Position numbers and translations under genes: made by a program
In this document: positions 1 through 64,000 of the stretch, piece by piece
Position numbering within the stretch: position 1 is the first letter of the stretch
How the letters are laid out: the number at the start of each line of letters is the position of its first letter
The notes under the pieces: generated by a model
What the model was told of the DNA's origin: nothing
Databases searched by the model: none
The model's input: only the letters and a program-made list of their open reading frames with translations
Sequence record: PZ543597.1
Strand: one strand, 5' to 3'
Length of the DNA: 64,000 nucleotides
From: a phage

Positions 1-1135
<1,135 letters not shown>

Positions 1136-1166
1136 TTAAAATCCTTTGGGGCCTTGCGGCCCCATG

Positions 1167-2624
1167 TTATGCTGGTGATAAAAAGGTAGAAAGTAGTACC
1201 CATTCGCCGTCTTTACGAACGTAAGCTTGGCCATCTTTTGGAGCTTCAGGAATATAACCTGCTTCTTGTAGAGCTTGAACGCTGCTCTGTAAAGAGGATA
1301 TATTGTCTTTAGCTGTATTTACTTCATGTGTGACTGCCGCAATGTTAGTTTCATTCGTTTTTATAGAATTAGTTAATCCTCGTTCTTCAACAGTTGATCC
1401 GTCAGGATTATTTCCATTTATAAGTGAAGTAAGTTCAATAACTTGACCTTTAATTCCTGTTCTATTATTTCCTATTTCAACTTGTATATTTTGAACATTA
1501 TTGTTTAAAACTGAAACTTCTCCTTCAAGCACTGAAACTTTATTTAATAGAGATCCAGAAGGAGACGGTTGTCCTCCGCTGGAGTCAGTTCCAACAATTT
1601 GATTTAACCACGAAACATTCGCTCTTAAACCAGACGAAGTGTTTTCACCAACAATTCCGTTTAAAGACTCAATAGAAGTTGTGTGATTTTTAATTTTTCC
1701 TTTAATACTAGAAGGAATATCATCTGAACCTATAGAAGTTTCAATAGCCGTTAAGCGCTGTTTAACACCTTCACTCTGATTTAATTCATTATTAATAGCT
1801 TCAATGCTACTTTTGTTATTATTAATTTCTGTTATTATAGAAACATTTTCTGGGTATCCAATAGAAGATTTAATTTCTGCTATATCAGAAATTATTAAAG
1901 TTTGTTTATCATCTATGGTGTTTAATCTATTATAAATATTTGGCCCAAAATCTACTGGTTTATTACCAAGTTCATCACGTAATTTACCAACTTCAACAGT
2001 TAATGATCCTACGTCAGATTCAGTAAATTTATTTTCTAATTCACTTAAACGACTGCCTTGTGAAGATAATAATGTACTATTTGTTATTATTCTGTGTTTC
2101 ATTCCTGTGCTAGCATTACCAACAACAGGAAGACCGTTAATGTCTTGGCCAGAATATTGTCCTAATTCCTGTTTAATCCACAATAAATCATTTCTAATTG
2201 TTCTATAAACAGAGTTTTCTTCATCATTAAATGGACCTATATCAGCAATAATTTTGTCAACTGTATTATTAGTTCCAGTTAATATATCAGTGTGTTCACT
2301 GGTAAGTGTCTTTAAATTCGATATGTCATTTTTATTAACACTGATCTGCGATAGTGCTTCTATATCTCCTGATACATCTAAAACTCCTTGAATTGTTTTA
2401 ATATCTTTCTGTGATGTTTCAATGGCAGTTTTAAGAATTCCCACATTTTCATCAAGAACTTCGACGTTTTTAAACACGGAAACAATTGGTCTATTCATTG
2501 ATCCATCATTTCCATACTTAGTACTAGCTCCTAATATTTCTTCACCATTTTTAATCCATGAAATACGTTCCTGACCTTCGTCAGGAACGCTATCAACAAA
2601 AGGTAACTCTTTTAATTCAATCAT
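1167..2624 (-). CDS. wac: fibritin (whisker antigen control)
   Basis: 485-aa ORF with long heptad-repeat region and C-terminal foldon [27 protein letters not shown]. Confidence 0.95.
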
Positions 2625-2633
2625 TTGTAATCC

Positions 2634-4184
2634 TTAGTAATGAACTTTAATAATATAGTTTAATGATATATTCCATGGTCTAGTTTCATAACCAATTAAT
2701 CCTTCACGATTAAGTGTACCATGAGCATCTCTCGGTCCACCTAATTCAAATCCATCATTAGTGAAGTATGAAGCATTATCCCAGTCGGAATATTTTCTAG
2801 TTCCAAGATATCCTTGATAAACTGACGCGCCAAATGGGCCTTCACTTCTGTTATATTCACCCCAACCACCAGCATGTTTATGGTATGACATTTGTTGTGC
2901 CTGAACACCACCAACATGCATTCCGTCACATCCTACGCCCAGTCTATCCTTTCCATAGCCATCTTGTCCACGTTGATTTAAAATATGACCGCCTGTGCCG
3001 GCTCCTCTGACGAAAAGACCCCGCATATCAGGAACGCCAGGATTATTCCAATCGCCACCAAATCTTGTTCCAACTACGTTTCTATAATCAGGAAATTGGT
3101 CACCTGACACGGTTCCACCATGACACATAATCCAACCTGGAGGTGCTGAATCACCCGCAAACATCATAATAGTTCCAACCGGAACTCGTTCGGACGCATA
3201 TCTTTCAGTGGCAACAGGTTGATCGCCATTTTTCCACATTCCACCGCGTGACCAAATTCCATTTGCTGTAAGATGGTCTAAATTTAAAGAACCATTAATA
3301 GTTTGTCCACCACGAGTATTAATTACATCTGCGTTCCATGCTAATGCTCCAGAGCTATCACCTTCAGGGGCAATACCGGCTTGCGTCGTTAATTTAACTA
3401 CTCCACGCATAGAACCGGTAGCTCCTCGACCATTTAGTGTTTCACCTGTTACTGCAACACCACCCAAATTATTATTAATTTCAGTCTGCGTTCCTAGGCG
3501 TATAACACCCTTATATTCATGTGTTGCAACAGAATTCATAAAGGTATACGGGGAAATTGCATATCCTTCGCGGAGAGTTCCTTGACGAATTTGTGCAACA
3601 GTAGATAATTGAACTACTCCTCTCACCGATTCTGTTGCAGTGTCTTCTGAAGGAGCTATTTGCGAAATTAATTTTATTGCAAGTTTTTGGGTTTTTAGCG
3701 GAGTCATCGCAGTAGTATCATCAACTCCAGCCAAAGCTGCAGGTGTAGATGATATTTTAATAACCCCGTTTGATGACTCAGACGAATATCTATTTTTGAA
3801 CACATCGTCAGTGTGGTATTTCAGTTTTTGTGGTGTTATTGATGAATTATTATCTGAGCCTTTTAATGTTTCTTCATTTGTTGAATAACGCGTTAAACCA
3901 TATTTAGTTTCAGTAGCATTTGGATACAATAATCTTGTTGCTAATGTAGCTGGTGTAACGATTTTAGAATTATTAGTTCCATCTAAAACCTCTTGCTCTG
4001 ACGCAATCATTGCTATTCCTTTAACTTCCATAGTTGCATCAGGAATACCATTTACGCCGATATTACTTATTTTTGATAATGCAGACTGTACTGTCGTAAC
4101 AGTGCCAGGAAAATTCGATCCAGTAGGATCGAATTTAACATATTTTGATTCATTTGATACGTGCTGATATGTATTGTTACTCAT
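2634..4184 (-). CDS. 12: short tail fibre gp12
   Basis: 516-aa ORF between gene 11 and wac, Gly/Asn-rich fibre-like sequence; T4 synteny. Confidence 0.9.
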
Positions 4185-4840
4185 GCTACTCTCTCAAAAT
4201 AATAAAATACTGTAGGTTGTGTGTGACTATCTAGCGTAACAGTTTGCGCACCTAATAATTGCCAAGTTCCATACCCAGGTTTAGAAGGAGAAATTATTTC
4301 CTGTTTGAAAGTAATTCCTTTATCAGAGTATTGTTCTAAGATATGTTCTTGGTTATCTAAATACTTAACTTGTATTTTATTTCCTATGGTAGGATGGTCT
4401 TCAAATGAATCAATTGCAATAAATTTTACAACCATTTCCTGTAGAGCTATTCTAACGGCACTAGTAAATTCAATTGAAGTCATTCCATTAGTAGCTTTAA
4501 CTGGAATACCAAACATGTTAACAATAACTGGGTCACCTGATTTGACTGAAGTATCAGTAACAGTTCCTTCAAATGACCAATAGTCGGTTTGTTGCACGCC
4601 AGTAGGAGATACGCCGCTTATATTAACTAATACAGCTCCAACCGGTTGCTCTGCCATATTTCTAACATCATTGATAGCAGATTCTACATTCGGGTCATAA
4701 AAACCTTTTGCTATTTGTGAAATTGTTACAGCGCCTACTGGCTGATTATTCATAACCGAAATATCATTTTTCTTAGTTCTAAAACCAAGAAAATCTGCTA
4801 AGCGGGAAATAACTCCCGCTTTATTATTAAGTAAACTCAT
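4181..4840 (-). CDS. 11: baseplate wedge protein gp11
   Basis: 219 aa from the ATG (4840..4838) that overlaps the gene 10 stop; begins [14 protein letters not shown]; the track ORF extends 6 codons upstream from a TTG. Confidence 0.85.
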
Positions 4841-6645
4841 TATGCAATCCTTATCCAACGGTATACAGTAATAGACGGTTGAATATTACTAATATTAGTA
4901 GGAGGAGTATGTGAAGAGTTTGTTGTTGCGTAGTCTTCACGATATTTTGTATATATAGGACCAGTTTCGTCTGGGTCATATTGACAACCTCCAATAATAA
5001 CTGATCCGTTTTCATCTTCAATTAAAACTTTTTCATCAGTTTTAGTCGCAGGAAGATTTGCGTTCTCAAGTGTCACCGATGTTGTTCCAACTGTTCCACC
5101 GGCAGTATGTGAAGGATTTCCGCTAGAATCTAAATCATTATTGTTTAAAGCAAAGTTTGGATCCGTAACATCATCATTCCATCCTACTAAAACTTGTCCT
5201 TTACCAAATAATTTCCATGAACCAAATCCCATATAAGTCACCGGATTATTTGGATTTATAGCATTTTCATAAATTGAACCTACAGGATAAATGCTATCGA
5301 AAATAGATGATATTGAATTATACGTTCTAGTATAAGAATCAACTTTTTCAACATTTGGCCAACCGATTTTATCAAAATCTGTTAAGGCTACATCACCAGT
5401 AACTTCGGTAGATGATCCTTTACTAACATAACGGTCATCCGTTAATTCAATGATGTCATCTTTTTCTAAAAGAGTTCCTAAATCATTATTGAACCACGTT
5501 ATAACGATTATATCACCTGATTCAAATTTTCTATCAAATAAAAGACTGACAGGTTTTCCATCTTCATATTCTATAGAATAATCTGTGTTAGATTCTTTCC
5601 ATTCACCACCAAGAGATATACATCCTGCTTGCGTATCTGAGTTAGCACCTTCACACAAAAACAGAGGATATCCTGCTGTTCCAGCTTGTTGTTGTAAAAT
5701 TCCATTAAAACGAACTTCAAGAGAATTAGGATTAATAGGTTCTCCAGGAATTAATCCAAATGCAGAGAATGGAATTGATTTCATTGTTGATAAATCAGTA
5801 ACGTAAATACTTCCTTCTAAAGAAGTTTTTGACGTTAATTTTGAATCTAATACTTTTATTTGGCGTCTTGTATATGAACTTCTCCATTGTGATATACCAT
5901 CCATAAATGTTTCAATTTGAACAGTGTCACCAATATTACAAGGCTGTCTTAACCTAATATTAAATCCATCAAGAGGAATCAATTCTCCTTCATTTTCCCC
6001 AGGAGAGCCAAAGTCACTGTTTTCACTAAATACATCGCCGTAATATAATTCATTACCACGGTGTTTTACTCGGATGTTATTAACATTATAGCTAGTTCCG
6101 CGGAAAACATCTAAAAAGTCTGTTTGTCCTTGAACTTCGACTAAAAATTCTTTACGTGCTACATTACTAATATCTGAACTAATAATTTTGTCAATTTGTT
6201 TGTTTTTGACATATTCCCAACGTCCTGGAGCACAATAAACGAGCTCTAAATCACTAAATTGAATATTAATTTCAACTGACGATGACGACCCTTTAATTGT
6301 ATCCCCAGAAGCAGCTACTAAAGTAACTGGATTAATGTTCCATGTTGCAAATACATCCCTAGCTCTAATTACTTTATTATAATCATTAACAGTTCCTTTA
6401 GGAAGTTGTAAAGTTACTCTTCCAGAAGAGGTATTAATAGCGTATGATTTTCCCCACTTAGCTTTTAATGTTTGACCGGATGAAGCATTATAAGTTTTCC
6501 AGGCACCGGCTGAATATGGAACATCTCCATCGCCAAGTTCATAATAAAGTTCATCAAAGTTTTCATTTATTTTTATACCACCTTTACGCAGGTAGTCACC
6601 GGTACCATCATCAACAACATTACCGATATTAATATTTTGTTTCAT
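4840..6645 (-). CDS. 10: baseplate wedge protein gp10
   Basis: 601-aa ORF; size and synteny with T4 gp10. Confidence 0.9.
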
Positions 6646-7511
6646 TATTGAGCCACCCCGATTTTCTGCGTAGCGATAACTTTAACTGCTGCTCTCATAC
6701 CGACAGTTGAAGAACTTATAGTTGCCGTTACATAATTTTCTTTAATACTAAATGCAATATTAGCGATTTCGTCTTCTTCTGTTTCATTTCCAACCCGCAT
6801 GACAGCATATTCAGAAGAAATGACCGCTGAATTAACAGTATCTACAAGAATATTTATTTCTGCCGTTTTAATTTTTCTTCCATCTACTGATTGGCATGTA
6901 ACTAACAATTTAGCCATGTTATATTCAGTACGATGAAACAATGGAATGTCAACTGACCCAGATGTAGAAATATTCCATGTACCTTCGGCCGGTGATTCCT
7001 TTTGACCAAACATACTTTCAATAGAATAATTCCAAACCGACGTAGAATTATCAGATGAAATACAACGTAAAGTAACTTTACTATATGGACTAGTTACTAC
7101 TAAATTACCTGAAACGCCTTTAATTGAATCAATAGCCTGAATCGTTAAAGGATTAGTAACTGATATTGATCCATTAGAGTTAATGAATTCAACACAATCG
7201 CCAAGTTCTCCTCTTTCAATAATAACTTTAACACCTACAGTAGAGGTATCAATATCATGTCTAGTGCCAACTTTCACTGGAGTTGCGTACTCCGCGATAG
7301 AGTGCTTTTGATAATATCCAGTAGCATGGATAATTTGACCATCTGCTCCAGTGCCATTTGCTACTGCCATTTTACGCTGATCGCCAAACGCATTATAAAT
7401 TGCGTTAAAATCACTATTAATTTTATTACCACCGTCGAATAAGATATCACCAGTAGAAGCGTTACCAATTTCGCCGGTATCAATCAATTTCTTTGGTTCT
7501 TGAATGAACAT
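6645..7511 (-). CDS. 9: baseplate wedge / long-tail-fibre socket protein gp9
   Basis: 288-aa ORF, same length as T4 gp9; synteny. Confidence 0.9.
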   Translation of the reverse strand: MFIQEPKKLIDTGEIGNASTGDILFDGGNKINSDFNAIYNAFGDQRKMAVANGTGADGQIIHATGYYQKHSIAEYATPVKVGTRHDIDTSTVGVKVIIERGELGDCVEFINSNGSISVTNPLTIQAIDSIKGVSGNLVVTSPYSKVTLRCISSDNSTSVWNYSIESMFGQKESPAEGTWNISTSGSVDIPLFHRTEYNMAKLLVTCQSVDGRKIKTAEINILVDTVNSAVISSEYAVMRVGNETEEDEIANIAFSIKENYVTATISSSTVGMRAAVKVIATQKIGVAQ

Positions 7512-7535
7512 AGCGGTTTCCTTATGAGTTTATAG

Positions 7536-7543
7536 TATTTATA
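7536..7543 (-). promoter_or_regulatory. T4-type late promoter (TATAAATA) for gene 9
   Basis: Reverse complement of 7536-7543 is TATAAATA, about 25 nt upstream of the gene 9 start. Confidence 0.6.
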
Positions 7544-7569
7544 AAGAAAAAGGGAGCCCATGGGCTCCC
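7541..7569 (-). terminator. intrinsic terminator downstream of gene 8
   Basis: GC hairpin gggagccca/tgggctccc (7552-7569) followed on the minus strand by a U-run. Confidence 0.6.
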
Positions 7570-7574
7570 TTAAT

Positions 7575-8579
7575 TTAAAATGTAAACAGAATATTGATTT
7601 CTTCTGTCTGATCCATTGCCATGATAATAGGTGGCCTATTTTCCATATAAATCATTTCGCCCGAATGCCTCATTAAATCTTCTGGATCATAATAATCCTT
7701 TTCAGCTTTAACATTTGGGTCATTTGGATGAGCTTTAGCTTCAAGAGGATTTGTGATTATTGATATTTGTCTAAATCCTTTATTTCCTGGCAATGCAGCA
7801 TCAGGAAAGTAAACTGAATCTAAATATGCTTTAAAACGGATAGTATTTGCCTTAACCCGGTAAATTAATCCAAAATCATCTTGTTGCCAAGTGAGATTAT
7901 CTTCATACCCCCATCTAGTTGGGTCTTCTTTTAATTCCTCAGGCCAAGGAACTACGATATATTCATTTGTGCATCTATTTATAGATACATCGGGCGGAAT
8001 CTCAAAAAGATATTCCCAAACATATCCGTCTCCAGGTTCGATTGTTCCTTCCGCATCTCCTCGACCTTCAGGAGGAGTCATTGACCTAACAGAAGGAGTC
8101 CATTTTCCGCCTAATTTGAGGCATTCATCCTTATTAGTTAAAGATGCTATTGAACACATTCCGGTATCAGGAACATCTAAACAACGATATACTAACCAGC
8201 CTGCGCCTGATTCAGTAGCGTTGTAAGGAGCTGAGTTACACACTACAATATCGTTAATTCTAAATGTGTATGGATCCGGATATCTAGTATCTCCCCAATC
8301 TCTGCGAGGAATAACAGCATCAAGCATTGATGGAAGAACTTTTACTGTTCCCATCATATGCGTCCACATGTCAGTTACGCCTAATACAGAATCGGTTGGA
8401 TAAGGTGGGGCAAAGCCCACCTCATTTTCATTTGATGACCACGGTTCTGATCTTCCAAATGTGATAAAGATAGTGTTTTTATCCGGACCACTTCCAATTG
8501 AATTATAAAAATTCAGCATTTTTTCTGTTCTAAATTTTGAAGTAACTATCGCACGATAGATAACACTTGAATCATTCAT
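7575..8579 (-). CDS. 8: baseplate wedge protein gp8
   Basis: 334-aa ORF, same length as T4 gp8; synteny. Confidence 0.9.
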   Translation of the reverse strand: MNDSSVIYRAIVTSKFRTEKMLNFYNSIGSGPDKNTIFITFGRSEPWSSNENEVGFAPPYPTDSVLGVTDMWTHMMGTVKVLPSMLDAVIPRRDWGDTRYPDPYTFRINDIVVCNSAPYNATESGAGWLVYRCLDVPDTGMCSIASLTNKDECLKLGGKWTPSVRSMTPPEGRGDAEGTIEPGDGYVWEYLFEIPPDVSINRCTNEYIVVPWPEELKEDPTRWGYEDNLTWQQDDFGLIYRVKANTIRFKAYLDSVYFPDAALPGNKGFRQISIITNPLEAKAHPNDPNVKAEKDYYDPEDLMRHSGEMIYMENRPPIIMAMDQTEEINILFTF

Positions 8580-10212
8580 CTATTTTAACCTGTGTTGGAT
8601 TTTCAGGGTCTCTTGGATTTCCTATATTATCTTTTAGACGTTTATTAACTAAATCCCTAAATTGCGCAAATGTTGTTCCAGAAGCATCAAATAGGGGACT
8701 CATTAATTTACGTCGTTCAGACGGCAATTGACCTTGAAATATTGAATTATTATTTTCAGCATTATAGTCATCAGGAAGAGGATATTCTACACCAGCCATT
8801 GGGCCAGGCTCATAAATTGCTTCGCCTGTTACTGAATCATACTCAATTTCACCGGTTGGAGTTAATTTAGCTACTCTATCAGCATATTCAGTAGGCAATC
8901 CAGAATCCCATTTATAGTTTTTGTATTTATTAATTATAGTCTCTGTATGTTTAAGAGTTAAACCAACATTAATAAACATCGTTAAAAGGGTAATTGCTAT
9001 AAATCCAAATCCTACTGGATGAACAAAACGAATAACGTCAGATTTCCAGCGGGAAGAAGGTAAATTGGATTTAATTTTCATTACATAGTATGATCTACTT
9101 CTATTAATATAGTCTATATTGTTTTGAAGCAAATCCTTTCCTTTAACTCCACGAATAATTTCGCCTTCAAAACTAGGGAGTCTTTCTGCTTTAACTTCTT
9201 GACCAGCAATTAATCTTCCCAAAAGATTATGAATAGTTACGGTCCATTGCAATTTACCATTAGAATAACTTCTTTCTATATAAGTAACATTACATCTTCC
9301 TGTGGCTGTATAAATCGTTTGTCCTACTAAATCTTCAGTCAAAGAATCAGATTGAACGATTATGTCATATTCAGTACCAGCCCCAGATTCAATTTCAATT
9401 TCAACTTCTTCATTATAAAGAACTTTAAAAAGAAATTTGTATGATGCTTCAATTCCTTTAGTAGAATAAAAATCATAACTACGTGATTCAAAAAATCTTG
9501 CAACAGCATCACGTTTGTCAGCATTTAAATAAATGTTTCTTTTATATATCTCTGACCACAAATATTCCCACGCATGCTCTTCTCGTGGATACTGATTACG
9601 AATTAAATTTCGTAAATTATTATACTGAGTTCCGTATCCGTCAGAAAGATATTGAATATATGCTTCACAAAATGCCTCAAAATTCGAATCCTGCAACAAA
9701 TAAGAATCAGGCATCATTGTGCCAATTAATGGTCTTAAATCAGGGTCAGCTAATCCATGCTCTTCTTCTGGCGACCAAGGAGTCTCATGCTCTTGGTTTT
9801 GTAAAAATGCTTTTAAAAATACTCCAGTCGGCTTCCAAATAATTTCTACTGTATCTCTCACACGATAGTTAAAATCATAATAAGAAATTATTTCACCAGA
9901 AGATTTATAAAAAAGCATCCCAGACGCATATTTTTTAAATCCCGTGAATTTAACATTTGGCATTACTATCGTACAATCACCATCATCCCAGTATTCATGA
10001 ACTAATCTATCTGGTGATGTTTCCGGAATATTTTCTATAACTTTAGTGTATTTTAAATCAGCATAAACTACTACAGCTCTATTAGAGTTGTTTATCCAGC
10101 ACCGTGTATTAGACTTTTTAGACCAGTTAAAGAATGGTTCTGCATAGTATTTCATTGGCTGAGGCGTAAAAGTTTCCCAATCAGACTTTTCATCTGCTAT
10201 AAATGCCATCAT
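8572..10212 (-). CDS. 7: baseplate wedge protein gp7, C-terminal fragment (gene split by tandem duplication)
   Basis: 546-aa ORF beginning MMAFIADEKSDWETF..., which repeats the last 55 aa of the upstream fragment; the two pieces minus the repeat total about 1027 aa, close to T4 gp7. Confidence 0.8.
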   Translation of the reverse strand: MMAFIADEKSDWETFTPQPMKYYAEPFFNWSKKSNTRCWINNSNRAVVVYADLKYTKVIENIPETSPDRLVHEYWDDGDCTIVMPNVKFTGFKKYASGMLFYKSSGEIISYYDFNYRVRDTVEIIWKPTGVFLKAFLQNQEHETPWSPEEEHGLADPDLRPLIGTMMPDSYLLQDSNFEAFCEAYIQYLSDGYGTQYNNLRNLIRNQYPREEHAWEYLWSEIYKRNIYLNADKRDAVARFFESRSYDFYSTKGIEASYKFLFKVLYNEEVEIEIESGAGTEYDIIVQSDSLTEDLVGQTIYTATGRCNVTYIERSYSNGKLQWTVTIHNLLGRLIAGQEVKAERLPSFEGEIIRGVKGKDLLQNNIDYINRSRSYYVMKIKSNLPSSRWKSDVIRFVHPVGFGFIAITLLTMFINVGLTLKHTETIINKYKNYKWDSGLPTEYADRVAKLTPTGEIEYDSVTGEAIYEPGPMAGVEYPLPDDYNAENNNSIFQGQLPSERRKLMSPLFDASGTTFAQFRDLVNKRLKDNIGNPRDPENPTQVKIDE

Positions 10213-10231
10213 ATGATAATGCTTATCAGCT
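10063..10231. repeat. tandem duplication copy 1 (169 bp) inside gene 7
   Basis: ataaactactacagctct...gcttatcagct read directly from the sequence; identical to 10232-10400. Confidence 0.95.
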
Positions 10232-11839
10232 ATAAACTACTACAGCTCTATTAGAGTTGTTTATCCAGCACCGTGTATTAGACTTTTTAGACCAGTTAAA
10301 GAATGGTTCTGCATAGTATTTCATTGGCTGAGGCGTAAAAGTTTCCCAATCAGACTTTTCATCTGCTATAAATGCCATCATATGATAATGCTTATCAGCT
10401 AACCATTCACGAGGAAATTCATATTTAACGGCACCGATTAACTGATATTTTGCTACAGTTTCAGGGTCATTAACAACGTTATCATTTAAAAATTTAAAAT
10501 TACTCGAAGATAGAGAAACTAATTTACCATCAGTTGACATATTCGCATACCCAGGTTGAATACGTCTTCTTTCTTCTTCAGTGTTGCCAAAAACTCTTTT
10601 CCACGTTTTTGTGTCATGATTTAAAACATATATTCCTTTATCAGTAGAATCAATTATTTTTGACGTTCTAGGATTAGCATTTAATGTTTCAACTTCACCG
10701 ATAATAAGAGCAAAAACTTTATCACCAATAGAATCCATTTTATAGCATACTGCTTTAGGATTTCCAGTTATAGTCATTGTATCAGGTTCAAATAGCCTTT
10801 CCGAATATGTTGGAGATAATGGATCAGAATCTATAGGTGCATTGCTCGTTTTTATATATCTAACTTTATCTCTGGCAACAACATAGATATAATCATCCGT
10901 ACAAGTAATGGCTTCAGCTATACGATATACATTCGCTGGTAAAGTCGCATAAGTACCAAAGATTTCTACATCAAATCCTAAATGTAACTGGTCGCCAAGT
11001 TTAGCAAATGTTATATCCTGCGAACTGAATCTGACATCATCTGCTGACCATCTAACGTCAGTCGATTTACGGCCATAGAAAATCTTGTCGTATCCTAGAA
11101 CGTATGTTGTGTTCGCAGATTGGTAATATACTGTCTTAGATAAAGGATATCCTACACGGTCATTGAAGAGCTTTACGGCTTTCCAGGTTTGTCCTTTATC
11201 ATTGGATACTTTAACTACAGGTTGATAGCGCTCAAAAAGATATAGAATTCCTTCTGATTCCATCAAATAAACTCGGTTAATATCCTTACATACTTGCTGA
11301 ATAGAACCTTGTATTTCATGATACTCATTTTCACCAATAATAAAATTACTTATTGATGAAACATCAACATACGATGGGCTGAATTGAAATGATTCATTCA
11401 TCAATGCAGCCATTATAGTGTCATTGTTAAAATTAACATAATCAGAATTATTAAGAGTAAATTTTTCCTGAATGAATTTATTGGCTAATTGCATTTCAAT
11501 CATGTTTTGAAATGTATAAGCATTTGTAGCAAAAGTTTCAAACTCTTCGGTATAAATCCAATCAGACTGCTCAAAATCTTGCGCAGCTGTAGCTACTCTG
11601 ATAATGTATGATGTCAATGGGTCAGCATCATCAAAAAAGAAGCTGTTATTTGCAGTATATCCTAAGTTAATCCATCTGTATTGATTACTCGGGAGATTTT
11701 CCCCCGAGTTCGTTTTTGTCTCAGCGATTTCTACAAAATAGTAGAAATTAGCACCAACGTCATCCCAGCGTACTTGCACCTGATTTGCGGATAACTTGGA
11801 AATTCTGAGACTAGTGACTGAAGGTGCTTTTACTGTCAT
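10226..11839 (-). CDS. 7: baseplate wedge protein gp7, N-terminal fragment (terminated by frameshift at the duplication junction)
   Basis: 537-aa ORF ending ...NSNRAVVVYS*; the stop arises directly at the junction of the two 169-bp copies. Confidence 0.8.
   Translation of the reverse strand: MTVKAPSVTSLRISKLSANQVQVRWDDVGANFYYFVEIAETKTNSGENLPSNQYRWINLGYTANNSFFFDDADPLTSYIIRVATAAQDFEQSDWIYTEEFETFATNAYTFQNMIEMQLANKFIQEKFTLNNSDYVNFNNDTIMAALMNESFQFSPSYVDVSSISNFIIGENEYHEIQGSIQQVCKDINRVYLMESEGILYLFERYQPVVKVSNDKGQTWKAVKLFNDRVGYPLSKTVYYQSANTTYVLGYDKIFYGRKSTDVRWSADDVRFSSQDITFAKLGDQLHLGFDVEIFGTYATLPANVYRIAEAITCTDDYIYVVARDKVRYIKTSNAPIDSDPLSPTYSERLFEPDTMTITGNPKAVCYKMDSIGDKVFALIIGEVETLNANPRTSKIIDSTDKGIYVLNHDTKTWKRVFGNTEEERRRIQPGYANMSTDGKLVSLSSSNFKFLNDNVVNDPETVAKYQLIGAVKYEFPREWLADKHYHMMAFIADEKSDWETFTPQPMKYYAEPFFNWSKKSNTRCWINNSNRAVVVYS
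10232..10400. repeat. tandem duplication copy 2 (169 bp) inside gene 7
   Basis: Identical to 10063-10231 by base-by-base comparison; a 169-bp period is not a multiple of 3. Confidence 0.95.
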
Positions 11840-13818
11840 TGTGATATAGGCTCCAAATCGATAGTTAAGTATTGTGGACGTAAGTCATTTTCAAATACAA
11901 TCAGTGAACCGTCGCGAGTAAAGATAACATCATCGGTTGGGTCAGAATATAATTCGATGGTCTGAACTTCAAATTTTTCAGATGTTAAATTAATTTTAGC
12001 GATATTCCAATAAATCACATCAGCTGGATAATTTATTTCACCGATAACATAGTATTTGTCGCGTCCATCAGAATTTGCTAATTTGTTAAAATCGTTGCCT
12101 GTATATGGCTGAATGTTTTCATTTTCTGTAACATCGCCAGAAGCAAATGGACCAATAATAACTTTACCAATTCCTTTAGAATCTCGGTCTGTTGATACTA
12201 TGCGAACGTCATATAATACATCTTCTTCTAAACCAGTATCAGGATTTACAACCTTTCGTCCAGAATTAAATGAAAACGTATTAGATTCCATAGAACGATC
12301 TTTTATTTGATTATTGTATTTAATACCTGCTTCAGGCGTTTTATAGAAGTTTTGTACTTCACGAACAATTTGAATTGTCGCTGATGAGCCAATGATAGAA
12401 TGATCTGCATCATCTACATATGTCAACATCTTAGATTTAGCGAAAGATGAATTAAAAATTTCTACGTCTTCGGTATAATAACGATCAATTTTATCAATTA
12501 TTTGACCTTCGAGCCACTGTTCGGATTCTTGCAGCTTATTTAAAGCATATGTGACTTTTAAATTAGTCTTAATAAAAAGATAATTAGGAGAAATAATTGA
12601 TGGCGTAATAGGAGCTAAATTATAGTCTTTGAGATAATTTTTAATATCTTCACGCTGTACAGTAGTTAAATACAGACCTGATTTAGGTTTAGCAGCAATA
12701 AATGCATAACCAGGTTTAGTAGAATCAGTGAAAGTCTGAACTGCTTGAATAATAGAACCAAATCTCTCTGAAACGAATGTATCATAGTCAGTCGCAGTTA
12801 CGCAGCGTTGCTGGGTTTCGCGTTTAATAGTACCCAATTCGCGGATACGCTCAATATCTTCTGGATCACCGCCGCCATCTGCCCCAACAAAATCTGGGTC
12901 ATCGTTTGGATTTTCATTAATATTGATGACAGTTATATTTGTTAATGTATCTGCGTATGAAAATCCGACTGCTCCGTTCGCGTCAGCACCATTAGTACTG
13001 ATGTACTCAATAACAATCGTAGAGTTCTGAGTAGGTTTAAGACCTCCGATATAATTAGCGGTCAAAGCTCCTTCAGAAGCATTAACAGAAATTTCACCTT
13101 CACCAAAATAGAATTCAGTATTTCCATCAATAGTTTCACGCATGTAGTAAATTGTCGATGTAGAACCAGCATGAACCATTGACTTTCTTGTCCAGTTAAT
13201 CCATTCTGCTCCATCAACGTATAATTTAACCTGGTTTCTATCAATATTTTTATCATAAATGATAATAGGTGTTAATTTATCATAAATGATTTCAGTTCTT
13301 ACTATACGTCCCTGGGCCAATTTTAAACGCGGAAAATATTGGTTATTTTTATCACGAATAGCAATAACGTCTTCGGTAGAAACGAAGTTATATGGATTAA
13401 CAGAAGTATCTTTTGCATATGCTAAAAAGCGAGTTCCGCGAGGAATAGTAATGTAATTCCTATTCAATGCGTCGGTGCATGTTAACATAATTTCGGTCTG
13501 CGCAGCGGATTTTGAAGTAGGTAAATATCCGTTATCTTGTGCAGCTTGAACAACTGAACTTCGTAAGTTAGCAGTACGCATAAAGCTTTCATACACAGCA
13601 GCATTACCAAACTGTTGAATGTACAGCGTATTATAAGCCAAAAGGTCGCACAGAACGTTTAATCTTGAGCCTTCAAAATCATAATCCAAAAATTCATTTT
13701 GGCCATTAAGCCATTCAATGAGGTTTTGTTTTATTTCAGCAAATGTACCCCCGACGAATATCTCGGGAATAGCATTTGCTGTTCTTGTTAATTGATAATT
13801 TACAGGGGTATTTGCCAT
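11836..13818 (-). CDS. 6: baseplate wedge protein gp6
   Basis: 660-aa ORF, same length as T4 gp6; synteny. Confidence 0.9.
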   Translation of the reverse strand: MANTPVNYQLTRTANAIPEIFVGGTFAEIKQNLIEWLNGQNEFLDYDFEGSRLNVLCDLLAYNTLYIQQFGNAAVYESFMRTANLRSSVVQAAQDNGYLPTSKSAAQTEIMLTCTDALNRNYITIPRGTRFLAYAKDTSVNPYNFVSTEDVIAIRDKNNQYFPRLKLAQGRIVRTEIIYDKLTPIIIYDKNIDRNQVKLYVDGAEWINWTRKSMVHAGSTSTIYYMRETIDGNTEFYFGEGEISVNASEGALTANYIGGLKPTQNSTIVIEYISTNGADANGAVGFSYADTLTNITVININENPNDDPDFVGADGGGDPEDIERIRELGTIKRETQQRCVTATDYDTFVSERFGSIIQAVQTFTDSTKPGYAFIAAKPKSGLYLTTVQREDIKNYLKDYNLAPITPSIISPNYLFIKTNLKVTYALNKLQESEQWLEGQIIDKIDRYYTEDVEIFNSSFAKSKMLTYVDDADHSIIGSSATIQIVREVQNFYKTPEAGIKYNNQIKDRSMESNTFSFNSGRKVVNPDTGLEEDVLYDVRIVSTDRDSKGIGKVIIGPFASGDVTENENIQPYTGNDFNKLANSDGRDKYYVIGEINYPADVIYWNIAKINLTSEKFEVQTIELYSDPTDDVIFTRDGSLIVFENDLRPQYLTIDLEPISQ

Positions 13819-13826
13819 TTTAAATC

Positions 13827-14120
13827 CTATTTAATGAATACTTTAGATGATGCCTGAGCCACAGTATCACCGCATGATATTGGATCAGCCATTTGAACCG
13901 CTTTCTTTCCAGTGACATATACCTTAGAAGTTCTAGGTTGTGTCACTCCGCCATGTGTTTCATATGGCTTTTTAATTTCTGTATGTTCTGTAATTGGATC
14001 ACCTGCTACGAGAACAGCAATTCCTCCAGTGAATACTTTACTTTGTGTAGCATTCACAACTGTTGGAGGCCATGCTTCATGGCCGGCAGTAACACACTTA
14101 TCATAACTTAATCCTGACAT
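13827..14120 (-). CDS. 5.4: gp5.4 PAAR-type tail spike tip protein
   Basis: 97-aa ORF between gene 5 and gene 6, same length as T4 gp5.4. Confidence 0.85.
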
Positions 14121-14678
14121 CTATGACCTCTCATACACATAGCTTCTTAATTTATTAGCCCAACGACTCCAATTTCCAACTATAGTTTTAGTATAATTTT
14201 TAACGAGAGTTTTTCTTACTGGAGCAGGAGGATCTGTCGGTTCAGTAGTATCAGAAGATGACCTAGAATTACTGCCAGAACCTCCAGATTCACTTTGTTC
14301 TTGGTAGTCATATATTAATGTTACTTCGTAAGTGAATGTCTTCTGGAGGTTTTGAGGAGCTTTCCATAAATACAACTGAGTATCAGAATCAGTAGGAAGT
14401 TCTTCCCATGAAGCAGCAGTTTTAAATTCATCGCCTAAACGATATTTCAACGCGTCATTTCCAAATCCAAACACAGATTCATATGTTCCGTATAAGCGAT
14501 TTTCTTCTACTAAAACCCCAGGAGTTTCTTCGTAACTAGTTATATTTATAGATACTAACGTTTCACCTGTTTCTAATTGAGCGGTAAAGGTGACGTCGAT
14601 AGAAGAACCTTCCATGGATTCTCCTAAATCAGCGCTCATTGGAAGTATATTAGCCAATGTCAATCCTCGATCCATCAA
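14121..14678 (-). CDS. hypothetical protein at the gene 5.1 position
   Basis: 185-aa ORF directly downstream of gene 5; the true start may be an internal Met (MSADLGES) just after the gene 5 stop. Confidence 0.5.
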
Positions 14679-16377
14679 TTGTGTATTGACCAGATGAAAT
14701 AGAACTCATAGATGCCATTTTTTCTGTCCAATCGCCACCAACGTCCCAATCAACTGTCCCAGCAACTTTCCAAGAAAGATTTCCATTTACTGTATTAGTC
14801 TGATTTCCTTCAACTAAAGTGGTAGCATCCCCTTTAACTGTAATGTCAGCATTACCTTCAACTACAATAGTAACATTACCTTTGACTAGGATAGTTCCAT
14901 TACCTTCAACTGTCTTAGTTTCATCGCCACGGACAAATATTGTATTGCTTCCATCTATCTGGTGAAGACGATTATCCATGTTGTAATAAATTTCTGATCC
15001 ACCGACGTTAGTCTTTTTATCACCGGCTACCAAAAAATTACCATCAGCGTTGGTTATATCATACAAATTATCAACAGTTTTTCTTGTTCTTCTTCCTGAC
15101 GGTGATACTTCTTCATAAGTTCCAGTTGGATGAACTAATCTGTATCGTTCTTGCCCAGGGGTATCATCAAATTCCTGAATATGTCCACTTTCAGTTTCCA
15201 TTGTATGCACATAAGGATATTCACCTTTATATGAAGAAACTGGTTCTTTGAATAAAATTCTCGAGTCATTTGGAATAGGAGGGTCAGCAGGGTCAGAAGA
15301 TTTAGCTACAGTAGCAGCCATTGCTGATAGAGACTTAGCTGGGGTTTTCACTTCAACGCCATATGATTCTAAATTTCCCGTAAGAATAATCATGGTAACA
15401 CGGGATGCACGGCCTTTTGTTTGTTGATACCATAATGAATCACGACCGGCTTTATACGCTTTTTCCCAATCTCCTGCTAACATAGCAGTTAACATTGTGT
15501 TAAATTTAGCTACACCACCAACACCCATCTGAAATGCCATATTTTCTAACGCCATTTGACGAGAACGGTTGACAGCTTGCCAGACTGGTCCTACTTTAGA
15601 ATGTGATTTAATGTCCCGTTGCATATCAGCCAAATCACGTTCAAATAAAGTCGTCGCCTCTTCCATCGTAATAGAACCTGGGTTTCCAGTAATTTCACGA
15701 CCAACTTGTTTTGATAAAACTTTATTAATTTGAGCCATATCACGAACTGGCTGCTTTATGATAAGATGACCAATACCAATTGTCGGATATCCTTCAGTAT
15801 CCCAATAAACTTTTAGTCTTAATCCTTCATCACGGCGAAGCATGTCAGCCATTGACATATTTGGATTATCATCGGTTGGAATCTCTGATAGTGGTCTATC
15901 ATCGGGATTTATTGCAGTGTCTAAGTTACTATCTTGGATAATGTTAGAAGACGAATCATATCCTACTTCTCCGCCTTGGTTTAATACATTAGTATCATTT
16001 CCTAAACGTCTAGGATATTGCCCAGTTGGGTCAGAAAATCCTTCAAGTCTATTCGGTTTTTCGCGAACTATTCCACCATACGTGCCAAGGACAATTCCGT
16101 TAGTTTTCCATTTGTCTAAAAAATGACCATAAACTCTAGTTCCTTCTACCGGTCCAGTAACAGAACCTCCAATTCCAGACATTGCTGCAGAAGTTATAGG
16201 TTGAATAACTGACATCCATGGTAATTTTTCAGTTGGAATACCCATTACATCGCCTTGTGCTCTTTGAGGTGGATGCAGACCAACCACACGAACACGAACA
16301 CGACCTAATTTTAATGGGTCCATTCTATCTTCAACAACACCAACAAACCAATTAAGGTTATTACTTATCATTTCCAT
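14650..16377 (-). CDS. 5: baseplate hub / tail-associated lysozyme gp5
   Basis: 575-aa ORF with an internal lysozyme domain (RRDEGLRLKVYWDTEGYPTIGIGHLI) and a C-terminal VxGxxxxx beta-helix repeat. Confidence 0.95.
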   Translation of the reverse strand: MEMISNNLNWFVGVVEDRMDPLKLGRVRVRVVGLHPPQRAQGDVMGIPTEKLPWMSVIQPITSAAMSGIGGSVTGPVEGTRVYGHFLDKWKTNGIVLGTYGGIVREKPNRLEGFSDPTGQYPRRLGNDTNVLNQGGEVGYDSSSNIIQDSNLDTAINPDDRPLSEIPTDDNPNMSMADMLRRDEGLRLKVYWDTEGYPTIGIGHLIIKQPVRDMAQINKVLSKQVGREITGNPGSITMEEATTLFERDLADMQRDIKSHSKVGPVWQAVNRSRQMALENMAFQMGVGGVAKFNTMLTAMLAGDWEKAYKAGRDSLWYQQTKGRASRVTMIILTGNLESYGVEVKTPAKSLSAMAATVAKSSDPADPPIPNDSRILFKEPVSSYKGEYPYVHTMETESGHIQEFDDTPGQERYRLVHPTGTYEEVSPSGRRTRKTVDNLYDITNADGNFLVAGDKKTNVGGSEIYYNMDNRLHQIDGSNTIFVRGDETKTVEGNGTILVKGNVTIVVEGNADITVKGDATTLVEGNQTNTVNGNLSWKVAGTVDWDVGGDWTEKMASMSSISSGQYTIDGSRIDIG

Positions 16378-16951
16378 AAGATTTCTCCATTATACGTATA
16401 AGGTCGTTCATAAATGAATTAATGTCTGATTTTGCTATTATTTTTATTTGACGAAGTTTTTCATTTTCAAGAACAGCATCTTCATACGTATTAACAGCAG
16501 CAAGTGCTCCTTCATATTGAGGATATTTTCTAGCTTTATCACCTTTATCATACCAAACATATGGATTATCATCGTATGATATTAAATTATAAAATTTTTC
16601 ACCGTTCTCATTCACATGATATACTATTTGGTCTCCACCTACATTTTTGTATTTTTGTATAGATGCTTGATAAGCTGCTTCTTGTGAAGTAATCCATCCA
16701 TAATACGGGTCATAATTATCATTACACATCAATAAAACCCAATACAACTGTGGATTTCCATATATAGTATTTGCTAATTCTTCCGGGCGTGGTGAACCTT
16801 TGATATAATAAGTACGTAAGCGGTATCCCGCAAGAGCGCGTTTAAAATAGTCTTTATAGTTTCTAAAAATATCTGTCATAGGAATAGTCGGCGCGTTTTT
16901 ATTCACCGTTTTGGCCGCATATTCAATCGGATCAAAAAATGTAAAGAGCAT
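16361..16951 (-). CDS. 53: baseplate wedge protein gp53
   Basis: 196-aa ORF, same length as T4 gp53; diverges from gene 4. Confidence 0.85.
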   Translation of the reverse strand: MLFTFFDPIEYAAKTVNKNAPTIPMTDIFRNYKDYFKRALAGYRLRTYYIKGSPRPEELANTIYGNPQLYWVLLMCNDNYDPYYGWITSQEAAYQASIQKYKNVGGDQIVYHVNENGEKFYNLISYDDNPYVWYDKGDKARKYPQYEGALAAVNTYEDAVLENEKLRQIKIIAKSDINSFMNDLIRIMEKSYGNDK

Positions 16952-16964
16952 GGGCCCTCCTGTT

Positions 16965-16972
16965 TATAAATA
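16965..16972 (+). promoter_or_regulatory. T4-type late promoter (TATAAATA) for gene 4
   Basis: Exact TATAAATA 27 nt upstream of the gene 4 ATG. Confidence 0.6.
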
Positions 16973-16979
16973 TATTATC

Positions 16980-16987
16980 TATTTATA
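16980..16987 (-). promoter_or_regulatory. T4-type late promoter (TATAAATA) for gene 53
   Basis: Reverse complement is TATAAATA, about 29 nt upstream of the gene 53 start; divergent partner of the gene 4 late promoter. Confidence 0.6.
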
Positions 16988-16998
16988 AGGAGAATCCA

Positions 16999-17451
16999 AT
17001 GGCATATTCTGGAAAATGGGTTCCTAAAAATATATCAAAATATAGAGGTGACCCTAAAAAAATTACGTATAGATCAAATTGGGAAAAATTCTTTTTTGAA
17101 TGGTTAGATAAAAATCCAGAAATTATTGCATGGGGTAGTGAAACAGCAGTAATTCCTTATTTTTGTAATGCAGAAGGGAAAAAACGTAGATACTTCATGG
17201 ATATTTGGATGAAAGATTCTTCTGGACAAGAATTTTTTATTGAAATAAAACCTAAAAAAGAAACACAACCACCAGTTAAACCAGCACATCTAACAACTGC
17301 AGCGAAGAAAAGATTTATGAATGAAATTTATACATATTCCGTTAATACTGACAAATGGAAAGCAGCGCAATCTTTAGCTGAAAAGCGTGGAATAAAATTT
17401 AGAATTCTAACAGAAGATGGATTACGAGCTCTTGGCTTTAAGGGGGCATAA
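16999..17451 (+). CDS. 4: head completion protein gp4
   Basis: 150-aa ORF, same length as T4 gp4; its stop overlaps the gene 2 start (TAATG). Confidence 0.85.
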
Positions 17452-18275
17452 TGGCTATTTTTCAAATAATTAATGAAAGCACTCCCCAAGTTCCAAAGGT
17501 TAAGCAATCATTAAACGAAAAGAAATGGATTCAGATAGGTCTTGAATACAGAAAGGCCAAAGCAAAAGGAATGACAGGAAAGCAATTTGCTGAAGAAAGA
17601 GGAATCAAATACTCTACGTTTACTTCGGCAATGTCAAAATATGCTTCAGGAATTAAAACAGCTGAAAAGATTCAAAAGCTTGAATCAAAACCAATGAATA
17701 AACTCAATAAGCAAGAAAGACAACTGCTTATGATAAATTCATTCAGGCAAACATTGCGTGATAAAATTCGTAATGAAGGTGCAGCAATTAATAATAAAAC
17801 CAGAAAGTGGTTTGCTGAAACTATTAAGCAAGTAAAAGGACATAAGGTTGTTCGCCCGCAGCCGGGACGAATATATGCTTTTGCTTATGATGCTAAACAC
17901 AAGGAAACTCTTCCTTACTGGGATAAATTTCCTTTGATAATTTACCTTGGTTTAGGTAAGCATAATTTAATGTACGGATTGAACTTGCACTATATTCCAC
18001 CTAAAGCTCGCCAGCAATTCCTAGAAGAGCTTTTAAAGCAATATTCAAATACACCTACTATTACTAATAAAACGAAATTAAAAATTGATTGGAGTCAAGT
18101 GAAAGGATTTAGGGGTGCAGACCAAATGATTAAGGCATATATACCTGGTAATATTATGGGTAGCCTTGTTGAAATCGCCCCGAAAGACTGGGCGAACGTT
18201 GTGTTAATGCCACTTCAGCAGTTCGTTTCAAAAGGAAAACGTTTCTCTGCAAACAAAGTCTGGTCAAATATCTAA
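17451..18275 (+). CDS. 2: DNA end-protector protein gp2
   Basis: 274-aa basic protein, same length as T4 gp2; synteny. Confidence 0.85.
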
Positions 18276-18381
18276 TTCTATTATCTTCCATTCTTTTCTA
18301 TTGTTTGTTCTAATTGGAATTGAATGGAAGGGACTTAGACCCATTATACCACCAACATTTATAAAGCATTATGAGGAATAT

Positions 18382-18912
18382 ATGTCGCAAGCACTGCAAC
18401 AAATTTTTAACCAAGCAAATACAACTAACTTTGTAGTATCAATACCACATAGTAATACTACATCTGCTTTTACTTTAAATGCTCAGTCAGTTCCTATTCC
18501 AGGAATTAGGATACCTGTTACTGATACCGTGACTGGGCCGTTTGGACTAGGCAGAGCACAACGTCCAGGAGTTACATTTGAATACGATCCACTCATCGTG
18601 AGATTTATAGTTGACGAAGAGCTTAAGTCGTGGATAGGAATGTATGAATGGATGCTAGGAACTAGTAACTATCTTACAGGCGAAAATACTGCCCAAAAAA
18701 CAGGTCCTGAATACATTACGCTTTACATTTTAGATAATAGTAAAACTGAAATCGTGATGTCAATAAATTTTTATAAGCCTTGGGTTTCTGACCTGTCTGA
18801 AGTAGAATTTAGCTACACGGAAGATTCAGACCCAGCTTTAGTATGCACAGCAACGATTCCTTATACGTATTTTCAAGTAGAAAAAGATGGCAAAATTATA
18901 GCAGAAGTTTAA
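18382..18912 (+). CDS. 3: tail completion / sheath stabiliser gp3
   Basis: 176 aa from the internal ATG preceded by gaggaa; the track ORF starts 27 codons upstream without an RBS. Confidence 0.8.
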   Translation: MSQALQQIFNQANTTNFVVSIPHSNTTSAFTLNAQSVPIPGIRIPVTDTVTGPFGLGRAQRPGVTFEYDPLIVRFIVDEELKSWIGMYEWMLGTSNYLTGENTAQKTGPEYITLYILDNSKTEIVMSINFYKPWVSDLSEVEFSYTEDSDPALVCTATIPYTYFQVEKDGKIIAEV

Positions 18913-18961
18913 TGCTTCAGTTTCATGTGTTATAATCTTAACTAAATTTGAGGAGAAACAC

Positions 18962-19686
18962 ATGAAACTAATCTTTTTAAGTGGTGTAAAGCGTAGTGGA
19001 AAAGATACTACTGCAGATTTTATCATGAATAATTATTCTGCAGTTAAATATCAACTTGCTGGTCCTATTAAAGATGCATTGGCTTATGCATGGGGTGTAT
19101 TTGCAGCAAACACTGACTATCCTTGCTTAACTCGTAGAGAGTTTGAAGGAATTGACTATGATCGTGAGACTAATTTGAATTTGACTAAATTAGAAGTAAT
19201 TATGATTATGGAACAAGCATTTTGCTATCTTAATGGTAAAAGCCCAATTAAAGGTGTGTTTGTTTTTGATGACGAAGGAAAAGAATCAGTTAATTTCGTA
19301 GCATTTAACAAAATTACTGACGTTATAAATAATATTGAAGATCAATGGTCAGTCCGTCGTCTGATGCAAGCCCTAGGTACGGATTTGATTGTTAATAACT
19401 TCGACCGCATGTACTGGGTAAAATTATTTGCTTTAGATTATCTTGATAAATTTAACTCAGGTTATGATTATTATATCGTTCCTGATACCCGTCAAGATCA
19501 TGAAATGGATGCGGCTAGGGCGATGGGTGCTACAGTAATTCATGTAGTTCGTCCTGGTCAAAAATCCAATGATACACATATTACAGAAGCTGGATTGCCA
19601 ATTCGTGATGGCGATTTAGTAATTACAAACGATGGTTCTCTTGAAGAACTTTTTTCTAAAATTAAAAATACACTAAAGGTACTATA

Positions 19687-19687
<1 letters not shown>
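18962..19687 (+). CDS. 1: deoxynucleoside monophosphate kinase
   Basis: 241-aa ORF with P-loop GVKRSGKDT; matches T4 gp1 as recalled. Confidence 0.95.
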
Positions 19688-20372
<685 letters not shown>

Positions 20373-20385
20373 TTTCACAAAGTTG

Positions 20386-20414
20386 TTTACATAGGGTTTT
20401 AGTTGTGATACTAT
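20386..20414 (+). promoter_or_regulatory. T4-type early promoter (-35 TTTACA, 17-bp spacer, -10 TACTAT)
   Basis: Preceded by ttcacaaagttg; a 7-bp inverted repeat atagggt/accctat brackets the spacer and -10. Confidence 0.65.
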
Positions 20415-20448
20415 TACCCTATCAAAACAAAACCAAATGGAAATCAAA

Positions 20449-20682
20449 ATGAAAACTTACCAAGAATTTATTGCTGAAACTGCTGATGTAAAAGTTGAGT
20501 TTATTTACACTGGCAAGAAAGATAAAATGGGTGAAATGCCTCATGGAGTTCTTCGTGATGCATTAGATAATTTCGGTCAACTCGCCGCAGAAGATTACGG
20601 TGATAAAATTGTTGTTACTGGTCCTGCTGCAGTTATTGAAAAATGGGCAGCAGAAAATAAATCAATTTTTCGTAAAAAATAA
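20449..20682 (+). CDS. internal-protein-like gene with capsid targeting sequence (ipI locus)
   Basis: Begins MKTYQEFIAE, the T-even capsid targeting sequence cleaved by the prohead protease; the rest of the 77-aa protein does not match T4 IpI as recalled. Confidence 0.6.
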   Translation: MKTYQEFIAETADVKVEFIYTGKKDKMGEMPHGVLRDALDNFGQLAAEDYGDKIVVTGPAAVIEKWAAENKSIFRKK

Positions 20683-20683
20683 G

Positions 20684-20712
20684 TTTACTTTTAGATAGGG
20701 TAGTGATACTAT
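20684..20712 (+). promoter_or_regulatory. T4-type early promoter with embedded stem-loop
   Basis: -35 TTTACT, 17-bp spacer, -10 TACTAT; 9-bp inverted repeat gatagggta/taccctatc (20694-20721) with the -10 in its loop. Confidence 0.65.
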
Positions 20713-20740
20713 TACCCTATCTACTACTGAGGAGAATAAA

Positions 20741-20926
20741 ATGAAACGTTGTGAATTAATTCGAAATGTTGCTATTGCAATTTCTGCTTCCGCTTTTAGT
20801 TTTTCAATGTTTGTTGGATTTATATGTGGATTATTGACTACAGCAGAAAATGTGTTTTCACTTGTAGTAGCATTTTTAATTGGTTTAATTGCTATTGTTA
20901 TGGATAAAATTTCTAAAGGTGAATAA
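20741..20926 (+). CDS. small hydrophobic membrane protein
   Basis: 61-aa ORF with two hydrophobic segments and an RBS (gaggag). Confidence 0.5.
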   Translation: MKRCELIRNVAIAISASAFSFSMFVGFICGLLTTAENVFSLVVAFLIGLIAIVMDKISKGE

Positions 20927-21324
20927 TGAACGTTGAATATTATGTATATGCGGATTACGAAAATAATCCGTCTAAAGATGAAGATAATCGTTTAGGTGTA
21001 GATGCTTTCGATTCCCCTGCGGCGGCATGGCAATGGGTTGAAAGAACCGATATTCCTTACCGTTATATTGAAGTGGTTGACCACGCAGGAAACAAGTATC
21101 CTAAGGAAGCATATGTTGCTTCCGGGAAGGTAAATTTCCTTTTGTTTGCAGGTGATAATTATTATCCCCGTGGTGGGTATACCGATTTAATTGCTAAAGC
21201 ATTCTCTGAAGATGAACTCCGTGACATTATCAAAGAAAATGAAAACAAACCGATGGATTCTAATCGCTTTGATTGGTGGCAAATCGTAAATGCTAATACT
21301 CACACTATTGTTGATGAAGGCTGA
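20926..21324 (+). CDS. hypothetical protein
   Basis: 132-aa ORF with ATGA overlap to the upstream gene; phage-like composition. Confidence 0.55.
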   Translation: MNVEYYVYADYENNPSKDEDNRLGVDAFDSPAAAWQWVERTDIPYRYIEVVDHAGNKYPKEAYVASGKVNFLLFAGDNYYPRGGYTDLIAKAFSEDELRDIIKENENKPMDSNRFDWWQIVNANTHTIVDEG

Positions 21325-21326
21325 TA

Positions 21327-21614
21327 ATGATTCTTTATGCGAAAGTATCATCCATTGAAAATGGATATAAATATGATCAAGACGCGGCTAAAGCTTTGAT
21401 TGATGATTATGGCATTTTAACATGTTTTGAAGTTGAAAAGGTTTACATTGACCGTTCATCTTCTCAAGTTAAATTAGTGAAGGAAGAACGTAAATTTAAT
21501 ACAGTAAATTTTGATTTCTTTATTGAAACAGAAAAAGGTCCTCTTGAATATGATATTTTCAAGAATCCTTTGGGTCTTGAATGCATCGTAAATATGTATT
21601 ATTATAAATGGTAA
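21327..21614 (+). CDS. hypothetical protein
   Basis: 95-aa ORF abutting the upstream gene. Confidence 0.5.
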   Translation: MILYAKVSSIENGYKYDQDAAKALIDDYGILTCFEVEKVYIDRSSSQVKLVKEERKFNTVNFDFFIETEKGPLEYDIFKNPLGLECIVNMYYYKW

Positions 21615-21617
21615 ATA

Positions 21618-21642
21618 TGCTTTAAGAATTATTTGTTATTAT
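21618..21642 (+). promoter_or_regulatory. candidate MotA-dependent middle promoter upstream of the tRNA cluster
   Basis: MotA-box-like TGCTTTA at 21618-21624 and TATTAT at 21637-21642; the spacing is slightly short of consensus. Confidence 0.3.
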
Positions 21643-21711
21643 TAACTCATATCGCACTGATTAATACCCTCTATCATCAAGGGTTCTTGCTTAAGAGCCT
21701 TTGTTAATAAT

Positions 21712-21784
21712 TGGGAATTAGCCAAGTTGGTAAGGCACTGGATTTTGATTCCAGGATGCAAAGGTTCGAGTCCTTTATTCCCAG
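21712..21784 (+). tRNA. tRNA-Gln: tRNA-Gln (anticodon UUG)
   Basis: Manual cloverleaf: acceptor tgggaat/attccca, anticodon loop ttTTGat, T-loop ttcgagt. Confidence 0.85.
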
Positions 21785-21785
21785 C

Positions 21786-21872
21786 GCGAGAATGGCCAAA
21801 TTGGTAAAGGCACAGCACTTAAAATGCTGCGGAATGATTTCCTTGTGGGTTCGAGTCCCACTTCTCGCACCA
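21786..21872 (+). tRNA. tRNA-Leu: tRNA-Leu (anticodon UAA), class II, CCA encoded
   Basis: Acceptor gcgagaa/ttctcgc, anticodon loop ctTAAaa, long variable arm, 3' CCA. Confidence 0.85.
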
Positions 21873-21877
21873 AATTT

Positions 21878-21951
<74 letters not shown>

Positions 21952-21961
21952 ATTTAATTTA

Positions 21962-22035
21962 CTCCGTGTAGCTCAGTTTGGTAGAGCGTCTGCTTTGGGA
22001 GCAGAATGTCGTAGGTTCAAATCCTGCCACGGAGA
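21962..22035 (+). tRNA. tRNA-Pro: tRNA-Pro (anticodon UGG)
   Basis: Acceptor ctccgtg/cacggag, anticodon stem tctgc/gcaga, loop ttTGGga. Confidence 0.85.
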
Positions 22036-22037
22036 CT

Positions 22038-22127
22038 GGAGGCGTGGCAGAGTGGTTTAATGCACCGGTCTTGAAAATCGGCAGTCGCTCCGGCGACTCA
22101 TAGGTTCAAATCCTATCGCCTCCGCCA
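22038..22127 (+). tRNA. tRNA-Ser: tRNA-Ser (anticodon UGA), class II
   Basis: Acceptor ggaggcg/cgcctcc, anticodon loop ctTGAaa, long variable arm, 3' CCA. Confidence 0.85.
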
Positions 22128-22132
22128 GTTTT

Positions 22133-22208
22133 GCTGATTTAGCTCAGTAGGTAGAGCAACTCACTTGTAATGAGAAGGTCGGCGGTTCGATTCCGTCAAT
22201 CAGCACCA
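22133..22208 (+). tRNA. tRNA-Thr: tRNA-Thr (anticodon UGU)
   Basis: Acceptor gctgatt/aatcagc, anticodon loop ctTGTaa, 3' CCA. Confidence 0.85.
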
Positions 22209-22209
22209 A

Positions 22210-22284
22210 GGCCCTGTAGCTGGAAGGTTCAAGCAAGCGACTCATAATCGCCAGATGGTGGTTCAATTCCACCCAGGGCCACCA
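22210..22284 (+). tRNA. tRNA-Ile: tRNA with anticodon CAU (Ile by analogy with T4, where the wobble C is modified; Met not excluded)
   Basis: Acceptor ggccctg/cagggcc, anticodon loop ctCATaa, 3' CCA. Confidence 0.75.
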
Positions 22285-22293
22285 AATTAATTT

Positions 22294-22380
22294 GGGGAGT
22301 TATCCCGTAGAGGTAGCGGTGTGGACTGTAAATCCATTGTCATTGCGACTCGGGTGGTTCGACTCCACCACTCCCCACCA
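22294..22380 (+). tRNA. tRNA-Tyr: tRNA-Tyr (anticodon GUA), class II; not among the eight T4 tRNAs
   Basis: Acceptor ggggagt/actcccc, anticodon stem gtgga/tccat with loop ctGTAaa, 15-nt variable arm, T-arm ggtgg-ttcgact-ccacc, 3' CCA. Confidence 0.7.
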
Positions 22381-22384
22381 ATTT

Positions 22385-22459
22385 GGATGTGTAGCTCAAT
22401 GGCAGAGCGATCGCCTGTTAAGCGATTGGTTATAGGTTCGAATCCTATCACGTCCGCCA
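22385..22459 (+). tRNA. tRNA-Asn: tRNA-Asn (anticodon GUU); not among the eight T4 tRNAs
   Basis: Acceptor ggatgtg/cacgtcc (one G-U), anticodon stem atcgc/gcgat with loop ctGTTaa, T-loop ttcgaat, 3' CCA. Confidence 0.7.
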
Positions 22460-22573
22460 AATTTGTGACAACTGTCACATTAATATCTACTTGACGCGAT
22501 TATAGGGGTTGAACTGATCACTCTTCTCTTAATTTCGTGTGAAGACATCTTGATTGTTGGAGTAGGTATTAAT

Positions 22574-22649
22574 GTGGCCGTAGTTCAGTTGGTAGAACTC
22601 GAGATTGTGATTCTCGTAGTCATGGGTTCGACTCCCATCGGTCACCCCA
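22574..22649 (+). tRNA. tRNA-His: tRNA-His (anticodon GUG); not among the eight T4 tRNAs
   Basis: Acceptor gtggccg/cggtcac, D-stem gttc/gaac, anticodon stem cgaga/tctcg with loop ttGTGat, T-loop ttcgact, 3' CCA. Confidence 0.7.
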
Positions 22650-22653
22650 ATTA

Positions 22654-22729
22654 CGGGGCATAGCTCAGAAGGAAGAGCAAGGACCTTCTAAGTCCTAGGT
22701 CGTAGGTTCGATCCCTACTGCCTCGACCA
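22654..22729 (+). tRNA. tRNA-Arg: tRNA-Arg (anticodon UCU)
   Basis: Acceptor cggggca/tgcctcg, anticodon stem aggac/gtcct with loop ctTCTaa, T-loop ttcgatc, 3' CCA. Confidence 0.85.
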
Positions 22730-22747
22730 ATTATAAGTGAGGAAAAT

Positions 22748-23098
22748 ATGAAAGGTAATGTTTATTTAGTAGTTCATGATTTAACATTCTATTTTAATCA
22801 TAATGATACTGTTATTTCTGAACGTGTAATTAATTTGCTTTATCAGCATGCAGATTATGTTTATGTCGAAAACGAATATGGTCATTGGCAATTTCTCAAA
22901 AATCGTTCATTTGGTTTAGATGGTTACGAATATTTTGATCGTAAAGACCTTTTAGATACAATTCCGTTATCTACACAATATCAAAATCATAAGTCTTTAC
23001 ATAAATGCCGGCTAATTCGAAATGCTGAATCCGCGTATGAAGCAATTGATTTGTGGCGTAAACGCCGTGAATATATTGATTCTTTAAAAGAATATTAA
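22748..23098 (+). CDS. hypothetical protein
   Basis: 116-aa ORF with RBS gtgaggaaaat immediately after tRNA-Arg; AT-rich phage-like codon usage. Confidence 0.55.
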   Translation: MKGNVYLVVHDLTFYFNHNDTVISERVINLLYQHADYVYVENEYGHWQFLKNRSFGLDGYEYFDRKDLLDTIPLSTQYQNHKSLHKCRLIRNAESAYEAIDLWRKRREYIDSLKEY

Positions 23099-23099
23099 G

Positions 23100-23434
23100 A
23101 AACCGGGTCGCTACCGGTAAGTCGTCGGACTGATGTTCCCTGGAGTATAGTTTCCTCCCACAGTTTTACTGTGTTCTGGCTCTTTACTATCACAGCAGAA
23201 ACGGCGCACCGAATTATCGATTCGAGGAAATATCTTTGCCGTAAGCCGAGTAGCGTTTTTGACGGAACGTTCGGATATGGTCGAGATATGGCCTTTTAAA
23301 AATATTGAGTAGCGTCAACTACTTAATAACCGGGTTCGAATCCCGGCGTTTCGTACAAACACTTGCCTTAGCAGGTGGAACCCCGACAAGGTTGCCGCAA
23401 GGCTTAGCCCCGACCGAAAGGTTGGGGCTTTTTG
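23100..23434 (+). ncRNA. GC-rich structured non-coding segment, possible stable RNA (compare T4 rnaC/rnaD)
   Basis: About 330 nt with no ORF on either strand except a spurious N-terminal extension; GC content clearly above the local phage average; contains a tRNA-like T-arm ccggg-ttcgaat-cccgg and several hairpins; ends in an intrinsic terminator. Confidence 0.3.
23406..23434 (+). terminator. intrinsic terminator (copy 1 of a repeated hairpin)
   Basis: agccccgaccgaaaggttggggc followed by ttttt; identical to 23963-23990. Confidence 0.7.
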
Positions 23435-23435
23435 G

Positions 23436-23443
23436 TATAAATA
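23436..23443 (+). promoter_or_regulatory. T4-type late promoter (TATAAATA) for the downstream capsid-targeting-sequence gene
   Basis: Exact TATAAATA immediately 3' of the terminator hairpin, 39 nt upstream of the ATG at 23482. Confidence 0.55.
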
Positions 23444-23481
23444 TTAGTATATTAAATCTACAAATTAAAACAGGAAATAAG

Positions 23482-23955
23482 ATGAAATCATATACTCAAT
23501 TTTTAAATGAAGCGGTGTTAAATGAAGCATCTAGCACCGAAATTCAAGCTGTTGCAAAAGCTGCCATTGCCGCGGGTAAATATTCCTATAAAGATGCTTC
23601 TGATGAATCGCGATTCCAGTTTGCACGCGACATGAAAGCGGAAGGATTTACGGGAAATGCAGTTAGTATGGCCTGGAAAAGTTTAGTTGCTACTGGCGCT
23701 GCTTTTGCAAAGGCTTCGGGTAAACCTGCTCCTAAAGCAGATCCTAAAGCGGCACAAGAAAAAAATATCGTTAAAGGAATTATCGCTAAATATGAAGCTA
23801 TCCTTAAAGAGCTTTTAGTAATCAAAACCGAAGGCCAAAAGTTAGCCCGTGCTTATAGTTTCAAAGATAATCCACATGTTCACTCTCTTGAGTATGTTGA
23901 AGACATCCAAAAAATTATTAAAGACCGCATTTGGTCTGCTAAACAAATCAAATGA
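23482..23955 (+). CDS. internal-protein-like gene with capsid targeting sequence
   Basis: Starts MKSYTQFLNEA with RBS caggaaa; Ala/Lys-rich 157-aa product. The track ORF 23305-23955 extends upstream through a terminator hairpin and is rejected as the start. Confidence 0.6.
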   Translation: MKSYTQFLNEAVLNEASSTEIQAVAKAAIAAGKYSYKDASDESRFQFARDMKAEGFTGNAVSMAWKSLVATGAAFAKASGKPAPKADPKAAQEKNIVKGIIAKYEAILKELLVIKTEGQKLARAYSFKDNPHVHSLEYVEDIQKIIKDRIWSAKQIK

Positions 23956-23962
23956 CATTCTT

Positions 23963-23990
23963 AGCCCCGACCGAAAGGTTGGGGCTTTTT
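23963..23990 (+). terminator. intrinsic terminator (copy 2 of the repeated hairpin)
   Basis: Same agccccgaccgaaaggttggggc hairpin plus ttttt, directly after the stop at 23955. Confidence 0.7.
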
Positions 23991-24080
23991 AGTTTGAATC
24001 ACTCGGATAACGCTGTTACGGATAGTAACAAAGTAATAAATAATTAATAACCAACCGATAAATTATTTCAAGGATTTTAA

Positions 24081-24644
24081 ATGAAAACCTATGCCGAATT
24101 TTTAACCGAAGCAGCAAAATTACCATCTGAAGCAGATCTTACTAAAGTATTCTTCCAATTGGACCCAAAAGACCGCGGCGATTTTCTTAAGTGGAAAGCT
24201 AAAGCTATTGAAATGTACAACATCGATAATAGTTCTTTTACAATGAGTCAAGAAAATAAATTCAATAAAGCATTTTTCAAAATTTCTAAGAAATTGGCAT
24301 CTGGCGCTCAGGTTCCTAAATCTGTGTTAGCTACTCCTGAACGCGCACCTGTTAAAATTTCTAAGAATATGTTCGACACTAAAAAATACGTTAATGCTTT
24401 GAATAAAGCTCTTGATGCATTGGATGATGCAAAGAAGGCAGCCCGCGATCTTCAAGACGTGTACACCGATTTTGACCGCAAAACTAAAGGTTCTATTTCA
24501 AATAGCGAACGCAATAGTGTAAGTGTTTATTCTGATAGCCTTGATGTTCTTGGCGATGCGTATACTGAAATTAAAAATCGTATTAACACTGCATCTAAGC
24601 TAAAAGCTGCTGCAGAAGCTATAATAAGTAAACTAGGTAAATAA
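24081..24644 (+). CDS. internal-protein-like gene with capsid targeting sequence
   Basis: 187-aa ORF starting MKTYAEFLTEA with RBS aaggat; basic and Ala-rich, similar in size to T4 IpIII. Confidence 0.6.
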   Translation: MKTYAEFLTEAAKLPSEADLTKVFFQLDPKDRGDFLKWKAKAIEMYNIDNSSFTMSQENKFNKAFFKISKKLASGAQVPKSVLATPERAPVKISKNMFDTKKYVNALNKALDALDDAKKAARDLQDVYTDFDRKTKGSISNSERNSVSVYSDSLDVLGDAYTEIKNRINTASKLKAAAEAIISKLGK

Positions 24645-24651
24645 TTTTAAA

Positions 24652-24677
24652 TCCCTATCTAAATGATAGGGCTTTTT
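24652..24677 (+). terminator. intrinsic terminator
   Basis: Hairpin ccctatc-taaat-gataggg followed by ctttttgg. Confidence 0.6.
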
Positions 24678-24810
24678 GGTATCTAGGCCTTTCTGGACCT
24701 CTCTAGGCATCATTTAGTTTCTACCCTTTATAATATATTATCCTATCCTTTAACTGCCCCTTCCCTCCCTAGAATTCCCTAAAACTTTTTAAAATTTTTT
24801 CACAAAACTG

Positions 24811-24839
24811 TTTACATCCCCGTTCTTCCATGGTACTAT
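24811..24839 (+). promoter_or_regulatory. T4-type early promoter
   Basis: A/T-rich upstream region with ttcacaaaactg, -35 TTTACA, 17-bp spacer, -10 TACTAT. Confidence 0.65.
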
Positions 24840-24883
24840 ACAACTATCAACTACTGATACAGAAAAACAACTTGGAGAATGAA

Positions 24884-25147
24884 ATGGATAATTACGGCGA
24901 ACTGTTCAACTTCTTTATGAAATGCGTTTCAGAAGATTTCGGTCGTACAGTGAATGATATTAAAGTTATCGGTCCTGATCATCCGATGTTTGAAACTTAC
25001 GCAGTAATGGGTAATGAAGACGGTCAGTGGTATACTGTAAAAGTTGTGATTAACATGTTCACAGCAGAAGGTTATGTTAAACTGTCTTCTAAAGTTTATC
25101 ATGACAACGACGAAATCGCAGAAGAATATTTCAATAATATGAAATAA
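24884..25147 (+). CDS. hypothetical acidic protein
   Basis: 87 aa from an ATG preceded by ggagaatgaa; the track ORF begins further upstream inside the promoter. Confidence 0.5.
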   Translation: MDNYGELFNFFMKCVSEDFGRTVNDIKVIGPDHPMFETYAVMGNEDGQWYTVKVVINMFTAEGYVKLSSKVYHDNDEIAEEYFNNMK

Positions 25148-25148
25148 G

Positions 25149-25177
25149 TTTACACAGGCTCATGATTGAGATATTAT
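25149..25177 (+). promoter_or_regulatory. T4-type early promoter with embedded stem-loop
   Basis: -35 TTTACA, 17-bp spacer, -10 TATTAT; inverted repeat ggctcat/atgagcc brackets the -10. Confidence 0.6.
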
Positions 25178-25202
25178 GAGCCTATAATTTGAGGAAAATA
25201 TT

Positions 25203-25538
25203 ATGAAACGTAACTTTAGCAAAGATTTTTGCAATAGAAATGATTACCCTGAAGAGCTTTTTGAATCTAAGGACTTTAAAGAGTTTAATGAACGTTCTCA
25301 AAACATACCTGTACAATGGGTGTTAGATTATGCCAATCGTATCTTTGAAGGTGTGCGGGATATTTGTCCTGATGATGAAGCTCCTTATTTTAAAAAGGCT
25401 TGGGAACTCGCCAATCAAGCATATATCAATGCTTCAGAATCTTATAAAGGTACTGACGACGATTTTATTTTACTGGCTATTAACGATGCCATTGTCGAGT
25501 CCATCAACGTCTTTATCGACGAGCTAGACGAAGAATAA
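25203..25538 (+). CDS. hypothetical protein
   Basis: 111-aa ORF with RBS gaggaaaat. Confidence 0.55.
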   Translation: MKRNFSKDFCNRNDYPEELFESKDFKEFNERSQNIPVQWVLDYANRIFEGVRDICPDDEAPYFKKAWELANQAYINASESYKGTDDDFILLAINDAIVESINVFIDELDEE

Positions 25539-25539
25539 G

Positions 25540-25568
25540 TTTACAATCTATTAAAAACGTGATATTAT
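25540..25568 (+). promoter_or_regulatory. T4-type early promoter
   Basis: -35 TTTACA, 17-bp spacer, -10 TATTAT. Confidence 0.6.
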
Positions 25569-25595
25569 CTAATTGTATCAATCTAAGGAAATACT

Positions 25596-26189
25596 ATGAA
25601 CACACTGAAGAAAATTGTTGAGTTTATTCGCACTAAACTTGGTTCTGCTATGGCTAAAAATCTATCTGTTGAAGAACAGTATACTGCTGCAGCAGCAAAA
25701 CTACTTGATAAAATTAAAGATCTAAAAACTGCTTCTATTAAATCTATTAATGAAGAAAAACGTATTCGTGAACTTGTTATCGAAAAGAATCGACAGGCCG
25801 AATCAAAAGAGCGTGAAATTCGTAAACTTCTTTCCGAAGGTCAAGATGTAACAATGCATGCTAAACTCGGTTTACTATATCGCCGAACAGCTGAGCAGTT
25901 GACTACTAAAGCTGACGGTTATGCTGAAATGCGAATTGAAATCGCCAAGAAAGTAGTTGAGTTAGATGATGCTCGTCAAGAACTTGCAGTTAAATTGGAA
26001 TATATCCGTGAAACTCGTGCAGCAAATGCCCTTGGAATTAGTACTGCCGATGATGTAGTTGAAATCGCAGCGCTGACTAAGGTTGATATTGAAGATACCC
26101 TTGCTCGAGTTGAAACCTTTAACGGTAATATTTCCGGGGTTGAAACTACCTCTGCCGATGTCCAGGAATATATTAATTCTCTGAAATAA
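25596..26189 (+). CDS. hypothetical coiled-coil protein
   Basis: 197-aa ORF with RBS aaggaaa; predicted mostly helical with heptad character. Confidence 0.55.
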
Positions 26190-26194
26190 TGATA

Positions 26195-26210
26195 AGGGGC
26201 TTCGGCCCCT
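26195..26210 (+). terminator. GC hairpin with UUCG loop (terminator or RNA stabiliser)
   Basis: aggggcttcggcccct directly after the stop codon; the downstream U-tract is weak. Confidence 0.45.
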
Positions 26211-26230
26211 ATTACTTGGAGTAAATAGGA

Positions 26231-26836
26231 ATGAAAATGCAAAGTGATTTCAATTCAATGTTTGAAGAGTTCCAAAGACAGGTTGATGTTCCAGATCAAT
26301 TATTAAATGCTCTTAAACGTATGGCAGAAGGACGTAATTACTATTGGGGGTCTTCATACGAAACTGATGAAAGTCTTTCTGGATTTTATAAAGGTAAAAA
26401 GTCTTTAATACGTCCTGGAATACTCATTAAAAGTATTGAATCAATTCATTCATTGACGTGTGATTTTGATGTTGAATTTACTGATTTCATTTCTCCTGAA
26501 TGGACAGTTTGTTATTTAAATGACGATTATGATTATCTTGGCGTTTATAGTTTAAGTGACGCATGGTTTAAACGTAATTTACAAAAGTCAAATTTGTTCT
26601 ATATTGATACTACGGTAAAATTTCAGGGAAAGAAATATTTCTTTACTCTTATAGTTGATTCTGAAACGAAGCATGAGAATAAACGTATTCTTAGTAAAAA
26701 GAATATCTTAACTATTGTTGATGATCTTTTTGATAAATTCGTAGAAAATCCCAATTTTGAAAGCGATTTATTACTAGAAAAATTTGTTAAGGAATGTAGA
26801 GAATATGTCAAAACCATCACTATACCTTCCAAGTAA
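26231..26836 (+). CDS. hypothetical protein, first member of a translationally coupled chain
   Basis: 201-aa ORF with RBS ggagtaaatagga; C-terminus FVKECREY overlaps the next gene's start. Confidence 0.55.
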   Translation: MKMQSDFNSMFEEFQRQVDVPDQLLNALKRMAEGRNYYWGSSYETDESLSGFYKGKKSLIRPGILIKSIESIHSLTCDFDVEFTDFISPEWTVCYLNDDYDYLGVYSLSDAWFKRNLQKSNLFYIDTTVKFQGKKYFFTLIVDSETKHENKRILSKKNILTIVDDLFDKFVENPNFESDLLLEKFVKECREYVKTITIPSK

Positions 26837-27197
26837 ACCGTTGAAGTATGAATTAAAGCGCCAGCTAATTCCTACTGATGTATTAATAGGTCCTGTTATA
26901 CTCATATCATTTGTAATTCTATTGATTATTGGAGGTGTTTTAGATGTTATGACTGATATTGATTCTGGCGAAATACTTGTGTTAATGCTAATTCTTCCAT
27001 TAATAGTTCCACTTTTATTAGTACCTGTAAATTGGGTAGGATACTGGTATCAAGGAAGACATTATCGTAAACGTGTACGCGAATGGAAAGCTCAGTGTAA
27101 AAAGATTAAAAAGGAACACCAGTTTAAACTTGCCGCGTATGAATTTGATGAAATTATGAAATTTGTTAAGGAATCACGATGCAAAAGCCAAAACTAA
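26805..27197 (+). CDS. small membrane protein (coupled chain member)
   Basis: 130 aa from ATG 26805 (MSKPSLYLPSK); hydrophobic core, basic tail, C-terminal FVKESRCK. Confidence 0.5.
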   Translation: MSKPSLYLPSKPLKYELKRQLIPTDVLIGPVILISFVILLIIGGVLDVMTDIDSGEILVLMLILPLIVPLLLVPVNWVGYWYQGRHYRKRVREWKAQCKKIKKEHQFKLAAYEFDEIMKFVKESRCKSQN

Positions 27198-27541
27198 ATA
27201 AAGTCAAATATTCGTTTTCTGAGTCATTTTTAATTTTTGCTGTGGCGTTGGCTGCAGCTCTTGCGGGTAGTCTTTTTGGATTGTTAATTGACTGTCTTAT
27301 TTTAAACATTGACGGCACAGTAAATATAATAGAAGTTTGGAGTGAACTTCACTATACCAAAATTATTTCATTGTTTTCATTTTTTGGTATTATATTATAT
27401 TTTCATTATGATAATTTTAAAATAAATTGGCAAAGAAAAAAGGATTACAAAATACAATTAAAGGAATATAATAACTACATGTCTTATATTGAAAATGAAT
27501 CAATGAAAGAGTTTGTGAGTGATTGCAGGAAAATCAAATGA
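27179..27541 (+). CDS. small membrane protein (coupled chain member)
   Basis: 120-aa ORF with two hydrophobic segments and C-terminal FVSDCRKIK; the start overlaps the previous gene's 3' end. Confidence 0.5.
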   Translation: MQKPKLNKVKYSFSESFLIFAVALAAALAGSLFGLLIDCLILNIDGTVNIIEVWSELHYTKIISLFSFFGIILYFHYDNFKINWQRKKDYKIQLKEYNNYMSYIENESMKEFVSDCRKIK

Positions 27542-28026
27542 TTTTAAAAACTCGCTGGTATGATTTAGATGATGGGGACGATAGCATTTCAGTTGATAGA
27601 GTTGACTGGAATGGCTGTTCCGAAGATATGAAAAATTTGCTGATTAGGGAGTTTAGAATGGGATATCAACCAGTTAAGCCATCTACTGCAACAGATGATA
27701 AATTCGTGTGTATTCATAATGGTCGCGCTAAATTAACGAACGCTGATTGGTTCACAGATAAAATTATGATTCTGTGGTACATTATTAGTTTTCCTGTGAC
27801 ATCATTTGTATTTTGCTTCTTTGGAGAAAGTCCAGTAGGCAGAACGGGAGATTGGATTCTTTTAATCATACTTGTTAATATTTTTACAGCAGCAGTACTA
27901 TCAGGAATATGGTGCGTGTTCATTGAAATGCCATGGCGTTTACGTAGGCAGCAAAAGATTTTTGATGAAAAGAAATATACTCAAAATTTAAATAACTTTA
28001 TCACTGAATGCAGGAAATTAAAATGA
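27538..28026 (+). CDS. small membrane protein (coupled chain member)
   Basis: 162 aa from ATG 27538 (MILKTRWYDL); hydrophobic segments; C-terminal FITECRKLK. Confidence 0.5.
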   Translation: MILKTRWYDLDDGDDSISVDRVDWNGCSEDMKNLLIREFRMGYQPVKPSTATDDKFVCIHNGRAKLTNADWFTDKIMILWYIISFPVTSFVFCFFGESPVGRTGDWILLIILVNIFTAAVLSGIWCVFIEMPWRLRRQQKIFDEKKYTQNLNNFITECRKLK

Positions 28027-28463
28027 AAACATTATCAGCTGGTATTATCTTTATGACAGAAGATAAAGATTTATTCATGGGACGGGTTACTGGTTCTCGT
28101 AAGCCTGGAATGATGGCACATCGCTGGGATATTCCAAAGGGCCGTGTAGAAAATTCTGATTTAAACGCACTAGATGCAGCACGAAGAGAATGTTTAGAAG
28201 AGACTGGTTTTAGCAATTATAATCCAGACCTTCTAGAAGACCTAGGTGTATTTAAATATTCTAGTAATAAAGACTTACAGTTATTTTATTATACGATTCC
28301 AGTAGAGCATGAGATGTTTAGAAATTGCCATTGCGAGTCTTATTTTGAAAATAAAGATGGTGTTATGATTCCAGAGATGGATGCTTTTGCTCTTATTCCT
28401 CGTACTCAGTGGCAATATGTGATGGGTCCTTCACTTTACCGAATAATGAACAGCCTCTTTTAA
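28023..28463 (+). CDS. nudE: Nudix hydrolase
   Basis: Nudix box GRVENSDLNALDAARRECLEETGF; ATGA overlap with the upstream gene; sits immediately upstream of e as T4 nudE (e.1) does. Confidence 0.8.
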   Translation: MKTLSAGIIFMTEDKDLFMGRVTGSRKPGMMAHRWDIPKGRVENSDLNALDAARRECLEETGFSNYNPDLLEDLGVFKYSSNKDLQLFYYTIPVEHEMFRNCHCESYFENKDGVMIPEMDAFALIPRTQWQYVMGPSLYRIMNSLF

Positions 28464-29266
<803 letters not shown>

Positions 29267-29270
29267 TGTT

Positions 29271-29299
29271 TACTTCCTCCAAGGACTTTGATACTATAC
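29271..29299 (+). promoter_or_regulatory. T4-type early promoter upstream of denV
   Basis: -35 TTTACT, 17-bp spacer, -10 TACTAT. Confidence 0.6.
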
Positions 29300-29324
29300 A
29301 TTCATCAACTACTTGGAGGAAATT

Positions 29325-29741
29325 ATGACTCGTATCAATTTAACACTTGTTTCTGAACTGACCGACCAACATCTTATGGCTGAGTATCGTGAATTGCCAC
29401 GTGTTTTTGGTATAGTTCGTAAGCATGTGGCAAACGGTAAGCGCGCTAAAGATTTTAAAATATCTTCTAAATTTATTTTAGGTTCTGGTCATGTTACTTT
29501 CTTTTACGATAAGTTAGAATTTTTGCGAAAGCGTCAATCGGACATTATAACGGAATGCTTAAAACGCGGGTTCAGTATAAAAGATACTGAAGTTCCTGAC
29601 ATCAGCGATATTCCAGTAGAATGGAAAAATGATTATAATCCATGCAAATCAGCTATTAAGTTGAGTCAACAACGACTCGATGAAAAAATTTTAATGAAGC
29701 CACACTGGTATAAGTATTACGGCAAAAATATTTACATTTAA
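29325..29741 (+). CDS. denV: endonuclease V (pyrimidine-dimer DNA glycosylase)
   Basis: 138 aa from [12 protein letters not shown]...; matches T4 EndoV as recalled; RBS ggagga. Confidence 0.95.
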
Positions 29742-29886
29742 ATAACATGGGAATAACCTGGACCTCATGATTCTATGAGGGATTCCCGCCAACCTGTAAT
29801 AAGGTCGAGCCCAAGTGCGGTAATGGGTAAATACAGAAATGGACAATTCATGCGCCATGGAATGGCCCAAATTTAGAGAGAATAAA

Positions 29887-30426
29887 ATGAGAACATTTTT
29901 AACTGGTCCTTATCTATCCCTGATGAATGCTTTTACACACCATTCTGATGCTAGAGTAGAAGAAATTTGTAAAAACGAATATATCCCACCATTTGAAGAC
30001 TTACTTAAGCAGTATTGCACACTTCGACTAGACGGTGGACGTCAATCCGGTAAATCAACTGCTGTGACTAACTTTGCTGCTAATTGGCTGTATGACGGTG
30101 GAACAGTTATTGTTCTTTCTAATACTTCAGCTTACGCTAAAATTTCTGCAGGCCACATTAAAAAAGAATTTTCTCGTTATTCTAGTGATGATATTCGATT
30201 CCGCTTATTTACTGATTCTGTCCGTAGTTTTATCGGTAATAAAGGAAGCAAGTTCAGAGGTTTATCTCTTTCGCGAATTTTGTATATAATCGATGAGCCT
30301 GTTAAATCTCCTGATATGGATAAAATTTACGATATTCATATTGAAACTGTGCAACACTGCTGTAATAGTAAATGCTGCATTGGCGGTATTACTCGTCCGC
30401 AGTTTTTCGTAATTGGAATGCAATGA
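29887..30426 (+). CDS. small P-loop NTPase
   Basis: Walker A GGRQSGKST and Walker B-like ILYIIDEP; start set at the ATG after gagaga. Confidence 0.55.
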   Translation: MRTFLTGPYLSLMNAFTHHSDARVEEICKNEYIPPFEDLLKQYCTLRLDGGRQSGKSTAVTNFAANWLYDGGTVIVLSNTSAYAKISAGHIKKEFSRYSSDDIRFRLFTDSVRSFIGNKGSKFRGLSLSRILYIIDEPVKSPDMDKIYDIHIETVQHCCNSKCCIGGITRPQFFVIGMQ

Positions 30427-30752
30427 TGACAGATACGCAACTTTTCGAATATCTTTATTTTTCGCCAAAAACTATTAAAAATAAATTGGTGAATCATTTT
30501 GAAATTTTGGCAAATAACAACGTCTTGAGCGAATTTTATCCCAAGCAATACAAATTACAAAAAGGTGTATTCAAAGGATGCAGAGTTTTGTGCACTGCTC
30601 CTAATGCAAGATTAATGAATAAAATTCCATATTTTACCATGGAATTTATTGATGGACCATTTAAAGGATTAATTACTCAAAGTTTAATGGCATATGATTC
30701 TGAGCCATTTTTAATTAAAGAACAGTCTTGGATAAATTTATTTTCTAATTGA
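30423..30752 (+). CDS. hypothetical protein
   Basis: 109 aa from an ATG overlapping the upstream stop (ATGATGA). Confidence 0.5.
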   Translation: MMTDTQLFEYLYFSPKTIKNKLVNHFEILANNNVLSEFYPKQYKLQKGVFKGCRVLCTAPNARLMNKIPYFTMEFIDGPFKGLITQSLMAYDSEPFLIKEQSWINLFSN

Positions 30753-30758
30753 GGTTAT

Positions 30759-31121
30759 ATGAAAGCATATCAAATTCTTGAAGGCACGCATAAAGGTACT
30801 ATTTATTTTGAAGATGGTATTCAAGCACGAATTATTGTTTCTAAAACCTTTAAAGAGGACTCTTTTGTAGACCCAGAAATTTTCTACGGTTTGCATGCCC
30901 GTGAAATTGAAATTGAACCACAGCCTACAGTTAAAATTGAAGGTGGTCAACACCTGAACGTTAACGTTCTGCGTCGTGAAACTCTGGAAGATGCAGTTAA
31001 GCATCCGGAAAAATATCCGCAGCTGACCATCCGTGTATCCGGTTATGCAGTTCGCTTTAACTCTCTGACTCCGGAACAGCAGCGCGACGTTATCGCTCGT
31101 ACCTTTACTGAGAGCTTGTAA
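30759..31121 (+). CDS. grcA: autonomous glycyl-radical cofactor (GrcA/YfiD-like)
   Basis: C-terminal 60 aa ([60 protein letters not shown]) match E. coli GrcA as recalled, including the RVSGY radical glycine; corresponds to the T4 Y06I family. Confidence 0.9.
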
Positions 31122-31342
31122 TGGCAAAGATAATTATTGAAGGTTCTAAAGATGTGTTAAATGCTTTCGCAGAATGGTTTAGTAATTCAGGCGAACAGCA
31201 ATTTAATGAAGCGTGGAATATGGGTGATATTAGTGGAATTTATCCTACGACAGAAATTTCTGTTCAGGGATATGGCATTCATGAACCTATTCGTTTAGTT
31301 GAATATGATTTGGGAACGGGCGAGGAAGTCAAATATGATTGA
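31121..31342 (+). CDS. hypothetical protein
   Basis: 73-aa ORF, TAATG-coupled to the GrcA-like gene. Confidence 0.5.
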   Translation: MAKIIIEGSKDVLNAFAEWFSNSGEQQFNEAWNMGDISGIYPTTEISVQGYGIHEPIRLVEYDLGTGEEVKYD

Positions 31343-31601
31343 AGATATTAAAGGTTATAAGCCGCACACTGAAGAGAAAATCGATAAAGTGAATGCTATC
31401 AAAGACGCTGAAGTTCGTTTAGGACTTATCTTTGATGCTTTATATGATGAATTCTGGGAAGCACTAGATAATTGTGAAGACTGTGAATTCGCGAAGAATT
31501 ATGCTGAAAGCCTCGATCAGTTAACTATTGCTAAAACGAAACTCAAAGAATCCAGTATGTGGGCTTGTCGTGCAGTGTTCAAACCAGAGGAAAAATACTA
31601 A
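31335..31601 (+). CDS. small acidic protein at the vs.4 position (candidate Acb2-type cyclic-dinucleotide sponge)
   Basis: 88 aa from [24 protein letters not shown]...; second gene upstream of regB. The Acb2 = T4 Vs.4 link is from literature memory, not a search. Confidence 0.5.
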
Positions 31602-31879
31602 TGACTCAATTAAGCGCAGGGTTTGGTTATGAGTATTATACTGCCCCTCGTCGTGTATCTGTTGCTCCTAAGAAAATTCAAAGTCTTGATGATTTCCAGG
31701 AAGTAGTCCGTAACGCTTTCCAGGACTATGCACGCTATCTTAAAGAAGATTCACAGGACTGTCTCGAAGAAGATGAAATTGCTTACTATACGCAGCGTCT
31801 TGAACAGCTCAAAAATCTACATGAGGTTCGTGCCGAAGTTTCAAAGTCTATGAATAAATTGATTAGATTTAAAGAATAA
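31601..31879 (+). CDS. hypothetical protein (vs.3 position)
   Basis: 92 aa from an ATG overlapping the upstream stop. Confidence 0.5.
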
Positions 31880-31882
31880 CTG

Positions 31883-31911
31883 TTTACTTTTCCTCTTGAC
31901 TGTGGTATAAT
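31883..31911 (+). promoter_or_regulatory. T4-type early promoter upstream of regB
   Basis: -35 TTTACT, 17-bp spacer, TG-extended -10 TATAAT. Confidence 0.7.
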
Positions 31912-31938
31912 TTTTCTATCAGTTAAGAGGAGAATAAC

Positions 31939-32400
31939 ATGACTATCAACACAGAAGTTTTTATCCGTCGAAATAAGCTTCGTCGTCACTTTGAGTCGGA
32001 GTTTCGTCAAATTAACAATGAGATTCGTGAGGCATCAAAAGCAGCAGGGGTCTCATCGTTTCATCTAAAATATTCTCAGCATCTTCTTGATCGTGCAATT
32101 CAACGGGAGATTGATGAGACATATGTTTTTGAATTATTCCATAAAATAAAAGACCATGTTTTAGAAGTTAATGAATTCCTGAGTATGCCTCCGCGTCCTG
32201 ACATTGACGAGGATTTTATTGATGGGGTTGAATATCGTCCTGGGCGTTTAGAAATCACCGATGGAAATCTTTGGCTTGGATTTACAGTTTGTAAACCTAA
32301 TGCGAAGTTCAAAGACCCGTCACTTCAGTGCAGGATGGCAATTATCAATAGTCGTCGTTTACCAGGAAAGGCTTCTAAAGCAGTAATTAAAACTCAATGA
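31939..32400 (+). CDS. regB: RegB site-specific endoribonuclease
   Basis: 153-aa ORF MTINTEVFIRRNKLRRHFESEFRQINNEIREASK...; matches T4 RegB as recalled. Confidence 0.95.
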   Translation: MTINTEVFIRRNKLRRHFESEFRQINNEIREASKAAGVSSFHLKYSQHLLDRAIQREIDETYVFELFHKIKDHVLEVNEFLSMPPRPDIDEDFIDGVEYRPGRLEITDGNLWLGFTVCKPNAKFKDPSLQCRMAIINSRRLPGKASKAVIKTQ

Positions 32401-32407
32401 GGTAAGC

Positions 32408-32953
32408 ATGAGAAAAGCACTACTCGCTGGTCTATTGGCCATTTCAATGATGGCACATAGCTCCGAGCATACTTTCAGTAATGTCCAACTCGATAACATG
32501 CGTTACGCGTATCAATTCGGGGAACAATTTTCTAAGGATGGAAAATATAAAACACACAAAAACATCCATAAGAGCGGATTGGGTCATATAATGGCTGCTA
32601 TTTTGTGGCAAGAAAGCTCTGCCGGAGTTAATTTAAAATCTAAACCAAAGCATCATGCCTATGGAATGTTCCAAAATTATTTGCCTACTATGCGAGCGAG
32701 AGTCAAGGAACTTGGTTATAATATGACCGATGCTGAAATAAAAAGAATGTTGAATAAACGGTCCAATTCAGCTTCCTGGGCGTACATTGAACTTTCTTAT
32801 TGGTTAAATATACATAAGGGTGATATAAGAAAAGCAATATCATCTTATAATTCGGGATGGAATGTTAAAGCAGGTTCTAAATATGCTTCTGAAGTCCTAG
32901 AAAAGGCTAATTACCTTAAAAATAATAAACTTTTGGAAATAGTAAATGACTAA
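32408..32953 (+). CDS. secreted/periplasmic hypothetical protein (vs.1 position)
   Basis: 181-aa ORF with an N-terminal signal peptide (MRKALLAGLLAISMMAHS). Confidence 0.55.
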   Translation: MRKALLAGLLAISMMAHSSEHTFSNVQLDNMRYAYQFGEQFSKDGKYKTHKNIHKSGLGHIMAAILWQESSAGVNLKSKPKHHAYGMFQNYLPTMRARVKELGYNMTDAEIKRMLNKRSNSASWAYIELSYWLNIHKGDIRKAISSYNSGWNVKAGSKYASEVLEKANYLKNNKLLEIVND

Positions 32954-33287
32954 AATTTTGGTTTTATGTATAGGATTAATTTCATTTTCTGTGTTAGCAG
33001 ATACATCATATACTGAAATTAGAGAGTATGTAAACCGTACTGCAGCGGATTATTGCGGGAAAAATAAAGCATGCCAAGCTGAATTTGCGCAGAAATTAAT
33101 ATATGCATATAAAGACGGAGAAAGAGATAAATCAAGCAGATACAAAAACGATACATTATTAAAACGATATGCTAAAAAGTGGAATACCTTAGAATGTTCA
33201 GTTGCGGAGGAGAAAGATAAAGCCGCTTGTCATTCAATGGTTGACCGTTTGGTAGATTCTTATAATCGAGGATTGAGTACTAGATGA
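32946..33287 (+). CDS. signal-peptide protein at the vs position
   Basis: 113-aa ORF with signal peptide MTKILVLCIGLISFSVLA and four Cys; the vs assignment is positional only. Confidence 0.45.
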   Translation: MTKILVLCIGLISFSVLADTSYTEIREYVNRTAADYCGKNKACQAEFAQKLIYAYKDGERDKSSRYKNDTLLKRYAKKWNTLECSVAEEKDKAACHSMVDRLVDSYNRGLSTR

Positions 33288-33751
33288 TTGTAAAATATAT
33301 CAAGGGCGATATTGTCGCCCTTTTCGCTGAAGGTAAAAATATTGCGCATGGATGCAATTGTTTTCATACTATGGGTTCAGGCGTAGCGGGTCAATTAACC
33401 AAAGCTTTCCCTAAAATTTTGGAAGCTGATAAATTACAGACTGAATGGGGTGATGTAACTAAACTCGGTTCTTACTCAGTCTATGAAAAATACTTTAGGA
33501 CTCATAAAGCGTATTGCTTCAACCTTTATACTCAATTTCAACCAGGGCCAAATTTTGAGTATTCCGCTTTAATGAATTGTATGTTAGAATTAAATGAGTT
33601 TGGTGAAAATAAACTGATTAAACCTACAATCTATATGCCTAGGATTGGTGCAGGCATAGGTAAAGGGAACTGGGATATTATTGAGGGGATTTTAGATACA
33701 TATTCCTCTAAATTAGAAATTGTGATTGTTGATTGGGAACCGTTATTATGA
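33284..33751 (+). CDS. macro-domain-like protein (putative ADP-ribose-binding/processing)
   Basis: 155 aa; N-terminal GDI...IAHGCNCFHTMGSGVAGQL and later IYMPRIGAGIGKGNW resemble the macro-domain phosphate-binding loops (TARG1/OARD1-like). Motif-level inference only. Confidence 0.5.
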   Translation: MIVKYIKGDIVALFAEGKNIAHGCNCFHTMGSGVAGQLTKAFPKILEADKLQTEWGDVTKLGSYSVYEKYFRTHKAYCFNLYTQFQPGPNFEYSALMNCMLELNEFGENKLIKPTIYMPRIGAGIGKGNWDIIEGILDTYSSKLEIVIVDWEPLL

Positions 33752-33960
33752 ATATACATTATCCACATCCATATGACCCAAAGAATAAGGTAGTAATTAT
33801 TCGTCAATGGGAACGCATTTGCCGTACTAAATGTCCAATTAATAGTCCGCATGATGTAGATAAAGACTACATTGGAACATTCGTTGAATATACCTTTATT
33901 GATAAGAAAGGTCGTAAACAGCATGTAGAAGAATACTGCTTAAAGGTTACATGGTTATGA
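33748..33960 (+). CDS. hypothetical protein
   Basis: 70 aa from an ATG overlapping the upstream stop (ATGA). Confidence 0.45.
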   Translation: MNIHYPHPYDPKNKVVIIRQWERICRTKCPINSPHDVDKDYIGTFVEYTFIDKKGRKQHVEEYCLKVTWL

Positions 33961-34163
33961 GCCAAACTAGTATTCTTAAAAATGCCCATTGTGAAAAGTG
34001 TAAATGGCCAGTTGTTTTTGCTTTATGCAACGATGAAATGGCTTGTGATTTCGATTATTGGTGCTATTGTTCTAATAAAGGATGCATCAATCATAAAGGT
34101 GAAGGATTTTATTCGGGATTTTATCCTTATCCAGATTTCGTTAAAGAAGGTAAACCGAAATGA
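33951..34163 (+). CDS. Cys-rich small protein (putative zinc-binding)
   Basis: 70 aa with CEKCK...CNDEMACDFDYWCYCSNKGC. Confidence 0.5.
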   Translation: MVMSQTSILKNAHCEKCKWPVVFALCNDEMACDFDYWCYCSNKGCINHKGEGFYSGFYPYPDFVKEGKPK

Positions 34164-34333
34164 ATAGTTTTGAGTTACAGTATGAAGTGTTACGTGAGCT
34201 TGATAATTTAATTGAACTCGCTGTCAATAAAGGTTTTGCCATTGGAATCGGTCAAAAAGATACTGGTCATTTAACTATGGAAATATTTAAGCAAAAGCGA
34301 ATTATTATAAAACTCCTGGAAATTAATATATGA
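34160..34333 (+). CDS. hypothetical small protein
   Basis: 57-aa ORF (below the track cutoff) with ATGA coupling at both ends. Confidence 0.4.
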   Translation: MNSFELQYEVLRELDNLIELAVNKGFAIGIGQKDTGHLTMEIFKQKRIIIKLLEINI

Positions 34334-34515
34334 GTCTGAGTAAAGAACAAAAAGATAAATTGTTTGAGCTTATCCATGAACTTCTAGATGAGCATACAGA
34401 AGCAAACACCTTTTATGATGAATACGGCCCGCTATCTCCCGAACAGCAAGAAGAATTTGCTGATCGGTTTAATAAGAAAGAAAACGAATTAATAGCTTAT
34501 GTGAATATGCTTTAA
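34330..34515 (+). CDS. hypothetical small acidic protein
   Basis: 61-aa ORF coupled to its neighbours. Confidence 0.45.
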   Translation: MSLSKEQKDKLFELIHELLDEHTEANTFYDEYGPLSPEQQEEFADRFNKKENELIAYVNML

Positions 34516-34524
34516 GAAGGTGAT

Positions 34525-35106
34525 ATGGCGAGTTTAATTTTTACTTACGCAGCAATGAATGCTGGAAAATCTGCTTCTCTTTTGACTGCTGCACATAATT
34601 ATAAAGAACGCGGAATGGGTGTATTAGTTCTTAAGCCTGCTATTGATACTCGCGATTCTGTCTGTGAAGTCGTTTCTCGCATTGGAATTAAGCAGGAAGC
34701 GAATATTATTACGGATGATATGGATATTTTTGAGTTCTATAAATGGGCTGAAGCACAAAAAGATATTCATTGTGTATTTGTAGATGAAGCTCAGTTTTTA
34801 AAAACTGAACAGGTGCATCAATTAAGTCGAATTGTTGATACATATAATGTTCCTGTTATGGCTTATGGGCTAAGGACTGATTTCGCTGGAAAATTATTTG
34901 AAGGTTCTAAAGAACTTTTGGCGATTGCAGATAAACTTATTGAACTAAAGGCAGTTTGTCATTGTGGTAAAAAAGCTATTATGACAGCTCGATTAATGGA
35001 AGATGGAACACCAGTTAAAGAAGGTAATCAAATCTGTATTGGTGATGAAATTTATGTTTCTTTGTGTAGAAAACATTGGAACGAATTAACTAAAAAGCTC
35101 GGTTAG
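34525..35106 (+). CDS. tk: thymidine kinase
   Basis: 193-aa ORF with P-loop AMNAGKSASLL and zinc ribbon CHCGKK...C..HW; matches T4 Tk as recalled. Confidence 0.95.
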   Translation: MASLIFTYAAMNAGKSASLLTAAHNYKERGMGVLVLKPAIDTRDSVCEVVSRIGIKQEANIITDDMDIFEFYKWAEAQKDIHCVFVDEAQFLKTEQVHQLSRIVDTYNVPVMAYGLRTDFAGKLFEGSKELLAIADKLIELKAVCHCGKKAIMTARLMEDGTPVKEGNQICIGDEIYVSLCRKHWNELTKKLG

Positions 35107-35148
35107 TGCAAAAGTTATAAATAGGTTTATCTAACTAAAGGGGTATAT

Positions 35149-35361
35149 ATGCTACAATTAACTGAAAAGCAACTTCGCAATCTTACTGTTCTTCAATTAG
35201 ATGAAATTCGTAGGGAAGTTGGAAATATCATTTCAGCTTTGCGTCGAGAAGTATCACTCAACCAATCTCCGGCAGACTATACTAGATTGCGAAATTTTGA
35301 AAAATACCTTGATAAAGTTAAGGCCGTGCATCGGCATAAAGTAAATACAGGACAAAAATGA
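35149..35361 (+). CDS. hypothetical protein (rI.1 position)
   Basis: 70-aa ORF with RBS aaagggg. Confidence 0.5.
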
Positions 35362-35373
35362 TAGGAGGCCTTT

Positions 35374-35667
35374 ATGGCCTTAAAAGCAACGGCACTATTT
35401 GCCATGCTAGGATTAGCGTTTGCTTTATCTCCACCAATTGAAGCGAATGTCGATCCTCATTTTGATAAATTTATGGAATCTGGTATTAGACACGTTTATA
35501 TGCTTTTTGAAAATAAAAGCGTAGAATCATCTGAACAGTTCTATAGTTTTATGCGAACGACTTATAAAAATGACCCGTGCTCTTCCGATTTTGAATGTAT
35601 AGAGCGAGGCGCGGAGATGGCACAATCATACGCTAGAATTATGAACATTAAATTGGAGACTGAATGA
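35374..35667 (+). CDS. rI: lysis-inhibition regulator rI
   Basis: 97-aa ORF with signal-anchor MALKATALFAMLGLAFALSP and ...CSSDFECIERGAEMAQSYARIMN; matches T4 RI as recalled. Confidence 0.9.
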   Translation: MALKATALFAMLGLAFALSPPIEANVDPHFDKFMESGIRHVYMLFENKSVESSEQFYSFMRTTYKNDPCSSDFECIERGAEMAQSYARIMNIKLETE

Positions 35668-36050
35668 AATTCAGCGACTTTTCACAAAGTGGAAAACCTT
35701 CAAAGGCAGATGAATACTTAGGTTTATTAATGGCTGCACAAGCTTATTTTCATTCTGCGCATTTTGAAACTAAAAGTTATGCTAGACACAAAGCATACGA
35801 TTTTATTTTCTCTGAGTTGCCAGATTTGATTGATAAATTTGGTGAGCAATATTTGGGGTATTCTGGTAGAAAATACACGCCTTCTATTCCAGATGCCAGT
35901 AAACTTCCTACCGACACAATTAAAATGATTGATCGCATACTAGACCAATCTAACAGCATTTATAAAGAAATGCCTCCAGCCATTCAAAGCACGATAGATG
36001 ATATTACTGGGATGTTTTACCAGAGTAAATATCTTCTTTCCCTCGAATAA
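35664..36050 (+). CDS. hypothetical protein (rI.-1 position)
   Basis: 128-aa ORF, ATGA-coupled to rI. Confidence 0.55.
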
Positions 36051-36053
36051 CAT

Positions 36054-36077
36054 TAGTCTCCTTCGGGAGACTTTTTT
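36054..36077 (+). terminator. intrinsic terminator
   Basis: agtctccttcgggagact hairpin followed by tttttc. Confidence 0.7.
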
Positions 36078-36088
36078 CATTTTACCGG

Positions 36089-36117
36089 TTTACTTTCCAT
36101 TTGAGCTGTGATACTAT
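36089..36117 (+). promoter_or_regulatory. T4-type early promoter
   Basis: -35 TTTACT, 17-bp spacer, -10 TACTAT followed by acaactatc. Confidence 0.65.
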
Positions 36118-36145
36118 ACAACTATCGGATAAAGAGGAGAACATC

Positions 36146-36334
36146 ATGAAAATTGAAGCACTTAATCAAGAAGGAAATATCTACGTCATCATTAATGGTG
36201 ATTTTTTCGTCGACATGGATGAAGTTACTAGTGAAGAACTTGTAGAACTTCTTAAGAAACGTTATGATATGTGTGATGAAGCTGCAACTCATATGGCGTG
36301 TGCAATATTCTCTCTTTCATATGTGGTGGAATAA
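36146..36334 (+). CDS. hypothetical small acidic protein
   Basis: 62 aa from an ATG after aaagaggagaa. Confidence 0.5.
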
Positions 36335-36537
36335 TGACTAGAATTGAACAAGCAGATAAAATTAAAGAATTGGTAGCTTTAATTCGCAAAGCAGATGAGG
36401 AACTTAGTGACTTTGCTTGGTTTTCGGCAGGCATTGCAAATAAAGGTATTGAAAAATTTGAAGCTAAAGTTGATAATGCTTTAGAAGCGTTAGATATGTT
36501 TCTTGATGAAATTATCGATCATAATACGAGAGTTTAA
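36334..36537 (+). CDS. hypothetical small protein
   Basis: 67 aa, TAATG-coupled. Confidence 0.45.
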   Translation: MTRIEQADKIKELVALIRKADEELSDFAWFSAGIANKGIEKFEAKVDNALEALDMFLDEIIDHNTRV

Positions 36538-36539
36538 TT

Positions 36540-36734
36540 ATGCTAACACGTGAACAGTTTGAAAAAATTATTAAATTAGCACGTGATATTGAAATAGATT
36601 CATACCAATTAGCAGTTGAGCATTGTGAAGGATATTCATACGACGGTATAGAAGCAGCTAAAAAGGATTTGGATAAATCCAAAGCTAAGTTAGTTCAATA
36701 TCTTGAAATGATTAGGTGGAATAATGAAAACTGA
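36540..36734 (+). CDS. hypothetical small protein
   Basis: 64-aa ORF. Confidence 0.45.
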   Translation: MLTREQFEKIIKLARDIEIDSYQLAVEHCEGYSYDGIEAAKKDLDKSKAKLVQYLEMIRWNNEN

Positions 36735-36897
36735 AAAGCAGATGTTTTTAATGAAGCTAATTGAAGAATATGCTAATGCAGTTTCTGACTATGAGTATTC
36801 TGCTCGGGAAAGAGGTACAGCTTTCGCAAAGGAAGAAATGAAAATCATGGTTGATGCTCACACAAAGCTTCAGAATTTTATTGAAAACGTCATTTAA
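36724..36897 (+). CDS. hypothetical small protein
   Basis: 57-aa ORF (below the track cutoff) overlapping the upstream gene by 11 nt. Confidence 0.35.
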   Translation: MKTEKQMFLMKLIEEYANAVSDYEYSARERGTAFAKEEMKIMVDAHTKLQNFIENVI

Positions 36898-36900
36898 TGG

Positions 36901-36929
36901 TTTACAAGTTGGCAAGATTATGATATAGT
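36901..36929 (+). promoter_or_regulatory. T4-type early promoter with 13-bp embedded stem-loop
   Basis: -35 TTTACA, 17-bp spacer, -10 TATAGT; inverted repeat gttggcaagatta/taatcttgtcaac encloses the -10. Confidence 0.6.
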
Positions 36930-37088
36930 AATCTTGTCAACTGCCAAGGAGAAGAGAATGAAAGTTTTGTTTGTTGTGTATGTGATGATTCAATATAATT
37001 ATCCAATGTTTACTTATAATCTGGTGAACAACATTATTGATATTATTCAAAGGAGTATGTAATTGTGGGTGAGTCGAAGAGAATCAAT

Positions 37089-37622
37089 ATGAAACGATTA
37101 GTATTAGAAGTTAGTCCGCTTTTTGGTGAATTAGCTATAGAAAAAGTAAATAATATGTATCGTTTGACACAAGAAGACGATATGCTATATTTTACGCCTA
37201 GTGAAATCATTCATTTAACCCAAATTGAATATCCTTATACTGATAAAATAGTAAGCATCAATGATGAGCACAAAATTCATTTTTATTCTTCATGCCCAGG
37301 ATTTAATATTAAAAGTGAGTCAATGTGTTTATCAGTTATCCATTGGGATAGTTTTATAGATAAGATTAAATATTTTTATTATTCTAATGAAAGAAAACAT
37401 AGTTTAAAATGGCTCAAAAATTGCAATGCTATTATTACTAACGCTTGCAATCAGAATGATGAAACTGTTTTAAACGTATCAAAATGCTATGAAGATGGTG
37501 ATGTCTTAACTATTCGTCAAATTGATGATTTTCGATCGTATATTGTCACATTTACCAAAGACGAAGCTATTGCGCTAAAGACTTATCTCGATTCTGTCAT
37601 TCCAACTATGATTTCAAAGTGA
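37089..37622 (+). CDS. hypothetical protein, paralogue A of a tandem pair
   Basis: 177 aa from ATG 37089; C-terminus DEAIALKTYLDSVIPTMISK resembles that of the next gene. Confidence 0.5.
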   Translation: MKRLVLEVSPLFGELAIEKVNNMYRLTQEDDMLYFTPSEIIHLTQIEYPYTDKIVSINDEHKIHFYSSCPGFNIKSESMCLSVIHWDSFIDKIKYFYYSNERKHSLKWLKNCNAIITNACNQNDETVLNVSKCYEDGDVLTIRQIDDFRSYIVTFTKDEAIALKTYLDSVIPTMISK

Positions 37623-37628
37623 GGAAAT

Positions 37629-38150
37629 ATGTTTATTTCAAGTGGAAGTGGTTTAATTCGTGTTGAATTTAAAAATGACATCTTCCTTATTCAAGGAGAT
37701 GATATTATTAAAATGAGTTATGATGAAATTAAGAAAATTTGTAATGCTCTTGAAAGTCATGGAAAAGTGAACGCTGTTATTGATATTGGTGATTTATGGG
37801 TGACACTTTATGAAGTATCCGAAGGATTTAATATTGAAGATGAAAACAACATCTTAGCTATTGATAAAAGAAGCGATTTGTTTGATGTGTTAAAAGTTTA
37901 TGAACAGTCAAACGGTGGAAGAACAGCTGTATTGATTTATCAAAAACCACATTCATGTGGAACTGCTTCAATCATTTCAGATATTGAAGATGAAACTGAT
38001 ACTTATATGTGTGTTTTAAAAGCTGGTGGTGACCGTCATCCGGATTTTATTTCTATTCGTCAAAACAATGAAGAAATTTCATTATCAAAATCAGAAGCTG
38101 AAGCTATGATTAAGTATTTAACAACTGTTACACCTTCAATGAAAGGATAA
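37629..38150 (+). CDS. hypothetical protein, paralogue B of a tandem pair
   Basis: 173 aa; C-terminus SEAEAMIKYLTTVTPSMKG. Confidence 0.5.
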   Translation: MFISSGSGLIRVEFKNDIFLIQGDDIIKMSYDEIKKICNALESHGKVNAVIDIGDLWVTLYEVSEGFNIEDENNILAIDKRSDLFDVLKVYEQSNGGRTAVLIYQKPHSCGTASIISDIEDETDTYMCVLKAGGDRHPDFISIRQNNEEISLSKSEAEAMIKYLTTVTPSMKG

Positions 38151-38152
38151 TT

Positions 38153-38614
38153 ATGATTATTAATGAAAACTCTTGGCACTATAAATTATTCAAACTGTTT
38201 AACGACGAATGGAAACGACCTAAGACACTGTGTGCATACTTTTGGTCTATTGTTATCCCTACATTTTTCGTTTCTTTTTTCGGATGTACTATACTCGCAG
38301 GTCTAACTATTATCTGTGCAGAAATCATACAGAAATGGCTTATTTTTGGTAGTTTATGGACTCTTCTTCCATCGGCATTTATACTTGCACTTTTGGTTGT
38401 TTTACTTATTATCGGTTCATTTGTTATTCCTGCACAACTGCGTGAAAAATATAAAGATTATAAATGGAAAAAGGATTATGCTTTACACGTAGAAAATATT
38501 GATAGGGCGTATAAAGGTTTACCTTCTATTCAACCAAAGAAATCGGTTATCGTTGAATTTTTAAAAGCTCGTAAAGCTAAAGTATGTCCTGTTATTGAAT
38601 ATAAGGCTGAATGA
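38153..38614 (+). CDS. membrane protein (two or three transmembrane segments)
   Basis: 153 aa with hydrophobic segments IVIPTFFVSFFGCTILAGLTIICA and LLPSAFILALLVVLLIIGSFVI; ATGA-coupled to the downstream gene. Confidence 0.55.
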   Translation: MIINENSWHYKLFKLFNDEWKRPKTLCAYFWSIVIPTFFVSFFGCTILAGLTIICAEIIQKWLIFGSLWTLLPSAFILALLVVLLIIGSFVIPAQLREKYKDYKWKKDYALHVENIDRAYKGLPSIQPKKSVIVEFLKARKAKVCPVIEYKAE

Positions 38615-39624
38615 TGAAAACAGTAATGAAAAGCTATTTTGGTAGTCATCTTTATGGAACTTCTACCCCAGAATCTGATGTAGATTTTAAAGAAATCTTT
38701 GTTCCTCCTGCTCGTGATATTCTTATCGGAAATGTTAAAGAGCATATGAGTAAAAACACTAACAACACATCATCTAAAAACACTAAAGATGATATTGACC
38801 ACGAATTGTATAGTCTTAAATATTTCTTTAAATTAGCAGCAGATGGTGAAACTGTAGCGTTAGATATGCTTCACACTCCACCTGAGTTAGTGGTTAAATC
38901 TGATTTGCCTGATGTGTGGAAGTTTATTCAAGACAACCGTTCTCGTTTTTATACGACTAACATGAAATCCTATTTAGGATATGTCCGTAAGCAAGCTTCT
39001 AAATACGGCGTTAAGGGTTCTCGTTTGGCTGCATTACGTGATGTATTGAAAGTAGTTAATCAAATCCCTGAGAAATGGGTTGATTACCAAGAAGATGGTT
39101 CTATTAAGCAGCGTCGTACTAAAGTTGAAGATATTAAGCATCGTCTTCCAGAAAACGAATTCTGTGAATGGGTGTTCCATAATCATGAGAAAACAGGCCC
39201 ACAGACGTTCTACACAGTGTTGGGTCGTAAATATCAGACAACGCTTTCTCTTATTGAGCTTAAGCAGTCACTGAACAAATTAGATGCTGAATACGGTGAA
39301 CGTGCTCGTAAGGCCGAAGCCAATGAAGGTATTGACTGGAAAGCTCTGAGTCATGCTTGCCGTGGTGGACTCCAACTATTGGAAATTTACAAAACTGGTG
39401 ACTTGGTTTATCCACTCCAAGATGCTCCATTTATTCTCGACGTGAAGTTGGGTAAACATCCATTTAAAACGGTTCAAGAGTTTTTGGAAGATGTGGTCGA
39501 TCAAGTAGAAGCAGCATCTACTGAAGCTTCTAAGAACGGTATGCAGCAAAAAGTAGACATGGGTTTTTGGGATGACTTCCTTGAGAGGGTTTATCTTGAA
39601 AACCACCGAAGTTATTATAAATGA
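38611..39624 (+). CDS. nucleotidyltransferase-fold protein (Pol-beta superfamily motif)
   Basis: 337 aa; N-terminal GSHLYGTSTPESDVDF fits the G[SG]x9-13DxD nucleotidyltransferase signature, followed by a long helical domain. Confidence 0.5.
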   Translation: MMKTVMKSYFGSHLYGTSTPESDVDFKEIFVPPARDILIGNVKEHMSKNTNNTSSKNTKDDIDHELYSLKYFFKLAADGETVALDMLHTPPELVVKSDLPDVWKFIQDNRSRFYTTNMKSYLGYVRKQASKYGVKGSRLAALRDVLKVVNQIPEKWVDYQEDGSIKQRRTKVEDIKHRLPENEFCEWVFHNHEKTGPQTFYTVLGRKYQTTLSLIELKQSLNKLDAEYGERARKAEANEGIDWKALSHACRGGLQLLEIYKTGDLVYPLQDAPFILDVKLGKHPFKTVQEFLEDVVDQVEAASTEASKNGMQQKVDMGFWDDFLERVYLENHRSYYK

Positions 39625-39626
39625 TA

Positions 39627-39652
39627 GGGAGCCTTCGGGCTCCCTTTTTTAT
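39627..39652 (+). terminator. intrinsic terminator
   Basis: gggagccttcgggctccc hairpin followed by tttttt. Confidence 0.75.
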
Positions 39653-39675
39653 TTCAAAAATTTTTCACAAAATTG

Positions 39676-39704
39676 TTTACAAGCATAAAGCTTTATGGTA
39701 CTAT
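39676..39704 (+). promoter_or_regulatory. T4-type early promoter
   Basis: ttcacaaaattg upstream, -35 TTTACA, 17-bp spacer containing the palindrome ataaagctttat, -10 TACTAT. Confidence 0.65.
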
Positions 39705-39741
39705 ACAACTATCAAAACAAACACTTAAACGGAAAAACAAA

Positions 39742-39891
39742 ATGAAAATTACACCAATTGAAGTAAAAAAGTTGATTGACACAGAAGAAATTTCAGAGTG
39801 TTTTGAAAGTTTCTTAGAAGATGCAACTGAAGATAATGCAGTTTATCTCGCTCAGAAAATTATCGAAACTTATTTGGAGAAGAATCAATGA
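39742..39891 (+). CDS. hypothetical small acidic protein
   Basis: 49 aa from an ATG after aaaacaaa; the track ORF starts upstream inside the promoter. Confidence 0.4.
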   Translation: MKITPIEVKKLIDTEEISECFESFLEDATEDNAVYLAQKIIETYLEKNQ

Positions 39892-40151
39892 CAGTTTACG
39901 TAGATGTTTTAATGAATCATGGATGGAAACTTCGCGGTCATCCAACTAAAAATTGTCATATGTTCACTGATGGAGATATTGAAGAGCTTCATGAAATGGC
40001 AGAAGCAATAGGAATGAAACGTTCTTGGTTTCAAGATAAACGCATTAAACATTATGACTTACACGCTCGCCGACGCCAAAAAGCTGTAGAACTTGGAGCT
40101 GTAGAAGTATCTCGCCGTGAAGCAGTAAAAATTTGGCGAACGTTAAAATAA
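39888..40151 (+). CDS. DUF4031-like small protein
   Basis: 87 aa, MTVYVDVLMNHGWKLRGHPTKNCHMFTDGDIEELHEMAEAIGMKRSWFQDKRIKHYDL...; recalled as matching the DUF4031 family pattern. Confidence 0.45.
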   Translation: MTVYVDVLMNHGWKLRGHPTKNCHMFTDGDIEELHEMAEAIGMKRSWFQDKRIKHYDLHARRRQKAVELGAVEVSRREAVKIWRTLK

Positions 40152-40155
40152 ATTG

Positions 40156-40184
40156 TTTACAGAAGGGTAGTAGTGTGATACTAT
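40156..40184 (+). promoter_or_regulatory. T4-type early promoter with embedded inverted repeat
   Basis: -35 TTTACA, 17-bp spacer, -10 TACTAT; 27-nt tract gtgatactattaccctatcaaaacaaa is identical to 20405-20431. Confidence 0.65.
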
Positions 40185-40220
40185 TACCCTATCAAAACAA
40201 ATGTGAGATTGGAGAATAAA

Positions 40221-41189
40221 ATGAAAACTGTAACTATCAATAAGGGTATCTACTTCGGTAAAGAAATCTCTGGAACTTTTGAGCTCTTAGGTGAATGGTT
40301 CCCAGATAATGCTCCGGTAGATGCACAAGGAGATGGTAAAGTTTTTGTTGAAATTGACGGTAAGCGTCGCGGTGTTTGGGTTTACAAATCAGACATTTCA
40401 TATGATGGTGTAAAAGTTGAAGAAGTTAAAGAATCATATGAAGATATGAAAACCCGCATTAATAAAAGATTTAATGTTATGGGAATGATGACGAATGGTA
40501 TTATTAATGGAAATATTCGTTCATTAATTATCTCTGGCGCAGCAGGTATTGGTAAAACGTATTCTTTAGATAAAGCTTTAAATAAAGCAAATGATATTGG
40601 ATACATTGAATATAAAAGCATTAATGGTAAAATCTCTGGTATTGGTCTTTATGAGCAGCTTTGGAATAATCGTGAAGAGAATTCTGTCCTTTTGATTGAT
40701 GATGTGGATGTTTTCTCTGATATGGACATTCTTAATCTTCTGAAAGCTGCTCTGGACACTGGAGAGACCCGTAAAGTCTGCTGGAGCACCGCATCTTCTT
40801 ACTTAGAAGAAAAAGGCATTGAGCGTGAGTTTGAATTTAAAGGAACGATTGTTTTTATCACAAACGTTGACATTGACCGCGAATTAGACCGTGGTACTAA
40901 ACTTGCTCCACATTTACAAGCATTAGTGTCCCGCTCGGTTTATTTGGATTTGGGTGTTCACACTAATGAAGAAATTATGGTCAGGGTTGAAGATGTTATT
41001 CTTTCAACTGACATGATGCAAAAGCGCGGTCTTTCTGATGAAGAAACTTATAAAGCATTATCATGGATGAAAGTTAATGTTAATCGTTTACGCAATGTTT
41101 CACTGCGTACTGCTCTTTATCTTGCTGACTTTATTATGACCGACAAAAACGGTTGGGAAGAAATTGCTGAGGTTACTCTTCTGAAATAA
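40221..41189 (+). CDS. AAA-type P-loop ATPase
   Basis: 322 aa from ATG 40221; Walker A GAAGIGKT and Walker B LLIDDVD. Confidence 0.6.
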   Translation: MKTVTINKGIYFGKEISGTFELLGEWFPDNAPVDAQGDGKVFVEIDGKRRGVWVYKSDISYDGVKVEEVKESYEDMKTRINKRFNVMGMMTNGIINGNIRSLIISGAAGIGKTYSLDKALNKANDIGYIEYKSINGKISGIGLYEQLWNNREENSVLLIDDVDVFSDMDILNLLKAALDTGETRKVCWSTASSYLEEKGIEREFEFKGTIVFITNVDIDRELDRGTKLAPHLQALVSRSVYLDLGVHTNEEIMVRVEDVILSTDMMQKRGLSDEETYKALSWMKVNVNRLRNVSLRTALYLADFIMTDKNGWEEIAEVTLLK

Positions 41190-41278
41190 TTCATAAGAGG
41201 ACTTCTATGACAAAAAGGCAGTTCAGAAATAGATTATATGGACTGCCATTAAAAAGATAACTAGAATTAAACTGGTGA

Positions 41279-41593
41279 ATGGAGGTAATGATGTTATACT
41301 CAAAGGCTCGTGAAATTTACGAAACTAAAATTAAAGAAGCAGTATTTAAGTTCGCAACGACAATGCGATGGACAAATGACTGGGAGTATTCAAAAAATCA
41401 TAAGAAGCCCATGGTGACAAGAAAGGCTCATATGTTAGTGTTAATAGACCGTGAGCAGATTAAAGCCCGAGAAGCCCTCCAGAATCACAAAAAGGCTGCC
41501 TTTGAATGGTTTATGGATAACACTGCTCCTGAGACCAAGAAAGCGGTAAGTGCATGGTTCAGTGGAAAAAATTGTGAAAGAAGTTTCTTTTAG
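41279..41593 (+). CDS. hypothetical protein
   Basis: 104-aa ORF; start ambiguous between ATG 41279 and ATGs 9-12 nt downstream. Confidence 0.45.
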   Translation: MEVMMLYSKAREIYETKIKEAVFKFATTMRWTNDWEYSKNHKKPMVTRKAHMLVLIDREQIKAREALQNHKKAAFEWFMDNTAPETKKAVSAWFSGKNCERSFF

Positions 41594-41596
41594 TGG

Positions 41597-41625
41597 TTTA
41601 CAAGACTGTTCCTCTGTGGTATTAT
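41597..41625 (+). promoter_or_regulatory. T4-type early promoter inside an RBS-sequestering stem-loop
   Basis: -35 TTTACA, 17-bp spacer, -10 TATTAT; 9-bp arms ctgttcctc (41606-41614) and gaggaacag (41642-41650), the latter being the RBS of the gene at 41654. Confidence 0.6.
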
Positions 41626-41653
41626 TACCCTATCAACTACGGAGGAACAGAAA

Positions 41654-42181
41654 ATGAACGCTAAAGATATTTTCAACTTAGTAAATTATAACGATGGTAA
41701 ATTTAAATCTGAAGCACAAAGCAAGTTCTTTAATGACATCTCAATCGGAGGTGAAATCACGGTTGATGGAGGACAAATTTACAAATCCCGTTGGAATTGG
41801 ATCGTTATTATCGATGAGATTGGTATTGTAGAAATTTACAAGAATACGAATAAAAATCGTACATTACACTGGTCTCGTGATACTAATGAACAGTACAAAA
41901 AGGATAAAGCATCTAAATTATCTCGTGTAACTCAAGAAGATATTGAGTTCATCAAGAAAGATATTTTGATGTATGATAACTTAATTGCTGAAGAGCAAGC
42001 TGTTATTGATAAATTTGATGAGATTAAAGCTTCTCGTGAAATTCCTGATTTTATGAAAGAATCAGTAAATGAACGATACACTCTCATTTCAGAGCGTATT
42101 GAAACTTACAAAAAGCAAAGAGCTGAACGCCAAAATACTCTTCGGAAGTTTGAAGAACGGTTAAAGACGGTACTCGCATAA
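41654..42181 (+). CDS. hypothetical protein
   Basis: 175-aa ORF with RBS ggaggaacag; C-terminal coiled-coil character. Confidence 0.55.
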   Translation: MNAKDIFNLVNYNDGKFKSEAQSKFFNDISIGGEITVDGGQIYKSRWNWIVIIDEIGIVEIYKNTNKNRTLHWSRDTNEQYKKDKASKLSRVTQEDIEFIKKDILMYDNLIAEEQAVIDKFDEIKASREIPDFMKESVNERYTLISERIETYKKQRAERQNTLRKFEERLKTVLA

Positions 42182-42236
42182 CCGCTTTATACCAAGGATG
42201 GTATAATGGTTCTAAGCCCTTTTAATTGAGATTATT

Positions 42237-42641
42237 ATGAAACAGTTGATAATTAAAAGATTGAATTTATTGATATGTTGTTTATGTATAATAATTGCAT
42301 ATGGTTATTATGCTATTAATGATTATATGCATTATAAAGATTATGATGTTACTGTAGTTAATACCTTTACAGGAACTCAAGGAAAGGGGTCTAGTTTATC
42401 GTTTATTGCTGTATATGAACTCAAAGACGGTTATAGATTTAGTGAATATATTTCCCCAGAGATGTATTCTTCAATAGAAAAAGGTGATAATATTACTGTA
42501 AGTTTACGTCCTTTCGACGTAAAACAGACATTGTTTGATAATATTGTTTGGTTCTTTGGAATGGTATTAGTTCAATCTGTGTGTGGTGCTTATATAGTCT
42601 GTTCCATCTTATTCTGTATATTTAGTAAAATTGAAAATTGA
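42237..42641 (+). CDS. membrane protein
   Basis: 134 aa with N- and C-terminal hydrophobic segments. Confidence 0.5.
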   Translation: MKQLIIKRLNLLICCLCIIIAYGYYAINDYMHYKDYDVTVVNTFTGTQGKGSSLSFIAVYELKDGYRFSEYISPEMYSSIEKGDNITVSLRPFDVKQTLFDNIVWFFGMVLVQSVCGAYIVCSILFCIFSKIEN

Positions 42642-42652
42642 GTGAGGAAAAT

Positions 42653-43540
42653 ATGTCAGTAGTAATTAATAATGTCAATGCAGTAATTAAATCTTTAGTT
42701 AATAAAAAATTAAATGAATGGACTGTACTTCGTCGTGGAGAGCCAGATAAATTTTTTCATAGATTTAACCCAACTTTGGATTTGAATGTTATTGACAGAG
42801 ATGTTCATGCTGAAATTTTAGATAAGTTTAAAGTTGATATTGGATTTGGATTAGAAAAACATTTACAGCGAACAAATGGATCTGGAATGAGTTTATCTAA
42901 TCGCATTATGAAAGCCCTTAATAAAATTGGAGCATTGTCTCGTATTAACGCGAGTGAAATCCTTCGTAATTATAATAAAGGATATGACCTTTATGGTCGA
43001 CTAATGCCGAAGTTATCATTTGACCAAATGATAGCAGATTTGTGGGAAAATCAACGACGATTATTAGCATTAGGCGCTCGATTAGCTAAAGGTCTAGATA
43101 AACAAATGATTTTTAAGACCAATAATACAGAAGACCTTAAATGCTTTAAATTTAGTACTCGTGGAGATGATTATTACATCAGAGCTCGCTCTACAGATTA
43201 TGTTAATATGGGGCATCATCTCTGTTTAGCTTTTGAAGTTTTAAAAGAAGCCGGAACATTAGAATATGTGTCTGGTGCTAAATGTCCGATTGGTTCAAAT
43301 TGCATTTTAATTTATCGCCCAGATGAATCCAGTTCAACTAAATTACCTACAAAACCTGTACCAGTTCGCAGTAATGAAAAACATTCTGAACAAATTGCTT
43401 ATTTTAATAAGCAGATTGAAGAGCTAAATATTTCTATTCAGCAATATGATGATGAAATTTTCAGACTATCTGGATTGAGTAGTAAAGCTAAATCTGAGCG
43501 TGAAAAATTAATTAAAATCGTTGATTTACTTAAATCTTAA
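42653..43540 (+). CDS. paralogue-array protein 1 (globular domain plus C-terminal coiled coil)
   Basis: 295 aa from ATG after gaggaaaat; shared motif GARLAKGLDKQMIFK; C-terminal heptad-repeat tail. Confidence 0.55.
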   Translation: MSVVINNVNAVIKSLVNKKLNEWTVLRRGEPDKFFHRFNPTLDLNVIDRDVHAEILDKFKVDIGFGLEKHLQRTNGSGMSLSNRIMKALNKIGALSRINASEILRNYNKGYDLYGRLMPKLSFDQMIADLWENQRRLLALGARLAKGLDKQMIFKTNNTEDLKCFKFSTRGDDYYIRARSTDYVNMGHHLCLAFEVLKEAGTLEYVSGAKCPIGSNCILIYRPDESSSTKLPTKPVPVRSNEKHSEQIAYFNKQIEELNISIQQYDDEIFRLSGLSSKAKSEREKLIKIVDLLKS

Positions 43541-43548
43541 GGAACACC

Positions 43549-44577
43549 ATGAAAACTCGTTCTCAAATTGAAGATATGGTTCGTAATGCCAGCTATACTC
43601 GTGATGTTATGACATTTTTGTGTGAAAATAATTTAGACCCTGATAAAGTTAATCGTGTTATTCATCACTTTAAGTATACGAATAGCAGTGAATGGGTGCG
43701 TAATTTTAGTAAAGCAGGGTATATTACACAAATGACTGCTCGTGAACAGCTCACCGATTTCTGTAAAACTATTGATTATAAAAATCCTTTGATTGTTCAA
43801 GGCGTTGGTCAAAGTAAGGTCGATTTATCATCTGGATTTTTCAATCCAAATCATTATCGTATTGAATGGAGATTTATTGCTCTATTCCGTAAACAATTAA
43901 AGCAAATTTTGTCTACTGCTAGTCGATTAAAAGGCTCTGATATTAACTTAAAGAACCTGAAATTTGATGGTTATACTCTTCAGATGGAAGTAAGACCGTT
44001 AAAAGAAAATAATAGAACTGCACGAATTAGCTTTAAGCCTAATACTAAAAATTCTCTTTCAATTTGTGAATGTCTTAAATCACAGCTGACAGAAGCATTT
44101 AAGTATATGGATGTTGTTGCTGCTGTTCAATCTAAGATTTTACCTCGTTTTGAGCGAAATTGGGAACATACAACAACATATGAACTTGATATGATCGTTT
44201 CATTTAAATATGAATTTTTGAGAAAGGATGAAATTGTTCAAGAGAAAAAGCAGGAAGTGCAAGATACCTTAAATTTAAATTTATCCAATTACTTATCAAA
44301 CGATCCTAAATGTTGGATGTACAGTTCAAGTAACATAGATGCATGTAAACTTAATAAAGTGAGTTTTCTTCCTACTGAAAATTCAAATTTTAAACCTGTA
44401 GAAAAATGGCACGCTGATGCGATTGAAAAGTCTCTTAAGGCAGTAGATGATGAACTCGTTAAAGCGACCAATGAAATGCTAGAAGCTGAAAAGGCGTTAG
44501 AACAAGCTCAGTCAAGGGTTCAAAATCTGACAAAGCAACGTTCTAAACTGAACAATGCACTAAATGCACTGAACTAG
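43549..44577 (+). CDS. paralogue-array protein 2
   Basis: 342 aa; motif ASRLKGSDINLKNLKF; C-terminal coiled coil ...AEKALEQAQSRVQNLTKQRSKLNNALNALN. Confidence 0.55.
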   Translation: MKTRSQIEDMVRNASYTRDVMTFLCENNLDPDKVNRVIHHFKYTNSSEWVRNFSKAGYITQMTAREQLTDFCKTIDYKNPLIVQGVGQSKVDLSSGFFNPNHYRIEWRFIALFRKQLKQILSTASRLKGSDINLKNLKFDGYTLQMEVRPLKENNRTARISFKPNTKNSLSICECLKSQLTEAFKYMDVVAAVQSKILPRFERNWEHTTTYELDMIVSFKYEFLRKDEIVQEKKQEVQDTLNLNLSNYLSNDPKCWMYSSSNIDACKLNKVSFLPTENSNFKPVEKWHADAIEKSLKAVDDELVKATNEMLEAEKALEQAQSRVQNLTKQRSKLNNALNALN

Positions 44578-44606
44578 TTTACTTTGCCACAAGGATGTGG
44601 TATAAT
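44578..44606 (+). promoter_or_regulatory. T4-type early promoter overlapping the 3' end of the upstream gene
   Basis: -35 TTTACT, 17-bp spacer, TG-extended -10 TATAAT. Confidence 0.6.
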
Positions 44607-44634
44607 GTTCTTACTTTCTACTGAGGAGATTATT

Positions 44635-45636
44635 ATGACTCGTAACGAATATATCAAATCATTCAATAGCGTTATTGATGATAAAGCTATACCGATGTTT
44701 GGCCAAAATAGCGTTCTTTCTATTATCAATCAATGGCTCAATAGTGTTGATGCAAGTATTGTTTCTTCTACTAAATTTATTCATGAAATTCGTAAAATTT
44801 CTAGCCGTGTAGATAAAGATGTTATCAAGAAAACCTTTAAAGAGTCTCGTCTTCTTTCATATTTGGTTAATCGGGATATTCTTGGTAATTTTGGGAAAGA
44901 AATTAAACGAACCAAAGATGTAGTAGGATATAATTGGTTCGGTGATGTTAATTCTTATCATCTTAATAATAAAGAAGACCCTGAGAATATTTTTACTCGT
45001 CGTTGGATTAGTAATTTCAGACTTTTCAAAGGACAGATTCTAAAATCAGCTTCTAAATTATGTTATGGCGATTATCGTCAAATTCATCCTTTGGCTTCTG
45101 ATATGATTATCATAAAAGAATATGAACTTGATAAAAATAAAGTATCTATTTTTGTGAATTATGGATTTTTTACACCAGAAACTAACCAAAAGAATATTAA
45201 TAAATTTTTCTCAATTGCTAGCACTATAACTCGTCAATTAGAGACCGCATTACTTTGTATGGAAACAGTAGAAAATATTCATACATATCCTTTTAAGAAT
45301 ATATGCGGTTGGGAAGGATATAAACTCGTAATTAGCCTTCGTGAAGTGAAATGTGCTTATTCACCTACTGATAAAGAAATTTACCAACAAAAATGTGATG
45401 AAATTGTGAATACTCCTAAAGAAGAAACTACCCTTGAGGAACTAATGGAATGTCTTGATGATTCACCTGAACCGATAGAAATTCGTCCAGAAGTTATTGC
45501 ACTAGAAAAAGCTTATAAAGAAGTTCTAGAAATTTCTAATAAAGCGCAGAAAGAATATGAGCAGGCTAAAAGGATTTGGGAAGAATCTGTTAATCGTCTT
45601 GATCGTCTGGAACAAGCTTTACAGTTAATTAAGTAA
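44635..45636 (+). CDS. paralogue-array protein 3
   Basis: 333 aa from ATG after gaggag; motifs SRLLSY and ASKLCYGDYRQ; C-terminal coiled coil. Confidence 0.55.
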   Translation: MTRNEYIKSFNSVIDDKAIPMFGQNSVLSIINQWLNSVDASIVSSTKFIHEIRKISSRVDKDVIKKTFKESRLLSYLVNRDILGNFGKEIKRTKDVVGYNWFGDVNSYHLNNKEDPENIFTRRWISNFRLFKGQILKSASKLCYGDYRQIHPLASDMIIIKEYELDKNKVSIFVNYGFFTPETNQKNINKFFSIASTITRQLETALLCMETVENIHTYPFKNICGWEGYKLVISLREVKCAYSPTDKEIYQQKCDEIVNTPKEETTLEELMECLDDSPEPIEIRPEVIALEKAYKEVLEISNKAQKEYEQAKRIWEESVNRLDRLEQALQLIK

Positions 45637-45688
45637 TTTAAAGCCAAGGATGGCTCGGAGTATAAATCATTAACCAAGTGAGAAGAAC

Positions 45689-46615
45689 ATGAAAACTCGT
45701 AAACATTATATTGATTATTTTGACAGTCTTATTACTAAACATCGTAATTATCAGATAGGACACAGAGCAGTAATCAATAATATTCTTCGTGATTTTTTAG
45801 ACTATATTGGATGGGAAAACCATATTTGTAAAGATACACAAAATGCGTATTCACATTCTCTTGGTTTTTTGCTCGAGTGGTTCAAACGTTCCCGATTACT
45901 ATCTTCTGTGATAGCTGTTAATAATGTTAAAAAATTTATGTATCCAAGCTACATTGAGACTAATGTATCAAATGCTAGTGTTGTTACATTTAATATTATT
46001 AACGACGTGAAAAGAACTTATTTAGAAGAATGGTTTTCTAAAGATAGTAAAGAAAAATTTGCTAGTGAATTTTCACACGAATTCAATAATAACGTGAATA
46101 TGCTTTTTAAGCATTCTCGTAGACTGTTTTGTCATGGTGATAACCGTACTATTAATGTGAATGTAAAAGACTGGGTTACGGCTAAATTCACTCCATCGTC
46201 CCAGAATGGGCAATTTGAATTGTCAATTATCATTTGTGCTCCGCACGAGATATATAAAAATCTTCCGTATATGAAACCACGCGAAGCTAATAAACACAAT
46301 GAAACTATTAGTTCTTTGGCTTATAATTTACGCGTGTTATTATCTGATATGGATGTAGTCAAATCCTTTGATGATAATACGAATTATGGTCTTTCGCTGT
46401 TTGAAACTAAATTTGTTATTAAATTAAAGGACCCTAGTGAATTTAAACCTACACCAAAATCCAATCATGGAAATGATACTATGAAAGAAGAACGCGAATA
46501 TCTCAGTGCCCGTTTGATTGAAGTTGAAAAACAGATTGAAGAGCATACTAAAGTTCTTAAGGCTTTAACCGCCAAAGCAAATGGTTTACGTAATGCTATT
46601 GAGGTATTGAAATGA
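45689..46615 (+). CDS. paralogue-array protein 4
   Basis: 308 aa; motifs SRLLSS and HSRRLFCHGDNRT; C-terminal coiled coil. Confidence 0.55.
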   Translation: MKTRKHYIDYFDSLITKHRNYQIGHRAVINNILRDFLDYIGWENHICKDTQNAYSHSLGFLLEWFKRSRLLSSVIAVNNVKKFMYPSYIETNVSNASVVTFNIINDVKRTYLEEWFSKDSKEKFASEFSHEFNNNVNMLFKHSRRLFCHGDNRTINVNVKDWVTAKFTPSSQNGQFELSIIICAPHEIYKNLPYMKPREANKHNETISSLAYNLRVLLSDMDVVKSFDDNTNYGLSLFETKFVIKLKDPSEFKPTPKSNHGNDTMKEEREYLSARLIEVEKQIEEHTKVLKALTAKANGLRNAIEVLK

Positions 46616-47001
46616 AAAAGCGTTTATTAGAAGACATTGCAGCTTCAAGTAATTCCAGTTTAATTAAAATTATTATGGCTGGTGAGGAAGATGATATGGA
46701 AATGCGTGGAAAGATTCACGGCTGCGACGATTTAGATTTTAAACCTCCAGCATGGGATGCTATTATGGCTATGGTTGAACGACGTGAAAGAGCTTCTAAA
46801 AACGTTCCTAATTGCCCTGAATGCGGTACTGAACAAGTTCAATTGATTAACTGGCGTAAACCAGAGCTTGAATATAAATGCCGTCAATGTAAACATAAAT
46901 TCAGTAAGCATGCTCCGGAAATGGTTAAATTGCCTGACTCTACTGAGTTCTTTAAAGAACTTGTGAGTGTTCAACCAATGCCTAATAATATTTTGGATTA
47001 A
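46612..47001 (+). CDS. zinc-ribbon protein
   Basis: 129 aa with CPECG...CRQCKH; ATGA-coupled upstream. Confidence 0.5.
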
Positions 47002-47003
47002 AA

Positions 47004-47246
47004 ATGACCAAGCGTAAAGAATATATGGAGGCTGCTGAAAAGGCAGTCCGTGAATTAGCAATAGCTTATTATAATGAACATGGTAAATTTCCTGATAGAT
47101 ACAGCGTGCTTAAATCTGCTTTAACTCGTTCATATAAAAATATGCTATCAGAAGTAAGTGATATTATATACAAACATAAAGAACAAACGGGCCAAAGTCT
47201 TGATTACGACGAGACTTTTAAACAAGTACTAGGAATTAAGGAATAA
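47004..47246 (+). CDS. hypothetical small protein
   Basis: 80-aa ORF immediately upstream of nrdC. Confidence 0.5.
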
Positions 47247-47247
47247 T

Positions 47248-47511
47248 ATGTTTAAAGTATATGGTTATGATAGCAACATTCATAAATGTGTGTATTGCGA
47301 TAATGCAAAACGTCTTTTGACCGTGAAGAAACAGCCGTTTGAATTTATCAACATTATGCCGGAAAAAGGTGTTTTTGATGATGAGAAAATTGCTGAGCTT
47401 CTGACTAAACTAGGTCGTGATACTCAAATCGGCTTGACAATGCCCCAGGTATTTGCTCCTGATGGAAGTCATATTGGTGGATTTGACCAACTGCGAGAAT
47501 ATTTTAAATGA
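47248..47511 (+). CDS. nrdC: glutaredoxin (T4 thioredoxin)
   Basis: 87-aa ORF MFKVYGYDSNIHKCVYCDNAKRLL... with CVYC active site; matches T4 NrdC as recalled. Confidence 0.95.
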   Translation: MFKVYGYDSNIHKCVYCDNAKRLLTVKKQPFEFINIMPEKGVFDDEKIAELLTKLGRDTQIGLTMPQVFAPDGSHIGGFDQLREYFK

Positions 47512-47723
47512 TGCTCGAAGGAACTGACTATATTCATGATTACCGCGGAAGCGCGGTATATGTAGGTGATGAAGTTGCAGTTTATTATGGGTATGGAACT
47601 TTGATGACAGCCAAGGTTATTCAAATTAAAAATAATCGTGCTAAACTTGAAGTTTATTATTCTAATGGTGAAAAGTCTATTTCTAAGTGGAAATACGGCG
47701 ATTGTATGGTCAAACTGGGGTAA
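47508..47723 (+). CDS. hypothetical small protein
   Basis: 71 aa, ATGA-coupled to nrdC. Confidence 0.45.
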   Translation: MMLEGTDYIHDYRGSAVYVGDEVAVYYGYGTLMTAKVIQIKNNRAKLEVYYSNGEKSISKWKYGDCMVKLG

Positions 47724-47725
47724 AT

Positions 47726-47896
47726 ATGATTTACGATATTAATGTAGCAAGAACTCCATCAATGGTTACTATTCCAGCTGAAGAATTAGATCGTCTTCAT
47801 AAAATTGAAGAACTTCTTTGGGAAATTGAATCTGATTTGCCATCAGGACTAGAATCCTGGATTGATTATGAAGAACTTAATAAGCTTCGGGGTTAA
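47726..47896 (+). CDS. hypothetical small acidic protein
   Basis: 56 aa from ATG 47726. Confidence 0.4.
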   Translation: MIYDINVARTPSMVTIPAEELDRLHKIEELLWEIESDLPSGLESWIDYEELNKLRG

Positions 47897-48018
47897 ACCT
47901 TGGTGGGCGGTTAGATGGGAAACTGTAGAGCCAGAGCCGGAAGAACCGGTTTACACTGATGAAGAAACAGTATATAATGAACCTACAATAAATGACTTAA
48001 TTGATATGGAGATGGGAC

Positions 48019-48504
48019 ATGATTACAGTAGATAAGTGGTTTAGAATTAATCGTGTTGATACAGGGCTATGTAATTACTGGCCGGAACTTAGTGCAGGTA
48101 CTGTCTTTAAAGTTCGTGAACTTGCAAAAGAATGCGAAGATGATATAGAACCTGATACTGGAATTATTGAAATTGAACTTTCCGACGGAAAGATTATTAA
48201 CATCTATGATAAGCCAATTACATACTGGTGTTTGTGGAATACTGAATCCGTTGAAAATGGCGAAATTGAAGAAGTTGTAGAGAGAACTAGCCAAGATGTT
48301 CAGAAGCCTAAAGCCGCTTTTCAAGGTGAACGTATTTCATACGCATTAGCTAAATTAGCTGCGCAAGAAAATAACGATGGCTATGAAGGTAACCTGATGC
48401 AAGCTGCCGCAGAGTACATTGAATGGCTTGAAACTCAAATTTCTTTTTCTGACCAAAAGATTCGGCAATATAAGCGATTGCATCAAATGTTTTACAATAC
48501 TTGA
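48019..48504 (+). CDS. hypothetical protein at the T4 pin position (possible Lon-protease inhibitor homologue)
   Basis: 161 aa from ATG after ggagatggga; same length as T4 Pin and located between nrdC and gene 49; the assignment is by position and size only. Confidence 0.4.
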   Translation: MITVDKWFRINRVDTGLCNYWPELSAGTVFKVRELAKECEDDIEPDTGIIEIELSDGKIINIYDKPITYWCLWNTESVENGEIEEVVERTSQDVQKPKAAFQGERISYALAKLAAQENNDGYEGNLMQAAAEYIEWLETQISFSDQKIRQYKRLHQMFYNT

Positions 48505-48540
48505 AAAAACTCAAAATTCTTTTTCTGACAGGACATTTTA

Positions 48541-48717
48541 ATGAAAACCGAATTGGTTTATACTGAAAAGTTAAATGGCGGTAAGGTTTGGAAACTTTTT
48601 ATTAAAGGACATTCTACGGACCCTCATATGACCACTTGCGTAGGAACCTATTCTCGTCCTACTAAAAAGATGATTCGACAGTATAAACGATTGCATCGAA
48701 TGTTTTACAATACTTAA
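48541..48717 (+). CDS. small ORF sharing the 3' end of the upstream gene
   Basis: 58 aa; last 15 residues (MIRQYKRLHRMFYNT) nearly identical to the C-terminus of the upstream gene through a 45-bp direct repeat. Confidence 0.4.
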   Translation: MKTELVYTEKLNGGKVWKLFIKGHSTDPHMTTCVGTYSRPTKKMIRQYKRLHRMFYNT

Positions 48718-48759
48718 AAATAATAAATACCCTTATCTATTTAAGGTAAGGGTTTTATT

Positions 48760-49233
48760 ATGTTATTGACTGGCAAATTATATAAAGAAGAAAAACAGAA
48801 ATTTTATGATGCGCAAAACGGTAAATGCTTAATTTGCCAACGAGAACTAAATCCTGATGTTCAAGCTAATCATCTTGATCATGACCATGAATTAAATGGA
48901 CCAAAAGCAGGAAAGGTACGTGGATTGCTTTGTAATCTATGCAATGCCGCAGAAGGTCAAATGAAGCATAAATTTAATCGTTCTGGCTTAAAGGGACAAG
49001 GTGTTGATTATCTTGAATGGTTAGAAAATTTACTTACTTATTTAAAATCCGATTACACCCAAAATAATATTCACCCTAACTTTGTTGGAGATAAATCAAA
49101 GGAATTTTCTCGTTTAGGAAAAGAGGAAATGATGGCCGAGATGCTTCAAAGAGGATTTGAATATAATGAATCTGACACTAAAACACAATTAATAGCTTCA
49201 TTTAAGAAGCAGCTTAGAAAGAGTTTAAAATGA
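48760..49233 (+). CDS. 49: endonuclease VII (Holliday-junction resolvase)
   Basis: 157-aa ORF MLLTGKLYKEEKQKFYDAQNGKCLICQREL...; matches T4 gp49 as recalled. Confidence 0.95.
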   Translation: MLLTGKLYKEEKQKFYDAQNGKCLICQRELNPDVQANHLDHDHELNGPKAGKVRGLLCNLCNAAEGQMKHKFNRSGLKGQGVDYLEWLENLLTYLKSDYTQNNIHPNFVGDKSKEFSRLGKEEMMAEMLQRGFEYNESDTKTQLIASFKKQLRKSLK

Positions 49234-51047
49234 CAATTGAAAAAGAAATTGAAGGATTGATTCATAAAACTAATAAAGACCTTTTGAACGAGAATGCTAA
49301 TAAAGATTCTCGTGTTTTTCCAACTCAACGGGACCTTATGGCTGGTATTGTGTCTAAACACATTGCCAAAAATATGGTCCCGTCTTTTATTATGAAAGCG
49401 CATGAAAGCGGAATTATTCATTTTCATGATATTGATTATTCCCCTGCTCTTCCATTTACTAATTGCTGTTTAGTAGATTTAAAAGGAATGCTTGAGAACG
49501 GATTTAAGCTCGGTAATGCACAGATTGAAACTCCTAAATCAATTGGCGTTGCTACTGCAATTATGGCACAAATTACTGCACAGGTTGCTTCTCATCAATA
49601 TGGCGGAACGACTTTTGCGAATGTAGATAAAGTCCTTTCTCCTTATGTTAAACGCACCTACGCAAAACACATTGAGGATGCAGAAAAATGGCAAATCGCT
49701 GATGCATTGAATTATGCCCAATCTAAAACAGAAAAAGACGTATACGATGCATTCCAAGCTTATGAATATGAAGTAAATACTCTCTTTAGTTCAAACGGAC
49801 AAACGCCTTTTGTAACAATTACATTTGGTACGGGAACTGACTGGACTGAACGAATGATTCAGAAAGCAATTCTGAAAAATCGTATTAAAGGTCTCGGTCG
49901 TGATGGGATAACTCCTATTTTCCCTAAGCTTGTTATGTTTGTTGAAGAAGGTGTTAATCTTTATAAAGACGATCCGAACTATGATATTAAGCAGCTTGCT
50001 CTAGAGTGTGCAAGCAAAAGAATGTATCCTGACATCATTTCGGCTAAGAACAATAAAGCTATCACAGGTTCATCTATTCCTGTTTCTCCAATGGGTTGCC
50101 GTAGTTTCTTGGGTGTATGGAAAGATTCGACTGGTAATGAAATTCTTGATGGACGTAATAATCTTGGTGTTGTAACACTGAATCTTCCTCGTATTGCATT
50201 AGATTCTTATATTGGAACACAGTTCAATGAACAGAAATTTGCCGAATTGTTCAATGAACGAATGGATTTATGTTTTGAAGCATTGATGTGTAGAATTAGT
50301 TCCTTAAAAGGAGTTAAAGCTACTGTTGCTCCTATTCTTTATCAAGAAGGTGCATTCGGGGTTCGTCTTAAACCTGATGACGATATAATTGAGTTATTTA
50401 AAAACGGTAGAAGTTCAGTGTCCCTAGGATACATTGGTATTCACGAATTGAATATTCTTGTCGGTCGTGATATTGGACAAGAAATTTTAACTAAAATGAA
50501 TACTCATCTTAAGCAGTGGACTGAAAGAACCGGTTTTGCTTTTAGCTTGTATTCTACTCCTGCGGAAAACCTGTGCTATCGCTTCTGTAAACTTGATACC
50601 GAAAAATATGGAAGTGTAAAAGATGTTACTGATAAAGGCTGGTACACTAATAGTTTCCATGTTTCAGTAGAAGAAAATATTACTCCGTTTGAAAAGATTT
50701 CTCGCGAAGCACCGTATCATTTCATTGCAACAGGTGGTCACATTTCTTATGTTGAACTTCCTGATATGAAAAATAACCTAAAAGGTCTTGAGGCTGTATG
50801 GGATTATGCCGCACAACATTTAGATTATTTTGGTGTTAATATGCCAGTAGATAAATGTTTTACGTGTGGAAGTACCCATGAAATGACTCCTACTGAAAAC
50901 GGATTTGTTTGTTCTATTTGTGGAGAAACTGATCCTAAAAAGATGAACACTATAAGAAGAACTTGTGGTTATTTGGGAAATCCGAACGAACGCGGATTTA
51001 ATCTTGGCAAAAATAAAGAAATCATGCATAGGGTTAAACACCAATGA
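49230..51047 (+). CDS. nrdD: anaerobic ribonucleoside-triphosphate reductase
   Basis: 605-aa uninterrupted ORF with C-terminal zinc ribbon and glycyl-radical motif RRTCGYLG. Confidence 0.95.
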   Translation: MTIEKEIEGLIHKTNKDLLNENANKDSRVFPTQRDLMAGIVSKHIAKNMVPSFIMKAHESGIIHFHDIDYSPALPFTNCCLVDLKGMLENGFKLGNAQIETPKSIGVATAIMAQITAQVASHQYGGTTFANVDKVLSPYVKRTYAKHIEDAEKWQIADALNYAQSKTEKDVYDAFQAYEYEVNTLFSSNGQTPFVTITFGTGTDWTERMIQKAILKNRIKGLGRDGITPIFPKLVMFVEEGVNLYKDDPNYDIKQLALECASKRMYPDIISAKNNKAITGSSIPVSPMGCRSFLGVWKDSTGNEILDGRNNLGVVTLNLPRIALDSYIGTQFNEQKFAELFNERMDLCFEALMCRISSLKGVKATVAPILYQEGAFGVRLKPDDDIIELFKNGRSSVSLGYIGIHELNILVGRDIGQEILTKMNTHLKQWTERTGFAFSLYSTPAENLCYRFCKLDTEKYGSVKDVTDKGWYTNSFHVSVEENITPFEKISREAPYHFIATGGHISYVELPDMKNNLKGLEAVWDYAAQHLDYFGVNMPVDKCFTCGSTHEMTPTENGFVCSICGETDPKKMNTIRRTCGYLGNPNERGFNLGKNKEIMHRVKHQ

Positions 51048-51514
51048 ATTACGATAGATTTTATCCCTGCGATTTTGTAAATGGCCCTGGATGCAGGGTC
51101 GTTCTTTTCGTTACAGGTTGTTTGCATAAATGTGAAGGGTGTTATAATAAATCAACATGGAATGCTAGAAATGGCGTTCCATTCACTGGTGAAACACTAG
51201 AACAATTAATTGAATGTTTGAATAATGATTATATAGAAGGATTAACTATAACTGGAGGAGACCCTCTTTATCCTGATAACCGAGATGATGTTCATTGCAT
51301 TGTTCAAACGGTAAAAAATCTTTATCCGAATAAAAGCATTTGGTTGTGGACAGGATATAAGTTTGAAGATATTAAACAACTAGAAATGCTTAAATATGTT
51401 GATGTTATTATTGATGGGAAGTATGAGAAAAATCTTCCGACCAAAAAGCTGTGGCGAGGTTCAGATAATCAGCGACTTTGGTCAAATACCGATGGGGTGT
51501 GGAAACATGATTAA
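51044..51514 (+). CDS. nrdG: anaerobic RNR activating enzyme (radical SAM)
   Basis: 156 aa with CLHKCEGC radical-SAM cysteine motif; ATGA-coupled to nrdD. Confidence 0.9.
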   Translation: MNYDRFYPCDFVNGPGCRVVLFVTGCLHKCEGCYNKSTWNARNGVPFTGETLEQLIECLNNDYIEGLTITGGDPLYPDNRDDVHCIVQTVKNLYPNKSIWLWTGYKFEDIKQLEMLKYVDVIIDGKYEKNLPTKKLWRGSDNQRLWSNTDGVWKHD

Positions 51515-51629
51515 ATTGAATTATATTATGGACACTATAAATGATATGATTTTTCATTTTGGTCCAGAATTTTATTCGCAATATAGTTTAGTGCTTATCA
51601 ATGCTTGGTTAATCAATTAAGGGTAAAAT

Positions 51630-51845
51630 ATGTATAAATTTCGTAAAGGTTTAGCTGATTTTCTTACAACTGTAACATTCTTTTTGTTTATGGCAGTTGG
51701 AGCTATTTTCCTTATTCCTTTTATTGTTATATTTTTCGTGATTAGTTTGATTTCTCCAGAAAAAGGACTGTCTTCTAGCGAGTTCAATGAGCGTCTGGAT
51801 AAAATTACTAACAAGCTGAATTCTGTTCTTGATAAAAAGGCTTAA
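51630..51845 (+). CDS. small membrane protein
   Basis: 71 aa with one long hydrophobic segment. Confidence 0.5.
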   Translation: MYKFRKGLADFLTTVTFFLFMAVGAIFLIPFIVIFFVISLISPEKGLSSSEFNERLDKITNKLNSVLDKKA

Positions 51846-51847
51846 TT

Positions 51848-52159
51848 ATGATTAGTTTTGAGCGGTATGTGGTAGAGAGTTGGAAAGGTTTTGATATGTT
51901 CGGTAATGACTATTATTTTTATGAATGTAGTCTAAATCCTAGTTTTTGGGCTGGGCGTGAACGAGAACTTGAAGAAATTAATAACCGTGCTGAATTGTTA
52001 GGTGAATTACCTACGGTTTATTTTACCTTTGATGCGTCTGGATTTGTTATCCAGGTTTATTTTCCTGAAGAAAATTCTGGCGATGATTCTGTTAACCCGC
52101 CATACTGGGCTTATCAAGGAATTATTTCTCGTGGAACAAAACTCGAACTTAAAGAATAA
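51848..52159 (+). CDS. hypothetical protein
   Basis: 103-aa ORF upstream of the glutaredoxin-like region. Confidence 0.5.
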   Translation: MISFERYVVESWKGFDMFGNDYYFYECSLNPSFWAGRERELEEINNRAELLGELPTVYFTFDASGFVIQVYFPEENSGDDSVNPPYWAYQGIISRGTKLELKE

Positions 52160-52160
52160 G

Positions 52161-52454
52161 ATTGAAGTCTATGGAATTCCAGATGAAGTAGGTCGTTGCC
52201 CTGGATGTCAATCAGTTACAAAACTTCTAAAGGAGCTCAATGCTCCTTTTACTTTCTATAAAGTTCTTACAAATAATGGTAAGATTGAGTATGATCGTCC
52301 ACTGATTGTATCTCTTGCTAAACGCGCTGGATTCACATCTCTTAACATTCGTTATCCAGTCATTTTCATCAATGATTCTAGACAAAAGAACATTAAACAC
52401 TTCAAAGAAACTCTCATTTCACTTGGATATGATAGAGATATCATAGAAGACTAA
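52161..52454 (+). CDS. glutaredoxin-like protein (NrdH-type redoxin), start codon unresolved
   Basis: KIEVYGIPDEVGRCPGCQSV... with CPGC motif; the reading frame has no in-frame ATG near the domain start; the first codon after the upstream stop is ATT at 52161. Confidence 0.5.
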   Translation: MEVYGIPDEVGRCPGCQSVTKLLKELNAPFTFYKVLTNNGKIEYDRPLIVSLAKRAGFTSLNIRYPVIFINDSRQKNIKHFKETLISLGYDRDIIED

Positions 52455-52552
52455 GACGGGCCCTCTGGGCCTTTCTTTCTCACATTCTGTATATTACCAT
52501 TCTAAGCATCATTCACTTCTTATCATTCCCTAAAATAATTTTCACAAAGTTG

Positions 52553-52581
52553 TTTACAAGAAGTTCAAACTGTGGTATTAT
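52553..52581 (+). promoter_or_regulatory. T4-type early promoter
   Basis: ttcacaaagttg upstream, -35 TTTACA, 17-bp spacer, -10 TATTAT. Confidence 0.65.
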
Positions 52582-52786
52582 TAACATATGAATTGCCTTT
52601 GAGGAATTGATATGGTTATGGTTGATAAAGAAATTAAAAAGGGACAGTATTATCTCATTAATGGTAATGCTGTTCGTGTTACTCATGTAAATAGTTTTGA
52701 AGTTTGCTATATTATACTCAAGTTACATAAACGCATGATTTGCGATCGTGCTGCATTTAGTTCAGTTGCTAAGGAAATTAAACTCC

Positions 52787-53080
52787 ATGGGTAAAACGTA
52801 TCGTCGTAAAGACTTAAAAGTGCGTGATTATGACTATTTCGGAAAGCGTAAAGCTCCTGATGGTGTAAGTCATAAAGATATGGTTGAAAACATTTTTCGC
52901 TCAGATAAATGGCGACGTATGCGAGGTGTTGATTCAGAGGTTAAGAATGAATTGAATCGTCAATTACGTGGTGAAGTAAGAAAGTTGAAAAAATCAGTTT
53001 ACATTGACGATGATTTTGATTATAATATTTCTCAACGAGTTGCTAAACGTAAATCAAACGAGTGCTATCGTTACAGCTGA
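52787..53080 (+). CDS. hypothetical basic protein
   Basis: 97 aa from ATG 52787 (MGKTYRRKDLK). Confidence 0.45.
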   Translation: MGKTYRRKDLKVRDYDYFGKRKAPDGVSHKDMVENIFRSDKWRRMRGVDSEVKNELNRQLRGEVRKLKKSVYIDDDFDYNISQRVAKRKSNECYRYS

Positions 53081-53087
53081 GGAAAAT

Positions 53088-53219
53088 ATGAATATCAAAC
53101 GAATGCTTTTTAAGCAAGGGCTATATACTTTAAATGCTACTCCAAAAGGCGATACAACTAAGTGGTCAGTAAATGACTGGATTAAATTTATTGATGAAAA
53201 TGGTAATTGGGAAATTTAA
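53088..53219 (+). CDS. hypothetical small protein
   Basis: 43-aa ORF with RBS gaggaaaat (below the track cutoff). Confidence 0.35.
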   Translation: MNIKRMLFKQGLYTLNATPKGDTTKWSVNDWIKFIDENGNWEI

Positions 53220-53420
53220 ATGAATCCTGAATCTAAATTATCGCAGCGAATTGCTGAAGAACGTGCCAAATTTTTCCAGAACATGAAATACAATGGTATT
53301 GAGGATGAAGTTTTTCTAAATTGGTTCTGGAATAATAAGTATGCAGCATGTGAAGGAGCTTTGTCATTGTCAGTCGCAATGATGTACGAAGGCTGGAAGG
53401 GTGCCAAACAGTTTAGCTAA
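53220..53420 (+). CDS. hypothetical small protein
   Basis: 66-aa ORF followed by a terminator hairpin. Confidence 0.5.
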   Translation: MNPESKLSQRIAEERAKFFQNMKYNGIEDEVFLNWFWNNKYAACEGALSLSVAMMYEGWKGAKQFS

Positions 53421-53439
53421 GGGCTTCGGCCCTTTTTTG
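53420..53439 (+). terminator. intrinsic terminator
   Basis: agggcttcggccct hairpin followed by tttttt. Confidence 0.8.
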
Positions 53440-53472
53440 GATAATAAATTTTAATGCAATTGAGGATAATGT

Positions 53473-53799
53473 ATGACTATTCAAATTAAAAACGCCATCA
53501 ATTCTTACGCATATGATAAAGTAGTTTCTCTGCTAGAAAAAGGCGATATTGTAACTCCTCAAATTTTGGATAAATGGGAAAAAGAGCTTCATCAGACGAT
53601 GAAACAGAATGATCAGAAAATTGGACGCAATACTGTCCGTGAATTGTTAGTTCAATATATCTTGTCAGAATTTGATGTTAAAGCTTTTGGTGTAGAATCT
53701 AAAGCTTATCAAAAACATGAAATTTCCGATAAAACTATTCGTCGTATGAAAAATCAACGCAAGAAAAAATTTGCTGACCTGAAAATTACTAAGGCATAA
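53473..53799 (+). CDS. hypothetical protein
   Basis: 108-aa ORF with RBS tgaggataat. Confidence 0.5.
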   Translation: MTIQIKNAINSYAYDKVVSLLEKGDIVTPQILDKWEKELHQTMKQNDQKIGRNTVRELLVQYILSEFDVKAFGVESKAYQKHEISDKTIRRMKNQRKKKFADLKITKA

Positions 53800-53801
53800 T
53801 T

Positions 53802-54017
53802 ATGAACGAAGCTCTTATTAACGATTTACGTCTTGCCGGATATGAAGTAAATACAAACGGCAGTGGTTTAACTCAAATTGAAGGAAATGGGTTCATCCTT
53901 GAGTATGAATTTAGCCAATGGTGGTTATATGCTAATTACGGCAAACTGATTGAATATGTTGACCAATTTGATTCACTAGATGCAGCTCTTGAAGCGGCTA
54001 AGTTGATGAATGCATGA
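53802..54017 (+). CDS. hypothetical small protein
   Basis: 71-aa ORF. Confidence 0.45.
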   Translation: MNEALINDLRLAGYEVNTNGSGLTQIEGNGFILEYEFSQWWLYANYGKLIEYVDQFDSLDAALEAAKLMNA

Positions 54018-54283
54018 AATTAATTAATATTTCTATTGCTATTGAAAATTTTGGTATTTTCTATGTTGACCAATACATGAAAATTTCATTTTTCCCAAAT
54101 AAGACTGGTGTTGGATATTGGGAAAGCCATGTTTCTGAATTAAATGGCAGTAAATATTCTAACACCCATAAAAAGTTTTTAGACTTTTTATATCGTGCTG
54201 ATATTAATGATCATTATATAGATATTCATGAATTTAAAAAGATGATGGAGAAAGTATTCCAAGCATACTGCTTACTTAGATAA
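54014..54283 (+). CDS. hypothetical protein
   Basis: 89-aa ORF, ATGA-coupled. Confidence 0.45.
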   Translation: MKLINISIAIENFGIFYVDQYMKISFFPNKTGVGYWESHVSELNGSKYSNTHKKFLDFLYRADINDHYIDIHEFKKMMEKVFQAYCLLR

Positions 54284-54296
54284 CTGATATCCTCTA

Positions 54297-54332
54297 TGCT
54301 TTAAGATAGATCTTCAAATATTATGATATAAT
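54297..54332 (+). promoter_or_regulatory. candidate middle/sigma70-type promoter upstream of gene 55 with inverted repeat
   Basis: MotA-box-like TGCTTTA (54297-54303), TATTAT (54319-54324) and TG-extended TATAAT (54327-54332), flanked by the inverted repeat atagatct/agatctat. Confidence 0.3.
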
Positions 54333-54361
54333 AGATCTATGAATTGAGCTAAGAGGTGAAA

Positions 54362-54919
54362 ATGTCAGAAACTAAGCCTAAATATAATTACGTAAACAAT
54401 AAAGAGCTTTTACAAGCTATTATTGATTGGAAAACAGAATTAGCAAATAATAAAGACCCAAATAAAGTAGTTCGTCAGAATGATACTATCGGATTAGCCA
54501 TTATGCTTATTGCAGAAGGCTTATCTAAACGTTTCAACTTTTCAGGATACACCCAGTCTTGGAAACAAGAAATGATTGCAGATGGTATAGAAGCTTCTAT
54601 TAAGGGGCTTCACAATTTTGATGAAACGAAATATAAAAACCCACATGCGTATATAACTCAAGCTTGTTTTAATGCATTCGTCCAACGTATTAAAAAAGAA
54701 CGTAAGGAAGTTGCAAAGAAATATAGTTACTTCGTTCACAATGTCTATGACAGTCGTGACGACGATATGGTTGCGTTAGTAGATGAAACTTTTATTCAAG
54801 ACATCTACGATAAAATGACGCATTACGAAGAATCAACCTATAGAACACCGGGGGCTGAAAAGAAAAGTGTTGTAGACGATTCTCCTAGTTTGGATTTTTT
54901 ATATGAGGCTAACGATTAA
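54362..54919 (+). CDS. 55: late-transcription sigma factor gp55
   Basis: 185 aa from [24 protein letters not shown]...; matches T4 gp55 as recalled; RBS aagaggtgaaa. Confidence 0.95.
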
Positions 54920-55121
54920 CCTCTCCGGATTCTTGGAAGAAATACCTGAAGTTGAAGCTATTCCCTATTTACTTAAAATGTATCTCAGGGAAGTTTTAGC
55001 TCTTGACATTGATATTGACCCAGAAAATCCGTATGATACCGCTTTTAAATCTAATGGTGTAGAATTAAACTATCGGTATCATTTAACAGATGATGATTTT
55101 TATTTTATATTAGAGAAATAA
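54903..55121 (+). CDS. hypothetical small acidic protein
   Basis: 72-aa ORF overlapping the 3' end of gene 55. Confidence 0.45.
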
Positions 55122-55122
55122 T

Positions 55123-55440
55123 ATGACTGATAAACCCGAAATTAATGATGAAGTGGAAAAGCTTATTTCTTCTATTGAAGAAAAGAACCGTCTTGAAGCA
55201 GAAAGAAAAGCAAATAAGTTATTGTCTAAAAACAAACGCGAACTGAATCGTCTTTATAAGCACGCTCAGATCGCAGCTGAAAATAATAATTTTGCTCAAT
55301 ACGAATATGCTATCAAGAAAAGTCGGGATATTCTAAAACAGCCATATAACGATGAACTCATTAGTATTCTTTGGAAGACTACTAGATCGCAGATTGAGGA
55401 TATGATTGATGCTTACACACGTAAAATTCAAGCGTCTTAA
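55123..55440 (+). CDS. hypothetical protein
   Basis: 105-aa ORF. Confidence 0.5.
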   Translation: MTDKPEINDEVEKLISSIEEKNRLEAERKANKLLSKNKRELNRLYKHAQIAAENNNFAQYEYAIKKSRDILKQPYNDELISILWKTTRSQIEDMIDAYTRKIQAS

Positions 55441-55612
55441 AATTAATGCAGGATTTACTGAATCTCTGAATGGTCATCTTTGTGTGAAAATTTCTGAAAA
55501 AGAATACCATGATAGTTCAATTAAAGAAGTTAATCCTCCTATTGTAAGAGCAGACCCTAATATGAAAGTGTGGGTTGATTCTTATCAAGTCAAAAAATGG
55601 TGGCAACTGTGA
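55409..55612 (+). CDS. hypothetical small protein
   Basis: 67 aa from ATG 55409. Confidence 0.4.
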   Translation: MLTHVKFKRLKINAGFTESLNGHLCVKISEKEYHDSSIKEVNPPIVRADPNMKVWVDSYQVKKWWQL

Positions 55613-55615
55613 AAG

Positions 55616-55789
55616 ATGAACACCCAGACTTCTGAAATAGATTATAATAAAATTCGTTCCTCTAAAGAGGAAATGATGAGACGCTTTAAAGAGTCTCATG
55701 ATAAAGCTAAAGCAGAAGGAACTATAAAATATAAGCGCATAAAATTTAAAAGTTCTAACGAGCCTCTGTATGGCGTATTATGTGGATAG
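55616..55789 (+). CDS. hypothetical small basic protein
   Basis: 57-aa ORF (below the track cutoff) ending in a terminator hairpin. Confidence 0.35.
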   Translation: MNTQTSEIDYNKIRSSKEEMMRRFKESHDKAKAEGTIKYKRIKFKSSNEPLYGVLCG

Positions 55790-55810
55790 GAGCTTCGGCT
55801 CCTATATTGC
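55787..55810 (+). terminator. hairpin with UUCG loop (terminator or stabiliser)
   Basis: taggagcttcggctccta followed by a T-rich tract. Confidence 0.5.
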
Positions 55811-55855
55811 TTTATAAATTTTTGGTAAAATAAACCAAAACAAAGAGGATATTAA

Positions 55856-57058
55856 ATGAAAGTATGTATTTTTATGGCTCGAGGTCTTGAAGGTTGTGGT
55901 GTAACTAAATTTTCTCTTGAGCAGCGTGATTGGTTTATTAAAAATGGTCATGAAGTAACTTTGGTTTATGCTAAAGATAAATCATTTACTCGTAATTGCG
56001 CGCATGATTATAAATCATTTTCAATTCCGGTTTTATTGGCAAAAGAATATGATAAAACACTTAAGCTGGTAAATGATTGTGATATTCTAATTATTAATTC
56101 AGTTCCTGCTACTTCGGTTGAAGAAGACACTATTAATAACTATAAAAAAATTATTGATAACATTAAACCTTCTGTTCGTGTTGTAGTTTATCAACATGAC
56201 CATTCTTCTCTTTCTTTGCGTCGAAATTTGGGATTAGAAGAAACTGTTCGTCGAGCTGATGTTATTTTTAGCCATTCTGATAATGGTGATTTTAATAAAG
56301 TTCTGATGAAAGAATGGTATCCAGAAACAGTTTCTCTGTTTGATGATATTGAAGAAGCGCCGACCGTATATAACTTTCAGCCTCCTATGGATATTGCGAA
56401 GGTTCGGTCAACCTACTGGAAAGATGTTTCTGAAATTAACATGAATATCAACCGTTGGATTGGTCGTACGACTACATGGAAAGGTTTTTATCAGATGTTT
56501 GATTTTCATGAAAAGCATCTTAAACCTGCAGGACTAAGTACTATTATGGAAGGTCTGGAACGTTCTCCAGCGTTCATTCCTATTAAAGAAAAAGGAATTC
56601 CATACGAGTATTATCGTCTTCATCAAGTAGACCAAATTAAAATTGCTCCTAATTTGCCAACGCAAATTCTTGACCGTTATGTAAATAGCGAAATGCTTGA
56701 ACGCATGAGTAAATCCGGATTTGGTTATCAGCTGAGTAAGTTGGACAAAAAATATCTACAACGTTCTTTAGAATATACTCATCTCGAGCTTGGTGCATGT
56801 GGAACAATTCCGGTATTTTGGAAATCTACTGGCGAAAATTTAAAATTCCGTGTTGATAATACTCCTTTGACCTCGCATGATAGCGGTATCATTTGGTTTG
56901 ATGAAAATGACATGGAATCAACATTTGAACGTATTAAAGAACTGTCATCTGACCGAACTCTTTATGACCGTGAACGCGAAAAAGCTTATGAATTTTTGTA
57001 TCAGCATCAAGATTCAAGCTTCTGCTTTAAAGAACAGTTTGACATTATTACAAAATAA
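55856..57058 (+). CDS. a-gt: DNA alpha-glucosyltransferase
   Basis: 400-aa ORF MKVCIFMARGLEGCGVTKFSLEQRDWFIKNGHEVTLVYAKDK...; same length as T4 alpha-glucosyltransferase and matches it as recalled. Confidence 0.95.
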   Translation: MKVCIFMARGLEGCGVTKFSLEQRDWFIKNGHEVTLVYAKDKSFTRNCAHDYKSFSIPVLLAKEYDKTLKLVNDCDILIINSVPATSVEEDTINNYKKIIDNIKPSVRVVVYQHDHSSLSLRRNLGLEETVRRADVIFSHSDNGDFNKVLMKEWYPETVSLFDDIEEAPTVYNFQPPMDIAKVRSTYWKDVSEINMNINRWIGRTTTWKGFYQMFDFHEKHLKPAGLSTIMEGLERSPAFIPIKEKGIPYEYYRLHQVDQIKIAPNLPTQILDRYVNSEMLERMSKSGFGYQLSKLDKKYLQRSLEYTHLELGACGTIPVFWKSTGENLKFRVDNTPLTSHDSGIIWFDENDMESTFERIKELSSDRTLYDREREKAYEFLYQHQDSSFCFKEQFDIITK

Positions 57059-57078
57059 AGGGCTTCGGCCCTTTAGCT
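57057..57078 (+). terminator. intrinsic terminator after a-gt
   Basis: aagggcttcggcccttt followed by a T-containing tract. Confidence 0.6.
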
Positions 57079-57234
57079 TTATACGGAGTTTGATATAATG
57101 ATATTTCTTGGATATGTGATACTTTTTCTTGCATTTTATCTATTCACTAGAGCATGTTGGATTGGGTTCTTTAGCACGCCAGATGGGTTTATTTCAATAA
57201 TTTTATTTTGCATTTCAATGACGGTTCTTGATAT

Positions 57235-58254
57235 ATGAAAATTTTAAATTTAGGTGATTGGCATTTAGGCGTTAAAGCTGATGATGAGTGGATTCGCGGT
57301 ATTCAAATTGATGGAATTAAGCAAGCGATAGAATATTCTAAGAAAAATGGAATTACTGTATGGATTCAATATGGTGATATTTTTGATGTGCGAAAAGCAA
57401 TCACGCATAAAACTATGGAGTTTGCCCGTGAAATAGTTCAAATGCTTGATGGTGCTGGAATCACATTACATACTATTGTAGGAAATCACGATCTCCACTA
57501 TAAAAATGTAATGCATCCAAATGCCTCTACTGAGCTTTTGGCTAAATATCCTAATGTTAAAGTATATGATAAGCCTACTACAGTAGATTTTGACGGATGT
57601 TTAATTGATTTAATTCCTTGGATGTGTGAAGAAAATACTGGTGAAATTCTTGAGCATATCAAAACTTCATCTGCTTCTTTTTGTGTTGGTCACTGGGAAC
57701 TGAATGGATTTTATTTTTATAAAGGAATGAAATCTCATGGTCTTGAACCTGATTTCCTTAAGACTTATAAAGAGGTGTGGTCTGGTCACTTCCATACTAT
57801 CTCTGAGGCTGCTAACGTCAGATATATTGGGACACCATGGACACTAACTGCCGGTGACGAGAATGACCCTCGTGGGTTCTGGATGTTTGATACAGAAACA
57901 GAACGAATGGAATTTATTCCAAACAACACTACCTGGCATCGTAGAATTCATTATCCATTTAAAGGAAAAATTGACTATAAAGATTTTACAAATCTATCAG
58001 TACGTGTTATAGTAACTGAAGTAGACAAAAATCTAACGAAGTTCGAATCTGAACTAGAAAAAGTTGTGCATTCATTACGAGTTGTGTCAAAAATTGATAA
58101 CTCTGTCGAGTCAGATGACAGTGAAGAAGTTGAAGTTCAATCTCTTCAGACGTTGATGGAAGAATACATTAATGCAATTCCAGACATCACTGATTCTGAC
58201 CGTGAAGCACTTATTCAATATGCAAATCAGTTATATGTAGAGGCAACACAATGA
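57235..58254 (+). CDS. 47: recombination endonuclease subunit gp47 (Mre11-like)
   Basis: 339-aa ORF with phosphoesterase motifs (LGDWHLG, GNHD); same length as T4 gp47. Confidence 0.95.
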   Translation: MKILNLGDWHLGVKADDEWIRGIQIDGIKQAIEYSKKNGITVWIQYGDIFDVRKAITHKTMEFAREIVQMLDGAGITLHTIVGNHDLHYKNVMHPNASTELLAKYPNVKVYDKPTTVDFDGCLIDLIPWMCEENTGEILEHIKTSSASFCVGHWELNGFYFYKGMKSHGLEPDFLKTYKEVWSGHFHTISEAANVRYIGTPWTLTAGDENDPRGFWMFDTETERMEFIPNNTTWHRRIHYPFKGKIDYKDFTNLSVRVIVTEVDKNLTKFESELEKVVHSLRVVSKIDNSVESDDSEEVEVQSLQTLMEEYINAIPDITDSDREALIQYANQLYVEATQ

Positions 58255-58514
58255 CTTTTGATGAATTTAAAAATGTTATGATGAGTCAGCATTTTGAATG
58301 CGAAGTAAAAGATGATATTGGGCATAAAGAAATTATTGAATATTGGTTTGAACCGCTAGAGGTTGAAGATAATTGTATTAAAAAGGTCACGGTCTGCACT
58401 GACTGGGCTGTATCTTTTAACTTCAACATTTTAGATAATGACACACCTAAATCATTGCGAGATATGGCCGTATCTTGTATTAAGGATGCATACTGTGAAG
58501 TTTTCGACATTTGA
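58251..58514 (+). CDS. hypothetical small protein between 47 and 46
   Basis: 87-aa ORF, ATGA-coupled to gene 47. Confidence 0.5.
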   Translation: MTFDEFKNVMMSQHFECEVKDDIGHKEIIEYWFEPLEVEDNCIKKVTVCTDWAVSFNFNILDNDTPKSLRDMAVSCIKDAYCEVFDI

Positions 58515-58701
58515 CATTAATGATGAATTCATAGCAAACATTGATTATACCGAAGAAGATTCTAGATATGTTGGAATAATTTATATTACATCAAAAACAG
58601 CACAAGGCGTTGTTTGCATGGCTGAATTTGATGAATACTTTTTAGATTATGATGATATGATAGAATGGTCTAAAAGATACATTAAAAGGAATCTTTTGTG
58701 A
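58486..58701 (+). CDS. hypothetical small protein between 47 and 46
   Basis: 72 aa from the internal ATG 58486; overlaps the previous ORF by 29 nt. Confidence 0.4.
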   Translation: MHTVKFSTFDINDEFIANIDYTEEDSRYVGIIYITSKTAQGVVCMAEFDEYFLDYDDMIEWSKRYIKRNLL

Positions 58702-60380
58702 AGAATTTTAAACTAAACCGAGTTAGGTATCAAAATATAATGTCAGTAGGTGGAAATCCTATTGACATTCAATTAGATAAGGTTCAAAAAACTCTTATTA
58801 CTGGACGAAATGGCGGTGGTAAGTCTACTATGTTAGAAGCCATCACATTTGGGCTTTTTGGCAAGCCATTTCGTGATGTAAAGAAAGGCCAATTAATAAA
58901 CAGCACAAATAAGAAAGAACTTTTAGTTGAACTGTGGATGGAATATGATGAGAAAAAGTACTATATCAAAAGAGGACAAAAACCAAACGTTTTCGAAATC
59001 ACCGTTAACGGTACACGTCTTAATGAATCTGCCAGCAGTAAAGATTTCCAAGCAGAATTTGAACAGCTTATCGGAATGTCATATGCCAGTTTCAAGCAGA
59101 TTGTTGTCCTTGGTACAGCAGGGTATACCCCTTTCATGGGTTTGTCGACCCCTGCGCGAAGAAAGCTTGTGGAAGACCTGCTTGAGGTAGGAACATTAGC
59201 TGAAATGGATAAGCTTAATAAAGCACTAATACGTGAATTAAATTCACAAAACCAAGTGCTTGATGTTAAAAAAGATAGTATTATCCAACAAATTAAAATA
59301 TATAATGATAACGTTGAACGCCAGAAAAAATTAACTGGTGATAACCTTACTCGTCTGCAGAATATGTATGATGATTTGGCGAAAGAAGCTAGAACGTTAA
59401 AATCGGAAATAGAAGAAGCTAATGAAAGATTAGTTAATATTGTTTTGGATGAAGACCCGACTGATGCATTTAATAAAATCGGTCAAGAAGCATTTTTAAT
59501 TAAATCAAAAATTGACTCGTATAATAAAGTCATTAATATGTATCACGAAGGTGGATTATGTCCAACCTGTTTGTCACAATTAAGTTCCGGTGATAAAGTT
59601 GTTTCTAAAATTAAAGATAAAGTTTCTGAATGCACACATTCGTTTGAACAGCTTTCAACGCATCGTGATAATTTAAAAGTTCTTGTTGACGAATACCGAG
59701 ACAATATTAAAACCCAGCAGACGCTGGCAAATGATATTCGCAATAAAAAGCAATCCTTAATCACGACGGTAGATAAAGCTAAAAAAGTTAAAGCGGCTAT
59801 AGAAAAAGCATCATCTGAGTTTATTGACCATGCTGATGAAATAGCACTGCTTCAAGAAGAACTTGATAAAATTGTTAAGACAAAAACTAATTTAGTAATG
59901 GAAAAATACCACAGAGGAATTTTGACTGACATGCTCAAAGATTCTGGTATTAAAGGTGCTATTATTAAAAAGTACATTCCATTATTTAATAAGCAGATTA
60001 ACCATTATCTTAAAATAATGGAAGCGGATTATGTGTTTACATTAGATGAAGAATTTAATGAGACAATTAAATCCCGTGGTCGTGAAGATTTTAGTTATGC
60101 TTCATTTAGTCAAGGCGAAAAAGCACGAATTGATATTGCTCTTTTATTTACTTGGCGTGATATTGCTGAAAAAGTTTCAGGTGTTAAAATAAACACATTA
60201 ATTCTTGATGAAGTTTTTGATTCAGCAACTGATGTTGAAGGTGTAAAAGCTATTTCAACTATTTTAGATAGTTTAAAAAATACTAATGTTTTTGTTATTT
60301 CGCATAGAGACCATGATCCGCAAGCATATGGTCAGCATCTTCAAATGAAGAAAGTTGGTCGGTTTACTGTAATGGTTTAA
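58698..60380 (+). CDS. 46: recombination endonuclease subunit gp46 (Rad50/SbcC-like ATPase)
   Basis: 560-aa ORF with Walker A GRNGGGKST, central coiled coil with CPTC zinc hook, and C-terminal signature and Walker B motifs. Confidence 0.95.
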   Translation: MKNFKLNRVRYQNIMSVGGNPIDIQLDKVQKTLITGRNGGGKSTMLEAITFGLFGKPFRDVKKGQLINSTNKKELLVELWMEYDEKKYYIKRGQKPNVFEITVNGTRLNESASSKDFQAEFEQLIGMSYASFKQIVVLGTAGYTPFMGLSTPARRKLVEDLLEVGTLAEMDKLNKALIRELNSQNQVLDVKKDSIIQQIKIYNDNVERQKKLTGDNLTRLQNMYDDLAKEARTLKSEIEEANERLVNIVLDEDPTDAFNKIGQEAFLIKSKIDSYNKVINMYHEGGLCPTCLSQLSSGDKVVSKIKDKVSECTHSFEQLSTHRDNLKVLVDEYRDNIKTQQTLANDIRNKKQSLITTVDKAKKVKAAIEKASSEFIDHADEIALLQEELDKIVKTKTNLVMEKYHRGILTDMLKDSGIKGAIIKKYIPLFNKQINHYLKIMEADYVFTLDEEFNETIKSRGREDFSYASFSQGEKARIDIALLFTWRDIAEKVSGVKINTLILDEVFDSATDVEGVKAISTILDSLKNTNVFVISHRDHDPQAYGQHLQMKKVGRFTVMV

Positions 60381-60435
60381 TTTATAAGAGATTATGCTTT
60401 AATTTATTAGAGTATAATCTCTATGGAGGAAAAAC

Positions 60436-60624
60436 ATGGAATATTCAACTGGACAGCATCTATTAACTATTCCTGAAATAAAACGATATATTCTGAGAAA
60501 TAATTTTTCTAATGAAGAGCATATAGTTACTGAATCTATGCTTAAGAATGCATTTAAATCAGAATATACGAAAATAATGTCCAACAGAAATGAAGCTTGG
60601 ACTGTTACTGATTATTATGACTAA
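60436..60624 (+). CDS. hypothetical small protein
   Basis: 62-aa ORF with RBS ggaggaaaaac. Confidence 0.5.
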   Translation: MEYSTGQHLLTIPEIKRYILRNNFSNEEHIVTESMLKNAFKSEYTKIMSNRNEAWTVTDYYD

Positions 60625-60633
60625 AGGTGTATT

Positions 60634-61023
60634 ATGACTAAAATTACTGTGAATTATACTGTTGATGTAAAAGATATTCAGCCAAAACACGTGCGTTCTG
60701 AATCAAATCCGCAAAACCAAAATAAAATTCGTCGAGCATGGGTTTTGTCTCTTTCTGATAACGCGATGGAAGTTATTCAGAATAAAATTAAATCTGCACC
60801 TGCTCGTCATGCGTATTATGAAGCTATCGATCGTGAAGTGAGTGATAAATGGATTGAACTAATGCGCAAACATACGACAGAATCTCTAAATGCTGGTGCT
60901 AAATTTATTATGACTTCATGTGGTGAACGCCTTGAAGACGATTATTGTGGTAATGCAGATGAACGTCTAATTGTTGCTGCTCAAATTGTTGCTGAAACAA
61001 TTGCTGCTGATTTTAATCGTTAA
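60634..61023 (+). CDS. rpbA: RNA polymerase-binding protein
   Basis: 129-aa ORF in the T4 rpbA position between 46 and 45; same length as T4 RpbA. Confidence 0.75.
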
Positions 61024-61078
61024 TTGCTTTATTAAATTAGTTATAAAATTAAATCTTATTTGAATTGAAGGAAATTAC

Positions 61079-61765
61079 ATGAAACTGTCTAAAGATACTA
61101 CTGCTCTGCTTAAAAATTTCGCTACTATTAACTCCGGTATTATGCTTAAATCCGGTCAATTTATTATGACTCGCGCGGTTAATGGTACTACTTATGCGGA
61201 AGCAAATATTTCTGACACTATTGATTTTGATGTAGCAATTTACGATTTGAACGGTTTTCTCGGTATTCTGTCTCTAGTTAATGACGATGCAGAAATTTCC
61301 CAGTCAGAAGATGGTAATATTAAAATTGCTGATGCCCGTTCAACAATTTTTTGGCCAGCAGCCGATCCGAGTACAGTAGTTGCTCCTAATAAACCAATTC
61401 CATTCCCGGTAGCATCTGTTGTTACTGAAATTAAAGCTGAAGACCTTCAACAGCTGTTGCGTGTATCTCGTGGTCTGCAGATTGATACAATTGCTATCAC
61501 AGTAAAAGAAGGTAAAATCGTAATTAACGGTTTTAATAAAGTAGAAGATTCTGCTTTGACTCGTGTTAAATATTCTTTGACTCTTGGTGATTATGATGGT
61601 GAAAATACATTTAATTTCATTATCAATATGGCAAATATGAAAATGCAACCAGGAAATTATAAACTTCTTCTCTGGGCAAAAGGTAAACAAGGCGCTGCTA
61701 AATTTGAAGGTGAACATGCGAATTATGTAGTAGCTCTTGAAGCTGATTCTACCCACGATTTTTAA
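61079..61765 (+). CDS. 45: sliding clamp gp45
   Basis: 228-aa ORF MKLSKDTTALLKNFATINSGIMLKSGQFIMTRAV...; matches T4 gp45 as recalled. Confidence 0.95.
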   Translation: MKLSKDTTALLKNFATINSGIMLKSGQFIMTRAVNGTTYAEANISDTIDFDVAIYDLNGFLGILSLVNDDAEISQSEDGNIKIADARSTIFWPAADPSTVVAPNKPIPFPVASVVTEIKAEDLQQLLRVSRGLQIDTIAITVKEGKIVINGFNKVEDSALTRVKYSLTLGDYDGENTFNFIINMANMKMQPGNYKLLLWAKGKQGAAKFEGEHANYVVALEADSTHDF

Positions 61766-61767
61766 TA

Positions 61768-61788
61768 GAGGGCTTCGGCCCTTTATAA
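61768..61788 (+). terminator. hairpin after gene 45 (attenuator/terminator)
   Basis: agggcttcggccct followed by ttataatt. Confidence 0.5.
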
Positions 61789-61816
61789 TTTACACTAAAA
61801 CTTGAATGAGGAAATT

Positions 61817-62776
61817 ATGATTACTGTAAATGAAAAAGAACACATTCTTGAACAGAAATATCGTCCATCTACTATCGATGAATGTATTCTTCCCGCCTTT
61901 GATAAAGAAACCTTTAAATCTATTACAAGTAAAGGTAAGATTCCACATATTATTCTTCATTCTCCTTCTCCAGGAACAGGTAAAACAACCGTAGCAAAAG
62001 CATTGTGTCATGATGTAAATGCTGATATGATGTTTGTGAATGGGTCAGATTGTAAAATTGATTTCGTTCGTGGTCCTTTGACTAATTTTGCTAGTGCAGC
62101 TTCATTTGATGGTCGTCAAAAAGTAATCGTTATTGATGAATTTGACCGTTCAGGATTAGCAGAGTCTCAGCGACATCTTCGTTCCTTTATGGAAGCTTAT
62201 AGTTCAAACTGTAGTATTATTATTACTGCTAACAATATTGATGGTATTATTAAACCGCTTCAGTCACGCTGCCGAGTTATTACGTTCGGTCAACCGACCG
62301 ATGAAGATAAAATTGAAATGATGAAGCAGATGATTCGTCGATTGACTGAAATCTGCAAGCGTGAAGGAATTGCTATAGCTGATATGAAAGTTGTAGCAGC
62401 TTTGGTTAAAAAGAATTTTCCTGATTTTCGTAAAACTATTGGCGAGCTCGATAGTTATTCATCTAAAGGTGTTTTGGATGCTGGTATTTTATCACTGGTT
62501 ACTAACGATCGTGGTGCTATTGATGATGTTCTTGAGTCTCTCAAAAATAAAGATGTTAAACAGCTCAGAGCTTTAGCACCAAAATATGCAGCTGATTATT
62601 CGTGGTTCGTAGGTAAACTTGCCGAAGAAATCTATACACGCGTAACTCCGCAAAGTATTATTCGTATGTATGAAATTGTTGGTGAAAATAACCAGTATCA
62701 TGGAATTGCGGCTAATACTGAATTACATTTAGCATATCTTTTCATTCAATTGGCATGTGAAATGCAGTGGAAGTGA
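61817..62776 (+). CDS. 44: clamp loader large subunit gp44
   Basis: 319 aa from [17 protein letters not shown]...; Walker A GTGKTT, Walker B DEFD; the track ORF starts 5 codons upstream of the RBS-supported ATG. Confidence 0.95.
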
Positions 62777-62777
62777 T

Positions 62778-63341
62778 ATGAGCTTATTTGAAGATGATAT
62801 TCAATTAAACGAGCATCAAGTTGCTTGGTATTCAAAAGATTGGACAGCTGTCCAATCCGCTGCTGATTCTTTTAAAGAAAAAGCTGAAAATGAGTTTTTT
62901 GAAATAATTGGAGCTATTAATAATAAAACTAAATGCTCTATTGCTCAAAAAGATTATTCAAAATTCATGGTTGAAAATGCATTATCACAATTTCCAGAGT
63001 GCATGCCAGCTGTATATGCTATGAATTTAATTGGATCAGGCTTAAGTGATGAAGCCCATTTTAATTATCTAATGGCTGCAGTTCCTCGTGGTAAAAGATA
63101 TGGTAAATGGGCAAAACTGGTTGAAGATTCTACCGAAGTATTGATTATTAAGTTACTTGCTAAACGGTATCAAGTTAATACAAATGATGCAATTAACTAT
63201 AAATCAATTCTTACTAAAAATGGAAAACTACCTTTAGTATTAAAAGAACTTAAAGGATTAGTCACGGATGATTTTTTGAAAGAAGTGACTAAGAACGTAA
63301 AAGAACAGAAACAACTCAAAAAACTAGCATTGGAATGGTAA
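62778..63341 (+). CDS. 62: clamp loader small subunit gp62
   Basis: 187 aa from [14 protein letters not shown]..., immediately after the gene 44 stop. Confidence 0.9.
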
Positions 63342-63342
63342 A

Positions 63343-63711
63343 ATGATTGAAATTACTCTTAAAAAACCTGAAGATTTTCTGAAAGTAAAAGAAACTTTGA
63401 CTCGTATGGGAATTGCTAATAATAAAGATAAAGTTCTGTATCAGTCCTGTCATATTCTTCAGAAAAAAGGACTATACTATATCGTTCATTTTAAAGAAAT
63501 GCTTCGTATGGATGGCCGTCAAGTTGAAATGACAGAAGAAGATGAAGTTCGTCGTGATTCGATTGCATGGCTGTTAGAAGATTGGGGACTGATTGAAATC
63601 GTTCCTGGACAAAGAACTTTTATGAAAGATTTAACTAATAACTTCCGAGTTATTTCTTTTAAACAAAAACATGAATGGAAACTCGTTCCTAAATATACGA
63701 TTGGTAATTAA
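63343..63711 (+). CDS. regA: translational repressor RegA
   Basis: 122-aa ORF MIEITLKKPEDFLKVKETLTRMGIANNKDKVLYQSCHIL...; matches T4 RegA as recalled. Confidence 0.95.
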   Translation: MIEITLKKPEDFLKVKETLTRMGIANNKDKVLYQSCHILQKKGLYYIVHFKEMLRMDGRQVEMTEEDEVRRDSIAWLLEDWGLIEIVPGQRTFMKDLTNNFRVISFKQKHEWKLVPKYTIGN

Positions 63712-63714
63712 GCA

Positions 63715-63735
63715 AGGGGCTTCGGCCCCTTATTT
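63715..63735 (+). terminator. hairpin after regA
   Basis: aggggcttcggcccct followed by tatttgg. Confidence 0.5.
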
Positions 63736-63793
63736 GGAGTATAATATATATATCAAGAGCCTAATAACTCGGGCTATAAACTAAGGAATATCT

Positions 63794-64000
63794 ATGAAAG
63801 AATTTTATATCTCTATCGAAACAGTCGGAAATAACATTGTTGAACGTTATATTGATGAAAATGGAAAGGAACGTACTCGCGAAGTAGAATATCTTCCAAC
63901 TATGTTTAGACATTGTAAGGAAGAGTCAAAGTACAAAGACATCTATGGTAAAAATTGCGCTCCTCAAAAATTTCCATCAATGAAAGATGCTCGAGATTGG
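63794..64000 (+). CDS. 43: DNA polymerase gp43, N-terminal 69 codons (runs off the window)
   Basis: MKEFYISIETVGNNIVERYIDENGKERTREVEYLPTMFRHCKEESKYKDIYGKNCAPQKFPSMKDARDW with RBS taaggaata; matches the T4 gp43 N-terminus as recalled. Confidence 0.9.
   Translation, partial: MKEFYISIETVGNNIVERYIDENGKERTREVEYLPTMFRHCKEESKYKDIYGKNCAPQKFPSMKDARDW

Follow-up and report, generated by a model that had tools for sequence, protein, structure and literature searches.

Gene 7, which encodes the baseplate wedge protein gp7, is not recorded in PZ543597.1 as one uninterrupted ORF of ~1030 aa but as two ORFs (537 and 546 aa), and a perfect tandem duplication of 169 bp lies at the break. The question is whether the second copy belongs to the genome of a functional phage or arose when the sequence was put together. 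The analysis covered a stretch of 64,000 nucleotides of this record (hereafter the window), and all positions refer to it.

The duplicated segment and the two frames of gene 7

Direct comparison of positions 10063-10231 with 10232-10400 gave 169 identical bases out of 169, and the identity claimed in the original prediction was thus reproduced. The match at a period of 169 is 170 nt long, from 10063 to 10232. Tandem Repeats Finder placed the array at 10057-10401 (period 169, 2.0 copies, score 683), and a separate repeat search returned the duplication as a direct repeat with 100% identity. A chance origin of an exact 169-nt repeat is excluded. Elsewhere in the 64 kb there is a single tandem array, a degenerate 24-bp repeat at 14803-14911. 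Gene 7 lies on the minus strand, which the original prediction had left unmentioned; 10232-10400 is therefore the gene-proximal copy. The features of the locus are listed below.

11836-13818, minus strand: gene 6 (baseplate wedge subunit), upstream neighbour, intact
10226-11839, minus strand: N-terminal gene 7 ORF, 537 aa, 61.9 kDa, native residues 1-536 plus Ser
10232-10400, minus strand: copy 1 of the 169-bp unit (the first to be read along the gene), identical to 10063-10231
10231-10232, no strand assigned: duplication junction, on the plus strand ...CTTATCAGCT to its left and ATAAACTAC... to its right; the junction-spanning letters in a second form are ...GATAATGCTTATCAGCT followed by ATAAACTACTACAGCTC...
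10063-10231, minus strand: copy 2 of the unit, read one base out of frame
10207-10212, minus strand: ATG ATG (Met487, Met488), the only plausible restart, 13 nt past the TGA
10057-10062, plus strand: ATCAGC hexamer, immediately left of the unit, read directly from the sequence
8572-10212, minus strand: C-terminal gene 7 ORF, 546 aa, 63.4 kDa, native residues 487-1032
7575-8579, minus strand: gene 8 (baseplate wedge subunit), downstream neighbour, intact

Copy 1 codes in frame for native gp7 residues 480 (third base) to 536 and is the same, without differences, as the single copy of HP3, ES21, and PYPS2T. The unit has a length of 56 codons, but 169 is not a multiple of 3, and the frame meets a stop directly past the junction, as had been predicted. 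The N-terminal ORF ends at TGA (10226-10228), which is followed by TAA (10223-10225), and the second ORF restarts at MMAFIADEK, again in agreement with the earlier claim; the stop codons and the restart ATG are all inside copy 2. The prompt stop is uninformative, because 20-41% of positions give a stop within 2 codons of a shift. The two ORFs jointly encode every gp7 residue, and they have 50 aa (487-536) in common, not 55 as originally counted.

The phrog_964 profile matches both halves, and the N-terminal ORF covers its positions 1-536 of 1030. There is a weak fn3 match at residues 7-89 of the N-terminal ORF, while the C-terminal ORF contains the Pfam domains Gp7_helical, Gp7_5th, and Gp7_6th, with PF21428, PF21427, and PF21456 all over their cut-offs. 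Deletion of one copy gives a single 1032-aa ORF, residues 1-1032 of which were aligned to 1-1032 of T4 gp7 (PDB 5hx2/5iv5) with 2350 bits. The coordinates of this single-copy ORF are the same as those of HP3 gp097, and its place between genes 6 and 8 in the wedge cluster has the coordinates of HP3 gp096-gp098. In the T4 literature, gp7 is an essential and strictly ordered component of the wedge that is needed early in wedge assembly; its loss is lethal, and only six copies are present per virion. The homology to T4 gp7 and this literature agree with the proposal that the split gene is that of an essential wedge protein.

Distribution of the duplication and features of the break

The window is 99% identical to Tequatrovirus phages. 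The best 40 related records match the region in two pieces that span exactly 3401 minus 169 nt, and a one-piece match across the junction was found in none of the 435 matching records. A junction 120-mer was absent from the phages, plasmids, and E. coli genomes searched, and a junction 34-mer was absent from the viral, genome, and metagenome contigs scanned. Two IMG/VR contigs contain a window-specific 42-mer, and neither has the junction. An exact look-up of the two split ORFs in an index of 153 billion genes found neither on record. Among the collections searched, the duplication is private to PZ543597.1. Identity is 100% between the two copies and also between them and the one copy that the nearest relatives have; the event is therefore of zero age. 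The length of gp7 is invariant: in all 58 records of a spread sample reaching down to 76% DNA identity, the gene is one collinear piece and one CDS. General low sequence quality was ruled out, because a comparison of 53 long ORFs with HP3 showed a break in gp7 alone. A chimeric seam was also looked for, and the nearest haplotype does not change in the flanks at the duplication site.

The ATCAGC hexamer near the junction escaped the original prediction. It occurs again at 10225-10230 and 10394-10399, with a spacing of 168 nt against the period of 169, and is 1 nt off both unit ends. The exact microhomology at the junction is 1 bp only (the period match of 170 nt being 169 + 1), and a clean event based on the hexamer would yield an in-frame repeat of 168 bp instead of 169 bp. 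For a random junction, the chance of such a 6-mer no more than 2 nt away is 0.7-0.85%. The position of the stop is another feature of the break. One preprint assigns residues 172-537 to domain III of gp7, and the last native residue of the N-terminal ORF is 536, no more than 1 residue from where this domain ends; the probability of this agreement by chance was estimated at roughly 2-6%. The hexamer and the stop at the reported end of domain III speak against a random join, and the duplication may therefore be real.

Translation of the C-terminal piece would have to begin at Met487, where no Shine-Dalgarno sequence was found: the energy of the anti-Shine-Dalgarno duplex is −0.7 kcal/mol, compared with −3.7 to −9.5 kcal/mol at the real starts of genes 6-10. 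The restart AUG is located in a small hairpin, and a gap of 13 nt separates stop and start, which do not overlap. The arrangement is unlike an evolved split gene because the C-terminal half lacks a ribosome-binding site. Bacteria are known to reinitiate translation after termination at AUGs close by, with an efficiency that drops as the distance between stop and start grows.

Origin of the second copy

Judging from the sequence, an assembly artefact, a defective genome, and a mixed population may all be possible, and so is a real, very recent duplication. Among these causes, an artefact is the most likely, and we put the chances about even that the extra copy is an in-silico join, such as an untrimmed overlap, and that gene 7 of the phage itself is intact. 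The repeat is exact, private, and disruptive, and a single deletion restores the universal gene. We infer that the extra copy arose in the computer and not in the DNA. Two contigs, or the ends of one, overlapping by 169 bp may have been joined with the overlap untrimmed when a circularly permuted T4-type genome was assembled or finished, and subsequent rotation or ordering of the sequence would have made the seam internal. The second copy would then be outside the functional phage genome, and the replicating phage would have a single-copy gene 7 of 1032 aa, as in all relatives. A recognized problem in phage assembly is contigs that contain duplicated regions and exceed 100% of the genome (PMC8785237). 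A structural mis-join fits better than a base-calling error, because the remaining window is clean. A perfect direct repeat of 169 bp is expected to be lost fast through the very active recombination of T4; therefore, a harmful duplication could hardly persist as the consensus.

The zero age, the absence from relatives, the essential and length-invariant nature of gp7, and the C-terminal half without a ribosome-binding site count for an artefact. However, a random seam should be featureless, and ATCAGC is present at the unit ends; the coincidence of the N-terminal ORF end with the domain III boundary also counts against it, as does the site itself, which shows neither a haplotype switch nor any other mark of a seam. 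To our knowledge, neither 169 nor 170 is a default k-mer in common de Bruijn assemblers, and the commonest form of artefact is therefore not matched.

The hexamer favors a molecular origin, and T4-type phages form such duplications continually. The duplication may accordingly be real in the DNA but non-functional, a defective variant that was threaded by the assembler into the consensus. We consider this unlikely. Such a variant could be a minority in the lysate that is complemented by wild-type co-infection, or the non-viable genome of a phage in a mixed or uncultured sample; because the loss of gp7 is lethal, it would need helpers. Assemblies of phages at deep coverage may retain minority junction paths, but a lethal form would be expected to remain very rare in a plaque-derived stock and to enter the consensus only seldom. 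In addition, this explanation leaves the coincidence with the domain boundary unexplained, and the true microhomology of 1 bp is under the 2-13 bp reported for T4 events. Programmed recoding, in which ribosomes would shift by +1 or hop at the junction, regain the frame, and make a single gp7 with an internal repeat of 56 residues, is highly improbable. Nothing specific speaks for it; skipping a single base after TAT (Tyr536) and before the TGA two codons on would be enough. By inspection, TAT AGC TGA allows no re-pairing of tRNA-Tyr or tRNA-Ser in the +1 frame, a Shine-Dalgarno-like stimulator is absent upstream, and the arrangement, being of zero evolutionary age, is missing from every relative searched. 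Frameshifting and bypassing were rejected, since there is no slippery or take-off/landing sequence, no stimulator, and no conservation.

A further possibility, which was not included in the three causes originally proposed, is a real and recent duplication in a phage that is viable with gp7 as two polypeptides. We regard it as doubtful, with about the same probability as the defective variant. The duplication would have arisen by illegitimate (mini-homology) recombination of the T4 type or by template switching, and would have been fixed at a plaque bottleneck. Ribosomes would end the N-terminal piece (domains I-III, residues 1-536 plus Ser) at the TGA, and a fraction of them would reinitiate 13 nt downstream at Met487 to produce a C-terminal piece that consists of 50 redundant residues, domain IV, the helical domain, and domains V and VI. 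Both would join the wedge non-covalently, the N-terminal piece as the peripheral region that binds gp9 and gp10, and the C-terminal piece as the core. This explanation should not be dismissed, because all residues are encoded and the break is at the reported domain boundary. ATCAGC near the junction is consistent with a molecular event, and T4 is documented to form tandem duplications at homologies of 2-13 bp; reinitiation at nearby AUGs is available in bacteria and would have to supply only the six copies per virion. Outside gene 7 the genome is unbroken, which would be expected of a phage that propagates.

However, reinitiation would have to work at an AUG in a hairpin, without a Shine-Dalgarno sequence and across a gap that may weaken it, and the exact homology at the junction is 1 bp, whereas an event at the hexamer would have kept the frame. 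The gp7 of every relative examined is unsplit and unchanged in length. In an alignment of gp7 from eight genera, residues 500-546 are conserved and gap-free, with neither an obvious flexible linker nor a hot spot of indels at 537, and the closest site with indels is 547-552. Among 1.84 billion representative proteins, natural short homologues, which are distant, begin near residue 640-650 and not at 487-537. (A 733-aa homologue that apparently started near 490 was rejected, because its true start corresponds to residue 326.) The domain boundary is taken from one preprint, and AlphaFold2 models of the two fragments had mean pLDDT values of 38 and 36, too low for use; a homologue search with the N-terminal ORF yielded 3 distant fragments only, too few for a deep alignment. 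The sole other split gp7 found, that of phage CF1, is in a record with several split essential genes.

If the second copy is an artefact, the consequences are limited to curation: the record should have one copy and a single gene 7 of 1032 aa, and the split ORFs should not enter protein databases as two "baseplate wedge" families. A real but defective duplication would be one more case of the known tendency of T4-type phages to form short tandem duplications. A new lesson would follow only if a two-piece gp7 supports growth. The essential wedge initiator of 119 kDa would then not be obliged to be one chain between domains III and IV, and its peripheral fibre-sensing part would be covalently separable from the conserved core. 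This would bear on the relay of the fibre signal to the inner baseplate, and the break would be a convenient site for the engineering of gp7.

Comparison with known duplications and split gp7 genes

Citrobacter phage CF1 ERZ-2017 (MG250484.1) also has a gp7 annotated as two CDSs, and the second CDS is likewise 546 aa from the equivalent of Met487. One G is missing from its Trp479 codon, and this lesion is 3-4 nt away from where the 169-bp unit of PZ543597.1 begins. CF1 thus has a 1-nt deletion and no duplication, and its stop and start overlap (ATGA), whereas the duplication leaves a gap of 13 nt. In the CF1 record, gp5, portal gp20, RNA ligase 2, and hoc are split as well, and the record is therefore probably a low-accuracy sequence. 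The relatives of CF1 are intact. CF1 was therefore discounted as independent support for a tolerated break at Met487.

T4 is known for tandem duplications and amplifications that formed at short homologies (rII duplications, Hp17 gene 16-18 amplifications, dmd-tifA amplification, and the CRISPR-escape mini-homology events). The repeat in gene 7 resembles them as a head-to-tail repeat in a Tequatrovirus with a short repeated motif, ATCAGC, at the unit ends. In the documented events, exactly one copy of a homology of 2-13 bp is left at the junction, and the events were selected for benefit. Here, by contrast, the exact homology is only 1 bp, with the hexamer offset by 1 nt (period 169, spacing 168); there is no evident benefit, and an essential ORF is inactivated. 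In-frame duplications of the adhesin domain of gene 37, reportedly described by Tetart and co-workers in 1996, are said to alter the function of the T4 tail fibre. They are likewise small, tandem, and inside a tail structural gene of T4; however, they result in a longer functional protein, while the duplication in gene 7 shifts the frame.

The repeat can also be compared with assembly artefacts. The repeat length of 169 is not a common default k-mer, and a random seam has a near-homology hexamer only ~0.7% of the time, whereas one is present at this junction. In an over-extended contig, the repeat is at the sequence ends; here it is internal to the 64-kb window, and a later rotation or contig join therefore has to be assumed. 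As with an untrimmed overlap or an over-extended contig, the repeat is exact, shows zero divergence, occurs in one record, and breaks a universal ORF, and the canonical gene is obtained again when one copy is removed.

The tandem duplication and its effect on gene 7

As originally predicted, a 169-bp unit is present twice, back to back, in gene 7, the gene for the T4-type baseplate wedge protein gp7. The relevant features are as follows.

10063-10231 and 10232-10400, gene on minus strand: the two copies of the unit, identical at every base
10057-10062 (just before the unit), 10225-10230 and 10394-10399: hexamer ATCAGC
10226-10228 and 10223-10225, minus strand: stop codons TGA and TAA
10207-10212, minus strand: ATG ATG (Met487 and Met488), 13 nt past the stop
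14803-14911: degenerate 24-bp tandem repeat, the only array in the 64 kb besides the 169-bp one

The period-169 match extends for 170 nt, and the exact microhomology at the junction (10231/10232) is 1 bp. Tandem Repeats Finder reported a single array here (10057-10401, period 169, 2.0 copies, score 683), and a repeat search of the region found no further long repeats around the duplication. The 24-bp repeat (4.5 copies, 72% matches) lies within the gene 5 (hub/lysozyme) ORF and presumably represents the repeats of 8 residues in the C-terminal beta-helix of gp5.

The gene order on the minus strand is gene 6, gene 7 and gene 8, and the ORF coordinates match those of phage HP3 as far as the repeat. 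Deleting one copy yields a 1032-aa ORF, which aligns with T4 gp7 (PDB 5hx2/5iv5) from 1-1032 to 1-1032 with 2350 bits. With both copies, residues 1-536 are read first; beyond the junction the frame is off by one base, and a single Ser precedes the stop. The ATG ATG then opens a second ORF, whose 546 aa are those of residues 487-1032. The split ORFs have masses of 61.9 and 63.4 kDa, compared with 119.1 kDa for intact gp7, and every gp7 residue is present across the pair. Translation therefore confirms the predicted loss of frame, stop and downstream restart. The description was correct overall, except for the strand (gene 7 is on the minus strand) and the number of residues common to both ORFs, which is 50 and not 55.

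Relatives of the window

The window is T4-type DNA (genus Tequatrovirus). Over the first 25 kb it shares 99.2-99.4% identity with phages HP3, ES19/ES21, YUEEL01 and a51, and over the following 25 kb 97-98.7% with other Tequatrovirus members; the same genome was not matched among a 50,697-phage collection. A 3.4-kb query matched 681 phage records. Each of the best 40 aligned as two pieces, over a span of exactly 3232 nt (3401 - 169). None of the 435 records matched by a 120-nt junction probe was matched in one piece, and the junction was not found in plasmid or complete E. coli collections or in viral, genome or metagenome contig collections. As far as these searches show, the duplication is private to the window sequence. 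The unit is identical to the lone copy in HP3, ES21 and PYPS2T, and no change of the nearest-relative pattern was seen at the duplication site. The gp7 interior is one collinear piece and one CDS in 58 of 58 spread-sampled records (100% down to 76% DNA identity), with a span of 2951 nt among close relatives and of 2929-2950 nt in the group at ~77% identity; the gene is remarkably length-invariant. The rest of the window is clean, gp7 alone being interrupted among 53 long ORFs compared with HP3.

Other differences from HP3 were observed. At 20357-20469, a 334-bp cassette with one small internal head protein gene is absent relative to HP3 (L001 20185-20631), and the break falls in a repeated promoter/leader motif, GTTTACA...TGATACTAT...ATGAAAACTT, upstream of each internal-protein gene. 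In HP3, a homing endonuclease gene of ~600 bp (L002 24978-25610) separates the genes for the large and small subunits of anaerobic ribonucleotide reductase; this gene is absent from the window (51044-51064). The segment 39716-40208 is not in HP3 and holds an ORF of 87 aa at 39888-40151 with a match to Pfam DUF4031 (E 8e-22). Two IMG/VR contigs (L012 and L013) share an exact 42-mer with this segment.

Position of the break and expression of the second half

The following Pfam domains of gp7 all lie in the C-terminal ORF.

Residues 643-689: helical domain
Residues 766-861: domain V
Residues 920-1012: domain VI

According to a T4 virion preprint of 2026, domain III comprises residues 172-537, holds the fibre connector gp9 and touches gp10. 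The N-terminal ORF end at 536 is essentially this boundary, and the chance of landing so near one of the ~six gp7 boundaries is estimated as 2-6%. AlphaFold models of the two fragments had pLDDT values of 38 and 36, too low to use; an eight-genus gp7 alignment has no gaps at 500-546, the nearest indel site being 547-552; and natural short gp7 homologues among 1.84 billion representative proteins begin at ~residue 640-650, not ~487-537. The boundary at 537 could not be confirmed independently by any of these.

A 733-aa homologue (P0009) aligns from gp7 residue 326 at its first residue to the usual C-terminus, and represents either an incomplete gene call or a further interrupted gp7 in an uncharacterised phage. 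A word-indexed search of 5.8 billion proteins with the N-terminal half returned 3 distant fragments only; gp7 matches elsewhere amounted to ~1,476 phage records by tblastn and 69 in the representative library. The 5.8-billion-protein index seems to lack close T4-type gp7 sequences.

Upstream of Met487 there is no Shine-Dalgarno complementarity (anti-SD duplex energy -0.7 kcal/mol, compared with -3.7 to -9.5 kcal/mol at the true starts of genes 6-10), and the Met487 AUG sits within a small hairpin. Termination-reinitiation at a nearby AUG is known in bacteria, and its efficiency drops with stop-start distance (PMC9841429), which is 13 nt here. Low expression of the C-terminal half might suffice, because a virion requires only six gp7 molecules.

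Origin of the duplication

We give about an even chance to an assembly or finishing artefact of no biological significance. The extra copy may be an untrimmed overlap left when a circularly permuted genome was joined or rotated; a phage annotation guide cautions about such duplicated regions (PMC8785237). The repeat is exact, of zero age and private to one record, it inactivates an essential, strictly length-conserved gene, and the second half is without evolved expression signals. A perfect 169-bp repeat should also be unstable under the T4 recombination system, and would thus be hard to keep if harmful. However, ATCAGC lies close to the junction, the break coincides with the reported domain boundary, 169 bp is an atypical overlap length, and a seam signature is absent at the site.

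A real duplication keeps a modest probability. The original interpretation is supported in part, with the artefact the most likely status. A real duplication tolerated as a two-piece gp7 is unlikely, and one carried by a defective or minority variant and picked up by the assembler is doubtful to a similar degree. Programmed recoding across the junction, which has no support in the sequence, is very improbable.

The linear record of Escherichia phage REP3 (OQ174502.1, 164943-167921) stops 28 nt past the gp7 match, where no feature is annotated; arbitrary assembly breakpoints within the gene 7/8 region therefore do occur in deposited T4-type genomes.

A second split gp7 was found by a spread tblastn sample in Citrobacter phage CF1 ERZ-2017 (MG250484.1).

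Record 84318-87418 (L003 1-4220 and L004): split gp7, annotated as one CDS of 487 aa and one of 546 aa

As in the window, the second CDS has 546 aa and begins at the Met487 equivalent; in CF1, however, the split comes from a 1-nt deletion (the Trp479 codon has lost one G) that lies 3-4 nt from the start of the window's 169-bp unit, and the stop and start overlap (ATGA). Gp7 is intact in the CF1 relatives KM16, Merlin and Moon. The CF1 record also carries split gp5, portal gp20, RNA ligase 2 and hoc; it is therefore likely a low-accuracy sequence with a sequencing error in gp7, and its support for a tolerated split gp7 is weak. The nearness of the two lesions is an unexplained coincidence.

The ATCAGC copies before the unit and next to the junction are spaced 168 nt, the period minus one. 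On the coding strand, the two contexts of the hexamer are TTA-GCTGAT (Leu480-Ala-Asp) and TAT-GCTGAT (Tyr536-Ala-Asp). In this window, 0.7-0.85% of positions taken as random junctions have such a hexamer 2 nt or less away. The hexamer hints at a molecular origin. Tandem duplications and deletions in T4 form at 2-13-bp homologies, one copy of which stays at the junction (PMC9391042, PMC8262927), a pattern that the present junction does not follow. Clean recombination at ATCAGC would give an in-frame 168-bp repeat, whereas the observed 169-bp repeat requires a bulged alignment or an additional base.

Follow-up and report, generated by a model that had tools for sequence, protein, structure and literature searches.

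The 64,000-nucleotide window, by which we mean the whole stretch of DNA analysed, derives from a Tequatrovirus, with 98.5% identity to phage DCP2. In the non-essential stretch between 57B and gene 55 we identified a robust family of 14 promoter elements, at 20386 to 52553 (Table 1). All 14 lie on the early-gene strand, each closely followed by a Shine-Dalgarno sequence and by the ATG that opens a small early gene about 57 nt further on. The family consensus consists of an A/T-rich (A-rich) upstream region, GTTTAC, a 17-bp spacer, TGn and a TAyyAT -10 box, with TGn present in every member except the e.7 promoter.

Table 1. Early promoters and related features in the window, with embedded hairpins (dG, and z against shuffles) and terminators located upstream.
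Feature	Coordinates	Strand	Basis	Embedded hairpin	Upstream terminator
Early promoter before internal-protein (Ip6-like) gene 20437-20682	20385..20414	+	Motif; 55 bits, training site; upstream TTCACAAAGTTG motif	20391-97/20416-22, dG -13.7, z -4.4	
Early promoter before trna.4 (20741-20926)	20683..20712	+	Motif, matrix training site	14 bp, 20692-20705/20710-20723 around -10, dG -18.5, z -4.8	
Early promoter before e.8 (24884-25147)	24810..24839	+	Motif, matrix training site, TTCACAAAACTG motif	Spacer pairs weakly with Shine-Dalgarno, z -1.8	Terminator-like hairpin 24653-24671, 140 nt upstream
Early promoter before e.7 (25203-25538)	25148..25177	+	Motif; sole member without TGn	25156-66/25173-83, dG -15.7, z -3.3	
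Early promoter before e.6 (25596-26189)	25539..25568	+	Motif, matrix training site	Not found by folding, z +0.6	
Early promoter before gene 29325-29741, second internal-protein locus	29268..29297	+	Motif, matrix training site	Spacer anti-Shine-Dalgarno; TTCCTCCAAG (29274-83) / CTTGGAGGAA (29312-21), dG -17.8, z -5.1	
Early promoter of regB (31939-32400)	31882..31911	+	Motif, matrix training site	Spacer anti-Shine-Dalgarno; about 31888-31905/31916-31934, dG -21.6, z -6.4	
Early promoter before mobD.5 (36146-36334)	36088..36117	+	Motif, matrix training site	Not found by folding, z +0.6	Intrinsic terminator AGTCTCCTTCGGGAGACT and T-run, 36055-36072, immediately upstream
Early promoter, -10 TATAGT, before small ORF 36958-37062	36900..36929	+	Independent matrix hit	15 bp, 36907-21/36928-42, dG -19.6, z -5.6	
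Early promoter before two-ORF cassette 39742-40151	39675..39704	+	Motif, matrix training site, TTCACAAAATTG motif		Terminator GGGAGCCTTCGGGCTCCC and T-run, 39626-39645, immediately upstream
Early promoter before nrdC.10 (40221-41189)	40155..40184	+	Motif, matrix training site	40164-74/40180-90, dG -16.7, z -3.7	
Early promoter before nrdC.8 (41654-42181)	41596..41625	+	Motif, matrix training site	Spacer anti-Shine-Dalgarno; CTGTTCCTC.. (41606-20) / ..GAGGAACAG (41636-50), dG -23.2, z -5.9	
Early promoter before nrdC.4 (44634-45636)	44577..44606	+	Motif, matrix training site	Moderate stem 44585-44602, spacer into -10, z -2.8	
Early promoter before 55.6-like gene (52612-52794)	52552..52581	+	Motif, matrix training site, TTCACAAAGTTG motif	Not found by folding, z -0.5	Terminator-like hairpin 52458-52472, 80 nt upstream
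Doubtful member GTTTACA-N17-TATAAT, in 49.1-like ORF, 40 nt upstream of pin start	47949..47978	+	Strict match		
Insertion/deletion cassette: leader, ORFs 39742-39891 and 39888-40151, second promoter	39716..40208	+	11 nt in its place in relatives		
Exact motif matches 1-8	20386, 20684, 24811, 25149, 25540, 29269, 31883, 36089	+			
Exact motif matches 9-15	39676, 40156, 41597, 44578, 47950, 52553, 52998	+			

A motif search confirmed the TTTACW-N17-TAYWAT elements noted in an earlier sequence-only reading, with 15 exact matches in the window, all on the + strand and each directly preceded by G (GTTTAC), against 0.36 expected (mean of dinucleotide shuffles, maximum 4), an approximately 40-fold excess. 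Fourteen of the 15 fall inside the range 20386-52581 covered by that reading. A position matrix trained on 13 of the exact matches, and scanned over both strands, recovered its training sites and one further element, at 36901 (28.8 bits), which the strict pattern had missed, and nothing else; members score 26-55 bits, against a null maximum of 12.5 bits. Two strict matches, at 47950 and 52998, are located within ORFs, have no TGn and stay under 12 bits on the matrix; the former also lacks an UP element, and its GTTTAC and TATRAT are kept in relatives at 75-81% identity with a variable spacer. Across the window and 60 related loci, 331 hits were found on the + strand and four on the - strand.

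The 14-element family of the sequence-only reading thus stands in number, although its members are not exactly those that fit its wording, as the -10 box at 36901 is TATAGT. The preceding motif ttcacaaa(a/g)(c/t)tg, described there as frequent, was overstated, being exact at only four of the 14 sites (starts 20374, 24799, 39664 and 52541). The 27-nt tract reported at 20405-20431 and 40175-40201 is indeed identical, and the identity extends to 28 nt, shared by the promoters of the Ip6-like gene and nrdC.10. Three of the four inverted repeats said to bracket the -10 box do so: that given as 20694-20721 (20692-20702/20713-20723, 11 nt, 100% complementary), 25156-25183 (25156-25166/25173-25183, 11 nt, 91%) and 36908-36942 (36907-36920/36929-36942, 14 nt, 93%). 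The fourth, 39684-39695, is just a 4-bp AAGC/GCTT stem within the spacer that does not bracket the -10 box and does not surpass shuffled sequence (z = -0.3).

These elements are ordinary early promoters before small accessory genes, a finding that is already known, and their description as T4-style early promoters was correct. T4 early promoters have a UP/-35/TGn/-10 organisation (PMC2988021), in which GTTTAC spans -36 to -31 (PMC1524935), and that of T4 regB, identical in sequence to the regB promoter here, has been called "a typical early promoter" (PMC3014915). We identified 13 matrix-positive sites in T4T at the same gene junctions as in the window, and each of eight relatives, T4T included, has 12-14 of them at syntenic junctions. 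The GenBank record of fPS-90 labels 11 of the 14 sites "predicted early promoter", among them those of the Ip6-like gene, of mobD.5 (where it annotates both terminator and promoter) and of the 55.6-like gene, and places middle promoters at other sites. We therefore consider it very likely that the 14 elements are early promoters of a T4-like (Tequatrovirus) genome used by host RNA polymerase (sigma-70). Each would fire right after infection, with phage proteins not needed. Start sites and timing are those predicted from sequence for the 14 promoters, and their correspondence to mapped T4 start sites would follow from sequence identity and one quoted case, regB.

Folding against shuffles identified a strong hairpin in nine of the 14 promoters, with its 5' arm within the spacer (z -2.8 to -6.4), and no significant hairpin in the other five. 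At five promoters the 3' arm stops near +1, placing the hairpin directly after the upstream gene; at the trna.4 promoter, GTTTAC abuts the stop codon of the preceding gene. The promoter of the Ip6-like gene additionally lies in a long imperfect palindrome (20383-20403/20410-20430). In four promoters the Shine-Dalgarno sequence of the downstream gene itself serves as the 3' arm: those of e.8 (weakly), gene 29325-29741, regB and nrdC.8. When only spacers were shuffled, mean dG was -13.7 for the real sequences and -9.3 for the shuffled, and 26 of 70 promoter groups had z below -3.

The hairpin arms show compensatory changes across relatives, for instance between the trna.4 promoter and the T4 57B|ipI promoter, and in the L026 orthologue of the TATAGT promoter, where the stem is kept. 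The covariation score was 0.61, against 0.31 in shuffles, of which none of 500 scored as high, in a count that took sequences chosen for folding in that register. At regB, complementarity between spacer and Shine-Dalgarno region is kept in every divergent lineage, each of seven lineages forming the pairing with different sequences; RNAalifold did not find a common-column structure in the regB promoters.

Since the 5' arm lies in the spacer, a transcript from the gene's own promoter lacks it, and only read-through RNA can form the hairpin. For e.8, the predicted probability of an unpaired ribosome binding site rises from 0.09 in read-through RNA to 0.65 in RNA from the gene's own promoter; the corresponding values are 0.10 and 0.60 for gene 29325-29741, 0.02 and 0.56 for regB, and 0.00 and 0.66 for nrdC.8. 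Read-through accessibility of 0.10 or less was found in four of 14 promoter-proximal genes but in only one of 73 others (p=0.002), and that one was gene 49, a known T4 case. Read-through RNA is thus predicted to be untranslatable for these four genes, and own-promoter RNA translatable. Judged by folding and covariation, the embedded hairpins probably protect the genes behind them against transcription that enters from upstream. Embedded hairpins occur in none of the four promoters with an upstream terminator and in nine of the ten without one in the window, and in one of 11 and 30 of 68, respectively, across promoter groups (p=0.04). The two features are thus mutually exclusive, and may be alternative means of insulating a cassette.

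The embedded hairpins might instead be terminators or attenuators of upstream transcription without a translational role, as in the papers on promoter-early stem-loops (PeSLs), and we give this explanation a substantial, if minority, chance. One stem-loop of a phi1 PeSL cuts expression of downstream lacZ like a strong terminator (Arbiol 2010, PMC2839356), and the position of the hairpins directly after the upstream stop codon and their mutual exclusion with canonical upstream terminators also speak for it. However, no U-tract was found after any of the embedded stems, which are thus not classical terminators, and the exact coincidence of the 3' arm with the Shine-Dalgarno sequence in four promoters is unnecessary for termination. 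This pairing instead fits the known hairpins over the ribosome binding sites of genes e, soc, 49 and I-TevI, and gene 49 alone was picked out as comparable by the accessibility scan among the 73 other genes.

We investigated the relation of the promoters to rearrangement by comparison with 16 close relatives, which yielded 60 distinct breakpoints. Thirteen of these lie within -45 to +100 of a -35 box, against 5.2% expected at random positions (p=1e-5). As 54 of the 60 lie at gene junctions, we additionally compared junctions, and found breakpoints at nine of 14 promoter-bearing junctions and 36 of 83 others, a modest difference (odds ratio 2-3, Fisher p=0.05-0.18) that was not significant among junctions with spacers of at least 40 nt (9/14 and 9/19, p=0.27). 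Of 41 segmental events, seven begin and end in promoters, against 0.85 expected, and these collapse to three loci; 26 of the 41, and eight of ten point insertions, have no promoter end, many such events involving homing endonucleases, tRNA genes or repeated terminators.

Three cassettes have promoters on both sides (20437-20682, 25203-25538 and 39742-40151), with crossovers in the common leader, immediately past the -10 box. The promoter before the first is nearly identical to the T4 ipI|trna.4 promoter, which thus stands before another gene in this phage, and breakpoints at the trna.4 promoter lie at 20683-20731. The e.7 cassette, bounded on the left by the e.7 promoter and on the right by that of e.6 (breakpoint 25577-25585), is replaced or missing in DCP2, wV7, RB10 and teqskov. 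The third, present at the same locus in 163 phage records, is absent from T4, T6, wV7, HP3, RB10 and others, which have 11 nt instead of 493 nt, with the junction in the CTATCAA leader that the sequences have in common, directly after the -10 box. Its left-hand promoter (breakpoint 39715, nine relatives) corresponds to the single promoter before nrdC.10 in T4, T6 and wV7, and the present nrdC.10 promoter forms its right end (breakpoint 40209, ten relatives). Elsewhere, breakpoints at the promoter of gene 29325-29741 lie at 29267, 29289 and 29333, and T6 joins the e gene to regB at 28983|31881; the nrdC.8 promoter is kept in all close relatives and that of nrdC.4 in all eight full-length ones.

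The promoters and leaders form dispersed repeats in the same orientation, with exact identity of 13-28 nt, and would thus offer short patches of homology for recombination. The proposal that the elements delimit accessory modules and mediate their shuffling is therefore partly supported: breakpoints are enriched at promoters and three double-ended cassettes agree with the PeSL model, but most rearrangements here bypass promoters. It is unlikely, in our view, that the elements are PeSLs in the strict meaning of the term, mobile regulatory units that serve mainly to drive targeted excision and insertion of ORF cassettes through mini-circles, possibly with protein assistance, and that form the principal module boundaries. 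The double-ended events, the crossovers between -10 box and Shine-Dalgarno sequence, like those of published mini-circles, and the ipI|trna.4 promoter standing before another gene would all fit such units, as would a 70-nt stretch of the nrdC.10 promoter that matches, at 87-91%, a promoter of the frd.2 region, a further plastic stretch of the T4, RB32 and PST genomes. Against this stand the predominance of events without a promoter end, many tied to other elements, the small odds ratio, the shortness of the exact identity, and the collapse of the seven double-ended events to three loci; moreover, the data imply no recombinase.

That the inverted repeats are DNA operators, through which a dimeric phage or host protein shuts off early promoters, is very improbable. 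The -10 box lies at or close to the centre of the repeats, and two papers describe the shut-off of T4 early promoters as unexplained (PMC2988021; PMC3014915), but the arms are wholly different between promoters (AGGCTCAT, ATAGGGTA, GTTGGCAAGATTA, TTCCTCCAAG), the centre of symmetry moves (paired positions sum to 43, 44 or 49), G-U pairs are used, four promoters have as their 3' arm the Shine-Dalgarno sequence, which lies 20-25 nt past the -10 box, and it is the ability to pair, not the sequence, that is conserved. Finally, although weak look-alikes are common in AT-rich phage DNA, generic sigma-70 scans returning about as many hits as in shuffled sequence (90 and 77; 92 and 82), the notion that the family consists of chance sigma-70-like sequences or MotA-dependent middle promoters is refuted by the one-stranded motif excess, the matrix scores, the lack of a TGCTT MotA box in any spacer and the GTTTAC at every -35; the middle promoters of fPS-90 are, moreover, annotated elsewhere.

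Among the closest known systems are the T4 early promoters (Wilkens and Rueger 1994; Miller et al. 2003; Hinton 2010, PMC2988021), from which we found no essential difference. The two have in common GTTTAC at -36 to -31, the 17-bp spacer, TGn, a TAnnnT -10 box, an A/T-rich upstream region and a position before early genes on the early strand, and share the junctions at ipI, trna.4, e.8, e.7, e.6, the ipIII locus, regB, mobD.5, mobD.2, nrdC.10, nrdC.8, nrdC.4 and 55.6. The present phage has one extra promoter, owing to the inserted cassette 39716-40208, and another internal-protein gene behind the first promoter. As outlined in the Arbiol 2010 summary (PMC2839356) of Repoila et al. 1994, internal-protein genes between 57B and trna.4, as well as near e, are swapped among T-even phages, each flanked by early-promoter repeats, a pattern that, so outlined, the breakpoints at 20469-20485 and 20683-20731 reproduce.

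The resemblance to PeSLs (Arbiol et al. 2010, PMC2839356; Comeau et al. 2014, PMC4122927) was correctly recognised but is not new, as the consensus published for PST/T4 PeSL promoters, TTTACW...N17...TAYWAT (PMC4122927), is exactly this motif. In both cases the elements lie in hyperplastic regions before small ORFs, stem-loops lie upstream of, inside or overlapping the promoter, and some indel events are double-ended in elements, the crossovers just 3' of the -10 box here matching the reported mini-circle crossover sites between -10 box and Shine-Dalgarno sequence. In contrast, the stem-loops of PST lie just upstream of the promoter (PMC4122927), whereas here two to four promoters have an upstream terminator and nine a stem inside; the PeSL papers regard the stems as terminators and say nothing of translation, whereas four stems here pair spacer with Shine-Dalgarno sequence; and most breakpoints in this window lie away from the elements. 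For these four genes, a close parallel is offered by T4 hairpins, reviewed in PMC3014915, that sequester the ribosome binding sites of e, soc, 49 and I-TevI, gene 49 being flagged by the same scan. In each, the 5' arm contains the promoter or has it upstream, and the Shine-Dalgarno sequence or AUG forms part of the 3' arm, such that long transcripts are occluded and those from the proximal promoter translatable, as predicted here. The proximal promoter in the T4 cases is late, delaying translation until late in infection, whereas here it is early, and the early-promoter version would be predicted to confine translation of the four genes to the first minutes.

Searching the whole window for TTTACW-N17-TAYWAT, we identified 15 matches, all on the + strand and each with a G directly 5' of TTTACW, where dinucleotide-preserving shuffles give a mean expectation of 0.36. 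A position matrix trained on 13 sites and run over both strands recovered all 13 together with the promoter at 36901 (-10 TATAGT, 28.8 bits), which the strict pattern misses; no further matrix sites were found on either strand of the window, and the maximum in simulated sequence was 12.5 bits. The robust family comprises 14 sites, named here by the start of the -35 and listed in the table. All 14 have G followed by TTTAC(A/T), a 17-bp spacer and TA(C/T)(T/A)(A/G)T, and an extended -10 (TGn) is present in 13, the exception being 25149. The consensus columns from -45 to -37 are A/T-rich. The sequence-only reading had described an upstream motif, TTCACAAARYTG, as often preceding the elements, which we found ahead of only 4 of the 14, and a 27-nt tract identical in two places, which we recovered at both, the identity in fact extending to 28 nt.

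Two strict matches, at 47950 and 52998, score below 12 bits on the matrix and lie inside ORFs. These are perfect GTTTACA-N17-TATAAT elements with neither TGn nor UP region, at 47949-47978 in a 49.1-like ORF (47862-48035) and at 52997-53026 in a 55.5-like ORF (52787-53080). In both, GTTTAC and TATRAT are kept in relatives at 75-85% identity, and the third positions of the spacer vary. A protein motif common to the 49.1-like and 55.5-like products was tested as the source of the matches and was not found, the proteins being unrelated. The two matches may be internal promoters for pin and 55.4.

Identity of the region to many Tequatrovirus genomes reaches 95-98.5% (DCP2, ECO07P4, YUEEL01, Yersinia phages fPS-65, ZN18 and others). 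The + strand of the window is the T4 early-gene strand, and the stretch from 20 to 53 kb matches the T4 interval from 57B to gene 55.x. Every site is on the early strand, with a Shine-Dalgarno sequence and ATG shortly downstream (median 57 nt from -35 to ATG across related loci), and GTTTAC often directly adjoins the preceding gene's stop codon. In eight full-length relatives scanned with a spacer-blind matrix, we identified 12-14 sites per genome at syntenic junctions; the 13 in T4T precede ipI, trna.4, e.8, e.7, e.6, ipIII, regB, mobD.5, mobD.2, nrdC.10, nrdC.8, nrdC.4 and 55.6. Across the window and 60 related loci, 331 matches fall on the gene strand versus 4 on the opposite strand. In the GenBank record of Yersinia phage fPS-90, features labelled "predicted early promoter" map to 11 of the 14 sites, and terminators are annotated just upstream of two of these. 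The T4 records NC_000866 and AF158101 contain no promoter features, and our literature search found no T4 transcription-start-site map made by dRNA-seq or Cappable-seq.

T4 early promoters have been described as UP/-35/TGn/-10 promoters (PMC2988021), with GTTTAC at -36 to -31 (PMC1524935). The window's elements have the architecture of a textbook T4 early promoter, as the sequence-only reading had proposed, and lie at T4-syntenic junctions. By sequence and orthology, all the elements are T4-type early promoters, and presumably active. Chance sigma-70 look-alikes were rejected. As a generic sigma-70 scan gave no enrichment over shuffles, it is the T4 early motif in particular that makes up the signal. 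MotA middle promoters were also rejected, as there is no MotA box at any site.

Early promoters, embedded hairpins, double-ended exchanges and predicted ribosome-binding site (RBS) accessibility in the window
Feature	Position	dG (kcal/mol)	z	RBS accessibility, read-through	RBS accessibility, own promoter	Remark
Promoter with hairpin	20386	-13.7	-4.4			3' arm ends at about +1
Promoter with hairpin	20684	-18.5	-4.8			3' arm ends at about +1
Promoter	24811					
Promoter with hairpin	25149	-15.7	-3.3			3' arm ends at about +1
Promoter	25540					
Promoter with hairpin	29269	-17.8	-5.1			3' arm is the Shine-Dalgarno sequence
Promoter with hairpin	31883	-21.6	-6.4			3' arm is the Shine-Dalgarno sequence
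Promoter	36089					
Promoter with hairpin	36901	-19.6	-5.6			3' arm ends at about +1
Promoter	39676					
Promoter with hairpin	40156	-16.7	-3.7			3' arm ends at about +1
Promoter with hairpin	41597	-23.2	-5.9			3' arm is the Shine-Dalgarno sequence
Promoter with hairpin	44578	-14.2	-2.8			moderate stem, spacer into -10
Promoter	52553					
Exchange, internal-protein gene	20437-20682					both ends in promoter zones
Exchange, e.7	25203-25538					both ends in promoter zones
Exchange, two-ORF cassette	39742-40151					both ends in promoter zones
e.8	start 24884			0.09	0.65	
Gene	start 29325			0.10	0.60	
regB	start 31939			0.02	0.56	
nrdC.8	start 41654			0.00	0.66	

We folded all 14 elements over the stretch running from -35 to ATG, with z calculated against shuffles, and identified strong structures in 9 of the 14 promoters, all nine with the 5' arm in the promoter spacer. 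In one class, in which the 3' arm ends at about +1, the entire hairpin is upstream of the predicted start site. In a second class, of which 24811 is a weak member, an anti-Shine-Dalgarno sequence forms the 5' arm (for example TTCCTCCAAG / CTTGGAGGAA). The promoter's own transcript, which would start about 7 nt after the -10, does not contain the 5' arm, so that the hairpin is possible only in read-through RNA arriving from upstream. Three of four inverted repeats noted from the sequence are real and bracket the -10; the fourth, at 39684-39695, is a 4-bp stem within the spacer that does not outperform shuffles.

The pairing extends to related loci. Shuffling only the spacer changed the mean dG from -13.7 to -9.3 over 289 distinct promoter contexts, of which 40% have z below -3, as do 26 of 70 promoter groups. 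In seven divergent lineages of regB promoters, the spacer pairs with the Shine-Dalgarno region in each, with different sequences and registers. RNAalifold returned no consensus structure for 12 regB promoters, because the stem register differs between lineages and no structure is held in common columns. In 13 promoters in one register, a set selected for folding in that register, 90.7% of cells pair and both sides have changed in 11 of 14 pairs, with a covariation score of 0.61 versus 0.31 in shuffles, none of 500 of which reached it, and 0.12-0.27 with slid partners. The embedded stems have no U-tracts, which argues against classical termination. A palindromic protein operator was rejected, as the arm sequences differ between promoters.

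The leaders of 20684, 24811, 29269, 40156, 41597 and 44578 have the common form CTATCAACTAC(T/G)GAGGAG...AAAATG, whose Shine-Dalgarno sequence includes GGAG. RegB cleaves early mRNAs at this motif (PMC3014915), and this may account for part of the conserved downstream tract.

We identified a canonical terminator 17-31 nt upstream of two promoters, and 80-140 nt upstream of two more. The promoters with a terminator within 170 nt upstream are 24811, 36089, 39676 and 52553, none of which has a strong embedded hairpin; an embedded hairpin is present in 9 of the 10 promoters without an upstream terminator, 25540 having neither. Across 79 promoter groups, embedded hairpins occur in 1 of 11 with a terminator versus 30 of 68 without (p=0.04). 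This mutual exclusivity is compatible with an insulating role for the embedded stems.

The RBS is predicted to be occluded in 4 of 14 promoter-proximal genes, versus 1 of the 73 other genes of the region (p=0.002). The sole gene flagged among the 73 without a proximal early promoter is gene 49 (48760-49233; unpaired probability 0.03), a documented T4 case of RBS sequestration, which served as an unplanned positive control.

We investigated the positions of breakpoints between this phage and 16 relatives of at least 93% identity aligned to the window, eight of which span about 45 kb and eight about 20 kb. Collinear blastn matches were chained, and each gap of at least 30 nt recorded. Three IMG/VR loci at 77-81% identity were left out of this test; the IMG/VR loci, anchored on e.6 and nrdC.10 and mostly from distant genera, were used for covariation. 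We identified 60 distinct breakpoints in 17-56 kb, of which 13 are within -45 to +100 of a -35 start (5.2% expected by position, p=1e-5), and 54 are at gene junctions anyway. A breakpoint is present at 9 of 14 promoter-bearing junctions versus 36 of 83 others, with an odds ratio of 2.0-3.2 and a Fisher p of 0.05-0.18 according to the zone width used and the inclusion or exclusion of tRNA junctions. For spacers of at least 40 nt the proportions are 9/14 and 9/19 (p=0.27). Among 41 distinct segmental events, seven (at three loci) have both ends in promoter zones, eight have one end and 26 have none, and two of ten point insertions are at promoters.

Ahead of nrdC.10 only one promoter is present in T4, T6 and wV7, and it matches the window's 39676 promoter exactly through TACTATACAACTATCAA. 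To this the window adds a leader, two ORFs and the second promoter at 40156, with the junction in a common CTATCAA leader, and this two-ORF cassette was found at the nrdC.10 locus of 163 phage records. The T4 ipI|trna.4 promoter is an almost exact match to the window promoter that precedes a different internal-protein gene. Repeated promoter-plus-leader sequences of this kind would supply short homology for cassette exchange. The alignments show short-homology cassette exchange at promoters at three loci, and not generally. The proposal that the elements delimit the accessory modules stands only in part: they are exchange points for a few cassettes but not general delimiters. We additionally noted that the 70-nt promoter end of the two-ORF cassette, at 40139-40208, is 87-91% identical to a promoter in the frd.2 region (~143-144 kb) of T4, RB32, PST and T2; this is a different plastic region, indicating that early promoters form dispersed repeat sub-families.

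Further boundaries fall at homing-endonuclease genes (segB, mobD, seg-like genes and the nrdD intron), at tRNA genes and at repeated terminator hairpins. At 37063-37077, 37647-38610, 41170-41196, 49765 and 51022-51064, relatives carry homing-endonuclease genes or an intron missing from this phage (mobD, a seg-like gene after nrdC.10, the I-TevII intron in nrdD, and mobC, segH and segD near nrdG), and these sites explain many of the non-promoter breakpoints. The 11-tRNA cluster at 21712-22729 (Gln, Leu, Gly, Pro, Ser, Thr, Met, Tyr, Asn, His and Arg) varies in content in nearly every relative, and also holds many non-promoter breakpoints; the T4 cluster has 8 genes, with segB interrupting. An Rfam search over 20000-56000 returned tRNAs only. 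Identical terminator hairpins, AGCCCCGACCGAAAGGTTGGGGCT, at 23406-23429 and 23963-23986 and a third hairpin at 24653-24671 (region 23398-24671) flank the ORFs 23482-23955 and 24081-24644. Relatives without one or both ORFs have a junction overlap of 20-30 nt, and the sequences indicate that this loss is a deletion between the repeated terminators. An extra nrdH-like gene at 51848-52159, before nrdH (region 51830-52155), is missing in T4T, DCP2, T6 and RB10, among others; wV7 seems to carry a counterpart. The breakpoint test is a caution, in that most module boundaries in this region fall at plain gene junctions, at insertions of homing endonucleases, at tRNA genes or at repeated terminators.

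We consider it possible, with somewhat less than even confidence, that many T4-like early promoters double as post-transcriptional insulators, through spacer-arm hairpins of two classes that are swappable with terminators and enable cassette exchange. The spacer, unconstrained in sequence for polymerase binding, would be recruited to supply the 5' arm for a hairpin formed only in read-through RNA. Folding, covariation and terminator exclusivity suggest that about two-thirds of the elements would also act on upstream-derived RNA, where the hairpins may seal or stabilise the upstream message, or occlude the downstream RBS. In one class the hairpin would close the upstream message. In the second (regB, nrdC.8, e.8 and the internal-protein-locus gene) the spacer would serve as an anti-Shine-Dalgarno sequence, so that the gene would be translated only from its own early promoter and would be silent after early shut-off despite continued read-through. 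An embedded hairpin would be able to replace an upstream terminator and vice versa, and the self-contained design would permit cassette swaps without disturbing neighbours. If confirmed, the hairpins would explain the mutual independence of densely packed early cassettes, and the tie of translation, for example of regB, to the brief life of early promoters.

The promoter motif, as first read from the sequence, is exactly the PST/T4 consensus (TTTACW...N17...TAYWAT) published by Comeau, Arbiol and Krisch (2014) for PeSLs, the promoter-early stem-loop cassettes of T4-like phages (PMC4122927). Arbiol et al. (2010) described PeSL stem-loops between, overlapping or flanking the promoter boxes, and placed the crossovers of mini-circles in the interval from the -10 to the Shine-Dalgarno sequence or ATG (PMC2839356). 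The window likewise has early promoters with adjacent or overlapping stem-loops, 9 of the 14 having an embedded hairpin whose z is at most -2.8. Since motif, stem-loops and crossovers are all described, the finding as first stated is already known, a re-discovery of T4 early promoters and of the PeSL idea that adds one more genome.

The promoter-embedded hairpins, above all the spacer/Shine-Dalgarno pairs, may be of some wider value. In the PeSL papers the stems are taken as terminators and translation is not considered. The RBS hairpins of the e, soc, 49 and I-TevI type offer a second comparison: here too the Shine-Dalgarno sequence is predicted to be paired in the long transcript, with transcription from the proximal promoter beginning past the 5' arm. 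In that type, however, the proximal promoter is late (TATAAATA) and translation is delayed until late, whereas the proximal promoters in the window are early-type, with a GTTTAC -35, TGn and -10. Thus, set against PeSL stems read as terminators and the known T4 RBS hairpins with late promoters, an early promoter that pairs with the Shine-Dalgarno sequence represents no more than a variant on themes already known.

Follow-up and report, generated by a model that had tools for sequence, protein, structure and literature searches.

The segment at positions 23100-23434 of the phage sequence PZ543597.1 (64,000 nt, analysed here over its full length and referred to as the window) very probably is the distal end of a phage tRNA operon, comprising orthologues of the rnaD and rnaC genes, a 3′ trailer and an intrinsic terminator; to this identification we attach proposals on the biogenesis, structure and function of the two RNAs. 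Judging by the sequence, the segment is the copy, in a T2-like phage, of phage T4 rnaD (species 2 RNA) and rnaC (species 1 RNA), and the source phage is a T2-like Tequatrovirus. Both RNAs, as well as the segment itself, are already known from T4 and T2; what is added here are precise coordinates, a family-wide fold of rnaC that includes a kissing loop, a view of rnaD as the carrier of an exchangeable cassette, and a usable covariance model.

Identity and layout of the segment

The segment differs in composition from the rest of the window. Its G+C content of 0.49 compares with 0.35 on average for the window (sd 0.037 for windows of 335 nt); a value of 0.49 or more is reached by only 0.5% of such windows, and the flanking ORFs have G+C contents of 0.30 and 0.39. 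This agrees with the initial annotation, which described the segment as GC-rich and devoid of a credible ORF; indeed, the longest ORF inside 23100-23434 does not exceed 42 aa. A 216-aa "ORF" with a TTG start (23305-23955) was rejected as an upstream extension only, the real gene starting with ATG at 23482. Compared with dinucleotide shuffles, folding stability is high for the whole segment (z = -4.4), for its rnaC part (z = -4.05), and for the trailer (z = -3.8).

In blastn searches, 23080-23460 proved 100% identical to Escherichia phage YUEEL01, and 810 phage records match the segment, with the region carried by about 750-810 records. The annotated rnaD/rnaC span is 99% identical to that of T2L and 91% identical to that of T4. 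The curated record of the T2L tRNA cluster (AJ880101) labels the homologous bases "rnaD: species II RNA" and "rnaC: species I RNA", and the same two genes are annotated on homologous DNA in the T4 genome (AF158101); the T2L region has been described in a paper on the SegB homing endonuclease (PMC2330249).

The positions given here come from a three-way alignment and end mapping against T2L (AJ880101) and T4 (AF158101), so that the exact RNA ends are borrowed from two annotations that disagree by 1-2 nt. All features lie on the plus strand. The T2-type rnaD, about 116 nt long, occupies ~23095-23210, aligned with T2L rnaD 1690-1805 and T4 rnaD 1998-2116, its ends being uncertain by 1-3 nt. It is separated by an A/U-rich spacer, GAAUUA (23211-23216), a putative processing site, from the tRNA-like rnaC of about 140 nt (~23217-23357), which is delineated by the T4 and T2L annotations, the covariance model and covariation, and whose ends map to 23217-23355 by the T4 annotation and to 23218-23357 by that of T2L. 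Alignment and folding define the 3′ trailer of the operon transcript (23358-23405), and a stem-loop with a T run defines the predicted intrinsic terminator of the tRNA/rnaD/rnaC operon (23406-23434). The order of tRNAs, rnaD, 6-nt spacer, rnaC, trailer and terminator is the same as in T4 and T2L. Thus, the earlier suggestion of a stable small RNA possibly akin to the T4 species 1 and 2 RNAs is borne out by base-for-base alignment to T2L and T4 rnaD and rnaC. What had been taken for one structured segment is structured, but it comprises more than a single RNA, namely, two distinct RNA genes followed by the trailer and the terminator.

These identities bear on a competing reading, namely, that the segment is protein-coding, with one or more small products, which is how many GenBank records annotate it. 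The YUEEL01 record and many others among those listed either leave the region blank or label it "hypothetical protein", and ORFs of 32-42 aa are present. However, the substitutions compensate one another within helices, the centre of rnaD is swapped for unrelated cassettes of differing length, and RNAs are what the curated entries for T4 and T2L give at this position, so that a coding role appears exceedingly improbable.

An Rfam scan, which the initial annotation had proposed as a check, leaves the segment outside the annotated families but supplies no name: at gathering thresholds, only 11 tRNAs were found, with no family for rnaD or rnaC, and at E <= 10, the interval yielded only chance-level matches. 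Several candidates were tried and rejected. A canonical tRNA (RF00005) received no ARAGORN call and no RF00005 match in 23095-23434, the best match within the clan being to tRNA-Sec with 17 bits, where 47 would be required. The internal acceptor helix implied by the tRNA-Sec model, ACGGAACG paired with CGUUUCGU, lacks compensatory changes, and every one of 500 shuffles scores higher. For tmRNA, there was no ARAGORN call and no Rfam match in the interval.

Genomic context and the operon terminator

Directly upstream, 11 tRNA genes were identified by ARAGORN and Rfam at 21712-22729 on the plus strand. They are followed by a 116-aa ORF (22748-23098, plus strand) that belongs to phrog_3355 and matches the T2L trna.2 ORF at the same position; its stop codon (23096-23098) overlaps the 5′ end of rnaD. 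In T4, by contrast, rnaD directly follows tRNA-Arg, with segB upstream of the latter, whereas here the phrog_3355 ORF is located between tRNA-Arg and rnaD. Within the tRNA cluster, a 114-nt spacer without a called gene (22460-22573) separates tRNA-Asn from tRNA-His, and tRNA-Tyr (22294-22380) scores 30.3 bits against the Rfam tRNA threshold of 29, compared with 59-74 bits for its neighbours.

The trailer contains a hairpin, CACUUGC-CUUA-GCAGGUG (23360-23377), and is kept in Tequatrovirus, Mosigvirus, Dhakavirus and Gaprivervirus, also in phages that lack rnaC. As claimed in the initial annotation, the segment closes with an apparent intrinsic terminator: the predicted hairpin at 23406-23429 has a 10-bp stem with 7 G-C pairs and a GAAA loop and is followed by a T run, which together make up the G+C-rich hairpin and U run expected where a transcription unit ends.

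Beyond the segment, an exact 30-nt duplicate of the terminator is present, the two copies at 23404-23433 and 23961-23990 flanking a 157-aa ORF (23482-23955); this ORF and the one at 24081-24644 both belong to phrog_2280. The T4 and T2L sequences diverge from that of this phage after the first terminator, and in RB69, the terminator is joined directly to the sequence that here trails the second copy. The duplicated terminator and the ORF thus look like the insertion or duplication of a gene-plus-terminator cassette. A motif resembling T4 late promoters, TATAAATA, occurs at 23436-23443, right after the terminator, and at 21366-21373, about 340 nt before the first tRNA; none was found inside the interval, and the count of the motif across the window is at chance level.

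Fold of rnaC

RNAalifold applied to nine diverse rnaC copies gave a structure of 45 pairs, 18 of them with a compensatory change, and the resulting alignment was used to build covariance model R1, which assigns 163 bits to the rnaC analysed here. In the R1 alignment of 32 rnaC copies, 31 of them distinct and drawn from at least 10 genera, 93.4% of the cells in the distinct sequences are paired and 32 of 52 pairs show double changes. None of 500 shuffles reaches the observed covariation, and sliding the partner column by 1-3 positions lowers pairing to about 40%. What is shown by this covariation is a predicted four-way junction of tRNA-like topology, in which an oversized arm takes the position of the D-arm and a 10-bp arm that of the anticodon arm; across at least 10 genera, there is hardly any variation in the junction and loop sequences.

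The RNA's own ends form P1, an acceptor-like 7-bp helix of CGAUUCG (23218-23224) with CGUUUCG (23347-23353). Its two central U.U mismatches are found in 29 of the 31 sequences, G-C replaces an A-U pair in 13 of the 31, and the Tegunavirus version (CGGUCCG/CGGACUG) consists entirely of Watson-Crick and G-U pairs. Next to P1, P2 (AGG 23225-23227 with CCU 23292-23294) closes the long P3 arm (23230-23289, apical loop UUGACG at 23259-23264), in which double changes affect 19 of 21 pairs. In copies of the Gelderlandvirus, Moonvirus and Marfavirus types, the P3 sequence is almost wholly replaced and the hairpin is kept. An A-rich linker, listed between P3 and P4, leads to the P4 arm (23303-23328), with a 10-bp stem of which 8 pairs covary and the loop CGUCAA at 23313-23318.

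The T-arm, CCGGG-UUCGAAU-CCCGG, was correctly recognised in the initial annotation and misplaced there by a few bases: it lies at 23330-23346 and not at 23326-23344, and abuts the 3′ strand of P1 (23347-23353) as in tRNA. Two pairs of its stem covary, with G-C replaced by U-A in 15 sequences. The covariation analysis across relatives, another of the checks proposed at the outset, backs both the acceptor helix and the T-arm with compensatory changes. The T-loop consensus is absent from the Kanagawavirus and Winklervirus copies (UGCAUGC and UGCAUUC), which implies that a canonical tRNA elbow is not universally required. The tail (23354-23358 here) reads as a putative discriminator-like base followed by an NCA or CCA end: most lineages have U-ACA-A, against U-UCA-A in Tegunavirus and U-CCA-A in Marfavirus.

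A further set of pairs links the two large arms. The P3 loop, UUGACG (23259-23264), and the P4 loop, CGUCAA (23313-23318), are exact reverse complements of each other, allowing 6 bp, and all six are 100% paired in the 31 sequences. Both loops are invariant in this set except in two lineages, where they changed together, to UUGAUG/CAUCAA in Tegunavirus and to UUGGCG/CGCCAA in Marfavirus, that is, in two independent compensatory events. Given that the kissing pairs are outside the model used for alignment, they provide an independent test. The pairing may form within one rnaC molecule or between two, as the covariation fits either arrangement; the unequal lengths of the P3 and P4 arms would be compatible with more than one geometry of the kiss.

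These features also weigh on the possibility that rnaC is a working adaptor, i.e., an unusual tRNA or a tmRNA-like molecule that is aminoacylated and enters the ribosome. Such a role would fit the 7-bp acceptor helix abutting the T-arm and the discriminator-like U followed by an NCA tail, which in Marfavirus becomes U-CCA. Nevertheless, rnaC is unlikely to decode because the loop at the anticodon position, of 6 nt, is sequestered by pairing with the other loop, the acceptor helix carries tandem U.U mismatches in nearly all sequences, and the 3′ tail is mostly ACA, or UCA, across the lineages; moreover, ARAGORN finds neither a tmRNA nor a tag reading frame. We therefore regard a translating adaptor as highly improbable.

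Distribution of rnaC and its neighbourhood

The rnaC of this phage is 99.3% identical to that of T4 over 141 nt, and sequences at least 95% identical were found in 684 of 751 records, mostly from coliphages and their relatives, including Tequatrovirus and Mosigvirus such as RB69. Diverged copies occur in Kanagawavirus, Karamvirus, Winklervirus, Tegunavirus, Gelderlandvirus, Moonvirus, Marfavirus, and an unclassified Citrobacter phage. In the other genera, among copies with tRNAs annotated or detected nearby, rnaC lies within or beside the tRNA cluster; the gap to the adjacent tRNA, on one side or on both, is usually 3-9 nt. A location at the end of or inside a tRNA cluster, on the same strand, is shared by rnaC here and in 10 other genera.

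We scanned sequence collections with motifs of different stringency. A loose 15-base motif retrieved 120 stretches from IMG/VR, 80 of which were tested with the model, yielding 1 real rnaC, whereas a 22-base motif scan recovered 17 true rnaC loci. The first pattern applied to metagenomes found no rnaC, and the second produced 25 loci, about half of them real rnaC. Among bacteria and archaea, scanned with one genome per species, there were 17 chance matches, none of which fit the covariance model. At the sensitivity of these scans, the rnaC family looks restricted to phages.

In Dhakavirus IME08 (L009, about 1500-1650), rnaC is cleanly deleted and rnaD is joined to the trailer. In Gaprivervirus VR26 (L010, 1480-1565), only the last ~11 nt of rnaD persist, fused to the end of an ORF and followed by the trailer and terminator.

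Other structured RNAs may reside in the same neighbourhoods. Kosakonia phage Kc304 has an unannotated tRNA (L005, 1421-1492; 36 bits in Rfam) directly upstream of rnaC. In Enterobacter phage IME523, an unannotated stretch of ~360 nt downstream of rnaC (L003, 1643-2006) contains a T-arm-like GGTTCGA, and its first ~120 nt are near-identical in three further loci (L132, L141, L144), also downstream of rnaC. ARAGORN and Rfam call nothing in stretches of this type, which may represent another structured RNA.

The breadth of conservation is hard to reconcile with the view that the element is a decaying tRNA pseudogene or remnant devoid of selected structure, akin to the degenerate tRNA-like element that the initial annotation had offered as an alternative. 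The T-arm is perfect, there is a weak Rfam match to tRNA-Sec at 23262-23354 (17 bits, E = 3.5), and the element sits within a tRNA cluster, all of which speak in favour of this view. Against this, no tRNA or tmRNA is called in the interval by ARAGORN or Rfam, it is another fold that covaries strongly, and close identity extends through the great majority of the records. This pattern of conservation and covariation implies purifying selection rather than decay: rnaC is under strong structural constraint and is not a degenerating tRNA, so that the pseudogene explanation retains very little probability.

rnaD and its exchangeable centre

Located immediately 5′ of rnaC, rnaD is 99% identical to T2L rnaD and about 79% identical overall to T4 rnaD, the ends being identical to those of T4 and the centre different. 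The T2L annotation of this gene reads "putative; predicted by 5′- and 3′-end homology". In 17 distinct sequences, the 5′ ~47 nt and the 3′ ~25 nt are near-invariant. The 5′ part contains a hairpin (23102-23118, plus strand) with a 5-bp stem, ACCGG/CCGGU, and an invariant 7-nt loop, GUCGCUA, that appears in every single-sequence fold and in which an A-U pair changes to G-C or G-U across phages.

The centre, by contrast, exists in at least 4 unrelated versions of differing length among the relatives. Here, identity classes and folds delimit a variable cassette of the T2 type at about 23142-23193 on the plus strand, making up the distal part of a predicted rod. Every version of the centre folds as an extension of the rod, which is closed by GUCGUCG with CGGCG-CAC. 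We thus provisionally model rnaD as two elements, a hairpin at the 5′ end and a rod-shaped hairpin whose tip can be exchanged. The fold is provisional because covariation is thin (6 of 25 pairs) and stability is at the level of shuffles (z = -0.26 for rnaD alone, not exceptional). The gene is confined to the Tequatrovirus, Mosigvirus and Dhakavirus types. A search of the window for complements of the two invariant rnaD segments retrieved nothing beyond self matches and matches with 3 mismatches.

Expression, processing and possible functions

Knowledge of the species 1 and 2 RNAs dates back to the 1970s; in T4, they are made from a dimeric precursor that RNase P and RNase E cut. In T4, RNAC and RNAD have been detected by RNA-seq with validation by Northern blot and classed as late RNAs of unknown function (PMC9697503), and papers published between 2010 and 2025 call the function of the two RNAs unknown (PMC3014915; PMC12685909). 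The general processing of T4 tRNA precursors by RNase P has been reviewed (PMC11143913). Stable transcripts are known from T4 only, and the rnaC and rnaD described here from their sequence.

From the anatomy of the segment and the established biology of T4 tRNAs, we infer the following course of biogenesis. Transcribed together with the tRNAs, rnaD and rnaC would be part of a polycistronic RNA ending at 23406-23434. The 7-bp helix of rnaC adjoining the T-arm, together with a U or A at position -1, resembles the anatomy of an RNase P substrate, so RNase P would be expected to recognise the acceptor/T-arm stack and to cut 5′ of rnaC (-1 U or A across the family, U here; +1 C), and this cut would also free the 3′ end of rnaD. 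The A/U-rich spacers would be cut, or the ends trimmed back to the terminal helices of both RNAs, and these helices would render rnaD and rnaC stable. The T-arm of rnaC would likely be modified in the same way as that of tRNA.

The main rival to any specific role is that both RNAs are stable by-products of processing or operon punctuation that protects the 3′ ends of tRNAs and aids termination, with no function in trans. This explanation draws on the report that the tRNA region of T4 is dispensable for the development of the phage (PMC2330249), on the loss of rnaC in IME08 and of both RNAs in VR26 with retention of the trailer and terminator, and on the papers dealing with rnaC and rnaD, which name no target or partner (PMC9697503, PMC3014915, PMC12685909). 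Yet the junction and loops of rnaC hardly vary between genera while its helices covary, and rnaC is kept in clusters where tRNAs lie on both sides and an end cap is not needed. Furthermore, a single convergent SNP in rnaD raised virulence on host ECOR34 from 0.17 to 0.98 in a T4-like phage, and this SNP was selected three times independently on the semi-permissive host (PMC12685909). Weighing these points, we consider it rather unlikely that the two RNAs are mere by-products.

The convergent rnaD change hints at a host-dependent role, and, since a single SNP is tied to adaptation to a semi-permissive host, it strengthens the case for pursuing the question of function. Our best guess, which is speculation, is that rnaC acts as a tRNA mimic or decoy and rnaD has a host-dependent accessory role: rnaC would be a non-decoding mimic that occupies a tRNA-binding factor of the host or the phage, and rnaD a host-dependent accessory RNA. 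A more specific version holds that rnaC is a phage-restricted tRNA-like family, spread over at least 10 genera of T4-like phages and locked by the kissing pairs, that serves as a decoy or sponge and so engages a host factor that binds tRNAs, with the swappable tip of rnaD as a host-specific determinant, perhaps in counter-defence. Taken as a whole, this version is tentative and, in our estimate, improbable as yet; its structural half is well supported, and its functional half is conjecture.

Because the region is blank or mislabelled in many of the listed records and Rfam has no model for it, the ability to recognise rnaC and rnaD is of practical use. In addition, the rnaC fold and the covariance model provide handles, in the form of loop and acceptor mutants with compensatory partners, on an RNA that has been an orphan for 50 years.

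Comparison with known RNA systems

The tRNA-like domain of tmRNA (SsrA) resembles rnaC in that an acceptor helix is stacked on a T-arm, with neither a normal D-arm nor an anticodon arm, and in a 5′ end that is made by RNase P, as would be expected also for rnaC (for these tmRNA properties, see in part PMC3985003). Unlike tmRNA, rnaC has no tag reading frame and no pseudoknot ring, in most lineages its tail is NCA where tmRNA has CCA, and its body consists of two hairpins instead of a long closing helix.

Viral RNAs that copy the acceptor/T half of tRNA include the 3′ tRNA-like structures of plant viruses and the tRNA-like non-coding RNAs of gammaherpesviruses, which are handled by host tRNA enzymes without decoding. 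Such viral mimics are the subject of a review (PMC5723415). By contrast, rnaC is free-standing, phage-encoded and placed in a genuine tRNA operon, and has no sequence relationship to these mimics. Bacterial Y-RNA-like YrlA RNAs are small stable RNAs with a T-arm/acceptor-like module and are sometimes phage-borne; rnaC differs from them in giving no Rfam match at E <= 10 and in that its ends form an acceptor helix and not a Ro-binding stem.

For the loop-loop pairing, the TAR-TAR* complex offers a parallel, as it consists of kissing hairpins with two 6-nt loops of complete Watson-Crick complementarity. In rnaC, both loops are in one RNA, so that the predicted pairing could be either intramolecular or intermolecular. 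Finally, the rnaC and rnaD of T4 are orthologous to those of this phage and have the same lengths, whereas the centre of rnaD is here a cassette of the T2 type.

Follow-up and report, generated by a model that had tools for sequence, protein, structure and literature searches.

Why should a small gene of a T-even phage be flanked on both sides by the same hairpin? The arrangement is found in the window analysed here, a stretch of 64,000 nucleotides (64 kb) of sequence record PZ543597.1 from a Tequatrovirus. A sequence-only reading of this DNA had taken the layout of terminator, late promoter, internal-protein gene and same terminator for a self-contained module, which could be gained or lost by recombination between the hairpin copies. 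The module idea is in fact broader, as a neighbouring gene (gene 2) constitutes a second module that ends in a different terminator. The interpretation favoured here is that the rnaC-e.8 interval is probably a cassette site, at which two late modules have been re-assorted by short-homology recombination at terminator repeats.

Anatomy of the rnaC-e.8 interval

The interval follows the tRNA transcription unit, the last genes of which (23095..23358, + strand) are rnaD-like and rnaC-like small stable RNA genes. These are located at about 23095-23214 and 23220-23358 on the + strand and share 91-99% identity with rnaD-rnaC of T4/T2. Their coordinates were taken over from the RB68 annotation, and an Rfam search of 21.0-25.5 kb returned tRNAs only, with no family for either gene. 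The conserved right flank consists of an early-promoter-like site, TTTACA-17-TACTAT (24811-24839, + strand), followed by the e.8 gene (24884-25147, + strand; phrog_2678). The proposed cassette site reaches from the tRNA/rnaC unit's terminator to this early promoter of e.8. In T4, T2 and RB3 it holds a single copy of the identical hairpin after rnaC and zero genes ahead of e.8; compared with these phages, the window carries 1244 nt extra, bounded by GGGCTTTTTGGTAT. No recombinase was seen among the ORFs of 21-27.5 kb.

The repeated hairpin, hairpin A, is formed by CTT, AGCCCCGACC-GAAA-GGTTGGGGCT and TTTT. Copy 1 occupies 23403..23433 (stem 23406-23429) and copy 2 occupies 23960..23990 (stem 23963-23986), both on the + strand. 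The exact repeat spans 31 nt with the 5′ CTT included (23403-23433 = 23960-23990) and occurs exactly twice in the window. The earlier description of a 29-bp hairpin plus T-run holds with 0 mismatches for AGCCCCGACCGAAAGGTTGGGGCT and its T-run at 23406-23433 and 23963-23990, but the 29th base differs (G23434 vs A23991), so that the identical stretch ends at the fifth T. A third copy at ≤3 mismatches was not found in the 64 kb, with 0 expected from 100 shuffles. The two copies are likewise identical in the independently sequenced, near-identical genomes D5505 and IMG/VR L018 and L025, which argues against a sequencing artefact.

Each copy folds into a 10-bp stem with 7 G-C pairs, a GAAA loop and 5 T at -20.3 kcal/mol (z = -3.2 and -5.2), and 0/200 shuffles were equally stable. 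Both copies scored as terminator-like and show the GC-rich stem-loop and T-run that characterize the structure of intrinsic terminators. Among 10 variants, 92% of cells remain paired, and the variant in Dhakavirus contains one compensatory pair, C-G to G-C. It has been reported that the T4 tRNA primary transcript stops after the species I RNA gene (PMC2330249), and hairpin A is the sole hairpin in the T4 interval after rnaC. From sequence and fold, copy 1 appears to act as the intrinsic terminator of the tRNA/rnaC unit and copy 2 as that of gene 1. Hairpin A occurs at 1356 places in 863 records, which corresponds to 1-2 per genome, and all examined ones reside at the rnaC-e.8 locus. Because it is locus-specific, it cannot alone carry cassettes between loci.

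The gene bracketed by the two copies (gene 1; 23482..23955, + strand; 157 aa) proved to be a real ORF, conserved in 403 phage records and found at a single place per genome. The T4-type late promoter motif TATAAATA lies at 23436-23443 on the + strand, 2 nt past the T-run of copy 1, and its distance to the ATG at 23482 is 46 nt. In T4 late promoters, this motif is located at -13 to -6, upstream of the late gene. All gene 1 loci examined, Dhakavirus included, have an xATAAATA motif 34-48 nt ahead of the gene, and there is no -35/-10 match between hairpin A and the ATG of either gene 1 or gene 2. As the sequence is AT-rich, the count of TATAAATA in the window (12 found against 10.6 expected) is not above chance. 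The late promoter claimed directly after copy 1 is thus in place as a motif, and its identity as a promoter rests on position and conservation.

Gene 2 (24081..24644, + strand; 187 aa) is found in 165 phage records, also at a single place per genome. It is preceded by a variant late promoter motif, AATAAATA (24035..24042, + strand), 46 nt upstream of its ATG, a spacing equal to that of gene 1. This variant sits 44 nt downstream of the T-run of hairpin A copy 2, and the consensus late motif abuts copy 1 only. It is kept in 8/9 gene 2 loci and also in Killian, pSs-1 and ST2, but not in RB14 or CT01. At the -13 position of T4-like late promoters, A or T is common (PMC1524935). The putative terminator of gene 2 is hairpin B (CCCTATC-TAAAT-GATAGGG, then CTTTTT and GGTAT; 24653..24682, + strand). 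It has its 3′-terminal sequence, GGGCTTTTTGGTAT (24669-24682), in common with hairpin A copy 1, where the 3′ end reads the same at 23425-23438.

Both products begin with an N-terminal capsid-targeting sequence (CTS) that carries a gp21 cleavage motif (L/I-x-E), namely MKSYTQFLNE|A in gene 1 and MKTYAEFLTE|A in gene 2. The CTS consensus, attributed to Mullaney and Black in 1996, is said to be of the MKTYQEFIAE type. A capsid-targeting sequence of that type has been described (PMC3012670). The leader of gene 1 resembles T4 IPI/IPII/IPIII over the first ~11 residues only, and gene 1 and gene 2 align to T4 IPII/IPIII at residues 1-11/12 only. Both match phrog_2280 (‘unknown function’), but a direct comparison found the 11-residue leader alone in common, and they are therefore not treated as paralogues.

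A homologue search with gene 1 returned only 13 clusters, all from T4-like phages, and the database names are all ‘hypothetical protein’. Pfam contains no family for gene 1 and gave sub-threshold matches only for gene 2. The AF2 model of gene 1 is of moderate confidence (pLDDT 72.7) and suggests a helical protein of two domains, with no fold match in the PDB (best E = 0.76). The single-sequence model of gene 2 is of low confidence (pLDDT 62), too poor for a fold search. The G+C content is 38.8% for gene 1, 35.8% for gene 2 and 35.0% for the window/genome. The earlier designation ‘internal-protein gene’ has the N-terminal leader as its sole basis; on this evidence the two products are probable internal proteins, which would be packaged and injected.

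Occupancy classes and their junctions

Approximately 770 phage records carry the locus. Both genes are present in ~128, gene 2 only in ~37 and gene 1 without gene 2 in ~270, and ~77 are empty. These counts were obtained by record-count subtraction together with an evenly spaced row sample of the phage collection, and they include GenBank/RefSeq duplicates and clonal isolates. They rely on the phage collection because an IMG/VR scan with e.8 yielded only 10 loci. Junction-specific BLAST counting was left unused, as pieces ≤~500 nt apart get joined, which merges the two hairpin copies. Gene 1 occurs as two alleles (about 96-100% vs about 82% identity to the window), each of which is found with and without gene 2.

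Junctions were read base by base in ~35 loci, where the joins fall in the hairpins and a few variants break elsewhere. Six gene-2-only genomes were read: SP1, RB69, ESh27, Killian, RB14 and CT01. In all six, the rnaC flank leads through a single hairpin to TTTTTAGTTTGAATCAC (gene 2 leader), which shortens the locus by 557 nt. This one hairpin links sequence from the left of copy 1 to sequence from the right of copy 2, with homology to the window extending on the left to 23442 and on the right from 23960. This is the exact product predicted for recombination between copy 1 and copy 2, so these chimeric junctions bear out the proposal that a module may be gained or lost between the hairpin copies. 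The single hairpins belong to three haplotypes (GACC, AGCC and TTCC) in genomes of two genera, and the TTCC haplotype matches the two-copy TTCC/TTCC genome ST2. The presence of the gene-2-only state on three haplotypes argues for more than one event.

In gene-1-only and empty genomes, hairpin A is joined to hairpin B (24653-24677) within GGGCTTTTT(GGTAT), and the joins sit in the 3′ ends of the terminators. The junction of the empty phages T4/T2/RB3 maps to the 14-nt repeat GGGCTTTTTGGTAT. In window coordinates, homology extends to 23990-23993 on the left and from 24639-24661 on the right for the gene-1-only class, and to 23438 and from 24653 for the empty class. In RZ, it extends to 23442 on the left.

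The comparison with relatives, which the sequence-only reading had suggested for finding hairpin-located breakpoints, thus revealed hairpin joins together with other breaks. A class with gene 1 and a DUF7338 gene has its left limit at the gene 1 stop codon (23953-23956) and its right limit, the DUF7338 right end, in the ribosome-binding region of e.8 (24874). One locus of this kind (L020) contains a small CCCC-GTCT-GGGG hairpin with a T-run between gene 1 and the DUF7338 gene, and its DUF7338 deletion is internal, with a breakpoint that is not at a hairpin. Outside this class, locus L032 carries a trna.3::gene1 fusion at an unrelated microhomology.

Similar layouts are found in other phages. 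In the distant Klebsiella phage KP01, a tRNA cluster is followed by a hairpin, a T-run, TATAAATA, a CTS gene and a terminator, with TATAAATA ~45 nt upstream of the gene 1 homolog; the hairpin itself differs. In JS98-like phages, a composite unit of hairpin and TATAAATA is repeated before two different cargo genes. UUCG-type hairpins bound the equivalent cassettes in both KP01 and the JS98-like phages.

Origin of the occupancy classes

Beyond the observed anatomy, hairpin folds, occupancy classes and junction positions, it appears that recombination between the hairpin repeats produced the classes, the position of the junctions being the one line of evidence on mechanism. Each module would comprise a late promoter (TATAAATA/AATAAATA), a Shine–Dalgarno sequence, an ORF with ~10 CTS codons and a GC-rich intrinsic terminator. 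The hairpins would terminate transcription and the late promoters would be in use. The resident rnaC terminator would recur, as copy 2, at the end of gene 1, and the end of gene 2 would be marked by hairpin B, which matches hairpin A in its 3′ end and in the sequence that follows. This would create terminator direct repeats of 31-36 nt (A/A), 14 nt (A1/B) and 9 nt (A2/B). Short-homology recombination at these repeats could then repeatedly remove, add and re-assort whole cassettes among T-even-like phages, through deletion or through the integration of an excised circle or donor DNA in co-infection. A functional terminator would be kept at every join.

According to work attributed to Singer et al. 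in 1982, homologous recombination in T4 is reportedly efficient above about 50 bp, and 31 nt is therefore short for efficient exchange. As a counterpoint to repeat recombination, the A2/B join has 9 nt of identity only.

The hairpins could instead be merely terminators. Each cassette would then have been inserted a single time in the distant past, its ends coinciding with those of transcription units, and mixed infections would have spread the pattern by ordinary homologous recombination in the long rnaC and e.8 flanks without any hairpin crossover. The flanks are 91-99% identical among phages and offer ample homology, T-even phages recombine freely, and hairpin copies within one genome sometimes differ, as in RB68, Sf25 and IMGVR19. 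Nevertheless, this is rather unlikely to be the whole account, since flank exchange accounts for how the states spread and leaves their origin unexplained, and the A1/A2 and A2/B joins would still be needed. The gene-2-only state on three hairpin haplotypes in two genera, together with both gene 1 alleles occurring with and without gene 2, calls for crossovers within the 125 nt that separate the two genes, a spacer in which hairpin A copy 2 lies. A further proposal is that the hairpins are sites for a dedicated enzyme (attC-like, or endonuclease VII acting on a cruciform) or direct a template switch. The repeats are palindromic, and in one genome hairpin A is loop-flipped with its palindrome perfected, which indicates its involvement in intrastrand templating. 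Joins at hairpin B use 9-14 nt of identity only, and T4 deletions cluster at GGGC/GCCC inverted motifs, for which a sequence-specific pathway has been proposed (Mosig 1998, as cited in PMC2839356). Such a site is improbable here, as the locus has no known recombinase and none was seen there, hairpin A is confined to one locus, and unrelated hairpins (B and the UUCG types of KP01 and JS98-like phages) bound equivalent cassettes; direct-repeat homology explains all the junctions equally.

Genes of SegB type lie in the tRNA cluster of T4, GRNsp7, Pu-Krd-SF3 and Killian, and the region is preferentially inherited through SegB (PMC2330249). A homing endonuclease of this type could yield co-conversion tracts that end near the first strong secondary structure. 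However, the window phage is without a seg gene here and the occupancy classes are found with and without the endonuclease gene. Co-conversion, which needs two-sided homology, would pass cassettes on but would not make the joins, and this origin is highly improbable. An assembly or sequencing artefact deserves next to no credence, given that the two copies were also read directly in D5505 and in IMG/VR contigs L018 and L025, and that >40 phage records match the stretch at 99% or better. Short-homology recombination at terminator repeats is thus retained as the probable origin of the classes.

Relation to known modular systems

The pattern belongs with the modular shuffling known from PeSLs and IP loci; here it involves a third IP-like locus, and the signals are a GC-rich terminator and a putative late promoter. 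In the PeSL (promoter-early stem-loop) and PmSL systems of T4-like phages, a small accessory gene has a composite of stem-loop and promoter in the spacer ahead of it, and a further copy of the composite follows the gene. Indel joins between relatives fall in the repeats and the gene stays correctly expressed; flanking copies are proposed to recombine, with excision of mini-circles. Excision and insertion with mini-circles have been described for PeSLs (Arbiol et al. 2010, PMC2839356; Comeau et al. 2014, PMC4122927). The stem-loop, promoter, spacer and indel boundaries all have their counterparts at the present locus. In contrast, PeSLs contain a sigma-70-like early promoter and PmSLs a MotA middle promoter, whereas the putative promoter here is of the late TATAAATA type. 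PeSLs also occur as many dispersed copies in hyperplastic regions, whereas one locus with 2 copies is found in the 64-kb window. Unlike in PeSLs, the stem-loop has the build of a strong, GC-rich intrinsic terminator and would also end the tRNA operon, and the cargo carries capsid-targeting leaders.

The T-even IP loci, according to papers that cite Repoila et al. (1994 EMBO J 13:4181), encode small non-homologous proteins that share only the N-terminal CTS. How many there are, and which ones, differs among T-even phages, and repeated regulatory sequences lie on either side of them. The rnaC-e.8 interval resembles them in its CTS-only similarity, variable content and flanking regulatory repeats. 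A 2025 study lists two IP loci in T4 (PMC12373910); the known sites are ipI (57B to trna.4) and ipII/ipIII (e to denV), and rnaC-e.8 would be a third. As described in the citing literature, the known repeats are early-promoter based with weak AT-rich stem-loops, unlike hairpin A. The window's own ipI locus has early-promoter/AT-rich stem-loop repeats at 20385-20425 and 20683-20722. In the literature covered, which took in Repoila et al. 1994 through papers citing it, neither the rnaC-e.8 locus nor a stem-loop element with a late promoter was found to be described.

Like lambdoid morons, each cassette is a self-contained unit between two existing units, with its own putative promoter and terminator around a single ORF. 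Morons typically have a distinct G+C content and are expressed from the prophage. The G+C here is close to that of the genome, and expression would be late lytic. T4 deletions between short direct repeats were reportedly documented by Singer and Westlye in 1988. Deletions at GGGC/GCCC motifs are likewise on record for T4 (Mosig et al. 1998, as cited in PMC2839356). The joins here also fall in short direct repeats, each with GGGC beside a GCCC-containing inverted arm; the T4 deletions arose in the laboratory in random non-essential DNA, whereas terminator repeats and clean natural cassette gain or loss are involved here. The likeness to integrons, a promoter-proximal array of single-gene cassettes with an imperfect palindrome (attC) after each, is architectural only, as no recombinase was seen among the 21-27.5 kb ORFs, a putative promoter belongs to every cassette and the palindromes would act as terminators. 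A bolder extension, which is doubtful, would make terminator and late promoter a dedicated cassette-exchange element, the late equivalent of a PeSL, in a recombinase-free, integron-like array of injected anti-defence proteins. The palindromic hairpin would then do more than supply 31 nt of homology and would itself provoke recombination through cruciform cleavage or template switching. Host restriction systems such as GmrSD variants would be the targets of new injected inhibitors encoded by gene 1, gene 2 and the 205-aa JS98-type gene.

T-even internal proteins enter the host together with the injected DNA. The three T4 internal proteins inhibit different GmrSD type IV restriction enzymes (PMC12373910), which makes the IP repertoire a determinant of host range. 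From its leaders, rnaC-e.8 appears to be a third, unannotated IP site with at least three different CTS-bearing cargo genes, labelled ‘hypothetical’ across hundreds of therapeutic-candidate phage genomes. The clean series of empty, gene 1, gene 2 and both, joined inside terminators, is a natural experiment in the swapping of accessory genes without broken transcription, and it adds late regulatory signals to a PeSL idea built on early and middle ones. For phage engineering, the position directly after the T4 rnaC terminator offers a naturally tolerated insertion site.

A duplicated terminator-like hairpin between rnaC and e.8

The locus lies in a Tequatrovirus (T4-like) segment that here shares 99% identity with D5505, U115, Paracelsus and other phages, with all of its features on the plus strand. 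A cluster of 11 tRNA genes (21712-22729) is followed by a 116-aa ORF (phrog_3355; 22748-23098) between tRNA-Arg and rnaD, and by homologues of rnaD and rnaC, which encode small stable RNAs (~23095-23358). The first copy of a terminator-like hairpin, hairpin A (stem 23406-23429, T-run to 23433), is directly followed by the late-promoter octamer TATAAATA (23436-23443) and by gene 1 (157 aa; 23482-23955). The second copy (stem 23963-23986, T-run to 23990) precedes a putative late promoter, AATAAATA (24035-24042), and gene 2 (187 aa; 24081-24644), after which come a different hairpin, hairpin B (24653-24671), with CTTTTT behind it, an early-promoter-like site (24811-24839) and e.8 (24884-25147). 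The window has 11 tRNA genes against 8 in T4, the extra ones being Tyr, Asn and His; the gene with a CAT anticodon is called Met here and annotated as Ile in T4 and RB14. T4 has nothing in the slot of the 116-aa ORF, and segB is absent from the window's tRNA cluster.

The two copies of hairpin A are identical over 31 nt (23403-23433 and 23960-23990), and no further copy with up to three mismatches occurs in the 64-kb window, where chance would also give none. The identical pair that a sequence-only reading had placed around gene 1 is thus confirmed, and the repeat is restricted to one locus. For each copy a stem of 10 bp capped by a GAAA loop is predicted (-20.3 kcal/mol), outdoing 200 of 200 shuffles, and both score as terminator-like. 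In T4, T2 and RB3, a single copy of the same hairpin lies ~50 nt 3′ of rnaC and leads, through TTTTTGGTATCTA(A/G)GCC, into the e.8 leader with no intervening gene. A published account of T4 places the end of the primary tRNA transcript downstream of the species I RNA (rnaC) gene (PMC2330249). Because of this end and the lone copy in the three phages, hairpin A is most plausibly the terminator resident at the end of the tRNA unit. T4 lacks genes 1 and 2; the 1244 nt that the window has in addition carry a 14-nt direct repeat, GGGCTTTTTGGTAT, at both ends (23425-23438 and 24669-24682). Just 5′ of the first copy, in the rnaC trailer, AACCCCGACAAGGTTGCCGC (23377-23396) resembles hairpin A (AGCCCCGACCGAAAGGTTGGGGC); T4 has this sequence too, which could represent an older copy that has degenerated.

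The late-promoter octamer proves nothing by itself, since its 12 occurrences in the window are in line with the 10.6 of shuffles. The promoter proposed after the first hairpin copy draws its support from conserved position instead: xATAAATA lies 34-48 nt 5′ of the gene 1 ATG in all gene 1 loci examined (Tequatrovirus, Mosigvirus-like, Dhakavirus), and in Klebsiella phage KP01 TATAAATA lies ~45 nt 5′ of the homolog's ATG. The distance from AATAAATA to the gene 2 ATG is 46 nt, identical to that of gene 1. An A at -13 is a frequent variant among T4-like late promoters (PMC1524935).

Occupancy and junctions among related phages

A search with window 23100-24900 matched 770 phage records, whose coverage classes agree with the repeat spacings in the window: 100% (128 records, full span, no difference), ~71% (locus span ~1243 nt, 557 nt short), ~62% (~1115 nt, 687 nt short) and ~32% (~555 nt, 1244 nt short). 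Gene 1 was matched in 403 records and gene 2 in 165, at one place per record each time. By subtraction and an evenly spaced row sample, ~128 records hold both genes, ~37 gene 2 only, ~270 gene 1 without gene 2, and ~77 are empty, these being counts of records, which run high through duplicate entries and clonal isolates. Records outside the four classes are more divergent.

The joins were read in ~35 fetched loci. Each gene-2-only locus, in Tequatrovirus (SP1, Killian, RB14, CT01) and Mosigvirus (RB69, ESh27), reads GCCGCAAGGCTT, a single hairpin A and TTTTTAGTTTGAATCAC, the predicted crossover product of the window's two copies. Gene-1-only loci (RB68, BMB16, PEC04, Sf25 and two IMG/VR contigs) have GGTATCTAGGCC, the sequence 3′ of hairpin B in the window, directly after the second hairpin A, with the join within a common GGGCTTTTT. 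Empty genomes likewise have hairpin A joined to GGTATCTAGGCC, and RZ (Gaprivervirus) diverges from the window directly after the first copy. The limits of homology (23438-23442, 23960, 23990-23993 and 24639-24661) all fall within the hairpin repeats.

The presence/absence polymorphism expected at homologous loci is therefore found, with most joins in hairpins, but a module bounded strictly by them does not cover every case. GRNsp7, QL01, UGJNEcP4 and L022 have gene 1, a small different hairpin, a DUF7338 membrane-protein gene and a hairpin A variant; their homology to the window breaks off at the stop codon of gene 1 and restarts only at the e.8 ribosome-binding site. In locus L020 (3300-3400), an internal deletion leaves only the first and last few codons of the DUF7338 gene. 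Locus L032 (Logan ERR11570814 contig; 2394-2678) carries an in-frame fusion of trna.3 to the 3′ end of gene 1, joined at the unrelated microhomology TCAAAGAxAA. The whole tRNA cluster, rnaD/rnaC, the first hairpin A and most of gene 1 are missing, and the fused gene runs into an ordinary hairpin A and the e.8 leader. Either an assembly chimera or a natural deletion of the tRNA region could account for this contig. The hairpins thus predominate as breakpoints without being the sole ones.

Three left-arm hairpin haplotypes (GACC, AGCC and TTCC) occur among gene-2-only genomes. Those with TTCC (RB69, ESh27) match ST2, which has TTCC in both copies and the same e.8-leader variant, while those with GACC match window-type genomes. 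Both of two gene 1 alleles, one ~96-100% and the other ~82% identical to the window, are found in genomes that have gene 2 and in genomes that lack it. These combinations are evidence for a repeated origin, in more than one event. ST2 (L036, OM982647.1) is a 171-kb T4-like genome, and its taxonomy line (Guernseyvirinae; Kagunavirus) is probably a mislabel.

Proposed recombination between the terminators, and comparison with known internal-protein loci

The junctions fit recombination between terminator repeats. Deletion between the direct repeats would remove the cassette and leave one terminator; a reciprocal circle, or donor DNA during mixed infection, would add it at the resident terminator. 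The same model has been proposed for PeSL elements, and partly shown by inverse PCR (PMC2839356; PMC4122927). Laboratory deletions in T4 concentrate at GGGC/GCCC motifs (PMC2839356), a form shared by all repeats at this locus. With lengths of 31-36, 14 and 9 nt these repeats are short, and the palindrome may add a structure-driven contribution. Past intrastrand templating at hairpin A is visible in vB_VIPECOOM03 (L027), whose second copy (~3061-3084) reads AGCCCCGACC-TTTC-GGTCGGGGCT, with the loop inverted and the stem perfected into a true palindrome; it looks like the product of a quasipalindrome template switch. Such palindromes give the hairpin query three "places" in some genomes. Hairpin A copies of one genome tend to carry the same variant, as with the compensatory C-G to G-C change in both Dhakavirus copies, which suggests homogenisation between copies or independent duplications. 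Recombination between the terminators agrees with most of the joins, and the interpretation as a swappable module is supported by these comparisons.

Variable internal-protein (IP) loci with repeated regulatory sequences on either side were reportedly described by Repoila in 1994. Modular shuffling mediated by PeSL/PmSL is a second known form of the same general phenomenon (PMC2839356; PMC4122927). The rnaC-e.8 locus is distinct from both recognised IP loci, and differs from these systems in its putative late promoter, in a GC-rich stem-loop that would act as a strong terminator and also serve the tRNA operon, and in a repeat limited to a single locus. In direct contrast, the window's own ipI locus has the classical arrangement: a ~39-nt repeat, GTTTAC...TAGGGT...GTGATACTATTACCCTATC (20385-20425 and 20683-20722), comprising a T4 early-promoter-like site and an AT-rich stem-loop, flanks a 77-aa gene with a capsid-targeting sequence (CTS; ORF 20449-20682). 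Repeats of this early-promoter type are known from the literature to accompany IP genes. No account of the rnaC-e.8 locus or of a late-promoter version was found in a literature search that did not include Repoila 1994 and Comeau 2007.

Cargo proteins and distribution of the module

The products of genes 1 and 2 resemble each other, T4 IPI, IPII and IPIII, and the products of the window CTS genes at 20449-20682 and 28985-29266 over the first 11 residues only. This common leader is the capsid-targeting sequence, the sole feature uniting IPs (PMC3012670; PMC12373910). Neither protein has a Pfam family, their PHROG is a function-unknown group, their source names are all "hypothetical", and the predicted model of gene 1 has no structural match. 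By analogy with IPI-III, the proteins may be packaged, processed and injected, and may counter host defences. The e-denV locus of the window holds one 93-aa CTS gene (28985-29266), whose ATG overlaps the e stop and whose leader shows a 19-residue resemblance to the gene 1 leader; T4 has ipIII and ipII there. Decay of cargo is seen in RB69 (L003 1426-1988), with gene 2 broken into two ORFs (149c/148c), in CT01 (L037 1501-1989), with 75 nt of gene 2 lost in frame (162 aa), and in the L020 DUF7338 gene.

Relatives of gene 1 in Yersinia phage fHe-Yen9-01 and Klebsiella phage KP01 (P0038, P0039; L030 3001-3534) retain the N-terminal domain (residues ~15-75) and have an unrelated C-terminal half, a case of domain-level mosaicism within the cargo gene. 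In KP01, the tRNAs are followed by a UUCG hairpin with GGGGCTTTTTAGTATAAATA at its end, by this relative (leader MKFKEFLAE), sharing the N-terminal domain of gene 1 and differing in the C-terminal one, and by another terminator. JS98-like Dhakavirus (L021, L023) have a composite of AGGCCCTTCCGAAAGGTTGGGCCT, T-run, G and TATAAATA twice (2070-2110 and 2694-2732), once 5′ of the DUF7338 gene and once 5′ of a third, unrelated CTS gene (2759-3377; 205 aa, MKTYNEFLNESVLNEAGVRM...) that terminates in a UUCG hairpin. Since the JS98-like and KP01 loci have the same layout, the module of terminator, putative late promoter and CTS gene at this site is old and widespread.
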